NCBI GenBank assembly: GCA_976551045.1 | Contig: CDPCPM010000247.1 | Coordinates: 1,426,001-1,490,000 of the forward strand | DNA from: Glaucostegus cemiculus | Lineage: Eukaryota | Reading direction: 5' to 3' | DNA: 64,000 bases | Shown: one piece after another, positions 1 through 64,000 of the stretch | Position numbering within the stretch: the stretch's first letter is position 1 | Layout of the letters: every line of letters begins with the position of its first letter | Position numbers and translations under genes: made by a program | The notes under the pieces: generated by a model | Seen by the model: only the letters and a program-made list of their open reading frames with translations | What the model was told of the DNA's origin: nothing | Databases searched by the model: none

Positions 1-1924
1 TGCAACAGTAACAAGTGCCCCTTTCTCATTTGTTCGTATGCACTGAATACAGGCAATTGTGTTAAAACTCATCACTGCACATTACATTGTGACTAAATAA
101 CCCCAGATCACAAGATGAGAAAGGCCTTTTGGCCAATACTAATTCATCCATCTAGAGAGGCACTGTTTCCCACCAACACCCAAACAACTGTAATCTCCAA
201 TTCTTTCTGAATGGGTAAAGATTTTTAATTTCCAGGTCTTCCTCTGGAAATTTGCATTCAGTGGGTGGTTTGCAGCAGTTTAATTCAGAGCTTTCTCTCC
301 CAAATGACCCCCCGCCCCACCCCCTCCAAAGACCAGCTGCTGCGAGTTCTGGAGTTACTAAGGCCCAAGGTGCTAAGGTTTTCCGCAGTCAAAGACTTTG
401 TTGGGCTTCGTAACACAAGGGTGGGGAGAGGTCAGGGCATCAGTTGTAGAGGGATCATGATTTTGAGAGGCTGGTTGTTTTGCCATTGTTGGGGTGTGGG
501 CTAAGCATGGGGGACAGGGAAGGTTGTGATTGGTTGCTGAAAGAGGGAGCTGGGGTGGAGGTAGTGTGTGGGTTGGTGGATGAGGGTTGAGCTTGTCATC
601 AGAGTGATGGGGAGGGATGAGGGGCAGATGTGGAATTCGGGCACCGAAAGAGAGCAGTCGGGAAACATTGGTATTTATATTTAGGAAGACTACCAGAATT
701 TGGGCATTTACTGAAATGGTGTCCAGGCTTGAATTATATTTGTTGAATGTCACAGAATATGTCCAAGTACTTTGCATGGAATATGACCAAGCATCAAACA
801 TATGTCCTGGAAGGAAAACTGCAGGTTTTAATGAGTGCATTAAGTTCCCATTTTTTTTTCTTTGAGCTGTTTATTATGTTGCTGCCCGAGACAGATTGAG
901 CCAAGAAATTCTTTCTTCATTACTTAAATCACTGACACTTGGAATTGAGCCAAATGGTTCTTCTGTGCCTCTGTTTCTTAAGTCTTTCTAATCTCTTGGT
1001 ACTCTAATTTGGAGATAGTATTTAAGTATAGCCTAAGCACATTGATATTGCCTAGAAGTTATAGTGTGCCATAATTGATGAGATATTTGGTCAGTGTGTG
1101 CTATGTAGGGCTGTCACTGTAAATCTTAGTAACACTTGAGGCCACAGATTCCAGTATTGTTGAGCAGACTTTGTATCCCAGGACTAAGGCTGGGTATAAG
1201 GGAAGGGAAAAGAGGGCTGTATTGGATACATTTGAGGCTGGTGGGTGGGCAGGGGGTGTGGTGGTTTGGTGGTATGGGTTGAATGAATCAGCTAACTGAC
1301 TGGAGAAATGGGTGGTTGATCTGTTGTGGACAATCAGGTTATGTGGGTGGTAGTAGCTCTGATTGGATTCAGGGCACTGGCAGTTGGGTGGTCTGGAGAT
1401 TAGGACCTCCAAGGGTTTATAAAGTGAGCAGGGGGAAATCAGTCGGAATGGGTGATGTAGTCGGGAGGGGGTTGGAGAATTGAAGGGAAGGTGGGTCAAT
1501 AACAGTGTGGCAGGGACACAAAGGATAGATGGTAAGTATGGGATTTTGTACTGTCCTAGTCCAGTACTGAGTAACAAAGATCTACGTTCTGAGAATTCCC
1601 GATGATGGTCAGTTCTGTCACAACATGGACTAATTTGCTTGACAACAGATGCACTACAGAAGAAGTGTGTCTGATGTGGCAATTGCCATCATTTTGACTC
1701 ACCTTCCACTTCACCCATTTGGGGCAGTAGGAAGTCACGCATGTAAATTTCCAGGAGAGAAGCAAAAAATGCGAGAGTGGCTGCTGGAATAGAGAGATTG
1801 AAGCTCCTGTCCCACTAAAGAGGAGAGGAATCTGAGTTGAGGGAAAAGGAAAGCTTAATGGCATTTCCAGTTTGAAAAGTGACATCAGTGGAGTAGCTGT
1901 GTCAGAATAATACCAAGGATTCCC

Positions 1925-2160
1925 TGTTCTTTTTGTTTTTGCTCCACTGGTAGCTAACAGGCACCTTGCCTATGTGTGTTTCATTCCCCATACATCTACT
2001 CCCACCTCCTTCCTAGAATTACAATAGGTTTCTGTTTACCCTCCTGCCTCCACATTTAATGAAACATCCTCTGCCATCTCCAGTGTAATGTTGCCACCAG
2101 TTACGTCTACCATGCCCCTTCTCTTGCTGCATTCTGATGGTCCACTCCTCAATGCTCCAA
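1925..2160 (+). mobile_element. Degenerate Penelope-like retroelement fragment (RT C-terminus/linker region)
   Basis: cctgcctccacatttaatgaaacatcctctgccatctccagtgtaatgttgccaccag resembles the recalled elasmobranch PLE segment ...SLHIQRIILRHF.HLQ.D.TT.HIF...; frameshifted. Confidence 0.5.
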
Positions 2161-2169
2161 TATAATATA

Positions 2170-2320
2170 TACTATGTATTCTGCCAAGTGTGTATGTGTC
2201 TCTGTTGGTTGTTATGTCATTTTTTTGTATGGGACGAGCACCTGAGGAGGACGGTATATCGCTCCTCTGCATACTTTGTATGTATGTGGTTGTGACAATA
2301 AAACTGATTCTGATTCTGAA
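2170..2320 (+). mobile_element. 3' end of a LINE with a short-repeat tail
   Basis: Ends gacAATAAAactgattctgattctga, i.e. a poly(A) signal followed by (CTGATT)n. Confidence 0.5.
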
Positions 2321-2455
2321 TATGCCAACTGATGACACATTCCCTTTGAAGAGTACTGAATGTGTGGAGGTGATTACAGCTGGTGGTCAATACTCTTGTG
2401 AGAGTTTAGTGCTAATGACAAAACTCTCACAAGTGAATTTCCCAACCCTTTTCTC

Positions 2456-2562
2456 AGTTCTAATGCGAGGTCACCAAGCTGAAAGGTGAACTTTGTTTCC
2501 TTCTCTGCAGATGATGCCTGATCTACTAAGTATTTCAAGTATGTTTTGTTATTCCAATCTGC
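2456..2562 (+). mobile_element. Penelope-derived short repeat with a degenerate hammerhead core (copy 1)
   Basis: agttCTAATGC GAGGTCACCAAGCT GAAAGGTGaact followed by the ...cagatgatgcctgatctactaagtatttc body shared with other copies. Confidence 0.6.
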
Positions 2563-3309
2563 ATACCAGCTGGAACATTACACTGGAGAAGAGGCATAGG
2601 GAATTGTTACTGGTTTGGATTTACATCTTTAAATCTGAACAAAAATCTATGCTGCTGATCTGACTTGTGTTGCACCTGGACTAGAAATGACTTGGGGGTG
2701 GTGTAGTGAGATCTTTGATCAGGACATGCATACCATCATTCACTTGGAGGTATTAAGAGGGCAAATGCTAAGTAACTTTATTCTGCAGGCTAGAAAAAAA
2801 TGGCAAAAAAGCAGTGCATGCTTGAAAAATTGCATTAATGTACAGTGAAGCAATTTTACTCATCTTTCTGTGCATCTTAATGCCAATCACTACAACAATA
2901 TGCTGAGTTTTGGGTGAAAATTTTGTTTACTGGCAGTGTTTCTCCATTGTCAAACTTGTCTAAATGATGACAGTTGTGCAACACAACGGCCAGATTAGTT
3001 TGAAAAATAACACTCATTGTTTACACACTGAAGAATCTGCTACTATTAACAATTAATTCTCAAAACGTTTAAAGAGCTATTTGTATCACTCATACACCAG
3101 CATGTCTGACTGCTGTGCGTCACTCTACACATGTGTGCCTTACTCTGCTCGCACCGCACTCTTCTCACACTGAACACTGACTCTTTCTTGTCTCCTCTAC
3201 TTTGCTGTGATCAAAGCCAACTCTTTATGGCTAGACCTAATACTCCCTTCATGGAGGACCTAAGCAAGCAAATACTTCCCAGAGACACAGACACCCATGG
3301 GAGCCACAT

Positions 3310-4100
3310 TGTAGGAGGTATACAGTGGAGCAACATCGTAATTGCCAGACTTCAGGGAGCCATCAGAGGAGCAGTGTCTACACAGTTTACGTTTGCACAC
3401 TGAAGTCCTCGCTCGCTTCCATGGCCACCAGAAAGTCCAAGCTCACTGTCAAACTCCTCTCAGTCTCAGTGCAGGATCATTCCAGCTTGAGCAGCCAGTG
3501 TATGCCACGTATCACTGTTTGTTGCCTGCTGTTACTTTTGGGCTATTGTTGATGCTCCTTGGCTTTAATACCAGACTTCATATATTTCTCCATCAGCTCA
3601 CAGAAGCAGACAGACTAGGCACAGGTATTTGATGCGATTGCAGGCTGCCCCAAATTGTATGCTCTTGTAGAGTGCACTGGTGTGGCCAGCACCTCTCCCA
3701 TTCTCAGCACACAACTATCCATTTACAGAAAGACGTGAAGCTCTTGCAACATGCACTTGGCAGTAAGGGATGAGAGGATCTTTATCAATTTTAGGTTTGT
3801 TGTTAGCTCACCTAGCACGTTCTTGATCAGTTGCAGCTGCCCCTCTTCTTTCGGAGACCTACTGGCCTGAAGGATGTATTTTGGAGGATAAGGACTAGCC
3901 CTTGATCCTCCATTCATAGTTCCAAGTGCACCAGGAGGATAATTCAACAATTATCACCATGTCACTATCGGGAACTCGGTGGACTTCACAATAAGACTTT
4001 TCAAAGTAACGTTCTGCTGGTAGTGCTCTGCAAGTATTCAGCAGCCAGGCTGTCATTCTTTACATTGCACAATCTGACCATCAGACAAACCTGGTTAGTG
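3310..4100 (+). mobile_element. PIF/Harbinger DDE transposase pseudogene
   Basis: Collinear peptides SEEQCLHSLRL, SAGSFQ, FDAIAGCPKLYALVECTGVA, EGCILEDKD*PL, TIRLFKVTFC and YSAARLSFFTLHNL follow the HARBI1-like motif order; stops and frameshifts. Confidence 0.8.
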
Positions 4101-5427
4101 TCTGACAAGGTTAAGCAAAGGAGGTGGAATAGCAGACTGGCAACGTACACCAGGGTGAATACAGGGAGCTTCAGCAATAGGACCATGATGAAGGTCCGAA
4201 ACCACTCAGCCCATCAGCCCATTTCCTCATCAATGGGAGCTCCACGCTAGATTTTCTAGAAGATAACATCTTTCTGTACTTGCCAGGGGCAGCATTTAAT
4301 TCTGGAAATATTCTTTCAAGCCTCACAATAAGCACACTTCCTGCACACTCGTTCTGAAGACACGTTAACACATTTGCAGAGTCACTTAGGCCACCACATC
4401 ATCAAAACAATAGTTGCTATAATCAGTTACTTTTGCTTTTACAATGTGGCCGTACTGCAATTAACAATGACTTCCAGGAAGTTACTGGTTTAAAAAGTGC
4501 ACAGACATTCCCTCCCATAAGCAACAGGCTGAGCTCCTAATTCTCCGTTTCAGCCTTACATTGCAACAGAACTTGCTCAGAAACAAACAGGTAATTAAGT
4601 AAGTGCAGTTGTCGTCATTGTGAAACTTGGGAAAATATTTGCTATTCCTCATTGTCCATGTACTGACTTGATTTTCAAGCCTAGTACCTTCTGCACCTTG
4701 AATTAATTTTGGAGACTGAATGTCTTAATGATTTCCTTCCACTTACAAACCTTAAATCCACATTGCAAGACCCACTTAAGAACACTTGTAGTCAAGTGTA
4801 CTTTTAGATTGGAATAGTGTAGCCAGGCTACTCTGAGGTCAGAAGGGCACAATTTGCAGCTGATGCCTCTGCATACAGTTGTTTTACTTGATCAAGGAAT
4901 GCATTCATCATCCCTCCCTTTGGTCTCTAATGATGTCATCCATTTGATTATATCAGTCTGTATAATTACAGATCTGACATCATGATTTGTCAGTCACACT
5001 TGGGTCTTACTGATCCCATGATGTCTTTGTAACAGAAACGGTGATAGAGCTGTGGAATGAGGCTCTTGGGTCAGACATATCTATCTCTGCCTTTTTATTG
5101 AGATACTCCTCCCAACACTGACTTTTGAATGGCCAAGAGTTTTTGAACAGCGAGTGTGTTATTATGTAGTTGTAATAAAGAGCTACAGTTCCCAGAAGGC
5201 AATGCAAGGGGTCACATGGGGAACAGGAAGTGGCTGTAAAAAGAGAGGGAAAGCAAGCCACTCTGGTGTGTTGGTTAATAAATGTTCAGATGTTAAACCC
5301 AGGTGAAGTTTGTCTCTTGATGAAGAATGATCACAACAGCAAGGGATAATGATCGGCAACTTGCAGCTACACTTGCATCTGATGTCAGCGGTCAATCACT
5401 GGCTCTCTTCAATAGAATTTTACTCAG

Positions 5428-5661
5428 TATAGAACATTGAACATAGAACAGTACAGCACAGTATCGGCCCACAATGTTGTGCCAACCTATGTAAACTTAC
5501 TCTATAATCAATCTAATCCTTCCTACACAGTCCATAACCCTCCATTTTTCTTACATCCATGTGCCCATCTAAGAGTCTCTTAAATGTCCCTGTTGTATCA
5601 GCCTCTGCCACCACCCCAGGCAGTGCGTTCCAGGCACCCACCACTCTCTGTGTCAAAAAAA
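5428..5661 (-). mobile_element. CR1 LINE 3' end, 5'-truncated
   Basis: aacatagaacagtacagcacag tail; same subfamily as the copies at 17717 and 35366. Confidence 0.85.
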
Positions 5662-5879
5662 ATAGGAATGAGGAATGATGCTAGTTCATTCCTTGTGAAG
5701 GTTACATGAGGAATGAACTAGCATCTCACAAGAATGGGAGTTACACTATTGCTGCATGTGGCATTAAAGGGTGCAACTTGGATCCATTTACAGAGGCACT
5801 TATCCTATGCTTTGAAGTAACAGTTGCACAAACACTCAATGCTGTTTGGCTGACTTACCTTGGTTAGGCTGTTGTTTGT

Positions 5880-6732
5880 CATATATAAAAAACCTGCATG
5901 ATAATGTAGGTAGATGGATTAGTAAGTTTGCTGAAAACACAAAAATCGGTGGAGTAGTAGATAGTAAAGTAGGTTGTGAAAGAATACATAGGGACATAGA
6001 TCAGTTGGAAAGTTGGGCAGAGCGGTGGCAGGTGGAATTTAATCCAGATAAGTGTGAATTAATGCATCTTAGGATGTCAAATACTAACAGGACATAGAGT
6101 AAATGGCAGGTACCCCAGGAGCGTTAGTGTACAGAGGCACCTTGGGGTGCAAGTCCATAATTCCCTGAAAATGGTGACATAGTTGATAGGGTAGTGAAGA
6201 AGGCATTCACCATGCTTGCATTCTTAGGGATTTGTGGTGTCATGTTGCAGCTGTACAAAACATTGGTCGGTGAGCACTTGGAGTGTTGTGTATAGTTCTG
6301 GTCACCACACTGCAGGAAGGATGTGTTAGCATTAGAAAGAGTGCAGGAGGGATTCACCAGGATGTTGCCCGGACTGGGGGGCTTTACTTAAAAGGAGATA
6401 ATTGGATAGGCTGGATTTATTCTCACTGGAAGGTAGGAGATCAAAGGTTGACATTGAGGTTTATAGAATTATGAGGGGCAGAGAGGGGAGAAATTTAAAG
6501 GAGATCTGAGAGGTAAGTTTTTCACACACAGGGTGGTGGTTAGGTGGAATGAGCTACCTGAGGAAGTGGAGAGACAGGTAAAATTAGTGTTCAAAAGACA
6601 TTTGAACTGAAAAGGAGCAGAGGGATACCAGCCTAATGTGGGCAAGTGGGATTAGCATAAACAGGTGTCGTGGAAGGATAGACAAGTTGAGCTGAAGGGC
6701 CCATTTCTGTAGTGTACAGCCCTATGACTATA
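5880..6732 (+). mobile_element. CR1 LINE ORF2 3' fragment (RT C-terminus and 3' UTR)
   Basis: ISKFAENTKIGGVVDS...QLESWAERWQVEFNPDKCE; tail gaagggcccatttctgtagtgtacagccctatga. Confidence 0.9.
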
Positions 6733-6959
6733 AGGGTAAGGAGCAGAGAGATTAAAGAATGAGCAGAATCGATGATTGGTTAGGTTAAACTCAGCATAAG
6801 TTGCACAACTGGATTGACAACTTTAATAGAACAACAAGAACAACATATCGTTGTAAAGAAAAGTTATTGAAACAATGAATCAAAATCTACTCCGTATATG
6901 TAACCTTGGAGACCTCTCTACCATGCCTATGTGTCCTTCACGCCTTCCCCCCGCCCCCC

Positions 6960-7870
6960 AACCCTCCAGTCCTGTGGCTGCTGCCCAGCTCTGAGATATG
7001 GAATATCCATGATATGCTTTTGACATTGATGGGCCTCCTCTTCTGGACTGCAAGGTACCAGCTAGTGTGCATATAGTCTAGGGAAATGGGATTGAGTCCA
7101 CCTCATTTTGAGGTTACCAAACTGAAAGATTGACATCATGGCCTCTACACCTGCCAAGGCCAGTGAATGAAATCTGGATCAAGGCTCTTTGAGCCCTGTG
7201 GTAGCACCCGTGTCTTTCACTACCTGGGGCAATCTGCTGCTGATTGAGGGTTAGCAGAGCTCTGGAGGGCTAGAACTGTGCCTCAACCCCAGATGCACAC
7301 GCCATTGTCTGCCCACTTTCATGAAAGTGTGCATACTGAGACTTCCATCTTCTCCAAAGCTGCCATGTTTCCTAAGCATTGCCATTGCCTGACCTAACAG
7401 ACAGAAACACTATCAGGTGGAAGTGAGGTTCTCCTGGCTCTGCGCCACACGGACAGCCCCTGCTTCTTGCCTCATGGAGCCACGCACTGCTCCAAGCTCT
7501 TGGAGTGCAAGAGCCTTCTACTAAATTCCTCTCTACTGGGGCTCGTCTGAGTCAGTGCCACCAACTGGACTTGGCGCCCGTGAGGCCGAGACTGTGGCCC
7601 CCTTCCCCTCCTGTACCAAGTGTCTCTGCCCATGAAAAGCTGCAGTGTCAGTATCTGGCCACGTGAGAACAGGGACTCCGGCTCGATGCAGTGCAGCAGC
7701 CAGTACCAGCATCTCCTGTTCTGTGGTTGCTGTGAGGGCACCCCTGGGTGGCAAACTGTGGCACAGGGCTCCCTTCCCTGCCTGTTTGAGGGCAGCCAAT
7801 AGTGCTGCAGGTGATGCAGCTGTCTCACAGCTCTAACAACTGATCTCTGCTGCTGTCTGTGTACAATTTG
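6960..7870 (-). mobile_element. GC-rich degenerate coding-like segment, possibly the second (Myb/SANT-associated) ORF of a Harbinger element
   Basis: Composition differs from the flanks; fragments such as NMAALEKMEVSVCTLS; convergent with the 3310-4100 transposase. No Myb motif recognised. Confidence 0.3.
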
Positions 7871-7999
7871 CAGGTTCCCTTGGAGATCATGGGTTTTTTT
7901 TCCCCAGGTTGGTCATTAGCATAGAAATAGGTCATTCAGCACACCACTGTCCATGCTGACCTTTCTGGCCATATACACTAATCCCATATACCTTTGTGG

Positions 8000-8232
8000 T
8001 TGCTTGTGCCACGTGGTCCCACTTTCCTGCTTGTGCTTTGATTTCCTTCCAAAGGAATACTGCTTGTTGGGTAAATTGGCTACTGTAGAGTAACTGTAGT
8101 TTAGATGATCGGCAGTAGAATTGGAGGGGTTGTTAATGGGCATGTGCAAGAGAATAGGTTGTAGGGAAATAAGGGGGGAAATGAGATTATTCTGAGAGCT
8201 GGCCTAGCCTCGATGGACCAAATGGCCTCTTA
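8000..8232 (+). mobile_element. V-SINE (HE1-like) body with CR1-type tail; abuts an antisense CR1 tail at about 7910-7990
   Basis: gtaaattggctactgta V-domain-like core; ends ctcgatggaccaaatggcctc. Confidence 0.6.
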
Positions 8233-8671
8233 TTGCAAAAAAATTTGCAAGTTATAGCTAATCATCAAGCATGTCTAATAATTGCAATGAGAACTTGCAG
8301 TGTACTGCAGCCCAGTTTGCAAATATTGAACACTGGACATGTTTCCAAGGGAAAAGTCTTCAATGAAGGCTGAAATTGCCCACGATCATCTTTGAGACAT
8401 AAAGATGTGTGTTGATGTAAGATTCAGGAATATAGTTGTATTCCCTTGACAGGATGAGTTGAATCATGAAGAATGTGATGATAAGTGAACTTATTGCAAT
8501 GCTATGATGTCTGCTTGTCCAAGTGCATCTCATTTCCATTACATGGCGGAGACCAACAACCCTTTAAAATTAGGCTGTGCAACACCACAATCTTTTAGTG
8601 CTTTAAAAATGTACTAGGAAGAGACATTGTGCCTTTGTAAAGCCACAAAATAGTGCAGACAAATCTGATGC

Positions 8672-8793
8672 AGTTCTGATTCAGAATTTCAACTTGAAAC
8701 TTCAACAATTCCTTTCCCTCCACAGATGCTGCTCGACTTGCTGGTTTCCTCCAGCAGATTGTTTGCAGCTCCAGATTTCAGCATCTGCAGTCT
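8672..8793 (+). mobile_element. Penelope-derived short repeat with a degenerate hammerhead core (copy 2)
   Basis: agttCTGATTC AGAATTTCAACTT GAAACTTCaac...tccacagatgctgctcgacttgctg...cagcatctgcag. Confidence 0.65.
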
Positions 8794-10587
8794 CCAGACA
8801 AACCTCTCACCTTGTATCTCTGACTATTGCAGTTCTGAACCTATGAGTGTAAAGTGATTGTAACCCTTCATCTAACACAGGATTGTTTCATATTGTCACC
8901 ACGTGCCAAGGGTAGGAGATGTTTATTTTTCTGGAAGTAACGACTCAGACCTCTGGTGATTTCTGATAATTCAGAACTCATTAAAGCACATCTTGAATCT
9001 TGGTTCTGAAACAGTTGACTTTGCACTAGTGCCAGAAGACAGATCTCCAATCTATGCAATACTGACTGTCTACCAAAGCAGAAAAAACGAACCTGAATAT
9101 GTAGATGGAAGTTACTAAAGTAACTGCTTTATCTTCCATCCTACTCTCCCTAAATGCAAATTTATTGAGTGTAATAGATTCAGGGAAAGAGTTTCAGAAC
9201 TCCCAATTACATGGACCATGACTGAGTCGCACGTTGGGCTATTCGTGTTGCATAGGTTGATGACTTGTTTATTATTTGTAGTGTTTGTGTATCCAGTCCC
9301 TTTTTGGATCAGTTCCAGAACTAAATTGGTTTGGATTGGAGGTGAAGTTGCCAGCAGTGGGAGTGGTGAGTAGGGTGTGGCGGGTGGGGGTGGGCAGTCT
9401 GTGGGAGAGAGACAGTTGGGCATTGAAAGTTGGATACACTGATGGCTTGAGAGGCCAAGTAAATACAAACCACGTGGAAAGCTAACAGTTTGATCAACAG
9501 TGGGAAGAAAAGCTTTCTTGGTCTGAATTACATGGTTAAGGAAGATAGTTGCACTGAAAGAGGACGGGGAGGGGGAGTGAGCTCATCATATAACCTTTGT
9601 TTAATGAAAGCTATAAGTATTACAGGGAACTTGTCTGATGAGAAGATTTGCTGGGTATTTTGAGCTCCTTTTGCACTTTCTGTTGGCACCTCACTCAAGT
9701 ACAACTTGGTGCCACAGGGAATCAAATGTGATTGTGAGCAAAAGGTTCTTCCTCACTAGAATATCCTGAATCTTCCTGTTACCTAGTTCAACAGAAGCAG
9801 GCAGATGTGAAATTGGTTATGGTGCTGAATTTTGTCCACCAAGACATCCAGACACTAAAATGCAAACAGATAATTAGAATGTACGCCTGAGGAATTGCTG
9901 TAGTTTGGTTAAAGTGAAACATATATTTTAATAAGTGTTTGGTTCTAGAATTGTGACTAGGCCCAGTCCCAACAGATGTTTATTATATAACTGGGGTCAT
10001 ATTGTCGACTCTATCTTTGTTCCCACTCCCTAAACGAATACTCGTCATGACATTAAAATGTTGCAGACTTTCTGCAAGGCAGAAAATCTGACAGAGCAGT
10101 GATGTTTGCAGACTTCTAGAAACTTTAACAGTAAGAGAAGAACTTGGCCCTCATGGATTTAATTATGTCATGAGCTGTTAGTACAGGTCTGCATATCAAT
10201 CTGCTGGCTGCAAACATTTCTGTAACATCAGTTTTGGATTCTTCAGTTGTATGTGGTGAAGTGTTTGGGTGTGCAGGAGTTAACTTCCCTACCTTTTTAA
10301 ATCACTACAGCATGTAAACCTAACCTTACACACGGGCCATTGTCCTCTGTTTCTTTCCTGTGCCTGTCTCTCTCTAGCACAAATAATGATATCCTACAGG
10401 TCACATTTTTTAATGCTGGTTTTCATGCAGCGTAGCCAGATGGCCTCTTTTGGCTCACGTGAGAGGTTTTGCTTTTGTTCCAGCGGACAATGGGTTATTC
10501 CTGGCAATGTTTAGCACTGGAGACTCTGCACACTGCCTTACTGGCCTGTTCCCTGAAGATTTACATACTACAGACAAGAATCCTGGT

Positions 10588-10621
10588 TCTCTCTCTCTCT
10601 CTTTCTCTTTCCCTCTCTCTC
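10588..10621. repeat. Imperfect (CT)n microsatellite
   Basis: tctctctctctctctttctctttccctctctctc. Confidence 0.8.
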
Positions 10622-12599
10622 CAGCTGCCTTTCTATGGGTCTGGCCTCTAGCCAAACTCCTTGAGAGTAATTTTGAGGCCTGCTTGAGTTACTTCATGCA
10701 TTTACATCATCCCCTAGGGAGTGAGACTGCCTAACTAAAAGCAAGAGAGTTAATCAGCTGGAGAAGTGTGCATTCCTAAACTTGTGGTGGGGCAGGAATT
10801 TCTCATCTCTCAAGATTCTCCTCAGCTACGTCCTGATTCCCCCTCGTAACATCTGAAATGTCTTCACTGCAAACACGAACTTTAAGATTAACCTTTTATT
10901 TGCCCCTTTTGGCGTGCCAAAGTTTTCACTGAGTTTTTGTCACGTGCTCTGCTAATCCTCTAATGTAAAGAGCTGAGGTGCCACCTATTACTTAGGTGAT
11001 GAAAACTACACTGAGTTGTTGATCAAGTTTGGTGAAGTAAAAGAAAATGAGAACAAGGAAACAACTGATGTTAGAAATCTGAGATGAAAACATGCTAAGC
11101 ATTGATCGAAGGAAGAAAATAATGTAGTTAATGCTTTAATTAATTGACTACATCGGAACTGTTCTGATGAAATTTTCAATCCATCTTTCTCTCTGTGACC
11201 TACCATGTACAGATGATTTTTCTTTTAAGAGTGATCTGAATATGACTGCAACATATGCTTGCAATATAAAGGGGTGTCACTGGCTCAGTGCTGTATTAAG
11301 TTTTGGGGCAGAAACATCGAAGTTCCTCACTTGCAGCGGAATAGCTATCGCTGCGCTCTGGCTTTGTCCAGGGCTGCTGTAGAGTGTGTGATCTTTTATA
11401 ACACTGCACTTTTCCGTTCACCCTTTTTGGTTGAGTCTGAGGAATGGTTATAGAGTTGTTCCCAATGATGTCATAGCACAGTGATCCTGTTGAATGAGAT
11501 AAGGTTATTGGCTCCAGCCTCTACTCCCCACTCTGTATTTAGCTAGAAGATGATTACTTAAAATGCCAGCATTCCACATTTGTTCTCTCAGATGAAAATA
11601 TGGATTTTCTGGGTGGGAAATGCATGCTCAGTATGTTCCAAGCGGATTGCCCCAGTGACCTTTCCAATGGGATGGTTGGGGTGGATAGGGCAGCAACTGT
11701 TTGAAGTTCCCATTGCAAAACTCAGCTTCCCTGAATGCAGCTGGATCCAGCCCGACTGTACTCAGGGGAAATAAACTGCATTCAACCAAACCAACATTAC
11801 TCAAAGGGACTGCAGAGGCCTCCGTCAAAAAAGTTTTATTTAAAACAAAAAGCTGGCTGGGAAGTGGAAATGGGGGATGCAGGAGAGTCATGCCCAACCC
11901 AATTTTCAGCATAACCTTGGTGGGCTCCTTGCTTCCACCCCAGTGCCGGGGGTTACCTGGGTAACTGCATCTGTAACCATAGATTCAAAACTGAAATCTT
12001 TTCTGACAGTATGTGAAAATAATGCTTAGTGCTCGAATGTTATTAGCCAGACCATGCCTGTGAATGCTCATCAATTCCTATTGGAGAAAACAGCTCCAAG
12101 CTGATTTTGATGCATTTCTGAGGGGAAAATGCATTGCTATAAGTGTAATCTTTCTGATCAGATGTTCAACATGAACACATAGGTAGCAATGATATAATGA
12201 TTCCTTGAAAAAGCATAACTTTTTTGATATTGTAGCTAATAATCCTTTCCCACTACCGGTAAAAACTTATTAAATGCATCATTTTTTGTGTGGGATCTTT
12301 CTGGATACACAATAGTGCTGTGTTTGTTCATGTAATAACAGATGGTTATTTCTTGCATGTATCCTACCTTGGGATACTTCCTAGGAAAAATCCCACGTGC
12401 TAGGTTGGGATGGCCCAGGGAAATGAATGCTGAGATTCGAGGCGAAGCGGTCTTGGTTGAAATGCGGAGAGGCCCTCTCTCATATTGCTGAAGAGACTCC
12501 TTGGGTAGTAGATTGTTGAGCAGCAGTGGGGGGAGGTACAAAAGGAAGGGAACACAAGTAGGGGATCCCTGTGACTTGGACACAGTGACACAAGAAGAG

Positions 12600-13480
12600 G
12601 AATGGCCTTGCATGCATGGGCAAGATCAGCAAATATATCATTAAATCCCATTATCCACCAACTGCTCCACTTGACTATCTTCCAATAAATTCTCAATCAG
12701 CACTTGGGCCTTAAAGTGATGTGGCCACCCACACGCTCAGATAATCAGCAGCAACAGCATGGAACAGCTGTGACCCAGTGGAGGATGTTCACAACATCTG
12801 TAGCCTGTGACAGGGCAATGACTAATGAAGATTATAATGGTATGCTCAACCCCATTCTCCTTTCTTAATTTCTCTCAATTCCACAATCTCATCATGTACA
12901 AGAAGCAGATCATGTGGTTATGCACTGCTTACTGGCCCACCTTTCACCATCAGCCTTCTGTGCCCTTCTCTTTATAGATGGTGTAGAATTCCCACCTGAC
13001 CAGCAGAAGAGTGAAGAATATTCCCAGCTTGGGTATTGGGAATGCCATATTGTGTCATGCAGGTGGGGTCTGCATTAGGAGCGTAACCAGCAGCTGGGGT
13101 AGGGGGCATGATGGTCCAGGCATCTGTTCCAAGTAGTTGCAAATTAGTTCTGCCACTGAAGATTTGGCTGAGGATTTTTATGGGATTCTCTAGAGAAGGC
13201 GGCTGATAAGTGTGCATAATGAGATAGTTGGTGCACTGGCATGGCTGTCAGACATACTGCATGTAACGCCAAGGTACTTGAAGTTCATCTGCAAACTCAC
13301 AAGACTGTGCAGAACCTGGAGTTCTTTGCTTTCCTGCATGGAAGTGGTGCCAGTTTTATTCTGTCATGTTCAGACACAATCTCATATACACCTGCTGGCA
13401 ATGGTCTCAATCTTGCTTCCAGGTTTTCCTCTACTGAAGGATGCATCTCTTCAGGGAGGTGGTTTCACATAACTAGAATG
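12600..13480 (-). mobile_element. Highly decayed non-LTR retrotransposon 3' part (I-group, Ingi/Vingi-like)
   Basis: Minus-strand remnants KYLGVT, GRTNLQLLGTDAWT, TGYRCCEH/LHW and a Cys-rich C-terminus appear in the expected order. Confidence 0.4.
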
Positions 13481-14015
13481 TATTATTTACATGTGAGCCA
13501 TGAGAGCTGCAAAAGTTTTTCACTCATCCCTATTCTCATGTCAATGTGCACTTCTAGCAGGGGTTTTTGGGGATGGGAAGTTTGCCATTTCTCCCAACAT
13601 AATTCAGAGGCTTTTGGCAAACTTATTTGCTCTACATCAAACTCCCCTCTCCCCACCATCCCTACCGTTACCAGTCCCAAGACTGTTACTCCTTTTGGCT
13701 GAAATCAGCCACCTCCTGGACAGCGAGGGAACATGTTTAGAATCTGTTAATTATGGGGACATGACAGTTGATCTGAAGTAGAAGTTCAACCATGATCTTA
13801 TTAACTGGCAGAGATGACTCTGGACCAAATCGTTTACTCCCTCTTTTGTTTTCTATGGTCCATCAGCTCACTACAAGATAAACTCATTGTCATAGAGAGA
13901 TCTAAATAAGTCTGTCTGGAAATACTGGAAAGTCACTGCTATAGAGAGGGAGCAGAGTTTGGTTTCTGTGGAGATTTTAGCAGAGTACAAAATCTGTTGT
14001 TTTTTTTCTCTTTAG

Positions 14016-14027
14016 CAAGAATACTGG
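14016..14027 (+). other. Candidate 5' UTR exon of DENND2A (12-nt microexon, or the 3' end of a longer first exon)
   Basis: ttttttttctctttAG|CAAGAATACTGG|GTAAGT: strong acceptor and consensus donor; exon 17472 has an acceptor, so an upstream exon is required. Confidence 0.4.
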
Positions 14028-15065
14028 GTAAGTCATTAAATTATTCTTCAGTGAGGGTACTGTTGAAATATATGTATTTTTCAGGTCTGGAGTTACTTTG
14101 CAAAGGTTCCAGAATTAACCATGCAGGAACAACTCAAGTCACAGCTGCTTCATACACAAGCTAAGCTGAAGAAAGTCCATCTGCCCAGTTTGATGCAGCA
14201 CGTGATTGTCAAGAGAATTTTCTTGACCAAATTTAGTCATAAAATAACTGATCTCCTTGTGTGTTTAATTTAGTTAATGGCATATAAGTAAAAGAAGAAG
14301 CCAGGAAGAGAGTTTAAAATTTTTCCCAGTGCTGGGCACACGGCCAGAGCTGAAATGTAGTTTGTCTGGAAAAATAGAACACCAAGGATTTCACATATTT
14401 TATTGAGGCTTCTTTGTTTGACAGACAATGGTGTCTTCCTATTATTTCTCTTCTATTGTGTTGCTATGGTTATCCACTCTTCATTTCAGTTTTTTCTGTA
14501 ACAGAATAATGAGTTACTTTGGTTTGAGTTCAGCAATTGTACAAGTTTCTCTGTATTCCTTTTTTAGCCTTTGGAAGATTTAAATGCATCCTCTACAAAG
14601 CTATTTCTACAGAGGGTGTATGATATAGTGTTCACTTAATCTAGGCAATGAGTTATTCCTCCTGGTCAAGGAGGACATGACATGCAGTTTTAATGAATAT
14701 TGAGTAGGGGTGTGGCATAAAGAGGCAAAGATATGGAACCCTCTGCATCCCCAGTAGAAGAATCCAAGACGCACGTATTTTGGGAAGGGGTCAAATTTCC
14801 CAAGTGGTGCCAGGACAACATAATTGAATATTGTGCTTACGCAGTAGTCCAAAACCCTATAGAGAGTAATGGTCTGTGCAGTGTGATGATCAGCCTGGTG
14901 CTAGGCTAATATTGAAGTATAGATAGAATTGTGAATGAGACCTTCAACTACAAGTTGCTCAGTTTTTACGTGCATCCATATCTCCTGGGATAGAATAGCC
15001 AGGAAAAAAGCATACTAAGTGCCCTAAGCCTATTTGTTTTTGTATTTGTTTTCTTTTGACTAGCT

Positions 15066-15309
15066 GGTGCCAATGGCCGTGTGTGTGTTTGGGGGTGGTG
15101 GGGATGGGGCAGAAGCAGGGGTTGGGGTGCCAATGGCCGTGTGTGTGTTTGGGGGTGGTGGGGATGGGGCAGAAGCAGGGGTTGGGGTGCCAATGGCCGT
15201 GTGTGTGTTTGGGGGTGGTGGGGATGGGGCAGAAGCAGGGGTTGGGGTGCCAATGGCCGTGTGTGTGTTTGGGGGTGGTGGGGATGGGGCAGAAGCAGGG
15301 GTTGGGGTG
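15066..15309. repeat. Perfect tandem repeat, 60-bp unit x about 4.07
   Basis: Unit ggtgccaatggccgtgtgtgtgtttgggggtggtggggatggggcagaagcaggggttgg is identical in all four copies. Confidence 0.98.
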
Positions 15310-16315
15310 GAAATAGAGAAACAGCCAGAAAGTGTTTTTGAAACCCAACAGGGTGAGCTGAGAGTTGTGACAGCAGAAACATGGTCATTAACCCAAGGCT
15401 GCGTCAACAGCATAGTATTTGTTAAGGTCATATTTCTCACTCAGATGGTTCAGGGGTTCTTCCTTGTTAATGATCTTCATATATCCGATCACATCATTAA
15501 ACATCATTTACGGGGGTTTCAGCTACCTTACCCCGACCTTCACACAGGGCACAATTCCAACAGGCAAATTCAATGCAGTCCATCAAATAGAGGCAGGAGC
15601 TTCATTACAATATTAAATAAAGGATAGATGCCATTTGTTTATTTTCCTGTTATTGTTTTGTGAATAATTAAATAGTCAGAGGTAAATTAATTGCAATTTT
15701 TTTTTGTGAAATCTGGATTTAGCAGATTTGACTCCAATTTTGCACCATTCATGATTATATTTTCCCTGCGATGAAAAATCTGCTTCTGTAGCTCCTGGCT
15801 GCCAGTTTTCCTCACGGACTCGTATTCTATATTGACTCTCATCAGCTAGTTTTCCTGATTATCATAATGCAGCATTTCGCATTCACAAGATGATAGTTTG
15901 AAGCAGACGAGAAAAAAAGCATCAGCACTCAAAATCTGAATTATGTAATGTATTACAATTAGACCTAAATTAATCATCAGTTTACACTCAGGCTTGAATC
16001 TTACAGGGGATAGTTGGGGGGTGGGAGTGCAGTCCAGCAGGGACAATGTATAGTAACTGATATTGGATGGATCCCTGGACCATTTTGTGTGTTATATCGG
16101 GGTTGCTGAAGTCATTTTAAATCTCAACTCCTACCCAGATGGGATAAGCTATAATTCTATGGACCAAGAATCATACCTGTAATTTTCCATTTTCTGGTTG
16201 CCTGCATTCCTTTTGTGGATGATAACATTTAAAGTAATATTTTTCCATAAAGTTTATGATCAGTTCATGGTACTTCAGCCATGCCAAGTAGAACCAACAA
16301 ATTGCCAAAACCTAG

Positions 16316-16754
16316 AGGGTGGCTATCTTGCCCTAAGTGTATAGCCATTTGCTTAGGTTCAATAGCCAGCTTACTCTCTCAGCTCGAGCTGCAGCCACGG
16401 GGCCAAATTTGTTCACTGAAATCTTTGCTTGGGGGAATATCTGTTACTTAAATGGAATACACTGCTTATCCTGCTTGACATCTACCAATGATCACAATAA
16501 AATAGAAGCAGACAACAAACAGAAGCAGAATATATTCTTTCAGCGAAGGAAAACAGGCAGAGACAATTGACCCTGAGACACTTTTTGATGGAAAAGGGAG
16601 CTTTTGAGTAGCAATTGGATGGGAGAAACCCTGCCCATTTCCCTGCCCCTTCAGATACTGTGCAATCTGTGACACTTCATTCTTTACAGACCAACGATTA
16701 AAACTGGCATCCCCGGTTGTATAACTTAAGCAATAACAAGCAGAAAATTTGCCC
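16316..16754. mobile_element. Old MITE / non-autonomous DNA transposon
   Basis: Imperfect inverted ends (ttgccctaagtgtatagcc versus ggttgtataacttaagcaa); right end aaatttgccc. Confidence 0.4.
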
Positions 16755-17481
16755 ATTGGGTCTGAACCTAGAGCTGGTAAAGTACTTATTTACCAGATTA
16801 GTTTCAAATCTAAGATGTGGTACTGTGAGAAAATAGCTTTACAGATTTTAAGCTGGTTAGAGGTTTAATTAGGAATAAACGGTGAGTTCTTTGTGCAGAA
16901 TGGTATTATCAGTGAGGGAAGTGCATGTATAAATCCTAGAATGTTAATGAAAAGTTATAAGAGTGATGTTGATGGACAAGCTAATTCAAACAGCTTTCTT
17001 CATCTGTACATGGCATGTAAAAGAGAGCAAGGATAGAAAATTAGTCGGTGCCAAATCGCCTCCTGTTAATGTTTGATTGAAGTATGAAAATCCTAAAACG
17101 ATCAAATGGTTGTTGAAACAGTGCATAAATTCTTCAAATTATACAGCAGGAAAGGAGGCCATTTGACCTATTAAGTTTATTTCAGGAAGAAATGTGTAAA
17201 AGGAGATTAAGTAGCTGCACATATGTTTTTTAAAAATATATATACTGAAGCAATAGAAAGAGAGAGTAGGGAAAATGGATTAGATCAGACCACTTATATT
17301 TCTAATTTACTAAAACTGGCATTAAGCAATGGTAATAGTTTCACTAAAAATAACAACCAAAGTTACTAGAATAATTATAATTATACCACATTAATACTAT
17401 CAAGATTATTATAATTGATTATAATAATAACAAAACCTGACTGATTTATTGTATTTTATACCCTTTGGCAGGTGAAGGAAC

Positions 17482-17567
17482 ATGCCTATTACCAACAGGA
17501 TGATAGCCAATAAGACAGTGGCATTAAACTGGACAGGAACAACTTACAATTCAAAGACCATTGATCG
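17482..17567 (+). CDS. DENND2A: DENND2A coding exon 1 (exon starts 17472): MPITNRMIANKTVALNWTGTTYNSKTID(R)
   Basis: Acceptor ttttataccctttggcAG ends 17471; ATG 17482 has A at -3; donor CG|GTGAGT at 17568; phase 2 matches the phase-2 start of the exon at 24321; resembles the DENND2B/ST5 N-terminus. Confidence 0.8.
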
Positions 17568-17716
17568 GTGAGTAAGAGTTGTCTGGATTCTGTGATTTGA
17601 GCTGATGGGCAGGTCTCATAAGTAGATATGTTATACCACAATTGATAATGTATTCAGATTACTGATCACATCTGCTACTAAAATTATGATAAAATTCATA
17701 ATATAAGCCCATGCAA

Positions 17717-18155
17717 TAGAACATGGAACATTACAGCACAGTACAGGCCCTTCAACCCACAATGTTGTGCCGACATTTTATCCTGCTCAAAGATCTATAT
17801 AACTCTTCCCTCCCATATAGCCCTCCATTTCTCTATCATTTCACATGGCTATCTAAGAGTCTCTTAAATGTCCCTAATGTATCTGGTGCCACAACCTCTG
17901 CCAGCAGTGTGTTCCACGCACCTACCACTCTCTGTTTAAAAAAAACCTTACCCCTGACATTCTCCTTCTATCTTCCTCCAATCACCTTAAAACTATGCCC
18001 ACTCGTGTTAGCCATTGTCGCCCTGGGAAAAGTCTCTGACTGTCCACTCGATCTGTGCCTCTTATCATCTTGTACACCTCTATCAAGTCACCTCTCGTCC
18101 TCCTTCTCTCCAAAGAGAAAAGCCCTAGCTCGCTCAACCTATCCTCATAAGACAT
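17717..18155 (-). mobile_element. CR1 LINE 3' fragment
   Basis: Closely similar to 35366-35800; tail agaacatggaacattacagcacagtacaggccctt. Confidence 0.9.
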
Positions 18156-18559
18156 AACTAATCAAAGGGAATTGTATTCTGTGCAGAGGTCATAATAGAT
18201 TAAGCAAACTGCCACTCATTAAGAAATGCTAGGAATTTCTATCAAGCCATTGGCATGTGAACGGGGAATCATTCGATGATGTGTTATATTTGATGTAGAT
18301 GGACTTCCACACCATGTGAAGGGATTTTCACCCATTCTACTTTGACCAATTATTGCCATACTATGTTGGTGTGATGGAGTCTAGCCTGGGCAAATATATT
18401 TTGCAGGCTCCTTATGAAAATCATCTCTGCATTTGGGCATCCTTTGTATCCTGTGCCCTACCACCTCTGTTCAGTTGGGAATGAAGCTGTGAATGTTGAG
18501 CAGTAACATCCCACAGTGAACGCCACCTTCATCCTGTTCCTCTTGCTCCTTGCCCGGGC

Positions 18560-19320
18560 TCCACCTTATGGACCTCAGTCTGTGCTCTGCCAGTGGTCCC
18601 TGTCTACAGTTTGTTAGATTATGTAGCACACAATGAAGCAGTCTTCTCATCTGCCTGTTGTGTACTGTTGTGTGCCCAGACTAGGGCAATCAACACAACC
18701 TCATCTGGAGGAAACCAATGCTGCTTTGTCTAGAGAGCACAGTGATGTGAGCAGCCGCAGGAATTGACTCCCAACATCGAAGAAGTGTCGGCCACTGACA
18801 ACATTCAGCAGAGTCTTTTGGTTCCTAGAAAAAGGGCATTGACCATGAGGAAATTCTTTTTGTGATCCATATTGAAGGAGAGGAAAGCCTTCCTCTTCAG
18901 AAGCCCTGGGTTACAAGGGAAGCCCCTATGGACAGGTGGTTATGGTCAATGGCTGCCTGTACTCACGGGCAGTCAGCAATGCTGTCAAATCCCAAAGCCT
19001 CAGATACCACCTGAAACTCACTGAGATCAAAACTGGTGAAATTATTTCTTCATAAACACAATACTGAGGCAACCTCCCTGATGCTGCAGTGAGTAGCAAA
19101 GTGGGAGACGAGACAGAGGTCTGTCGTAGTTACTTGAAAGATCCTGTGGCAAGGCAGTTAAAAGTCACTGTGAACTTGACCTCCTTAGAAGGAGCAGTAC
19201 TGGTAAGAGAGTGTGGCCAAATGTCTTCCTGCAGAATGTCACATATCTTAGTAATGACAACCTTGGAAAATTGGGCCTGTGAATGTGGTGCTTATCGGAA
19301 AGGTCCAAGTTTTATGTAGT
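18560..19320 (-). mobile_element. PIF/Harbinger transposase pseudogene
   Basis: Minus strand: FSKVVITKICDILQ...VKFTVTFNCLATGSF, SHFATHCSIREV, LGFDSIADCP*VQAAIDHNHL, KRKAFLSFNMDHKKNFLMVNA. Confidence 0.85.
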
Positions 19321-22300
19321 GTCTCCGAAGACTCTCTCAGTGTAGACTGACAGAAAGGTTGTTGCCTCCTGGCCTGAGGTCCCCAAGTGAGTTGTTTCTA
19401 CTGAGGCACTGAGTGAATGAATATCAGCAGCTAAGTGAAGGAAAAAGGGCTCGCTGTTAGTTTAAGCACACTCATTGTCTGCTTGAATAGTCTGCAGGTG
19501 GCAAGTCAATTGCCCTAATAACGTCAGCAGAGTGTCCTTGCAAGTAGTTAAAGAAGTAGCAGACTAGTGCAGTGTGTTGCTAGTTCTACTTTGATGGTCA
19601 TGGGTTTCAACTTTGGCTCTAGTTTATGGTGCTAAGGGTGAAAATGGGCTTTATGTGATAAATGACATTTGATGTATTGTCTTGCACCTGGAAGATGTCA
19701 TGTATACCAATGTGGATAGCACAGATGACTTGATCTGGTCAATTCAGGTAAAGTCAAAGTTGGGCCACAGGGTGCCTAGAAATGGGTACTACGTAATCCA
19801 GTTTCTACACTCGTGTTTTATACAGTGATACGAAATTTTATAAAGTACCAGTGATATTACTCCATTGCTTAGAGTGAGGTTTCTAATGTTTATTGTGTGA
19901 ATACTCTGAGAAAACTCAAAGTACTTAACACCTACTGTTGTTTGCTGATCTTTTGCTTTCACATTTTAGTTCTGCATTTGCTATATTGATTTAGTTTTTA
20001 GCCACGACTTGCTGAATATTCCTGCTGCCTTAGTGGAAAGTGAAACATCCTCCCATTCCAATCAAATTAACTTGCCAATGCCAATCAATTGTTTTATATG
20101 TGATGCTGTTTTTGGAGGGTGGTTCCTCATTTGTTCTGCACATGCCTCCATTTGAAATCTCAGTCAATTCCCATGATATTTCATGGCACAAGCTGCTTCA
20201 AACTGCTGAATACTTAGGTCAGTTCTTGCTTCTATTGTGGAAGAACTGTAGCTCATTAGCTGAGTGAGAAAGACAGAGTTGCTGGATCATTGGTGGTCAA
20301 TTGCTTTTGTGACTGAACTAATCAGAAATTATCATCTGGTACTAGGATCTAAATGGTTGAAGACGGTGGTTGAAAATCTATTTTCATTTGGGAATTGGTA
20401 ATTTATAACCATAATCAGCGTTTAGCTAAAGAACAGTTTGGTCTGGGATCTAATTGATCAAAAGGGACACAGGAATCACAAATCATATTGGTAACATTTA
20501 CATATGTCTTTAGTGTTAAGAGTGTTGCAGCCCTGAGACAACGTCCTGTAATTTGAAATAATATGGCGATGATAATGAACAAGTCAATGACTTTTCTGAA
20601 CCTATTGAGGTTTCTGGGCTTTAGTAACATTGTTAGCTATCCACATAACTGGCATCAGTATTAAGCAGTGCAGGTGTAATCTTGCATGAGTAATTTCCCT
20701 AATTGGAGGAAATGTGTGAAAATGTGCAAAGATGGAATACTCAGTATCTTTCTACATGAGGCTTTGAAATTTATTTTATTTTGAGCTTGTCTGGTATAGC
20801 AGGAAAATTCGAAGGAGAAAAGTAAGTGAAAATGTTGGAGGGAATTTGAAAAATGATTTCTAAAGACTCTACTGCATATGGATTTTGCATGTTCTTGTTA
20901 TTTATGGATGTACAAGGTGAATATATTACAGCAAGATTTCAGACCTCGATCACAATGTAGAGCAGGAAGTGGAAGTCTAGGATTTTGAGCAGTCAGCTGG
21001 AATATTTGCCATTACTGCAAAATAAATAGGCAAACTAGTTGTTATTGGCAGATTATCAAAATACTGCAACAAAAATATGCGTGGTGGAAGCAAAACTTTT
21101 CCATAAAATATGAAAACTCAGGACCCCACAAGTCTTTCATGATGAGTCCCCCACCTACCTTGCCCCTGTCTCTCTCCCAACCTCCAACACTCAGCCCCTG
21201 CCAAAAGACAATTGAAGTGCCATCCCTCACTTTTAGATCGTCAGTTCCAACAGAGCTCCCACGTGAAGCCATATTGGAAGCCTGTCTGTCAAACCTGTTT
21301 CTCATAAGTATATCACTGAATCATTTAAGTGTGTATGGGATGACATTTACTTAAAGGAATAGGCACTTTGTATTTTCTTCTCAAAGTTGGATAGATGTTT
21401 GTTTATATGCACTGTACCGAAATTGTCACGGAAACATTGATCCCACACAATCACTGGGATTAACAGAGCAGTAGTTGTCTGTTCTCAGCGGTTAAAGCAC
21501 TCTCAGGAGGAACACTTTTGTTGCATGCTTTTTATCACCTGCTGTCTCCTTTTACAAATCAGTGTTCTTTTCTATCCTGCTCAATCACTTAATTTGCCAA
21601 ATTGAATGTGATGTTTATGAACATGGTTTCAGCAACGGTTACATTGGAAGTATGCTGCAAGAACATTTAAGATAACGGTGCTCCAGCCTGGGGCTGGTCA
21701 GGCTTTCTTGCAGAGGTTATTGGTTTCTCTGCGATATTCAGAAAGGTTGTGTTTATCCAGAATGCTTAGCTTAAGTAGAGATCTCCTCAGATCAATCAGT
21801 GACCTTTCAGGACCTAACCACAGCACATGACTGTGGTTTAGGACTTACAGTAGAGGAAATGTGTAGCAGGGACTGAGGAACAGCTGTATTTTCATTTAGT
21901 CCCACACAGTGTATTTCTGTTGCTTTACTTTTTAAAAAAAAACTAAGTCATCTCAAATTTCAGTTCTTTGCCTGGTCTGCCGTTTTTGAATGAAGTGTTA
22001 CAGGCATGTAATGATCCATGATATTCATCCCAACTCTGCACTCCACACCCAAGGGCCAGCTTTGTTCCCTCCAATGTCCGTTCCAGATTTGCTCTCAAGT
22101 GTAGCAATCTGATTCGGCCTTTGCTCGACTTGGACTGTGCTCAAACTCTTGCAGGAATAGGGGAAAGTGAATGTGGTGCCCTATCTGAGAATGTAATACA
22201 GGAGAAAATGTTGGTTAAACAGCAACAGGTTATCAAAAATGTAGGTCTGGTGAACATTTTAATTGAAATATATATATTTATTTAGTCGGGTTTAGTTGCC

Positions 22301-24320
22301 ATAGTGGGGTTTTTGTAGAGGTGAAAATAAAAGCAAGCTTACATTGAAGGCTACTGGCGACTCATTGACATTTTTGGGAAGCAGAGAACTGTTCTCCAAA
22401 GCCTGGGCAGGAAGGTAGTGTGATCTGCACAGACAGCAATGTGATGAGAAGAGAATTGGTTCAATAAACCAAGTCCTTTGGTGAAATTAAAGGACTTCCT
22501 GGAGATCAGGAAATGCAAAAGAACCAAACTGAGAAAAATGTCTGGGTGGAAAACAAATCTGAAAATGAGACCTTGGCTGACTGAAACTCAAGACCATGAC
22601 AGATAACGACAGGGCTTGACTTAAAGACTCAATCCTGCTACAAGTATAGGTCAATGTCCCAGAAAGTTTATTGGCAGTAAGTCTGTACTGGAGCCATCTT
22701 GTCTCTCTGAGGCAACGAAGAAACTCTGACTCTGCACCTCTTAAATGAACTACTGCAAGTAGGAAAGGAAAAGAATGATATACCAATTGTTTAGAGCCCA
22801 AAGGTTATTGAATATCATATTGAAGGTCCTGTTTGTCCATAGATTTGCATGCACAATGGGCTCACAGAATTTCCAAGCATGCATTCTGCATGCTTACTGC
22901 GCAGCCCCAAGCAAAATGGCCTGGTGGACCTCCAGCATGAAATGCTTTATTGGTCTCAGAGTGAAATAAATTTCCTCCCTCTGCCATCTGTAATTAAGAG
23001 AACAAAGCAATTAGATGCTCTTTGAGAACGCACCAGAAAATTTTGACTTAATTTTCAGCAATATAGCTCCAAAGAGTGTTCTGGATTTTGAAGATGACTT
23101 GAGATTTTCCAGTGTATCATGCAGGAAGTGATTAGCTTGGAATACTGTGTGCCTCATGTTAGGGGCTCCCTTTCCTGTCTAAATGCTTAAAAGGTTATCA
23201 CTGTCTTGTTGGAAGTATATAAAAAGAGCACCCTAATTGCATTTTCCCACGGTGTTTGTTTTCCATTAAGGTTTCTGAAAACTTGAGGCATAACAGCCAG
23301 TTGTATGTAGTCCTACAATATTACAATGCCATCTTTGAAAGGGAGCTTCATTTCTCTGTTTTACATGTGTCATGTTCAATGGCAAGGTAAAAATTAATAA
23401 TTGTATTTTGATACAAGGCTCACTGGAGATGATGAGGCAAAGACTGAGGCCCTTCACATTGTATGATCATCGTTTCATTTAGTTAATGTAGGGAAAGAAA
23501 ATTCCATGGTCTAATGTTGTCCAGTTTTTTAAGCTGGATTTAGTGAAACAATCTGAAGATGAAGTAATATTTTGTGAATTGTGTGGCGAGTCCAAACTCC
23601 AATCTGTGAGCCCATTTTGCAATTCTGATAAAATAGCCTTTTTATCGGCCTGTCCCAGCTCAATGTATTTTGTCACCTAAAAGGATGTTGATTTTAGACT
23701 AAAAAGCTTTGAGTGGTGGAGCATAAATACCTGCATGGACCCTATTGGGATGAACAGCCTTTCTCTCTGCTGTAAATATTATGGAGTAATTTGCATTTTG
23801 GCAAAGATCTTTGAATGTTAAATTGACCTTCTTGGATCAATCAGGTAACAAGGGTGAAAGAGAAATAGTCACCTTATGGATTTCAGTTTGGCCAACAGCC
23901 AGTAAAAGCTCAGCACAGCCTTGGAACCCAAGGTTTGTTAATTTGTCTTAGGATGGGAGTAGACTTGGTGTATGTAACTTAAAATCAGATCTTGCAATGA
24001 ACGTGTATTCAGAATGATATTCCCATTTGCAGTAATGAAAGTATGGATTCCTTGCATTGGTATCATTGCCTCAACACCCATTCCACTCCATTCCGCACCT
24101 AGTCCTATTGACTTAAAGATTCAGGACATCAGTTTTTCAGCAGCTCTCTCTCTCTTCTGTTTCAATGTCAGAAGGTAATCAAAAAATGGAAGGTAGTGAA
24201 ACTAGGACATTTAAAGATCTTTGCTTCAGAATGCCCAGCTTAAATACTATGTTATGTACTTCTTAAGACTCAAACCATTTATTTTGTTCTATGACTATGA
24301 CAGATCTTTTTATCTCGCAG

Positions 24321-25586
24321 AGTGAAAACAGATGGTGAGAAATTTGTCCTGATTGTCAAGGAGCCACCGGGGGTTGAACCTGAACACATTGTTAATCAGC
24401 ATCTGAATTCCACTCAGAAGAACTCAACAAAGATCCTGATTAGTACACAGGCAGTTGATGGCACAGAGGCGAAGTGTCCACTAAAGCCAGTCAACAGCTG
24501 CATTACAAAGCCCAGACTGACTTACAGTGAGCAAACAATGCTGAACCAAAAGCTTGTCATCAGTAGTCCAAGGCTGGACACCAACAGCATCTCAGAAAAT
24601 GAACACTCTGTGCAGAAGCCATTAAAGAACACTTCCAGACAAAGCTATTCTCCCAAAAAAACTAGTATCGTAGTTAGGAATCCAAGCATCAAGGAAAAAA
24701 TTTCAGAATGGGAGGGTAAAAAGGAACTGGTATTATCGACAGAAAAAGAAAAATTGGTAAATAAAGAAACCAAGGAACTTGATGACAAGTCTGAGCTGGT
24801 GAAGCGGGTTGAGCAGAATGTCGCTAAGAAGGCTGAAGATAAACATGCGAATATTTGGAATTTAGAAAGCAAGGATGCTGGGAAAGAAAATGAATACAAG
24901 GCAGATGAAGGGAAAGCAAGGAGTGTGCAGGCTGAAAGCAGGTTGCTTGAGGGCAAAGAGAATGAGATAATAAAGTCTGATGTCATACAAGTTTGCGGAA
25001 AAACAAAAGAAGTTGCGCACATGAAGTTTACCACAACACAGCCCTTGACAATAGAGAGAACAACTGTATTGAGCCACATCAAGAAGCTGGAGGAAAAGGT
25101 GAAGGAAGATTCGGTGACAAGCCAGCTTAAGTTACCTGGTGATTACTATACACCTCAGAGACTTCAAAAGGCACTGGCCACCCAGGGAACATCACCCTCC
25201 AAGGAGAAAAAGGATGGCAGCTGCAGCTCAGAGCTCAAGCGTAAGCACATCCAGTCCAATTCTGATACGGAGGCAAGCGAGCCTATCTTTGGGACTGTGG
25301 AGAAGGTGAAGGTCACCTGGGCAAGCTGTAAAATTAGAAATGTGGAGAATGTCTACTCAGAACCTGGAACTCCGGACCATGACCTTGCAGTAAATCCTGT
25401 GCCCAAGCCTAGGCGAACGTTTGAGTATGGTACTGAAAAAATGGCTGGCCTTTGTACGTTAAGGAAGAGCACTCGGCAGTTGCCGGACTTGCCAGTTATC
25501 CCCCCACCACTCCCGTTGACACCTCCCCCTACTGTCAGCACAGGAGCACTAAATGGGAGAATAAGGTTAAACTCTAAAGATAACCG
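24321..25586 (+). CDS. DENND2A: DENND2A exon 2 (large, disordered N-terminal region)
   Basis: tctcgcAG|A GTG..., open for 1266 nt, donor CG|GTAAGC; contains IKEKISEWEGKKE, ENVYSEP, NPVPKPRRTF and a proline-rich tract. Confidence 0.95.
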
Positions 25587-26164
25587 GTAAGCAGGCGACT
25601 TCTGTGTTTGAAAAGGTTGGTTAGTGGGATAGTGCAAACCATCTCAAATCATTAATGTAGAAATCTGCAGTGTTCTTGTAATGATATGAAAGAATGTAAA
25701 AGGTGAAAGGGGAAATGTGCAAGTTCCAAGGGGAGTAAGCACAACAAAGCCTCTGCGGATGATGTGAAATAATGTCTGCTTTAAGTTCATGGTTTCATTC
25801 TTCAGTGCATGGAACTCCTGACCAGGAATGGTCTGACAGGAGGCAAGTCACAGAGCAAAGCGCTGTCTATGCTGTTTTCCTGTCCTGGACCTTACCGATG
25901 TGGTTTCCAAACAACTTTGTTGGGGTCCATGCTGGAATGTAAGGTAGAAAGAAAGGTTCAATTGGAAAAGGAATTAAAATATCATAAATAAGAACCTTGC
26001 ACTCAGAAGGATACCCACGTTCTCTTCTGCAACTTGTGCCGACTCCTTAACAGAGCTGTGCAACTGCCTCACTCTTTCTTGAGAGCCGTGAATCTCCCTT
26101 TGAGGATCTATTGAATTCTCCTTCAAAAGTTACTGTTGATCTGATCCCAGCAGTTCATTTCGGT

Positions 26165-26770
26165 TCATAATGACTTGCTATCCTTACCTCCAAGTGACCA
26201 TCTAATCTAAGATGATGGCTGAAAAATAGAAGGTACATACATAACAGCCTATCCCAATTTGAAAGCATGATGGCTGCTCCCCAGGTATGGACCATTATTA
26301 TCTTCTAGCCATGGTTGGAGTTCGCTGTACAGTCAAGGAGTGATAACTGAACCTCACAGGTTCTGATGTGGATACCTCAGTGTGAAGTGAATTCAGTCAA
26401 AAACTCCTTGCACCATTTGGAATATAGCTAACCCCTTTTTGTTCTGCCACCTTCTATCTACCAAGGAGAAGAAGAACTCTGCTCTCCTGGATTGTGAGCT
26501 CCTGCAACCTCCCTAATGCTGCTGTGCACTGCAAATTGCAAGATGTGATTTGCATCTCTGCCACTGGCCAGAAGCTTAGAAGTTCAACGCAGTGGTTACC
26601 CTCACTGCCACTAACAAGATGGTTCCAGCCTTGTTGTTCGGCTGTAGTTTATTTGGAGTAGGTGGCAGAGATCCATGAGAGCCTCCTTGGAGAAGAAGAG
26701 TCTCCTCCAACTCTGCTCCTGTGTTATTGTAGGAAAAGTGCTTCTGACAAACCTGCTCAAAGCCCTTTTA
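26165..26770 (-). mobile_element. PIF/Harbinger transposase pseudogene
   Basis: QEQSWRRLFFSKEALMDLCHLLQ, VAVRVTTALNF*ASG, QFAVHSSIREV, MVQGVFD*IH, YHSLTVQ, YLGSSHHAF. Confidence 0.85.
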
Positions 26771-27139
26771 ACCCCCCCCCCCCATCCTCCCTCTGCCTCT
26801 TGCCCCTTGTCGTCCACCTTCTGCAGAAGCTTTAGAACTGTGGCCACCAAAACCTCCTAGTAAGGATGCCTTTGGTCTGGCCTCAAATAAAATGTATCTG
26901 TTAGCCATAGCATTTAACTTCCAAAACTCCCACAGTATCCACCAATTAATTATGCAAGTGTGTATTACCAAATCCTTTTCTAATCAATTTAAGAACAAAG
27001 CTGAAAGTCATGGAGGAGTGCTTTAAATAAACCAAGTGTGCATTTTAGGCTGCTAATTACCAGCTTCTTTCTCTGGACATGATTATTTCATGGCATTAGC
27101 ATGAAGTGGAAAAATTTGGCCCAAGGTACTTCAGTTTCA

Positions 27140-27380
27140 TAGTTTGTCCCTTAACAATGCCAAGCATCCCTTTCCCATTTAACAGCCTTTGCAAAGCTTC
27201 CTATTTGAAATCCCTTTGTTCCTCTATTCTTTTTGAAATTGTAGAAATTTAGTTTGTATTGCCTCTGCCTATTCTTCCTATTCAGATGTGTTACTTCATA
27301 CTCATTGCATGTTTTACCACTGCCTGCCCATTTCATCAGTGTGCCAATGCTTTCCTGAAGTCTCTTCCCATTCTCCAAGG
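27140..27380 (-). mobile_element. Old CR1 RT fragment
   Basis: RLQESIGTLMKWA...EVTHLNRKNRQRQYKL resembles the CR1 RT C-terminus. Confidence 0.65.
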
Positions 27381-27487
27381 TTTATCATATCTTATAAATG
27401 TACAAAAGAGTAATCCTAAATACTTTATGGAGTGATGCATTTAATTGAGATATGAATCATATCTGTCATCTGCTTTTATTGATACAG

Positions 27488-27639
27488 TCGGAAATCTTTT
27501 GAATTTGAAGATGTAAAAGACCTTCAAAGGCTTCCGTCTCCTAATTTCTGCGGAAATGGGCAGGTGGATTGGTATGCTCAGTCAAAGTTGGCACTGAACT
27601 GCGCTTTATCAGAAGAAAACATATATGAGGATATCCTAG
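27488..27639 (+). CDS. DENND2A: DENND2A exon 3 (RKSFEFED...VDWYAQSKL...SEENIYEDIL)
   Basis: tacAG|T CGG AAA TCT; donor G|GTAAGC; phase 2 to 1. Confidence 0.95.
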
Positions 27640-28169
27640 GTAAGCTTCAGGATCTGTGAACTCAATTCTTCAGCATACAGCTGTCTTTTGTTGAGAATCT
27701 GATTGTGTGATTCTGGATAGAATGTTGGATTTATACTGTATCAATGACTTGGAATGGCTAAAATTGCAAATGATTCATATTTGAAATGGGTTCAAATAAT
27801 GTAGGCAAACCAGATAAAAAGGAATTTGAATGAACTGGGTATAAAGTAAGAAAGGAAATGAAGTGTATCAAGCAGCAGTAATTATGTGATGCAAAGCTTG
27901 GATCGTACCAGTGTAAAGAATTGAATCCCCAGGAAGGAAAGTGTTTCTAGAATGGAACATGTGACTTAGATTTGAAGTGCACAGTAAATCTTAATGTCAA
28001 CTCCAGGTGGAAGAATACATTTAGAAAGGTGCATTTGAAGCTTTCAAGGAAGAGAAGGCAGAAGTGTTAGCTTAGTGATCAAAAGTATAATTGGGAAAAT
28101 ATATCCCAGAAAAGAAATATTGCAACACAGAGAATGTAAGAAACATAAGGTGGCTGTGATTGTTAGAGG

Positions 28170-28540
28170 CCATCACTGTAGGAATTCCTCAGGGCCTACT
28201 ATCTACCATTCCCTTCCTTTTCTGCCAAGAACCTTGGAGATCCTTTTAAAAGCTTCTGCAACAAACTTGCTTCATAGCACTTCCCAAACATTAGACCTTG
28301 TCCTCTGATGTGGTAGAAGTCAGCAGACATCACCTGAAAATTCTCCCCTCAGTTGCACAGCACCCTTGCTTGAAAAATAAAACCACCGTTCCTTCTTTTG
28401 CTGGGGCAAAGCTCTAGAACTCCCTAACTGAGAACTCTGAGAGAGCACCTTCATCACAAGGGATGCAGCAGCTCAAGATGGTGATGCCTCTGCCACTTTC
28501 TCAAAGTGGTAGCTGCCAATGTAAGAAACAAAAAAAATCT
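28170..28540 (+). mobile_element. Old CR1/L2-group LINE 3' fragment
   Basis: gctctagaactccctaactg...ggatgcagcagctcaagatgg is homologous to 40080-40150. Confidence 0.55.
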
Positions 28541-29148
28541 CTGAAGGCATGAAAGACAGTAACTTGTTTGCTTGATCAAAATATATGGAGGAGAAAAGGG
28601 TTTACTTGTTCGATTATTTAACTAAAGTGAAGTTTGGTTTCTTTGAAGGGTGTTGATTTCTATAGAGTGCATCGGCAAGAGTATTGAATATTGTGTGTGT
28701 GTGTGTAAGAGCAAGAATGGCACAGAACAGATCTCTGGCAGCACGTGGGTTGCTGATTCAATTTAAAGCTGTGACAAAGTTAACTGAAAGTAATTAGGTT
28801 TTTGGTTATGCAAGTTTTTTTATATGTGGAATACCTTGACAGATCATCTCTAAGGTCATTGGCTAAGTGTTGATGAACAGAATTCCAGTGAAAAGTAGCA
28901 TAGTCACCACTGGAGTGTCCACGTCATAAATCACTGTGGCAATCCGCGACTAAGGCAGAATTTCCAAACTGAGAGGCGATTAAAAAAAATAATTAGCAAT
29001 GATCAGTATAATGATGGAAATTACTAATGTTGGGGCACAGGATGATTGAAAATTAGGAACAATCAACTTTCCAAAATCACCTTTGGAAATGTATTTGGCT
29101 TTAAAGGATAATGTATTTGGTGCTATTATTTTTTTATTGATATCACAG

Positions 29149-29297
29149 ACATTCCCAAGGAAAACCCTTATGAAGATATAGAATCTGCAGACAGGCACCC
29201 ACTAGGGAAACAGTGCACTCAAGTTCTTCCTTCTTCAGCCAGCTCCACCCCCAAGCCAGGATCTCCATCAGAAAACAGACCAGACACACCCACAAAG
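29149..29297 (+). CDS. DENND2A: DENND2A exon 4 (DIPKENPYEDIE...PDTPTK)
   Basis: cacAG|AC ATT CCC; donor AAG|GTAATG; phase 1 to 0. Confidence 0.94.
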
Positions 29298-29907
29298 GTA
29301 ATGCAAATAGAATAAATGTTTGTTTTTGCCACCTGGATAAAAACATTGCTGAACCGCTCTGGAATCTGCCTCATCTTCTTTCTGTCAAATCCTCTGCACA
29401 GCTCACTGGGGGATTTTTGTGGATAGACAAGTCCAGGCTGCTTTTCCTGAGAAACGTTGCAAAGCACAGTCCTCTGTTGCAACAGTCTGAGTACACCAAA
29501 TCAAACTGGCTCATGATATGAAAGAAACTTCATTGACAATCAAGAGATTTTTTTGAATGTTGGCTCTTTGAAGAGAAACCAGTGCTTTCCAAAATAAACT
29601 GTAGTCATTCCAAATGAGAATCCAGTGCACTTGCTAATCAGAGCACATAAATACAAGACCAGAGGTCGGATAGCATCAGCAGCATGGAACTGCTATAGAC
29701 TTGTCTTTTTGAAGTACTACTTTTAAAATAGAGGACTATCTGCTTAGAATTACCTCAATTTTTTTGATAGGATTGATTAATATGGTTGTATTCTCAAACT
29801 ACTGTTCAAAGAATTGTATATTTCATGCATTGATCGTCACCTGGTCAGCTCTGTTCATTCTGTTGCCTTTTTGATGGTTAATGTGGAGATCTGCTCTGTT
29901 TTCACAG

Positions 29908-30108
29908 CTTCCTTTGAAAACTCCCTCCCTCTTTCGACACTCCTCAGAGAGGAGGAGTTTCAAATTGCTGGATCTAAGAAAAATCAGTAAAGATGGCGTT
30001 AGTTCACCACCAAAAGCCAGTCCACCTTCCACCCCCAGCAGTCCAGATGATACTCTGAGCCTGGCAGGAGACTCTCAATTACTAAAAAGAAGAAGAAAGA
30101 TTCCTAAG
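29908..30108 (+). CDS. DENND2A: DENND2A exon 5 (LPLKTPSLFRHSSERRSFKLLD...RKIPK)
   Basis: ttttcacAG|CTT; donor AAG|GTCTGT; SPPSTPSSPDD motif. Confidence 0.94.
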
Positions 30109-30586
30109 GTCTGTAACTTTCCGCAGATTCTCTTTTCAGTTAATCTGAGTGTCAGTTAATCGTAGACAGAATTTACCTGCAGGATTGGCATCAGCTGAGA
30201 TCGGGACAGGGTAGTGGACGTTGCTCGACCATCTTCTAGAAAATACCCACAGTAACTAGTGGAGCTCAAATGGAGCCAATGTGAATTGTCCAGTATCTTC
30301 ACTTCAGAGCAACAATTTATATTTATTGAGAATTTACATAGCCACAGAGCCAATGATGACTTGCTAAGTTGTTAGACTGTCACATCCTTTGGTCTTGATG
30401 TGAAACATGGTTTATATCTCACCATAGCAACTAGCTGGGTTAGCACAAAGCCCCAGATGTGAACACTGGTTGAACATGGCCCTAAGTCTGTTTAGCACTG
30501 TCCACACCAGATGTGGATTTCAGCAGCAATTTCTGTGCGCGCACTGTGAATCCTTTGGTAGAATTTTTCATTGTTTTCTAATGCAG

Positions 30587-30680
30587 GTGGTGTTGAAGAT
30601 TAATGCAATCTATGAGGCCAGGAGGGGGAGGAAGAAAGTAAGAAGGATCACTCAGTCTTCTGAGGCCAGCACGGGAAGAG
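30587..30680 (+). CDS. DENND2A: DENND2A exon 6 (VVLKINAIYEARRGRKKV...)
   Basis: atgcAG|GTG; donor G|GTAATG; phase 0 to 1. Confidence 0.95.
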
Positions 30681-32551
30681 GTAATGTTTGTGCATGATTG
30701 TTATCATACAGTCCATTGTAATTGAATACCATTCATTACTGTGGATAGACTCAAAAGTAGATTAATGCCACAAAGTTACTTTTACGTTTATTAAGAGGAA
30801 ATAATCATCAGCTGTTAAACACATGGGAACAGGAATTCCTTTGCACAACTCCAAAAATAACAATCCTGTGTAGTCAAAAATTAGCTTACCCCAGAATAGA
30901 GCAATATTACGCACTTTTATGGGTGTCCTTCAGGAAACTTGATGCCAGGATTTTCATTTGATCTAGAACTTTTTATCCCCAGCACCAAACTCCACCCCCT
31001 TCACCTCCCAATGATGCCAATGTTAGTGCCACATACAACATTTGTCTCCAGCTTGATTTGCAAGCTCGCTGGTTTGAAAACAAAAGTTTACCTACTTACA
31101 GAGTGATTAAGTTTTACTAAGCCTGTTTCCTGAAACCATGCTGGTTAAAAGGATAACATTCAAACTGCATTCTTTGCCCTCGGTCATCATTGACTGCAGG
31201 AGGCCAGGGACAGAGTCACCTTTGGCTTCCTAGCCGCAAGATCATTCCAGGCTACTGCTGTTGATCTGTGCCACAGGTTTGCTGGTCATTACTACATTAA
31301 GAAGGTCATTCAAATTTTATACACAAGAAGTTAAGGCCATATACTTTTCTTTTAGAGGAGACAGAGCAGACACATTTTGCCTGCATTACAATCTTTCCCA
31401 AAGTGTAGACTTTCATGGGTTGAGCTCATGTGATAGGACCTTTTTAAAGACTTTCCAGACAATGTCCTAAAGGGGTGCACCTGTCTATAGCCCTGGAAGA
31501 TTTCCTTTGGCTTGTTTCACAGAGAGCATGCCCCTTGTGCACAATGACTTTAATCAGCATATACAGTTCCCTCTGATAATCCCCTCGCCACTCCCAGGAG
31601 CATTCCCAATCCCTACCATAATTGCAGTTTCCAGTTATTAAGTAACAACACTCCCCTGTATCAGGAAGAGTGCTGATTGCATTGTGGTATGCCCTTTTAA
31701 GACTTATCTGCAGAACTCTTATCTCATTAAAACACAAAATTGTGATGGGGCTTAACCGGTTGGGAGCAGGGATGATGGTGGGGGGAGGTTTGAATCAGGG
31801 GTCACATCCAGTATTAGACTGGTTCGTGCTGCATTTTGGAATTCCTGACTATTTGAGCACTGAAATATTGTCATTAAAATGATATTAAATTCGGTTTCCA
31901 TGGGCATGTGAATTGGAGCTGGAGGAACCACTTGGAGAAGTGGTGTACTTGCATTTCAATTCATCTGGAGAAAATGGTAAGTAGAAAATAGTAGACACCA
32001 CACAGTTTAGATGTGGAATTACCTCTTACATTTGAACTTGCCAGTTAGTTTCTGGAAACACTCTCCTTTTGATAGTGCCAGTTAAGGAAGTACTGATTAG
32101 TGAAATTGTATCTTCTATCCCTACTAATGGCACCAGTGAGGCAAACACATTTTAGTAGTTTTTATAAGGAATATTTTCAAATAAAACAAATGATTAATTC
32201 TGGCTGTTCAAGTATGTTTTATGAAAAAATGTGTTAACATTGACCTCCTTTCATGCGTGTAAATCAAATCACAGTCCAGAAGATTGGGAAAGTGTGCAAG
32301 TCAGCATGTGTAGTGTTATATCTTCCAGTTCCTATAACAAAATATCCATTATTACTACTTCCTCTTCCCTCAGAATTATCAAGCTATTGGGGGATTAAAG
32401 TAAATTCCTGACAGGGACATGAGATTCATTTATGGAAGAAATTGGTAGTGATGAACCTGATTAAATACCTTGTACATACTAAAATTTCCTGCAATAAAAT
32501 TAGCAGAACGTCAATAGATGCTTCTTCACAAGACAACTTGTGTCAATTCAG

Positions 32552-32602
32552 TTACAGACGAAAACAGTGAAACCGACAGTGAGACTGAAGAGAAACTTAA
32601 AG
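32552..32602 (+). CDS. DENND2A: DENND2A exon 7 (VTDENSETDSETEEKLK)
   Basis: attcAG|TT ACA GAC GAA; donor G|GTAAGC; 51 nt, phase 1 to 1. Confidence 0.93.
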
Positions 32603-33547
32603 GTAAGCCAATTCTTGTACAAGATGATTATTAATAATCTTCTTCATTGTTCTTTTATGTTGTTCCCATCAATTCCAAGGCTTTCCTAGAATGGTAGAGA
32701 TCAGTTTGAATTAGCTACAGACCCATTGCATGCATTAATGTAATGAAGTGGAAGGGGTGCTCTGGCAACCACCCCAGATCCTCTGGCTAAATGCGGTAAC
32801 TTCAAACAGATAAACTTGGTGTCCGAGAGCCTACTAACTGCACACTGTCTGCAGGTGCTCCTGGGTGTGGATTGAAGATGTAAACCTCTGTCATTTTTTT
32901 TATCACAGCCCTTGCTGGATGAGAAAGTACCTGTACCATCAATTACGCTTGTCGTGCTGGCCCAGTTTAGGATTTTGGGGTAGGATGTGGAGGGGAAGTG
33001 CAGAACTTCCTATGAGGGAAATTAAATGCTGGGCATTTTGAGATTGCATTTACCACAGAGACTGGGTAAAGGATGTAAAATCAATCCAAGGTACTTCACG
33101 TAGGTATAGTAAAAATTGGATGTTAAGCTACAAAAAAATTGTTAGGAATGATTGCCAAATATTCAGGCAAAGATGTTTGAAGGGCTGTCCTTAGAACAGG
33201 GATGGAGGTGGAAGCCAAAGGAATTAGTGGTGGCAATATCAGAATATATTACTTGGAAAACTGCTTATAATAGCCACGACTGCCAGTGAAGAGCCCAACT
33301 GCATTAGAGGTCAGAGTCAGAGCAACTGTGTGTTTTGTAGCTGATTTTTTTTTTTGGGAGGTGTTCGTCTTGCAAACCCACAAAACAAATGGCTGGGAAA
33401 GGCTGGCTGACCAGTTCATCCAGTTTCCCACAATCGTGCTGAAGTTGAGCATTATGACCCCGTGTTCCCATCCATCAGCAGTCATTTAATTTCCCATGAT
33501 CACCTGCACAAAGAGTACTGGGCAAATTTAGGAGAAGAAATAATTCT

Positions 33548-33990
33548 AGGGAAATCATGTTTGTTTCTCAACTCTTTCACCACGTCCCCGCCCCAAAGGT
33601 GATTGAAGTCAGATGGAGGAGGTGAAGTACATCTCTTTTGCACCATGTTTCTCCTGGCTTTCTGTAGCTAATTTAATTACTATAGTTTATCTACAGGCAC
33701 ACGGGTATAACTGCCAGCATTTCCAGGTGCTTTAGGTCAGAAAGTGGGAGCTTGGCAGAGGCCGATCGCTGAGCCTCCAGCTTTCTGACCTCGCTGTACG
33801 CCATTCAAATTGGTCATCACTAGGAGCTGGGAATCTCCTGCCTTTTGTGATGGTGGATGACCAGCAATCCTGGCTCCACCAAAATCTCTTGGTGCTTCTG
33901 AGCCACTGAATGGTGGGAGGCCTCTTGCTGGGTGAGGCCACTTTAAGTATCAGTTTGGGGGTGGGGTGTGGAGAAGTGTAGAATTTCCTG
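33548..33990. mobile_element. Fold-back MITE with a central hairpin
   Basis: Left ...ccacgtccccgccccaaaggtgattgaagt mirrors right actttaagtatcagtttgggggtggggtgtgg; central inverted repeat at 33734-33791. Confidence 0.55.
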
Positions 33991-34939
33991 TGAGGGAGAC
34001 TTAATACTGGGCAATGTTGTACGTGTTGGTAATCCAGATGGGAGAAATGTAATCAATGGTGAATGGTATCCTTGCAAAAATATCAATGATAATGTAGGGA
34101 AATGATTACTGAGACATTAATAATGATTGCCACAATCAGTCTATGCATTTAAAGTGCATTAGCAGATGGAAGAACTGTGTACATTCAAACCTTTGGATGT
34201 GGTTTCAGTATATATATTCTGTTTTCTCACTCTCAGCAATACACTGTTATAATGTGTGGTCTGCTTCAATAATTGGAAACCTAAGTTACTATAAGATGTA
34301 GTCCTAAGGCTGAGATAGAAAATAATCATCAGTGCATGTTGCAATAAGAGAAAGAAAAGAGGGCCTTTGTTTCAATAAGTATGGCAAAATATGATCACGG
34401 TGCTGTGAACTGAGAAACCATTCTCCATCATTAAGTTATACATTATATGTGCATGAGACTGCTCAAAACTTAGATTTGAGCATTCTTAATTTGTATTGGC
34501 ACACATATAATCCTGTACAATTCAGTAAATGTGAAGAAAGATTATTACATACATTCATGTCAGTATAAGGACATTTGGAGCATCCATATTACTTCATTAT
34601 TATTAGTAGTAATTTTTAAGTTATGTTTTTGGTGAAGTATGTACTTAAAATGCAAAGATTTCATTATTGGGACTGGATACCGTGCATTCCATGTCAGTGA
34701 CAGGAACTTTTAAGTGATATATAGATATAGTCAGAAGCAAATAAAAGCTACTTTATCCCAACAATCAAAAACATCCTACTATGTCTGTTCTGGGATTATC
34801 ACTGGGTGATGTTGGTGATTTGCCACAAGAAACACTGATACTCCTGGGCCTGAGCAGGTTGATGCTCCTGGGCCTAAAGCTAAGTTGTAGGTTAGATGGA
34901 TACAGGTACAGGAAAATCTATTCTTAGGATTTCAATCTC

Positions 34940-35220
34940 ATTTAAAAATAAGGGGTTGCCCATTTAAGACAGAGGTGCTTGTTTTTTTCTCTGGAGACCT
35001 TTGGAACACTCTTCCTCCAAAGGTGGTGGAAGCAGAGTCTTTGTATATTTTTAAGGCAGATGTAGATTCCTGATCAGTAAGAGGCTGGAAGGTGACTGGG
35101 TGTAGGTGGGAATAGAGATTTGAGGTTATAATCAGGTCACTCCCAATCTTACTGAATGGTATTGCAGGCTCGAGTGGACAAATAGCCTAATCCTACCCCT
35201 TATTTCTAATGTTTGTATGA
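34940..35220 (+). mobile_element. CR1/L2-type LINE 3' end
   Basis: aaaataaggggttgcccatttaagacagag...ttggaacactcttcc...ggctcgagtggacaaatagcctaatcct tail. Confidence 0.75.
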
Positions 35221-35365
35221 CGTCTGATAGGATAAATGAGACAAGACCACTGTTCTTGTCAAGGCAAGTGAACTCAGCAGATCAAACTGTTTCACCTCTC
35301 ACAGTGAATCTGCATCTGTGAATAGTTACTAATTTGAAGCTAAATAAGATGTAAAATTCAATTCT

Positions 35366-36815
35366 GAAACATAGAACATTACAGCACAGTACAGGCCCTT
35401 CAGCCCACGATGTTGTGCTGCATTTTATCCTGCTCTAAGATATATCTAACCATTCCCTCCCACATAGCCTTCCATTTTTCTATCATTCATTTGGCTACCT
35501 AAGAGTCTCTTAAATGTCCCTAATGTATCTGCCCCCGCAACCTCTGCTGGCAGTGCATTCCACATACCCACTACTCTCTGTGTAAAAACAAAAACCTTAT
35601 CTCTGACATCCCCCCATACCTTCCTCCAATCACCTTAAAGTTATGCCCCATCACGTTAGCCATTTTCACCCTGGGGGAAAAGTCTCAATGTCCACTCGAT
35701 CTATGCCTCTTATAATTTTGTACACCTCTATCAAGTCACCTTTCATCCTCCTTTGCTCCAAAGGGAAAAGCCCTAGCTCACTCAACCTATCCTCATAAGA
35801 TGTGCTCTCCAATCCATGCAGCATCCTGGTAAATCTCCTCTGCACCCTCTATAAGGCTTCCACATCCTTCCTGTAGTGAGGTGACCGGAATTGAACTCAA
35901 TACTCCAAGTGTGGTCTAACTAGAGTTTTATAGAGTTGCAACATTACCTCGCGGCTCTTGAACTCAGTACCCTGACTAATGAAGGCCAACACACCATATG
36001 CCTTCTTAACAACCCTATCAACCTGTGCAGCAACCTTGAGGGATCTATGCTTAGAGTCCTGCCATTAACCTTGTATTCTGCCTTCAAATTATATCTTCCA
36101 AAGTGTATCACTTCACACTTTTCTGGATTGAACTCCATCTTCCACTTCTCAGCCCAGTTCTGCATCCGATCAATGTCCTGCTGTAACCTACAAAAACCTT
36201 TTACACTATCCACAACACCACCAACCATCATGTCATCTGCAAACTTACTAACCCACCCTTCCATATCCTCATCCAAGTCATTTATAAAAATCACAAAGAT
36301 CAGGGGTCCCAGAACAGATCCCTGTGGAATGCCACTGGTCACCGACCTCCAGGCAGAATATGCTCCATATACCACCTCTCTCTGTCCTCTATGGGGAAGC
36401 TAATTATGAATCCACGCAGCCAAGTTTCGCTGGATCCCATGCCTCCTGCCTTTCTGAATGAGCCTTCCATGAGGAACCTTATCAAACACCTTACTAAAAT
36501 CCACGTACACCACATCCACTGCGCTACCTTCATCAATGAGCTTTGTCACATCCTCAAAGAATTCAGTCAGGTTTAACCTGCCCCTCACAAATCCATGTTG
36601 ACTGTCCCTAATAAGCCTATGTTTCTCCAAATGCACATAAATCCTGGCTCTAAGAGTCTTCTCCAGTAATTTGCCCACCACTGAAGTAAGACTCACTGAT
36701 CTGTAATCCCCAGGGTTATCCCTACTCCCTTTCTTAAACAAAGGAACAATATTTGGCACCCTCCAATCATCTGGCACTACTCCTGTGGCCAGTGAGGGCA
36801 CAAAGATCATCACCA
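35366..36815 (-). mobile_element. CR1 LINE ORF2 (reverse transcriptase) fragment, about 1.45 kb, candidate TSD AATTCT
   Basis: VPDDWRVPNIVPLFKKG, YVDFSKVFDKVPH, SGIPQGSVLGP, SKFADD; frameshifted; AATTCT at 35360-35365 and 36816-36821. Confidence 0.95.
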
Positions 36816-36893
36816 AATTCTATTGCATAATAGACATTTTATTCCAATTAATAAGACAGAGACACAATTAGATTAAATGAAACTAATCCCCAT

Positions 36894-37042
36894 AATAAAA
36901 CAGAAAATCCTGGAAACACTCAGCAGGTTGGGTAGTATTTATGGAAAGAGAGACAGAGTTAACATTTCAGGTCCGACATCTATCATCAGAATGTTTCCAG
37001 CATTTTCTGTTTTTATTTCAAATTTTCAGCATCTGCAGTTTT
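36894..37042 (-). mobile_element. Palindromic Penelope-derived short repeat with the best-preserved hammerhead core (copy 3)
   Basis: Minus strand ttCTGATGA TAGATGTCGGACCT GAAATGTTaact; arms ataaaacagaaaatcctggaaaca and tgtttccagcattttctgtttttat. Confidence 0.7.
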
Positions 37043-37085
37043 TTCTTAATTCTCAAATTAATTCCTTTTCCTCCTCGACTCTTAG

Positions 37086-37273
37086 CTCACAGTCAGCGTC
37101 TTGTGTTGGTTAAGTCCTTGCTGAAACAAAAAAGTCGCTATCGAACCTTGGAGAGGGATCTCATTGAGTTCCAGGAATGGCAGTTATTTGAGTTCTTTGT
37201 GGTGGTTGCTCTCCATGTCAGGAAGGGGAGCAGTGTGTATGTTCCTGAGGTCACCCAACAATTTCCTCTGAAG
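37086..37273 (+). CDS. DENND2A: DENND2A exon 8 (AHSQRLV...LFEFFVVV...TQQFPLK; start of uDENN)
   Basis: cttAG|CT CAC AGT; donor AAG|GTAAGA. Confidence 0.96.
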
Positions 37274-38163
37274 GTAAGAAGATGATTGAGTTGAGAGAAA
37301 GGTGAATCCCTTTCTCTGTCTTCTGTTTCTTCCAGTGAGCTGGGGTATTGAACAACTTCTGAGTTTTTGAAATATGTTTCATGAATATTTCATGCAATGA
37401 TTGGCGATGAGGGGAGGGCAATCAATGATAAACCTCCACACATTAAAAAAAAGAGGAAAAGCTTGAAGTTTAATTTGTTCCCAAACACTCAATTTCTCTT
37501 AAAAAGCATAACTGTGTAAGCATTATTGAATTTGTTTCCGCAGCAGGCAGCTTTTTCACTGCAGGCTTCCTTCTCCCCTTGTCTGTTCAAGTGATTGCAT
37601 TCCTGAATGGCTCCGTTTATTTTACTGCAGTCTAGGAGCTGTTTTGGAACAACCTGACACTACAAAAACACATTAGCTGATAGAAATACTGTGTCCTTTG
37701 TCAGCACCACATTTCCCTGGGGCTGGGCATCTCTAAATCGACTCCCAAAATCATCATCCCAAGAACAGCCAAATGGAAGGCAGGCACATGCTATGACATG
37801 CCATGTTGTAGGACAGTAACTATTCCCACATTTCTTTAGCATAGGCCAAATGTGCACCTTTAATGTCTAAAGTGATTCCTAGAGATAGTACAGTCTAAGA
37901 AATAGAGCCAGGAGTAAATCATTCAGCCCCTCTTCCTTGTTCTGCCATTCAATTAGATCATGGCTCATCTTTAATCTCAGCACCACTTTACTACACAAAG
38001 CCCATGTTCCTTAATTGTCAAGATATCTAGTGCGTGTGTGTATGTGTGCACCTGTGAATGGCGTGGCATTAAGCAGTGTGTGTATGTGCACCATGATGCA
38101 TTGTGTGGAGAACCCGAGTATAGCATGGCATCTAATGCATTTTTTTTTACCTCTGTGGTTCAG

Positions 38164-38273
38164 CTGGATAAACCATTCAAGTTTATGCGGGAAACAGAAG
38201 ATCAGTTAAAAGTCATTCCACAGTTCTGCTTCCCTGATGCCAGAGACTGGGCTCCTGTTTCTGAATTTCCCAG
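38164..38273 (+). CDS. DENND2A: DENND2A exon 9 (LDKPFKFMRE...IPQFCFPDARDW)
   Basis: ttcAG|CTG; donor AG|GTATAT; FCFP motif of uDENN. Confidence 0.96.
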
Positions 38274-38574
38274 GTATATATTTTCATAGGCTATGTTCAA
38301 TCATGCTTCTCAACTTTTCGATTGGGATGTTTGGGGGAATGGCTGGAAAAGCTTGAATTCCATTTGCAACAAATGAATGAGTGCTCTAATTTTTGCAAAT
38401 TTTAATCTGCTTCTCCTTCTTTGGCCTGTATAAATCATTTGAACAATGTCTTATTAAATGGGCATAATCGAGCATTAAATAACATGGGTTAAATGTTATT
38501 GCGGCAGTCTCTAAGTTTGTATGGAAGCCATTGGTTCTTTGTGTTCATACCAGTACATTGCTAAGATTAAAACA

Positions 38575-38950
38575 TGTCCTTACAGCACCATTCATATCTT
38601 CAGACATACCAAAGTATTTCAAAACCAATAATGTACATTTGGAGTGTATTAACTGTTGTCCCATAAATAAAGACTGCAACCAATTTATGTGGTTTTATAA
38701 ATAACAAAGAGATAAATTACCAGACAGTCTCTTTCAGCTGTTTTGGTTGAGTGGCAATTCTTGGCCAGCAGAGTAGGAAATCTTAAACAGCATCCTATTG
38801 TCTTGTACATTGACTTGATAGAGACTTAGTTTAACATCTGATCTGAACAACAGTGCAACAATTCCTCACTCCTCACTGCTGCACTGAAAGGCCAGCCGGG
38901 TTAATGTGCTCGGGTTCTACAGGGATCTGTTGAACCTGTGACTTCCTGCC
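38575..38950 (-). mobile_element. Deu-domain-type SINE (SacSINE1/AmnSINE-like)
   Basis: ttagtttaacatctgatctgaa...cctcactgctgcactgaa...tgtgctc...ttgaacctgtgacttc; similar blocks at 53620 and 54420. Confidence 0.55.
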
Positions 38951-39614
38951 ATAAAGTCACAGGCTGTCCCCAGGTTCTGAATGCCTGACGTATGGACACC
39001 CATACATATGAACGAGCTCCCATAATATTATTAAATTCAGAACTTCCCTTTCTAGTAATTGTTTTTATCAGTCCTATGTGTTTTTGGGTTTTTGAGGTAT
39101 AGTAACCATATTGAGTGACTTTTATTTTGAGTGTATTTTTTGACCTGTGAAGAATGTCGACAAGGACATTTACGAAAACAGAACTCATTTGTTACGCGGG
39201 GAAGGCCTGTATGAATATAACCAATGAACCAAAGCTGACATGTATTTTCTTCCATGTTTTTTTATTGCCATATGGCCCTGGATGACCATTAAAATACCCG
39301 TGCTGTTCAACAGCGAACCTGGAACTGACCCAGCATTTCTGCAAGTACACTCCCAGTGCTATGATTTGCAATATTTGATTGGTTTTATTTGTTGGAAAAC
39401 TGCACTCTGCTGCAAGTCCTCTGCACTCTGACAGTCAACTTTGCAGGAATTGAGAAATCCCAGACTGCTGGCTTTTTAAGCAGAAATCCACTTCACTTTT
39501 ATCTGTGGAGAGTATTAAAACTTGCAGCAAAAGATGGACCACTAGGGTAGATGCATTTTTAGAGTGTAGGGTATAGTAAATATATCTTGACAATCAATGA
39601 CTTTACTTCTGACA

Positions 39615-40245
39615 AACCTCCATCATCAACATCCCAGAGGCCTCCACTGACCAGAAACATCTGGGCTCACTAGACAGGTACTGTGGTCACAAGAGCAGGT
39701 CAGAATTTGTATATATTGCAGCGAGTGGCAAATCTTGTGACTCCCCAGAGCCTTTCCATCTACAAGGTACATTTGGGTTGTGATGGAATACTCTTCCATT
39801 TGTCTGGAGAGCTCCAACAGTTCTCAAGAAGCTCAACACCATCCAGGACACAGCAGTCCACTTGCCTGGCACGCCATTAACCAGTCTAACCTTTCATTTC
39901 CTTCACCACAGTGGCTGCAGTGCATACCATCTACAAAATGTGCTGCAGTTACTTGCCTGAGCTACTCTAATACACCCCTAAACCCCCAATCTCTACCCAA
40001 GAAAGGCAGGCATGGCAGGTTCTTTTCCCAAGTCATGCACCACTCTGATTTTTAAAAAAAATATATACCTCCCTTCCTAAATCCTGGAACTCCCTACCCA
40101 ACGGCACAGTGGGACAACCTTCCACAGAAGGACTGCGGTGGTTCAAGAAGGTGGTCAAGCACTGCCCACTCGGCATCTGGGGAGGGGCAGTAAACACTGG
40201 CCTTACTAGTGACACCCAAATACTCAAGAGTGAATTTAAAAAAGA
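39615..40245 (+). mobile_element. CR1/L2-group LINE 3' fragment
   Basis: RAGQNLYILQRVANLVTPQSLSIYK, MEYSSICL, KKLNTIQD-like segments; tail gggcagtaaacactggccttactagtgacacc. Confidence 0.8.
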
Positions 40246-40564
40246 CATACTTCAATGAAGATGTTTTATACTGAGAGCCACGTGGCAAGGCAGGATGTCA
40301 TTTGAAGCGTTTTACTCTATTTCTTTACCTGAAGGAAGTGAAGCCTTGAATAATGCACATGGCAGTGGAAACCACAGGGTGTACGTACGTATGTCTGACT
40401 GTGTAGATGACTTTTGTCTTGATGAATCTGAATGCCACCCATATTAGCATTCACCAATATTCCAGTTGCAGTACCTTGCTGCGAAGCTCCTCGCCCCTCT
40501 TTACTTTAGATGTGCAACAGCTTGGAATGCCTTAACAAACCTACCTTGTTTTCCACCGTAACAG

Positions 40565-40634
40565 TGAAACCTTTTCTTTTGTCCTGACTGGAGAAGATGG
40601 GAGCAGACGATTTGGATATTGCCGGCGCCTGTTG
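40565..40634 (+). CDS. DENND2A: DENND2A exon 10 (SETFSFVLTGEDGSRRFGYCRRLL)
   Basis: aacAG|T GAA ACC; donor TTG|GTAGGA. Confidence 0.96.
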
Positions 40635-40724
40635 GTAGGATCCCCATTGAAAATATTATCAAAGATTAAAATGGTTATAAATTGAGTGGCAACATTTTAT
40701 ATGTTTTTTCTTTCCCCCTTTTAG

Positions 40725-40802
40725 CCCACTGGGAAGGGGAAACGTCTGCCGGAGGTTTACTGTATTGTCAGCCGGTTGGGCTGTTTCAACCTCTTCTCCA
40801 AG
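40725..40802 (+). CDS. DENND2A: DENND2A exon 11 (PTGKGKRLPEVYCIVSRLGCFNLFSK)
   Basis: ttttAG|CCC; donor AAG|GTACAG; preceded by a 90-nt intron. Confidence 0.96.
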
Positions 40803-41665
40803 GTACAGGTGCTAGTCAATGTTAGTTAAGAACAGACTTGCTGGAATTCCCTTAGACTGAGAAGCTGAATCATTATTTGCCTATCTTCTCCCTGTATTGT
40901 TGGAGTTGGTGCCTGGGTATTCTACCTCTCACCACCTCTGCCCCAAACTGCGCCCCCCCCCCCCCACAACTTATCTCAACATCTCGCCTTTTTCACAATT
41001 GTTAAAAGGACTGAAAATGTTAAAGCACATATCTTAGTAGCAATACAAACTTTTATTAGATGGCTTGTATCCTATTTGCTTGGCTAAACCCTTGAGCATC
41101 TTCTGTGGTGGAATGGATACAGTGAGTTACGACTTTTGAACAACTACTTCATGATATAAAAAGCCAATGCATTTTAATGTTATCCATGTCTTTTCTATTT
41201 GTCTTTGATGTGTATTTCCTGCTTATCTGAGTATGAAGTGAACTGGGATAACAATACTCACATTTGAATTCATTCAAGCCCAACCCAAGTGACCATTGTG
41301 TTTCATTTTAACTATCCACTGCAGCTCTACACATACTGTCTCACCAATGTCCATTGAATATCCAATTCAATTATAACGTTAAACCCAATCTGCCACTACC
41401 TGATGTCGTTCAATGCTTTCTGCCAAATAGAATGTATTTGTGTCATAATATTTGCACAGAAGCAAAATATTAGGGCAGCAATATTAAATATCAATACTTG
41501 TGAGACTATGGATTTCAAAGCTATAAATGTATTGGGTAGTACAGTCCTGGTTTATTTGATAATGCTACAGCTTTTATGCCTGTACCCTTTTTATTGTGTC
41601 TATGTTTGTTTAGCCCAGCCACGAGTTATCAGACTAACCCATTTCTGATCTTTGGCACTTGGCAG

Positions 41666-41806
41666 ATCTTGGATGAGGTAGAGAAGCGACGAGTGATTTC
41701 CCCCGCTCTTGTTCAGCCGTTCATGAGAAGCATCATGGAAGCACCTTTCCCTGCTCCAGGGCGAACCATCACTGTCAGAAACTTCCTTCCAGGATCAGGG
41801 AATGAG
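41666..41806 (+). CDS. DENND2A: DENND2A exon 12 (ILDEVEKRR...FLPGSGNE)
   Basis: ggcAG|ATC; donor GAG|GTGAGG. Confidence 0.96.
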
Positions 41807-42903
41807 GTGAGGGAAAACCTCAGGTCTTCTCCAGCTTCCTAATTTTTTTTCTTTGTTTTCTGATGTTATCCAAGAACACATACATGTTTTGAGGGGTTGC
41901 AGTGGGGCAAGTGGATGTTGGCCTAGAGGTAAACTAGGCAGAATGGCTTTTTCATGTGATGCACCTAACATTCTGACACTCCCTTCCAGGTTTTCTTCAA
42001 ATTTTACATTGAGATGCAGAATATAAGCATTATGTGTAGGATCACATAGAAGAAAAGTGTGTCATTTACAGCCTACCCTTTGGATGCAACAGAACATTTC
42101 AATTTTTTTTCTTCCAGTTTGAAATCCATTTAAAGTTTTCAAAGAAAACAAAAAGAAATGTTTTAGAATACAGTTCTCAGCATGTCAGATTCCAGAATAA
42201 TTATTTCTTGGTTAACCCAGAAATCTGTAATGAATTTGGTTTTGCAAGTTGTCTACAGGCTAGAATGTTCCACTGACGGTACTCTGACATCTGCATAACT
42301 AGTCTTTTTTAAATCTATTGACATTGTTCATCTAATAGTGCAAAGTGTGACAACTTTTCTCATTTTAGATGCAACTCCTACATGTCTATTGCTCCTCTCA
42401 TAGCAAATTCATCCATCTCTAAGAGGATTATAAATATTCATTCTCTAAGGTGTCATTATAGGACAACCCCATGGAATTTTCTAAATTTCTGAGTATCTTT
42501 GAGATAATATTTAAATGTAACACATGGCCCTGAGATGTCCTGCTCCTGCTCGGAAATCATGTTTGAACTAATCTCACGGTAACATGCTCTATATAGAGAA
42601 AATATGCACTGAAATAAAATAAATAGTATATTAATACTAGTTTTCTGGTGGCAATTATTGGCAAGGAATTCTTAATTTTTCAAGGCTTGAGCCACTTTCA
42701 AAATCTGTTGAAATTATGTAGCTATAATATTGAAGTCAATATCCTCTGTATAAAAAAAATGTCAGATTTCTGAATGGAGGTTCAGAGTAGGGTTATTCCT
42801 GCCTGTTCTACAAGCTAAACCAGCCAGTATAAAGCAGGAGGCCAATAAGGGCAGCACCTTAGTTGACTGATGTACTGACTTAACTGGTGCCTCTCTTCTT
42901 CAG

Positions 42904-43052
42904 GTGATCCAGCTCTGTAGGCCCCTGGACTCCCGATTAGAACATGTGGACTTCGAGTGTCTTTTTTCTTCACTGAGCATCCGCCAGCTGATTAAAGTCT
43001 TTGCTTCCCTTCTGTTGGAGAGGAGGGTGATTTTCACAGCAGATAAACTCAG
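42904..43052 (+). CDS. DENND2A: DENND2A exon 13 (VIQLCRPLDSRLEHVDF...LLLERRVIFTADKLS)
   Basis: cttcttcAG|GTG; donor AG|GTGAAT; core DENN domain. Confidence 0.96.
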
Positions 43053-44209
43053 GTGAATACTACTCATTGTTACTGTTTACAATGAAATCTGATGGACAAA
43101 AGAAAGCCAGCTATGAGATTCTATGGTCAGTGAACAGCTGTCATCCCCTAACTTTGAGAAATATACTGTACTTAAATGCACCAAATCGCACCTTCTGCTG
43201 TTTAATAACAGAACATTAGGAATATATGCTACCTAATATGTATGGAGTGTATGTCTAATATATACAAAACACTTTACATGTCGTGACATCTTGTATAATG
43301 TAGTTGTAAGAATGGGAGAAGACTCATGAGAGGCTTTTAGTGTATTAGTACACTGAAGAATTTTAACATGGTGAAAGTTAATGCAATAGATCAGCGAAAC
43401 CTTAAGAAACATTTTTCAATATCTAACCCCAATCACAAATGGGATTCTGCAGCAATAGGCTGATTACACATGGAAATCAATACATGCTTTTTGGTCCTTG
43501 TCAAAGGTTCAAGGTCCCTGAAGCTGCTGCAGCCACTTGTGTGGAGTGCACTTTTACAATGTGATCCATGGCCAACTTCAATTGACCCAGAATACGTTGC
43601 GCAGTTGCCTGTACAAATGCTTCGTATTGCAGATATACTCTTATGGTAAAAGTTAGATTCATAAGCAAAGGGTCTCCAGATTCTTCAGCTGAGGGATGAC
43701 TTCTCATGACCCACCAGTAGTTACTGCATCACCCTATGTACTTCAGTCTGATTCCTGACTACACATGCAACGCCTGCGTTTTAGGGTCAACTTGTGGTCT
43801 CAGAAAACAGTCGGTATCGTGGTTTTCCTTCAGGCCACATTATCAGGGCATGTACAGAAATGCAAGTGGAAAATAAATAATTTAGTGTTTATTTTTTTCA
43901 CATAAATTTTATGTGCAAATTTTTATTTTGTCTCCCAGACTATTTGGTAGTGATTTGTGAATTCCATACGGGCAAATTTCCATTACCTTAAGCTGCCATT
44001 ATATAGGGGTTGCCTGTATGTTTCTGGGCTGCTATTTGAAGAACAGTGAGTGTAATGAAGTGGTCAATGGACTTGAAGCAGTGAGTTTTGTATTTTCTTA
44101 TTTGCTGCTTCTTTTGATGCATCTAGTGAAGGAAAAAGTCTAAAACTTTCCTCTCTATCTGACAATTGGCCATTCTCTAAGCTTGATCAGGCTCCTGTGT
44201 TTACGTCTA

Positions 44210-44570
44210 AATCATAGGCAAATATTAAAAACAAAAGCAAGGGATCGGGTACTGAACCCTGTGGAACCCAAATGAAAATGCCCTTTCAGTTGCAAAAAGA
44301 CACCTCAACCATTAGCCTTTGTTTTCTGATACTGAGGTAACTTTGGATCCAAGTTGCCATTCTCCCTTAGATCCAATGAGCCTTTACTGTTTTGACCAGC
44401 CTGCAATGTGGGATCCTGTCAAAAGCATTGGTAAAATTCAGGTAGATTACATCCTCATTGATCTGTCTCTTGCCTCCTCAAAGAACCAAGTCCAGCTAGT
44501 TAGGCAGGGCCTAACATTAAATGACCTATGTTTACTGTTCCTGATTAACCCATGCCTTTCTAAATAAAGG
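44210..44570 (-). mobile_element. Old CR1 RT fragment
   Basis: Minus strand GFHRVQYPIP region overlies a degenerate G.PQGSV motif; atgtgggatcctgtcaaaagcatt encodes AFDRIPH. Confidence 0.7.
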
Positions 44571-45549
44571 TTTGAATTTTATTTTCACTTTTCTGTCTAC
44601 ATAACCAGTCCATTGGGATCATCATAGCGTGTCATTCCAGAGCATCAGTCAAGATCTGGTTATTTGTGTCAATTCATGGCCAATTTATTTAGTGCATTTC
44701 TTTCTTTAAAATTGTAACTATCTCTTCTCCCCTCGTCAAGTACTCTTTAAATACTTGCTGATGTGGAATAGTGGCACCCTCTTTCCACTTGTTTGTACCT
44801 TTGGGATATCCATCAGGCAATGCTAAATAGTCTTCAACAGAAGCATTTGTGCATCTGCTGGTAATCAAGGGAACAAATGAGTGCTCCGTACCCTGTGCAG
44901 ATCTAAGTAATATTGCCACCATCATACACCCTGGTTTGCAGTAATTAGTCCTTTTATAATGCATTTCCGGTGCCTGGACTTTATAACTTTTACCGGACTT
45001 TACAGCTTTTACCATCTGTCTAATCTCAGTTGCCAGAACAATCAAGAAAATATGGGGACTAATAGCAGAGGAACAGACCATCCAATCCATTGTCTGCAGT
45101 TTCTGAACTAACCATTCTAAGCAATCAGTCTAAACTTGCATGTCAGCTCTCAGTCATTACATTTGTAGTTTACAGCTCATCAAATACTCATCCATTCACT
45201 TTTCAAAATTCACTGATGTCCAGACCCACAATACACTCTGGGTAATAAAACTTTAACAAAATACTTTGAATCTATCCTTGTTAATTCAGAACATAAGAAC
45301 CAGAAGCCAGAAAAAAAACATTTGACACCACACTCCTGCCCTCCTTAAGCCTGCTCAGTCATTTGGTAAGATCATGGCTGATTCAAAGCTGCAACATTTG
45401 TCTTTCAGTGGCTCAGAGTGTTCTTTCTAACCTGTAATTTCTCTGTCCCTCAAAGTATCCTGTTGAAAATCCTCCAAGTTGCTATATAAATCCCACCATC
45501 AACATGTTTCAACTGATTCCTGCAAACTGAAGCATCCCTAATACCTGTG

Positions 45550-46340
45550 AAGAACATACATAGAGCAGAAGTAGGCCATATGACCACTCAGGCTGCCTTT
45601 TGGAGTCAGTAAGATTATAATTGGATTTTTTACTTCTATGCCATTTACCAGTACTAACCTTGTATTATTTGATTCCCTTGACAACTAAAATGTATTGATC
45701 TTTGTCCTTGATATACTTTGTGAGTGTGCGTCCACAGTCCTCTTGGGCAGAGAACTCCTATGACTTTTTACCCTCTAGGTGAAGAAGTAACTTCTCATCT
45801 CATCCAAATGGTGGACCCTGTATTTTGAAACTGTGACCCCAGGTTCCAGGTATCCCAACCAGGGAAAACATTATCCCTGCATCTGTGCTACAAAGTCTGC
45901 AAGAATCTTGTATATTCCAGTGAAATTGCTCTCATTCTTCTAAACTCAACTCAACTGTGTATAAGCCAGGTCTGGTTAACCTCTCCCTGGGGCCATTCCC
46001 CTCAACCAGGGATCATTTCGATGAGGCAATAGGTTCCTCTAGCACAAGTTGGCCTCTCCAACAACATAAATAGTCTTTACTGCCCATCTTGTTCTGTCTC
46101 TCATCATTTTATACATCTCAGTTTAGTCTCCACTCAGTCTTCTCTTTTTTTTACACACCCCTGACAATGTCATCTTGCGTCTCCTGCTTCCTGCACTGTG
46201 GTGACCTAGACTTTACACAGTCCTGTAGCTGTGGCCTAACTAGTATTTTGTTCAGTTCTAGTATGACCACCCTGCTATGCTTCAGCCAGTCAAGTAACCT
46301 ATATGCCACCTTGATCTTGTTATCTATCTATTCCTGCAGT
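45550..46340 (-). mobile_element. Nested old CR1/L2 3' fragments
   Basis: gaacatacatagagcagaagtaggccat tail; gtcctgtagctgtggcctaactag is a LVRPQLQD-like segment on the minus strand. Confidence 0.6.
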
Positions 46341-49300
46341 TAACAGCTGTATTCCCACTACCCACCATACAGCATGTTTGTTTCTTGGGCAAACATCTTA
46401 ATCGCGGCTCCTATGTTTATGTCTAACTAATTGATTGAAACCACAAAGACCATAACCATCCAACCTCCTAACTCAAGAGTGGGAAATAATGAGATTTAAA
46501 ACTCGTGTATTCCCTGTAAATGGTTTAACCTTTGTACGTACCTAAAGGAATTAAACAAGGTCGGTTCATTTTCACTTAGGAGGGCTTGAAAAGAAATGGT
46601 GAGCAAATGTCTTATTGCTATTTTATAGCTTCTCCCAGCAAGTGATTCTATCTTAATTTGCAAGGAAATTTTGGAATAGTTGGTCCATTCAGCTTTATTG
46701 ATGGGCCCGCTCCACATGGTTTAATGTTCTTTTTATATTTGTTTTGCTACCAAAGTATCAGTTTCTAGAATTGTCATGAAGATTGGGATGTGTTCCAAAT
46801 TAGAGTATTTACCGGTTTTTTTGAAGCGAATGACTCCAGGCCATTGGTAGCAACTAAAAGAAATTTACAATAATATTTTAGATGGTGAAGAAGATACAAA
46901 TAAGAACAAAAATCCAATTAAAAAAGAATGAATTGTGAACTGCTGTTAAGTTATAGATCCTTTTAAAGTCTGTTGGTTAGTTGTATCACTTCGTACGATA
47001 ATCACTGATGTGTCACACATTCCAGGCTCAAGTTAGTTCTTAGAGAGTCTGGAAGGAATGCTGTTATATCTGTTTTTTTTCCATCACTATGGAAACCTCA
47101 TCAAGACTCCAGAGAGAACTTGGTGTCCAGTTGGGTTCTTTTCAAATGGGTTTCATTTTACTCTATAAGGGGTGATGCTATTAAAATCTGGCTGCAGTCT
47201 GAGAGATCTGAAACTGACATTGAAAATCTTCTGTACAAGATGCCTTCTAGGGCACAATAACGGAGATCAATCATCAGAATGTCTTCACTTATGGAATGTA
47301 GCCCAACACTTGTAAAGCTGTATGAATATTGTTTTTCTTTCAAATTTTAAGCTTTAAGGAGTGAAAAAAAAATCAACAAGTTAAAGTCATGTGGCCAGCC
47401 AAGTGGAGGAAGGGCAAAATGAACACAAATGATGGTAATGAAACAGACACAGATATGAGGGCTGTTCAGCATCATCAGTGCTTTTAAGAAGCAGTTACTA
47501 AGGAGGAATCTGTATTATACTGAGAGAAACTGCTTCATTTTCCCCAAACAACAGGGGTTTGCAACTGCTAATTATTTTTCTCTATCCACTGCTTCACTTC
47601 AATTGATTGTCCATTAAAAATGAAGCCTCGCTCTTCCTGAGCGCTCCTTCTGTGAATCAAATTTAAGATAGAGGTACGGAATAAAGAATGATGAAAAAAT
47701 TAGGCCCCAGTTAAATCGCATGAAATCCAGTATAGAGGCAACAAGGTTCGTGTTCTTCAGATTTAGAACACTGCTTCAAAATTTAAAGTTGTAAGCTGTT
47801 CCTAATGTACACTAATAACATTCTCAAATCGAATTGGTTCCAGTTGAATTATCATGTTAATGTACACATGTTCATTTCCCAAAAGCTCATTGCAGTTTGC
47901 TTTTAATTAAATGCATTGTACAGGATTCTATTGTTGACTCCCATTTGAGTAAAGAGCAGACATCAAATTTTTATGCCTTTTATATTAATAATCGGTGACT
48001 ACACTCGCCAGAAGATTGCCAACCCCTTCACTTAATCCTGACTCAAGAACAGGCTGTGAAGAATTGGCTTGAAGCAACCAGAGTGACGCCTTTAAACCTG
48101 GAGTGATTGGAAGGCTTCATTTCAAATGTGAAAACGTGCTGCTGTTTTTCTTCCTGGAACATCTGCAGAAATGATTTTCTGCATTTCTAAAAGTGGAATG
48201 TTTGAAAGTGGAATGCAAAACATGCGGAGAATGGAACGAAGCTTGGAAATAGAACCTCAGTCTCACTGTAAAACGAGTGACAGAAATATGGACTCAGACA
48301 GAAGAGAACCAGACCAATCAGCCCACAACCGCTCTGCAGAGTTCTTCTCCCACTTTACTTTGTTTTACCCTGTCGACGTATCCTTGTTATTTCTTTCTCC
48401 CTCATGTACATAACAAGCTTCCCAATTCAAATTCAGCTCAGCCACTTGATGTGGTAACATACTCCTTACTCAAGCTACTTCCTAGTGTTGTCCTTGAATT
48501 CCTTCTTGGATAGAACAATGACCCTTCATTTTTATCATTTGTTATTTTGGATTTTCCACAAATTGAAACATTTTCACTTCATCTACACTATAAAACACCT
48601 TCATGGTTTTGAATTTCTCTCTTTGCTCGCCTTCACCCCCCCTTTGATTCCTTTACCCTGACCCCACTCTCAGGCAGTACAGTCCTTGCTGATGGTTGTA
48701 CTGATGTTTACTTGTGTGTATGGGTTTATTAGGTGGCTTGTTAGTATTTGGAATCTGGTCCATTCCTGAAGTTGTAGGGAGCTGCTTGCTACCCACTATA
48801 GAGGTAACTCCTGGAGCTTCGTCAGATGATGGCAGGGTGTGAGTACGTAAGCATTTTCTGCTTTACACGGGATGAATGCAAATAAACTTTGCCTGAGTCT
48901 GCATGGCACCCTCGATGATTCTTAGTCTTTCTCAGTGCAATTTCCAGAGGTGAGCAGCTGGAAACGGGGCAGTATCCAGGCTGCTCTCAACCAGGGTGCG
49001 GGACGTGGCACCCGAGAGGGCAGCCCACCTGAAGCAGAGGAAGTGGATGTCACAACAGAAGTATGAAGCATACCATTGCGAAGATTGCAAAGCAGTAAAG
49101 TAACTTGAAAAATATATAAGTATGCAGACCAGAGAGGTGGTGATCATAATGTAGGAGTGGCTATCGCATCATCACTACATTATTGGTGATTATCTGCCAA
49201 CTCTTACATAGCCAGCAGAAACGTGGTAATCGTAAATCACCACAGCTTCAGATTTCAGTGGATCCCCTGCTCCCTCCCAAACATTACCTAGAGATTGTGA

Positions 49301-50059
49301 GGGAGGAACTACTACTTTAAGCAGAGTTGATTTGTGTTATATACCTCATAGGTTTAAGTTCCTGTGTGAGGCAGGCTGATGGCTCGGGGAGATGGGAGGG
49401 AGTCTACCTCTGCCAAATTGAGTTCACTCTTTTCAAATTCTGATGTTCCAGAATCTAATGGAAAGCAGCTGTTCCAATATTTTTGCTGTCCACCATATCC
49501 TGAGGCACTGTCACATAAACACTGCATTTAACTCTGCTAGAAATATAATTTGGCCTTTCACTGGGAATCTTGCCCACTTCTAATGACGCATTTAAGTGAA
49601 GAGAGTTGAAGGGAGAAAAACAGCAAACAGTCCCTCCAACATCAGTGATTGCTCTCAATCAGAGGGGACTGGCTCCATATCCAGAGAACTGTCTGCAGCA
49701 TCTCTGTCAAATTTTTACAGGATAATGGCCCAGTCTAACAACAACTGTAGTGGCAGCATCTTAAGATAACTATTCTATTGACTGTGACATGTTGGATCTT
49801 ATGTTCATCCCAGATGCTTATTATTCAAGCTATTGCATAAACATGATGAAGTAAAATCATATGTTTCATTTCATTAAAACTTCCAAGCTTGTTCCTAGAT
49901 TACAAAGATCTGAATTTTGAATTTATTGTGGCTTAAATTACTAATTTATTGCATCTTTTTAAATATCCTTGTGTATTCTTTAGTTTGAAGAGTATTCCAT
50001 TTTTTGGTACTTGGTTGGAGCATGGAATGCTCACAAACATAGTTAACTGGATAGATCCC

Positions 50060-50176
50060 ACCCTTCGTTAGAAACATTAAAGTCTGTTTCTCACAGATGC
50101 TGCCTGACCTGATGAGTGTTTCCAGCTTTTTTGGTTTTATTTCAGATTTTCAACATGTGCAGTTTTTTGTATTTTC
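50060..50176 (+). mobile_element. Penelope-derived short repeat (copy 5; hammerhead core largely deleted)
   Basis: gaaacattaa...cacagatgctgcctgacctgatgagtgtttccagc...tttcagattttcaacatgtgcag. Confidence 0.7.
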
Positions 50177-51833
50177 AAGCAACACAAGCGTGTGGATTTA
50201 GCAGGATTGTAGCATCCCAGTGATTCAAACTGTCACTGACCACACTTGTATTGTGCATCCTATTTGTATGCTGAGACATTGCACCCACACGTTTCCCCTC
50301 TCCAGTTTGTCATTCTCTGTAAGAGAGAGGAAAGTTAATGCCTTACAATTAATTTGTTGTTCCTGTCATGGTTGATCAGCTGTGAATATTCATTGTGTTT
50401 GGATGTGTGACTTGGAGATTTGTTAATGCAGTGGGCCAAGTAAATGCTTGTGCCAAGCTCTGATTAATAAGGATTGTTGCTAAGTAAGTTGAGGGGTGAG
50501 ACACGAGTGGTCAGTTGATGGAAGATAGTGTATAAAAACATTAATTGATTTTGACTGCACATGTGAGGTCATTGAACTTCTTTTAGCATTGTATCAATGG
50601 GCTAGATTGTTGCCTTTTTGTGCATTTCTACAGAATTGCCCCCTTTATACCCCCTGCGTTCAATGCACCTTCAACTTGCACACCTGGATTGGAGACACAC
50701 TGGAGGTCAGAAGGTCTCACCTCCCACTCTGCTCCTGGACTCTCCTTAAGTTTCGTAGGGGCTGGGTGCATTCTGAGTCTGCCCCTCAACTTTACATCAG
50801 CCATGGGTGGGTGGTGCATAGACAATGACCCCCTTCATTTGAATGGGGTCACCAATCTTCATTAAAAAGGGGTTTTGATGTTTTTACCTTTATATTTTTC
50901 TGAGCATTTTTAATTAATTAACAATAATTTAACATTTATTATTTTGGCTTTTTAAAAATACATATAATTTTAAATAATTTCAACTGATTTTTTGATGTTC
51001 CTGAATATAAGAAACATAAAATAAGTGAATAGTGCCACTCACGACAGCAAGCTTTGGCTGCTGGGGCAGAGCTGAGTTTGGGGACTGCAGTTGTGCCACC
51101 TGAGGCTTTTTGTGGGATTGGTCCACCTCTCCTGGCAGTGACCTTGGCATTGGCCACTGCTGTTTTATTGTGTGCCAGGAGGATGTCCTGGTCCCCTTTG
51201 GGTAGAGGACATCCTTCTCCAATCCTATTGTCTCTATTAAGGACTCAATCACTTACCAGAAAATTGGGGTGTCTGTTCTTGACCATATTCAACTATGGCT
51301 CAGCATTAGACAGTTTGAACTGATGTTGGAGACTTATGAATTGTACCTGTGGTGATGCATTATGTTTATAAACAGTTTGGGTATGGATTGGATGCTGGGA
51401 TCATGATTATGCGCGGGGAACTTGGTACCTGGTCTAACGGATAATGTTAATCATGTGTCACAATCCTAGTCACCATTTTCCAATTTAACACTTGTGCTGT
51501 TGGAGGTTGCAGAAAGTTAATTTGATTTTTAATAGTTACCATGTAGATATTCTCAGTAATATTAATTTTACAAATTGAAACCTAATGTAGTTCTATATCA
51601 TTGACCAAGATGTTAATCTTGATGAACAAAAATGGAAATAATGGGTTAAAAAATCTATTTTGTAATAATTTTCATCTTGGTCATCCAGCACACTGCAGTA
51701 CTGAGACCTGTGTACCTATGCTGCATGCTGGTAATGTGTTTATCAGGACTAAAGAAGCAATCGTGTTTGGAGTCAGTGGTCTGCTTATCACTGGATACAG
51801 AGTTTCTCACCATTTTTTTTTCTCCTCTTGCAG

Positions 51834-52011
51834 TACCCTATCCAAGTGCTGCCATGCAGTGATGGCACTTCTATATCCTTTTGCCTGGCAGCACACCTAC
51901 ATCCCTGTTTTACCTCCATCCATGATTGACATAGCCTGCTCTCCCACTCCATTTTTGATAGGACTTCTCTCCAGCTCCCTGCCCAAGCTGAAGGATCTGC
52001 CACTCGAAGAG
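51834..52011 (+). CDS. DENND2A: DENND2A exon 14 (TLSKCCHAV...YPFAWQHTYIPVLP...LPLEE)
   Basis: cttgcAG|T ACC; donor GAG|GTAAGA. Confidence 0.96.
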
Positions 52012-52039
52012 GTAAGAAACAGTGTTTTATTCAGAGGTA

Positions 52040-52560
52040 CTCCATGAATGAAAACAGTGAATACTTGATGGATGGTGCTGTAATAATTGAGGATAAAGCT
52101 GAATGAGACCTAGAAGATTTAGGCAATCAATGCACAGCAATTAACAATGTAGCCAAGAGAGCAATCTAAATATATTGTGTTCTGGTCAGACCACGCCTTG
52201 AGTACTGAGTCTAGTTCATTGAAATGAGATATTTGCTCATCAGAGGCAGTGCTGTGGCATTTGTTTGGTTAAACTATCAAAGGGGTGAGCTAAGTGGAAA
52301 GATGGGAGAAATTTAGCCCCTTTAGCCTTGATTGTACAAGATAGGTACAGTAAGTCTGAAAGTTTAACTTGAAATAAATTGAGAAGGACAAGGAGTCATA
52401 GCTTCAAACTATAAGAAAAGAGAATTTAAGAGTGATATCAAGAAGTTTTTTTATTCGCCTTGGAATTTCTGTAATAGATATAAAAACTCTGGACTTATTT
52501 AGGGTCCAGTTGTATATTGGGTCTTTATATTTTGCCTAAATGAATGAGTAAAAAAAGGTT
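52040..52560 (+). mobile_element. Ancient CR1 3' fragment
   Basis: ctggtcagaccacgccttgagtactgagtc encodes LVRPRLEY*V. Confidence 0.65.
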
Positions 52561-52624
52561 AGGTGGCATCCCTGTTCTTTGTACTCCTTTTCTCCAGAGT
52601 GTTTAGGAACATTGAATGAAAGTC

Positions 52625-52838
52625 AAAAATACTGCAAAGACTGGAAATCTAAATTATAAACAGAAAAGGCTGGAAATACTCAGCAGGTCAGGCTGAATCT
52701 ATGGGAAGAGAAAAAGTTAATGTTTTGGGTCAAAGACTAAAGAACTGACAAAAGATCTTCAACCTGAAATCTGAATTCTATTTCTCTTCCCACAGATGTG
52801 GCCTGACCTGCTGAATATTTACAGCATTTTCTGTTTTT
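52625..52838. mobile_element. Palindromic head-to-head Penelope-derived repeat (copy 4)
   Basis: aaacagaaaaggctggaaatactcagcaggtcagg...cctgacctgctgaatatttacagcattttctgttt; centre CTGACAA AAGATCTTCAACCT GAAAT. Confidence 0.75.
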
Positions 52839-53218
52839 TGCTTAGGGACATTGTTTCATTAAAGAGCTAAAATGACATGAGGACCTTGTATTGTGAGATT
52901 AGCATACTATCCTATCACATTACGAACCTAGGTTTGACTTCAGTCCAGCTACCAATAGCACCCTCCTACAGTTGAAGAATGTGTCCTCTCCAAACTCGTC
53001 TCTGAGATGCACCTTCAATTCACTTCATCCTGTTCATGCCATTAACCAACCAACTTCCCAGGGATGTTGGTCTCAAGATTTCTGAATGGGAAAATCTTGA
53101 ATTAACCTTTCATTATCTACAAAGTACAATGTGTTTTTCTTTGTCACTTTTGTTGACTGGTTGTTGTGTTTGAGATCTAAGATGTGGAATGAAACTGTCT
53201 TTTTTATTTCTATTTAAG

Positions 53219-53260
53219 GTGCTTGTAGTTAATCTTGGGGCAAACAAGTTTCTCAGGCAG
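53219..53260 (+). CDS. DENND2A: DENND2A exon 15 (VLVVNLGANKFLRQ)
   Basis: tatttaAG|GTG (uncommon AAG acceptor); donor CAG|GTGAGT; 42 nt. Confidence 0.93.
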
Positions 53261-53619
53261 GTGAGTGACACTTCTGTTTTGCAAACTGTGATAGGATGAA
53301 ACTTTTACTGACTCTGAGATTGCAACTGTGCATGTAGCAAATTCCATGTGATGTGTTGGGGGATAAAAACTATCCCACATTGAAGGATGAATGAGAAACT
53401 CGAAGGAGAGGGACAAAACTTTCCACCATGGCTTTTCATACAATACTGTAAGAAAAGGTGCATCTAAAGTTGGTAGAAATAAAGAATGGGAGATATATAA
53501 ACCTGGCCTCTGATTTATGACAAAATCAACCCCATAGAATGGTGGCACGATTAGTGAATGACTCTTGCCTCACTGTCTCAGTCCAGGCACAGGCACAAGA
53601 AATCTTGTTCTTGTAAAGG

Positions 53620-53940
53620 ACCTTATTTAGCTTCAGAGTCCCAAAGCATTTTGCAAGTGATGTGTGATAAAGCACATCTTAAGTATAATCATTTCTATTT
53701 AAATGGCATTTGCTGCAGCTGCTTAAATGTTCATGTAACAAGTTCCACAAAACATACCTACAGGAATGACCAGCTAATCTAGATTTTGTTGCGGGATAAA
53801 TATTGCTGAAGACTTTGAGAGAACTCTCAGCACTTATTTAAAAAGTGACATAGGATTTTTAAGTGTTCATATTAGTTTAGGCTTAGCACCCAACTGGAAT
53901 GACTGCACTTCTAAAATGCAGTGTCTAGATCAGCTATTGA
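53620..53940 (-). mobile_element. Deu-domain-type SINE remnant
   Basis: gtcccaaagcattttgcaag...gggataaatattg...gagaactc...gactgcacttc; homologous to the 38575 copy. Confidence 0.5.
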
Positions 53941-54046
53941 CAACACAAAGCTCATGAAAGGTAGCTGAGGCAGGTTGCCAAAGAATCTTAATGGTAAGTA
54001 TTTGCTCACGTGAACATTTACTATTTGTTTCCTTTACTTTTATTAG

Positions 54047-54155
54047 GTGGATGATGAGGATTCCATTTTACCACGTAAACTGCAGGTGGCACTGGAGCAT
54101 GTTCTGGAGATGCGTAATGAGTTGGTCAGTCAAGAGGAGGACACTCTATTAGATG
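54047..54155 (+). CDS. DENND2A: DENND2A exon 16 (VDDEDSILPRKLQVALEH...TLLD)
   Basis: tattAG|GTG; donor G|GTAAGA. Confidence 0.95.
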
Positions 54156-54419
54156 GTAAGAGAACCCAGAAACCTCTTTTAGTGCATTTACAGAAGTCAC
54201 AGGGGTGGGTGATAAGGAACAGTAATACCATAACAAAGTAAAGGTACAGTTTATGGCACAGGCAATAGGATACTCCAGTCTATCAAAATAGATGACAGTA
54301 AAGTTGAGTTCCAAAATAACCTGTCCTACGATTCTGTTCAGCTAGGTTGAAAGCAAGCTCACAAGTTCTGAACATGATCCACCATTGTTGTCCATGTGCA
54401 ACGGGACAATAAATACTTG

Positions 54420-54690
54420 GGTCGTTGGATGTGATAACAACCAGATGATTTGCATTAGTGCTTCATTTTCACACAACATTTTGAGAACAGTTCTCATAAT
54501 CCTCAAAATAATGCCATGGGAATTTGTTCTCCTGTCGTAGACAAACAAACAGGGCCTAGGTTTAACAACTCATTATTAAGATGGCACCTTCGATCATTTA
54601 ATACTCCCTCAGTATTGTGTTGAAATTTTAGCTTAGATTTTGTGTTCAAATTTCTGGAGTGGGGCTTGAATCTACACCCTACCTGCAACT
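54420..54690 (-). mobile_element. Deu-domain-type SINE remnant
   Basis: gggcctaggtttaacaactcattattaagatggcacctt...tactccctcagtattgtgttgaa...ctggagtggggcttgaa. Confidence 0.6.
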
Positions 54691-56006
54691 GTACTGAGTC
54701 ACCACTCTGGTACCGGCCTGTTTGTAATCGGAGACTGTCCAAAGCTATGCTGCAAGTTCCTGCAGATTGTAGTGTATCATAAATGGTAAAAAAAAAGTTT
54801 ATTAATAATAATGGATAATCTGTAGATAAGGCAAAACAGAAAATGAAAGAAAATACAGAGAATGAAACAACAACAAAAATAGGGCTCTGGTCCACTGTAC
54901 TGCTGCTGATGTTGGAGATAACAGACAGCCCCACAGTACTGCTCCTTCTCAGTTGAACTGAAAGTGTTGATTTTGTTTTAATAACTGAATCATCTTCTAT
55001 CATACTTTGGGGCAATGCATTCCACATCATAACAATCCTAGTGCAAAAATATTTCTTTTAACATCCTCTTTTTTTGATAGTTGCTTAAATTGTACTCCCC
55101 CGACTTTTGACTAAGTTGGGCTCATGTTCCTTAAATAAAATCCCTTCCCTTTTCCGCAAAGGATTTGGGGAAAAATAAGCAACATATCCCTTCAGATGTA
55201 ACTTCCATTTGAAAAATGAACTGGAACCAAGGAAATGAAATCAAACCTGCAGTCGGTAATTGAGAACAAATGCAGTATCCATCTATCCTGATTTTATACG
55301 TTTATTACATTCTCTCCATTCGGTGATGCTTTCTAAATATCCTCCAGCCTCATTACCAATTCTCTCTAGTTACAATGTGAAACCTTAAGATTTCTGCCTG
55401 TGTGGTTTGGGTATTGGTACTTTAAAAATAACACATTAGTTTCACAGATGCTTGAAGATGCCATGCTCTATTACTAAATTATTACCCCATATCTCTCAAT
55501 CCAATTCACATTGCCAATAGTTCAAATGCCCTTGGATATCATTTTCTTTAAAAAATTTAGTGCGAGATTATCCTTAGGTTTTGCAGAGTTGAGCTGGGTA
55601 AACATGACTCTCATTTATTACATTTGCCATAGATGACAAATGTAATTTTTTTTTGTCTTTAACTACCTGTTTAAGTGCACATTCTGCTCATTTGTTTGCT
55701 CTTTGCTTCATAATTTAAAACTTCAGTTGTTGTCTTTACTCCTCCTTGTCATTGAAACTGCACTAACATTCCTCCAAATTGCTCCATCCTAACATGAGAA
55801 AGGAAACATACATAACTGGTTTAGTATGTCTGAATTCGACTCTTTCCAGATGCTCTTGAGCAACTAGTATAGGACAAAATGGGATGCAAATGAACACAGA
55901 AAAACAGAAATAGTAATATTTAAGCACAGGAGACATTATCCTCATGGGTACATCCAAGTTCCTCTGATGAAATAGATGCTGAGTTTTTTCCAACTTCCTT
56001 TTCTAG

Positions 56007-56246
56007 GTCTTGGCTCACTTAATACTGTGGTATCTGAGACTTTTGTCCGCTTCTTTGTGGAGATAGTAGGTCACTACTCCTTGTACATGACGTCAAATGA
56101 GAAGGATGAAAGAATTTTCCTGTGGGAGGCATTTCGCAAATCCATCTCATCAAAAAGTGTCCGTCGATTTCTGGAGGTTTTCATGGAGACGCAGATGTTT
56201 GGAGGATTTATTCAAGATCGAGAGCTGAGGAAGCTTGGGGTGAAAG
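56007..56246 (+). CDS. DENND2A: DENND2A exon 17 (dDENN: LNTVVSETFVRFFVEIVGHY...METQMFGGFIQDRE)
   Basis: ttctAG|GT CTT; donor G|GTGAAG. Confidence 0.96.
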
Positions 56247-57438
56247 GTGAAGATTTAGGTCATGGTACTGCCTCCTCCTTCCTCCTTTCTCCAGCCACTC
56301 ATTTATCTCATTCACATCTTTTGGCAGCTGGTTTCCCTTCATAGAAAAATGAATAACGTGATCAAACCAATACAAATTATTGCCCTATGAAACATTTAAC
56401 AAAATGTAATCAAATGTAATGTAAAATTTATTCAGTCACAACTAAAACAATTTTCTCTGCTACACTGACCAGTACATTTAGTATAAAAAGGTAATTATAA
56501 AATGTTGCTTAAAAGGCTTTACTTTCATGATGTACCTTTCATCTGGCATGTCCCAAAGTGCCTCTGCTGTAGCACAGTCCACCTTTCCTGCTTGGATGCA
56601 CAGCTGTTTGTTTTTAACCATTTGACAGGAGAGGGAAAGCGAGAGTGCTGGCTTGGTGCAGGGACAAACAAATATTCACTTCGTTGGATTGCTTCTTTTA
56701 ACTAAACTGCAAAGGAAATTGTCCACAGCAGTGGGCCTCCATCAGATTTGTCTTGGCTAAAGCTAGATCCAGTCCCAGCCACACCCATGCTCTTGCTTTA
56801 GAGAAGATAGCAGAAGGTTGGGTGGATGAATGGCCAGTGTAAACATATAAAAGTATCCTAATAGGCCAGGCCCGTCAAAGTTTGAAACCACCAATACCAA
56901 GGATCTTTTTTGGGAATCTTCTGTCACCCCCTTACCAAAGATCCTTGGTGGAAAAGGGGTAATAGAATCTTCTTTTGGAGAGGGGAACAGGCATCTCTTG
57001 CATCAAGGGCTGGTATGATTCAGCCGATCATCCTGTACTTGTGGGAAGCCGAAGGCATTAAATACAGCTACCCATCATGCCAAATTAGTGAACTGCATAG
57101 CCCTATTGAATTTCGACAGAATAAGGACCAAAGTTTCTCAATAATTGAATAAAATCAATTCTGTTGAACATTTACTACTATGATTTGTATAGAGTTGGTC
57201 TCACTGCAGCCTGACTTGGATGGGAATGGACTAGTTGGGCAGCAGGGCACTTCTATGCCATATGACTCTGTTACTTCACTTGTTAAATGTTACACACCTG
57301 AGGATGTGCCCTAGCATGTGTGCCTGCATATTTTATGCAATTCTACCAAGCCTGTCGGCAGTACCTGGAACTGATATTACATTCTATGTTCTGACTCATT
57401 TGTATCTTTCCCACAATGAATGTTTTTGTCTTCTATAG

Positions 57439-57525
57439 GTTTATTTGAGGTTAGAGCACAGGACTACCTTGAAACTCTCCCAGGGAGTGAACAAAGAGGG
57501 ATGAACCGATTTCTTAGAGGTCTAG
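57439..57525 (+). CDS. DENND2A: DENND2A exon 18 (GLFEVRAQDYLETLP...RFLRGL)
   Basis: ctatAG|GT TTA; donor G|GTAATA. Confidence 0.96.
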
Positions 57526-57740
57526 GTAATATATTTTTCTTAAACACTGGTGAAGCTCTACGAGGTAAACAAAAAGAATTAAAGAAATGAATCTTTGTAG
57601 TTTATCTCCAGGCCATTGTCCTGTATAACTGTACCATTTTTTGTGCAGCTAGACTATTTTTCTGTGGTGTTTGATGTTCTTCCACAGGTACTCCAGCTGT
57701 TAATATTGTGAAAGTTGATCAATTATTTTTCTATTTCTAG

Positions 57741-57772
57741 GTAGCAAAATGAAATTCCTTCACAAGAAGTAA
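57741..57772 (+). CDS. DENND2A: DENND2A exon 19 coding part (GSKMKFLHKK*)
   Basis: ttctAG|GT AGC AAA ATG...AAG TAA. Confidence 0.96.
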
Positions 57773-59344
57773 ACCACGTTTGGGAAGCATCTCAATGACA
57801 AAGGCGGCTAGAACCAGCAGCCACTGTATTTCTCTATTCAGAGGTTCTTCGATCTGAAATTGGCAATACATCAATATACAGAGACACAAGGAGGCTATTA
57901 TATCAAAGTTGCGCTCGCTCTAAATGTGAAAGCCTTGATGTGGAATGAAATCAGTTCCAGTGACTCTTTATCATTTAAAATCTGCGTCCTCTCAGCCTGG
58001 ATTTCTGCTCTCATTTGATATGTGCAACATCCCACAGGTAAAGTTAAGTTTCCTGGATGAGGCAGAGAAACAAGGGAGAAGAAAACATCATTGGAGAGGG
58101 CCTTTTTCAGAGATGGAAGTGCCAAAAGGGAAATAAGAGATAAAAAAGGACGTGTAAATATGTGAATTTTTTTAAAACTATTTTTTGGATTCTTTACTTG
58201 GGTTTATCCCTGATCTGCTATCACAGCACAATTGATCTATCAGTCGGATGCAATCGTGCACCACTGATGTCATTTATCTGTTGATCAGTGTGGAAAGGTT
58301 ATGGCCAGGCTACTCACTGCTCGATGACAGACCAATGCTCTAAAGGAGTGAGGTATAAAATGTGTAACGAAGCAGCGCAGAGCTCCCATTATATTATTGT
58401 CACAATGTAAAAGACTGAAAAGCAAAGCACACAACTGTCAATGTGCTGTATACATTAAGGGTTATTGGAGATGACATTTTCTATCTGCCCAGGTTTAAAT
58501 GAATTGGAAATCTGAAAATGTAACTGGTTGCCATCTCACCAGTTTAAGTGTGACCCAGTAACAGTTCATTGCACAAGGTTTATTACTGTGTAGTGGCTGC
58601 CATGTTTGAGCAAACTGCCTTGACACTGTAATAAACTGCAACTAACAGGTAAGTTTGAAATTATTGGTCAATGCCATTAGAAAGTAATTCCCTCATGCAG
58701 GAAATATGCCATAGATTTTGTGACTATAGCTTTGTTTTGTACATTGCATTGTACAGAAAAATCACGTTTACAGCTACACAGAGCTGGCTTACACCAGCCT
58801 TAAAACAGAACATTGCCACTTCAGTCACAGGCTGCAAACCTGATTAAATCACCTGTGGAGCAATATTGTAGCATATGATTCTGCTAGAAAACATTAAGAT
58901 TTTGAAAAATCAGGTATGCTTACCAATGCTTATATGTTGCTGTGCTGACCTTTCAACCCCACACAGGTTGCCAGATGGAACATATAATAAGAGACGGTTC
59001 TATACAAAAAATTATCACAATGTTTACAAGATCCTGAGATAACTCATTGTAAAGGAACTGTAAGAATTGAAACAGATATAGTTAAAAGGGCACTGATGTT
59101 CAATCACTGTATGTAGTTCTTGGGCAAAGATGCAAGAATAGTTAGCATTGACACATAGTATTTTCAACATGATCACAATGGGTTTTTAGCTTGCAAACTC
59201 CTGGTGAAGTTAAATTCTAGAGAAATGCTAAATTGTTTGGAAATGCCCCTGCTGCTTGAAAGCATTGTGGTACTAATTACATACACATTCAGTTTTCAAT
59301 AAGCATGTATTCTCAAAGCATTGGCCTTAGTCCTGATCCCTGAA

Positions 59345-59376
59345 TGAAATATGATTGAAATATGATTGAAATATGA
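59345..59376. repeat. 11-bp tandem repeat (TGAAATATGAT) x2.9 in the 3' UTR
   Basis: tgaaatatgat tgaaatatgat tgaaatatga. Confidence 0.85.
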
Positions 59377-60272
59377 ACATCAGCTTTGGATAGGGAAGGT
59401 CATCCTTATTCTATTGCCCAGTCCTGGGAGGAAAGCATTTTAATAGAACTTAATGCCTTCTCTGCAGATTCACCTGGGATTCAAAAACAACTGTATGGAG
59501 AACTTCAAAGACAAACTCAGCTATGGTTGCTTTGGTGCTAGATGTTAGAGGATCAGTATATTCCACAACTATCGAAGCACATCTTAGTGATCATAAATTC
59601 AGTGCTGAGTTGCATTCACTGCATGACTACATCAGGCTCAAGGGTTCACCTGCTTTCCTTAAAATATAGGCTTGTGAAAAAGTAATACTATTCTTTAGGT
59701 AGTAGAGGCAAGTTTTAAGACCTTTGGACTAGTTAACAAGAAGCCTTAATTTATAATGTACTGATAAACCATAGTCTTGAAAATACTACCTAGTCCCCTT
59801 GCTTTGGATAATTACCATTTTGCTGAATGCGTCCACAGCAACAGTTACTTGGAGCATTTGAAATAAGGACGGTGACAATAGTGGGAGGCTGGAGGGAGAG
59901 TTACCAGAAAAAAGGGCCCTAAGGATTCCTGGATGCTGAGAATCAAATTGTAGGAGACAACCCAAGCATAAACAAGTAAATGTATATATAAAACAAAATT
60001 GTGAGTATACACAAGCCCACAAATATATTGGTTAGAGTGAGGAGGATTATGGTTTGTCTAATAATTGGAAAAGGGATTTTAGGAGCATATTCAAAACAAA
60101 ATGGCTCCTGACCAGTGTTCACAGACACGCTCCCTTGTTCTTATAGTGTAATGCTACAAATCCTGGGATCTGTTCACATAACTTAAAGAAAATTCTATTT
60201 ATTTCAGTGACCTAATTAATCAAGATCTGTTGTTTGTATTTTGTTGGATTAAATTTTTGGGTATGAACACTC

Positions 60273-60278
60273 AATAAA
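60273..60278 (+). terminator. Polyadenylation signal AATAAA
   Basis: Follows a T-rich stretch (tgttgtttgtattttgttgg) typical of distal UTR ends. Confidence 0.6.
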
Positions 60279-61765
60279 GACTTTTTAAAAAAAAGTGTTA
60301 AATTGAAAAATTATATTCAATGCATAAGGAAAACTTACATTGTGGAAAAAAGGCTGTATCAATCTCGGGGTTTTTAAAATACTTTGAATATGTACAGTGC
60401 TTTAACACGTGACTATTGTTTAGCAAGTCACAAGCCCCAAAAACTATAGTGGGATAGCCAGCTGCACAGGAAGGAATAAATGTTGTCCAGGACTTGTTTG
60501 CTACAGAAAATTGCTCATCTCAACTTATACACTTGAACTCTACTAATTTTGGCATGGAATTCTGGGACAATTAGCAGCACTTCAGTTAGCTTGTTTTTGA
60601 ATGATGAATCGTCTAGGGAAAAATTAATGGCCTTTTATTCTACTTAGATAAGAATTCATCCTTTCCAATGGGATGGAAAGGAATGTCCCACATACTGCTT
60701 GGTAGAATATTGTCATGTGCTGTCTGCTTTCACCTGTCCACACTCTCCCAAAAGGACTTTGCTGCTCTGTAGAACTCTGACCTATCCCAGCAAAGGAAGT
60801 ATGTTTTGAGCTCCCATTACGGGCTTCTCATTTATTCCTTGTGCAATGCACACTGTTGGCCCACTACACCAGCTACATTGTGCTATACAGGAAATACCAA
60901 AAATATTCCCTGGAGAAGCACCAAGTAGGAAAAGAAAAGTGAGAAATAAACTCAAGCTTCTTCACTATTTTTCTGTTTATGTGATCACTCCTAACCTTGT
61001 GTCTGGAATGTCACATTTCAAACAACTGACAATGAAGAGATAATTTTACATAATATTTCTCAACAATGCTTTTGCCATTTTTCCTGAAAAAAATACCAGG
61101 AAGGGCAAGTGGGAGTTAAAGCTCTTCACTTTTGTAATTCTGTTTCAGTCACAGAGGTCCTGCAACACATTGCTGAGTTTTGAATTTACCTTCAGAAAGA
61201 AAGTAGCTGTAATCTCATACATGCTTTACACAGGGCGAGTCGAGGCAAAACTAGAAAGGCATCACTTCTCTTTGCTTTCATCAGCTCCTACTGAAAAAGT
61301 TCCTGTACAATCATGCATGTTATGGGAAAAGATTCTTACCTGAAAATATCAACCAGGTCTGACTCAATAATACTTTTATTTCAAGATTATACTTGAAATT
61401 TTGAATAAAGGCAGGAATTACTGTGTGAAATAGAGAATGTGCTACAACTGACTTCTTGGGTCATTAATTGCAACTGGCTAATGCTTTTCTAGTGACTGCT
61501 GATTTTCAACGTGAAGGCTTCATATTAAGGACTCCTTAACTAATACTGCATGAGAGACTACTTCAAATACATTAAAAAAAAGGTTATTTTCCAACCTCAA
61601 CAGTATAGGTGTGGAAGAGGCTGCAGATTAAATTTCATCAACTGAAATCTCATCACTGTACCTGGTAATATTGCAGACTTGAATATTGTGGATTAAATAA
61701 TTCCCAACAGCTACCACTTTAGATAAAAACAAGTTGGATGTTGCCTCTCTGCACAATGGTCCACT

Positions 61766-61888
61766 TTCCCGATTAAAGGTCATTGACCTGTAACATCAAC
61801 TCTTTTCCTCTCAACAGGTCAAGCAAAAACTGCGCAGTGTTTCCAATATTTTGTAATACTTCAGAATTCCAATATCAGCAGTTTCTTG
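61766..61888 (+). mobile_element. Penelope-derived short repeat (copy 6)
   Basis: CCGATTA AAGGTCATTGACCT GTAACATCaact; helix II AGGTC/GACCT is intact. Confidence 0.55.
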
Positions 61889-64000
61889 CTACTGAGCAAA
61901 CTAAATGAAAACTATGCTGGTTGAGAATTAAACCTCATTGCCTGATCCACATCACTTTGTCTCATTGCCGCCAAGCAAATCAAATTCACTGAAAGATTGT
62001 TTTGTTGTATCATTTCTCATTAGATAGCCAAATACTTCTGAATCAACAAGACCACTGACAATTGCATATTGCTCCTTAATGTTGGTAAGCATACTGCTTT
62101 TGGATACGTGACAGTGCATTTAAAAATTGCTCCACAGATACTACCTCCATTTACTTTGGGATGTTCACTTTCAGAAAAATGATTTCCAATAAACAAACTG
62201 CAAGATCAACAAGCTTCCCTGTAGCATCAAACTCTGCACAATTTACACAGCACAGTGTGGATGGTCTTTGAATTCTTTAATTGTATGTGGCAGAGCAGCA
62301 AATGAAGGGCAATCTGTTACTGCAACCACAAGGAACTCTTTGCACCAGAGACAATTTCAGAGGCACAGGACCTGATTTTACAATGAATCTCAATCACAAA
62401 CTACTCCCTAACCATCATTCAGATAGGTCAAACAAACCTGCAAATGTTCTCATGCACTATTAAATCAGCAATTTTATTTACAAAAACTTGCAGTGATATC
62501 ATCAGCCGCAAACACAGTTAAACCATGATAATACAATACCACAGATAAAAATGACCAAAGTACTTTTTAAACCAAGTGCTGCTCTCACCAGCACCAGAGG
62601 TTTAACTGCAAGGATGAATTTACACTAAGTCGCATAAATGCAAAGTTTTCCAGTTTGAATCATGTGAACATTATTGTATTGCTGAGCTGCTTCCTTAGCT
62701 GTTCGGGTGGTCAAAGATCTAAAAATGCAATGAAATCTCCTCAGGTCCCAGCCACCACTGAGATGCCTCAAATAAGGCACCGCCAAAGCAGAGTGACCAG
62801 TCATTAATCTCATTACAGTTTTTGGGACATTAATACATGCACTGATAGCCGCTGTTGATTTTGTAGACAAATGAGTATTTTTCAAAACTATTCTGAAACA
62901 ACAATATAAATGGAAATTTCTATCACATGAATGGAAACTAAAGCAGTCTTTTGACAAGTAACCTGTGAATAGATTGACTCCCTATACAGCATCATACGAC
63001 TGATGAATCAGAGTTTCAGATTTCAGATCCCAGCTTCAATTTGCTTCCCAACATAGTGTAGGTCAATTTCTGGACAAGCTGGAGATCCTCAAGTTTCAGG
63101 GGATGGAATGAGAGTCAAGTTAAAATTAACAGGAAAATCTTTGAATCTTATTAAACAACTTTCATATCAATAGCACCTTCAGAAAAGGTAATAATGGGCA
63201 GCATAAGTGATGGGAAGGAATGAAGCGCTAGTGTTGGAGTACATATTTCTTTATCATCGTCATTTTGCACTCCCAACTTTATCCTGTTTTGAAAATCCAA
63301 GAATGGAAAAGTAGATGCTGAGCATGAAATTAATTTCATCAAGGCAAAAATCAGCATGTCAGCTGACAGGTCTCTGTTTTTTGCTGGAGTCACAGAAAAA
63401 CTTGAGTTTTCTTGGAAGCAGTTTCACATCTACAGAGACAGCTTCATAGTCTTCATTATCTATACTGAAGAAACCTTCAGTTCCCTGAGGAAAGATGGGG
63501 AGAAAGAACAGAAATAATAACACAACCACTCAGATTGGATACATTTCTCTCAAGAAAGTAACTGGAAGATTAAGGGAAATTAGCCAGTACTTTCTAAAAC
63601 ATAACAGCAATGTCATATACATATTACAGTCATTCATGGAGGATTGATACAAATAAGAAATTCAAAAATCATGAAGGTATTCAATTTCTTTTCCTAATGA
63701 TGTTCTTCTTCAGGATATTACAGACTGATTTCTGACAGGCAGCGTTAATTGAGTATACATTACAAATTTTGGTAGAATGTGAAAAGCCACTGTTATGAAA
63801 CCAGCAACAAAAGAAGCACACCAAGTCGTACTTCAGTGTTAAAACTACTTTATTAATAACTACTTCTGATAATACGTAAAATAAGAACAAAAAGTTAGTA
63901 TATTAGTACAAAACAAAATATTAGAATCTTAAACTATAACCCCAAAAACTACTCGTCGTGTGTGTGTGGCAAATTCCTAAACTCCAAGTCCAGGAAATAG

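Follow-up and report, generated by a model that had tools for sequence, protein, structure and literature searches.

The 64,000-nucleotide stretch of Glaucostegus cemiculus DNA analyzed here (the window) carries a set of short repeats whose heads resemble a minimal hammerhead ribozyme, raising the question of whether such repeats were spread by processing at their own ribozyme, as in a retrozyme-like non-autonomous family, or were inserted by another route.

Six repeat loci comprise nine arms

The original prediction listed six related repeats. Searches with blastn and nhmmer recovered all six loci at the expected places and showed them to be mutually related, but the count had to be revised to nine arms, three of the six loci (at about 36.9, 50.05 and 52.7 kb) being head-to-head pairs and three (copies 1, 2 and 6) single arms. 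As the nhmmer profile was built from the window copies themselves, its E-values show only the absence of a further copy in the window (the next match had an E of 0.096). The insertions, about 100-135 bases long, are old and mutated, and comprise the following features:

2456 to 2562, plus strand: copy 1, a single arm; decayed hammerhead head (2456-2492) with 3 core departures, body, and a partly deleted tail; target duplication absent from the flanks
8656 to 8666, plus strand: left target-site duplication of copy 2; 10/11 match with 8795-8805, p 0.008
8667 to 8794, plus strand: copy 2, a single arm with tail; the head starts at 8672 and has 2 core departures
8795 to 8805, plus strand: right target-site duplication of copy 2
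36894 to 36992, minus strand: minus arm of locus 3; core boxes intact, tail absent
36990 to 37044, plus strand: plus arm of locus 3, the inverted partner; head deleted, tail present
50035 to 50073, minus strand: minus arm of locus 4; a short inverted head, strongly decayed, tail absent
50071 to 50172, plus strand: plus arm of locus 4, from the GAAA box; both body and tail retained
52603 to 52614, plus strand: left target-site duplication of locus 5; 11/12 match with 52842-52853, p 0.004
52615 to 52746, minus strand: minus arm of locus 5; 5' arm of helix I, core deletion, body and full tail
52745 to 52841, plus strand: plus arm of locus 5, from the core onward; tail absent; overlaps its partner by 2-4 bases
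52842 to 52853, plus strand: right target-site duplication of locus 5, enclosing the whole pair with 52603-52614
61766 to 61888, plus strand: copy 6, a single arm with tail; perfect 5-pair helix II, 3 core departures; target duplication absent from the flanks

The six loci sit in and around a vertebrate gene.

Inspection of the arms shows that a tail of about 30 bases is carried by one arm only in all three head-to-head pairs, and that a junction palindrome and an inverted pseudo-LTR arrangement are present at three of the six loci. Seven of the nine arms have their 5' ends at the 5' arm of helix I or immediately beside it. Target-site duplications of 11-12 bases are significant at two of the six loci when compared with 3000 random flank pairs, and no significant duplication was detected at the other four. 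At locus 4, the CUGAUGA box attributed to the plus-strand copy at 50.07 kb is absent; the stretch before this copy is instead an inverted head, which is the best held-out profile site (14.6 bits among 127,918 positions, in a ranking without the six heads used for training or shifted registers of them) and which a cruder pairwise test did not score as significant (p 0.36).

The majority of the repeat heads fits a minimal type-I hammerhead

Alignment of seven heads yields a majority sequence, several columns of which rest on three of the seven rows, with a four-pair helix I (AGUU/AACU), the core CUGAUGA, one bulged base, a five-pair helix II (AGGUC/GACCU) closed by a 3-base loop, and then GAAA, C-G and UU. 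As had been proposed, this majority passes an exact descriptor of the minimal type-I hammerhead, for which 3e8 simulated bases gave 0 matches. The same descriptor finds 0 matches in the window itself, in keeping with the claim that every copy is mutated: single copies carry 0-5 departures at 12 core positions and differ from the majority at 8-15 of 37 columns, and the only one with an intact core (at 36989, minus strand) has two broken helix II pairs and has lost half of helix I. With a generic descriptor, the seven heads score above random windows (Fisher p 1.8e-5, the copies not being independent), and helix cells are paired in 66.7% of cases as compared with 20-40% for slid partners, a comparison favored by the derivation of the structure from the same rows. 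The palindromic positions 15.2-16.2, which stand in place of helix III, are C and G in three of seven rows each and mostly T and A in the others, as CpG decay predicts.

Covariation in the helices, assessed within the window on seven decayed rows, did not exceed that of shuffles, and a scan of the decayed, minimal copies against Rfam 15 returned four matches at E up to 5, with no hammerhead among them. An unconstrained fold of the majority keeps helix II and pairs the core in another register; since this alternative is the more stable (-7.3 versus -5.9 kcal/mol for the hammerhead fold), folding energy lends the hammerhead no support. The six decayed repeats share a majority that fits a minimal hammerhead and is predicted to be self-cutting; the ancestral motif would be expected to need a dimeric form or the aid of a protein in order to cleave, and the present copies are predicted to be inactive.

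The inverted arms, together with the covariation and Rfam results, could be read as the marks of a MITE-like or palindromic DNA repeat that resembles a hammerhead by chance. We consider this scarcely credible, as the descriptor has a chance of less than 1 in 3e8 positions, and as the loci differ from terminal inverted repeats, the paired arms meeting head-to-head in the center with unequal ends and three of the loci consisting of one arm only.

Insertion anatomy links the repeats to Penelope-like elements

Dispersed single minimal hammerheads of this kind have already been described and ascribed to truncated Penelope-like elements (PLEs) (PMC4209133). With the minimal hammerheads of PLEs (Cervera and de la Pena 2014, PMC4209133), the window family shares CUGANGA, the bulged base, helix II, GAAA, a palindromic 15.2-16.2 followed by UH, a short helix I, and a distribution as mostly dispersed single motifs with some opposite-strand pairs. 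It differs at 10.1-11.1, usually G-C and here A-U or G-U, and no reading frame linked to it was found in the window; Fig. S3 of that paper has no chondrichthyan row. The repeats add a family, likely of cartilaginous fish and decayed in all of its window copies, to a motif class known since 2014.

The Penelope connection had originally been drawn through a neighboring fragment:

1925 to 2160, plus strand: claimed PLE coding fragment; not confirmed and not counted as part of an element

Rather than lying just upstream of copy 1, this fragment is separated from it by about 295 unrelated bases, and it gave no significant match in Pfam, phmmer, tblastn or profile searches. Pfam returned 0 families in 3/3 frames, a phmmer search of 1.84 billion proteins with one frame returned 0 matches, and nothing was found by tblastn with two frames of a coral element (L015, see below), with a profile of 120 coral proteins, or, on the plus strand, with 117 proteins by tblastn and profile. 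Its frameshift-aware score with the coral-protein profile (17.4) falls below the 95th percentile of the null (18.5), and a profile of 16 diverse proteins gives 13.9 against a window mean of 16.1, none of the proteins in the search profiles being known to come from a vertebrate; 59 of the 117 proteins run singly place the fragment at rank 141 of 424 bins. Within the window, no PLE reading frame (RT and GIY-YIG) linked to the repeat family was found. Visual comparison aligns a few residues from three frames of the fragment with the Neptune linker, a likeness that we did not count.

The connection to Penelope holds on the basis of insertion anatomy. Published accounts of PLEs (PMC3846280; PMC8557442) describe pseudo-LTRs that are inverted head-to-head, one of the two bearing a tail of about 31 bases, as well as junction palindromes, duplications of 8-10 bases and solo pseudo-LTRs. 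The window loci share with EN+ PLE insertions, as set out in the literature (PMC3846280; PMC8557442; PMC11167929), head-to-head arms, a junction palindrome, a one-sided tail of about 30 bases, duplications near 10 bases and solo pseudo-LTRs, and differ from them in that the whole insertion amounts to the last ~120 bases, once or twice, without the coding part. We favor, at a probability of roughly 0.8, the view that the window repeats are decayed solo pseudo-LTR end-pieces of an endonuclease-bearing PLE, inserted by its protein and not through ribozyme processing.

The ribozyme-processed, retrozyme-like family of the original prediction would instead require tandem units that are cut by the ribozyme, circularized and reinserted. 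Its type-I hammerhead consensus is in place, and a 2026 preprint both reports tandem retrozymes from the single chondrichthyan genome it covers and connects retrozymes with the pseudo-LTRs of PLEs (10.64898/2026.07.22.740005). Non-LTR retrozymes (PMC7229834; bioRxiv 10.64898/2026.07.22.740005) are likewise non-coding and PLE-related, but they are head-to-tail tandem units yielding circular RNA, whereas the window family is dispersed, inverted and minimal. None of the three tandem arrays in the window consists of the hammerhead repeat, the units are only about 120 bases long with minimal rather than canonical hammerheads, and an Anolis PLE inserts in vitro without a need for cleavage (PMC11167929). 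Moreover, the seven arms with 5' ends at or beside the 5' strand of helix I contain a motif that cleavage would have removed; a 5' end fixed before the motif, and never at the cleavage site (0/9 window arms, 0/34 tail-anchored coral copies), indicates that the insertions do not derive from cleaved RNA. A retrozyme origin is accordingly disfavored, and we judge it very improbable. What PLE hammerheads do is still termed a mystery in one account (PMC7761336).

A young family, likely from corals, shows the same start, pairing and tail asymmetry

A comparison family (L001-L121), likely from stony corals, was retrieved using the Neptune motif of Acropora given in Fig. S3 of PMC4209133. This Neptune-type family resembles that of the window in starting just 5' of helix I and in its pairs, tail asymmetry and similar duplications; unlike the window family, it is young and near-identical, with a linked endonuclease frame and TATA-like box. 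Of 112 copies, 94 reach no further than 9 bases upstream of the core, with a step at -7, and 36 have an inverted partner. Among 20 pairs, the tail is on exactly one arm in 16 and on both in none, and 12 are flanked by 8-14-base duplications (2.9% by chance); no start at the cleavage site was seen among the 34 tail-anchored copies, most of which are partner arms. Short copies coexist with longer ones that reach the endonuclease frame (L015, L030 and L111). In L015, frames for the PLE endonuclease immediately precede the repeat in the same orientation, and a TATA-like box lies 30-32 bases ahead of the common start base in 8 of 11 longer copies. The two arms are identical in 4 of 21 pairs, compared with 2% of 284 cross pairs, a result that fits one source per pair and that two-strand priming and fold-back fit alike. 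Sequence homology between the window and coral families is only hinted at, by their tail ends (p 0.018). The coral motif had 0 matches in viral contigs.

A possible run-off origin for solo hammerheads

Published PLE biochemistry (PMC11167929) suggests that the PLE protein would nick AT-rich DNA and that reverse transcription would begin at one of two sites shortly downstream of the hammerhead; two such sites would give arms with or without a tail. We infer that the cDNA would end just 5' of the hammerhead, most simply if the RNA begins there, and that the second arm could come from priming on the other nicked strand, or from fold-back of the cDNA end, and be attached in head-to-head orientation by way of a few bases common to both arms.

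Because copies start just before the hammerhead, in the coral family about 30 bases past a TATA-like box, short copies may be complete run-off cDNAs. We tentatively extend this idea, at somewhat less than even odds, to solo minimal hammerheads in animals, which might be 5'-complete, strong-stop-like cDNAs rather than randomly 5'-truncated PLEs. Reverse transcription would then proceed from an internal site closely following the 5' hammerhead to the point where transcription starts, a few bases ahead of helix I, and each pair would represent one insertion in which both start sites are used once, so that exactly one arm would carry the tail. In the window, 7/9 arms start at the place matching the coral start, but an upstream promoter is not preserved; the initiator-like sequence TCAGTT seen at locus 5 was not taken as evidence, being created by overlap with the partner arm, and a bacterial promoter scan, irrelevant to the source organism, was not counted. 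Pseudo-LTR junction palindromes and TATA/Inr motifs have been published under a self-priming model (PMC3846280); a run-off or transcription-start reading of solo hammerheads was not found stated in the literature searched. The repeats by themselves matter little, and this lead matters more. If the 5' end is a transcription start, it would explain why solo hammerheads outnumber full elements and would allow the formation of PLE inverted pairs to be tested directly; if the run-off reading is true, the PLE promoter could be located in any genome from the common 5' end of the repeats.

Contig data from four further organisms back the motif in its 3' half

Contigs were compared at locus 5 for 4 of 13 listed runs, from four other organisms. 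All four runs place 7,619-26,776 contigs on this locus; the family tail motifs had 0 matches in viral, metagenome and prokaryote genome contigs. Depth-weighted majority letters from the four runs give back GAAA-Y-R-UU-AACU with the CpG-decay pattern (at position 52771, G in 58-67% and A in 27-31%), and a loose-end consensus of the contigs yields helix II. Between 52745 and 52769, where depth is low and biased to the reference, the contigs show no letter differences, and the CUGAUGA box is thus not independently restored by the four runs. In sum, the contigs lend support to the motif's 3' half and show a family of high copy number.

Such a very high copy number, like the sharp common 5' start and the absence of a linked reading frame in the window, would also suit a separate SINE-like derivative, a short master gene with its own transcription that begins just ahead of the hammerhead and borrows the PLE protein in trans; non-autonomous PLE derivatives are reported (PMC8557442). 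In corals, however, short copies stand beside longer ones that enter the endonuclease frame, making a separate master unneeded, and we regard such a derivative as unlikely. The window data fit it and the end-piece reading alike. In support of the preferred reading, 14 of the 15 contig joints shown (331 in all) lead from the minus arm to the plus arm, as would be expected from other head-to-head pairs.

Arm number and pairing of the repeat family

All six repeat loci of the original prediction are present and mutually related, and no further copy of the family in the window reached significance. The arms (single repeat units) number nine rather than six, three of the loci being inverted pairs:

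36894-36992 (-) with 36990-37044 (+): locus 3, by self-comparison of the window
50035-50073 (-) with 50071-50172 (+): locus 4, by a profile built on the remaining six heads (the hammerhead-like arm starts)
52615-52746 (-) with 52745-52841 (+): locus 5, by self-comparison of the window

For the locus 4 minus arm, the summed pairwise test was not significant; in the profile search, 50073 minus was the top held-out site of 127,918 positions.

The majority head matches a type-I hammerhead

Seven heads, taken as the 80 bases that precede the shared body, were scored blind with a descriptor derived from the min-HHR consensus of PMC4209133. Their scores were 14.8, 12.9, 20.1, 8.0, 5.1, 15.5 and 8.6, the null being 5.9 ± 3.4 (Fisher p = 1.8e-5, a value that overstates independence, as the copies share ancestry). 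A fairer test is the single column-wise majority sequence, some columns of which are supported by just 3/7 rows. This majority fits the exact descriptor, with four pairs in helix I and five in helix II; even a laxer descriptor matched nowhere in the window or in 3e8 simulated bases. The predicted hammerhead consensus holds at the level of the descriptor, and its 3' half is backed by outside runs. Against it, an Rfam scan found no hammerhead, pair covariation over the seven rows equals that of shuffles, and unconstrained folding of the majority favors a different register.

The outside data are four DNA runs from four organisms, with 7,619, 19,530, 24,722 and 26,776 contigs on locus 5. Weighted by depth, the contigs over its decayed plus arm mostly carry G (58-67%) or A (27-31%) at 52771, T (89-92%) at 52773 and C (66-74%) at 52776; at 52770, a T in the reference, 21-25% carry C. 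These letters read GAAA-C-G-U-U-AACU after CpG decay. Helix II was recovered in the loose-end consensus behind 52713 in all four runs. The four-run comparison lists no differences across the 5' core, a low-depth stretch with a bias towards the reference, and so does not independently restore the CUGAUGA box. The locus-5 junction is also spanned, with 2-10 differences, by contigs from three other organisms, indicating that this insertion is likely old and shared.

Insertion anatomy points to a Penelope-like element

Three non-ribozyme features of the family point to a Penelope-like element (PLE): head-to-head pairs, a one-sided tail and target duplications. The pairs meet at the 5' arm of helix I, the locus 5 arms overlapping by 2-4 bases, a geometry repeated in 14 of the 15 joints listed (331 in all) from outside contigs. 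The ~30-base tail is confined to one arm in 3/3 pairs. The locus-5 pair as a whole is flanked by a 12-base duplication (11/12 match; p = 0.004), and copy 2, a single arm, by one of 11 bases (10/11; p = 0.008); duplications at the remaining four loci were not significant. This anatomy fits the PLE traits described in PMC3846280 and PMC8557442, namely inverted pseudo-LTRs, one-sided tails, junction palindromes, 8-10-base duplications and solo pseudo-LTRs. The tail also corresponds to the two internal reverse transcriptase (RT) start sites of an Anolis PLE, which nicks and extends both strands and inserts in vitro independently of ribozyme cleavage (PMC11167929).

The family had instead been read as retrozyme-like. 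Retrozymes are reported in the single chondrichthyan genome studied in bioRxiv 10.64898/2026.07.22.740005, the supplements of which may include this family. Non-LTR retrozymes are described as tandem units, each carrying its own hammerhead, that are processed into circles (PMC7229834; bioRxiv 10.64898/2026.07.22.740005). The window holds no tandem array of the repeat, and 0/9 arms begin at the cleavage site: seven start at or beside helix I, one at the GAAA box and one inside the body. The hammerhead was correctly caught but is an ordinary feature, minimal and mostly solo PLE hammerheads having been known since 2014, and the retrozyme label over-reads it. A search of largely open-access literature turned up no publication that names this fish family; the available text of PMC7229834 and PMC8557442 contains no shark terms.

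A likely coral family shares the anatomy and has a sharp 5' start

The same anatomy is seen in a Neptune-type family (L001-L121) of at least 121 loci and at least 128 copies, found with the Acropora Neptune motif (PMC4209133 Fig. S3); its copies come from few assemblies and are hence non-independent. The family is young and likely from corals. At L015, linker and endonuclease frames lie directly upstream on the same strand, and homologues of these frames, those named being corals, carry RT and GIY-YIG domains. Among the matches listed, an inverted partner is present in 36/112 copies; in pairs with enough flank, the tail is on one arm in 16/20, on neither in 4/20 and on both in 0/20, and 8-14-base duplications flank 12/20, against 2.9% by chance. 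A tail-only search returned 36 copies among the matches listed, two of them spurious; 0/34 start at the cleavage site, and most are partner arms. Direct comparison only hints at sequence homology between the two families: their tail ends share a short CAGCA...CAGTTT motif (window 8770-8800 and 37012-37048 versus L003; p = 0.018), possibly a common RT start signal.

The one testable lead from the window family is the position where copies begin. The motif, the number of copies, the geometry of the pairs, the one-sided tail and the duplications are established; we infer that a PLE protein would insert at a staggered nick and that reverse transcription would begin at one of two internal sites; more tentatively, the cDNA may stop at the RNA's first base, just 5' of the hammerhead (the run-off model). 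For this model the coral family is the better test system. Among the matches listed, its copies (e.g. L015 3806-4564, L089, L093, L094) share a sharp 5' start seven bases before the hammerhead core; homology in copies with a 60-base flank is lost ≤9 bases upstream of the core in 94/112 and at 10-16 in 5/112, while 13/112, three of which served as references, run ≥31 bases upstream. A TATA-like box lies 30-32 bases before the common start in 8/11 long copies among the matches listed, a distance typical of polymerase II initiation; no such promoter is preserved upstream of the window copies. Two points count against the generality of a run-off end: in Drosophila virilis, a 75-base intron whose end falls at helix I (PMC4209133) begins 46 bases downstream of the transcription start (PMC2377424), and the palindromes already have a published self-priming model (PMC3846280).

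Genomic setting

The PLE-like fragment proposed upstream of copy 1 (2456..2562, +), at 1925-2160, drew no significant match in Pfam or phmmer searches, nor when tblastn, profile and frameshift-aware alignment set it against Neptune-type proteins, 120 from corals and 117 of diverse origin; because none of those proteins is known as vertebrate, it may still be a very decayed PLE piece. Some 295 bases of unrelated sequence separate it from copy 1. Between them, at 2180-2318 and 2384-2444, lie a stretch that ends in AATAAA and short ATTCTG repeats, resembling a LINE tail, and a 27-base inverted repeat.

The window overlaps a vertebrate gene whose product has DENN and dDENN domains, and which we take to be DENND2-like, along with sequence next to it:

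24301-25590, 51586-52047, 55976-56344 (+): exon-bearing frames of the DENN/dDENN-domain gene, by domain search
35944-36819 (-): two adjacent LINE-type RT-domain frames (Pfam RVT_1)

Loci 3-5 lie between exons of this gene, locus 3 some 75 bases from the LINE-type frames. A second dispersed family (5436-5662, 17716-18152, 35364-35800; pieces 68-94% alike), the third copy of which adjoins the LINE RT, likely represents LINE 3' ends. At 15066-15309, a 60-base unit repeated 4.1 times in tandem with 100% identity is either very recent or an assembly feature.
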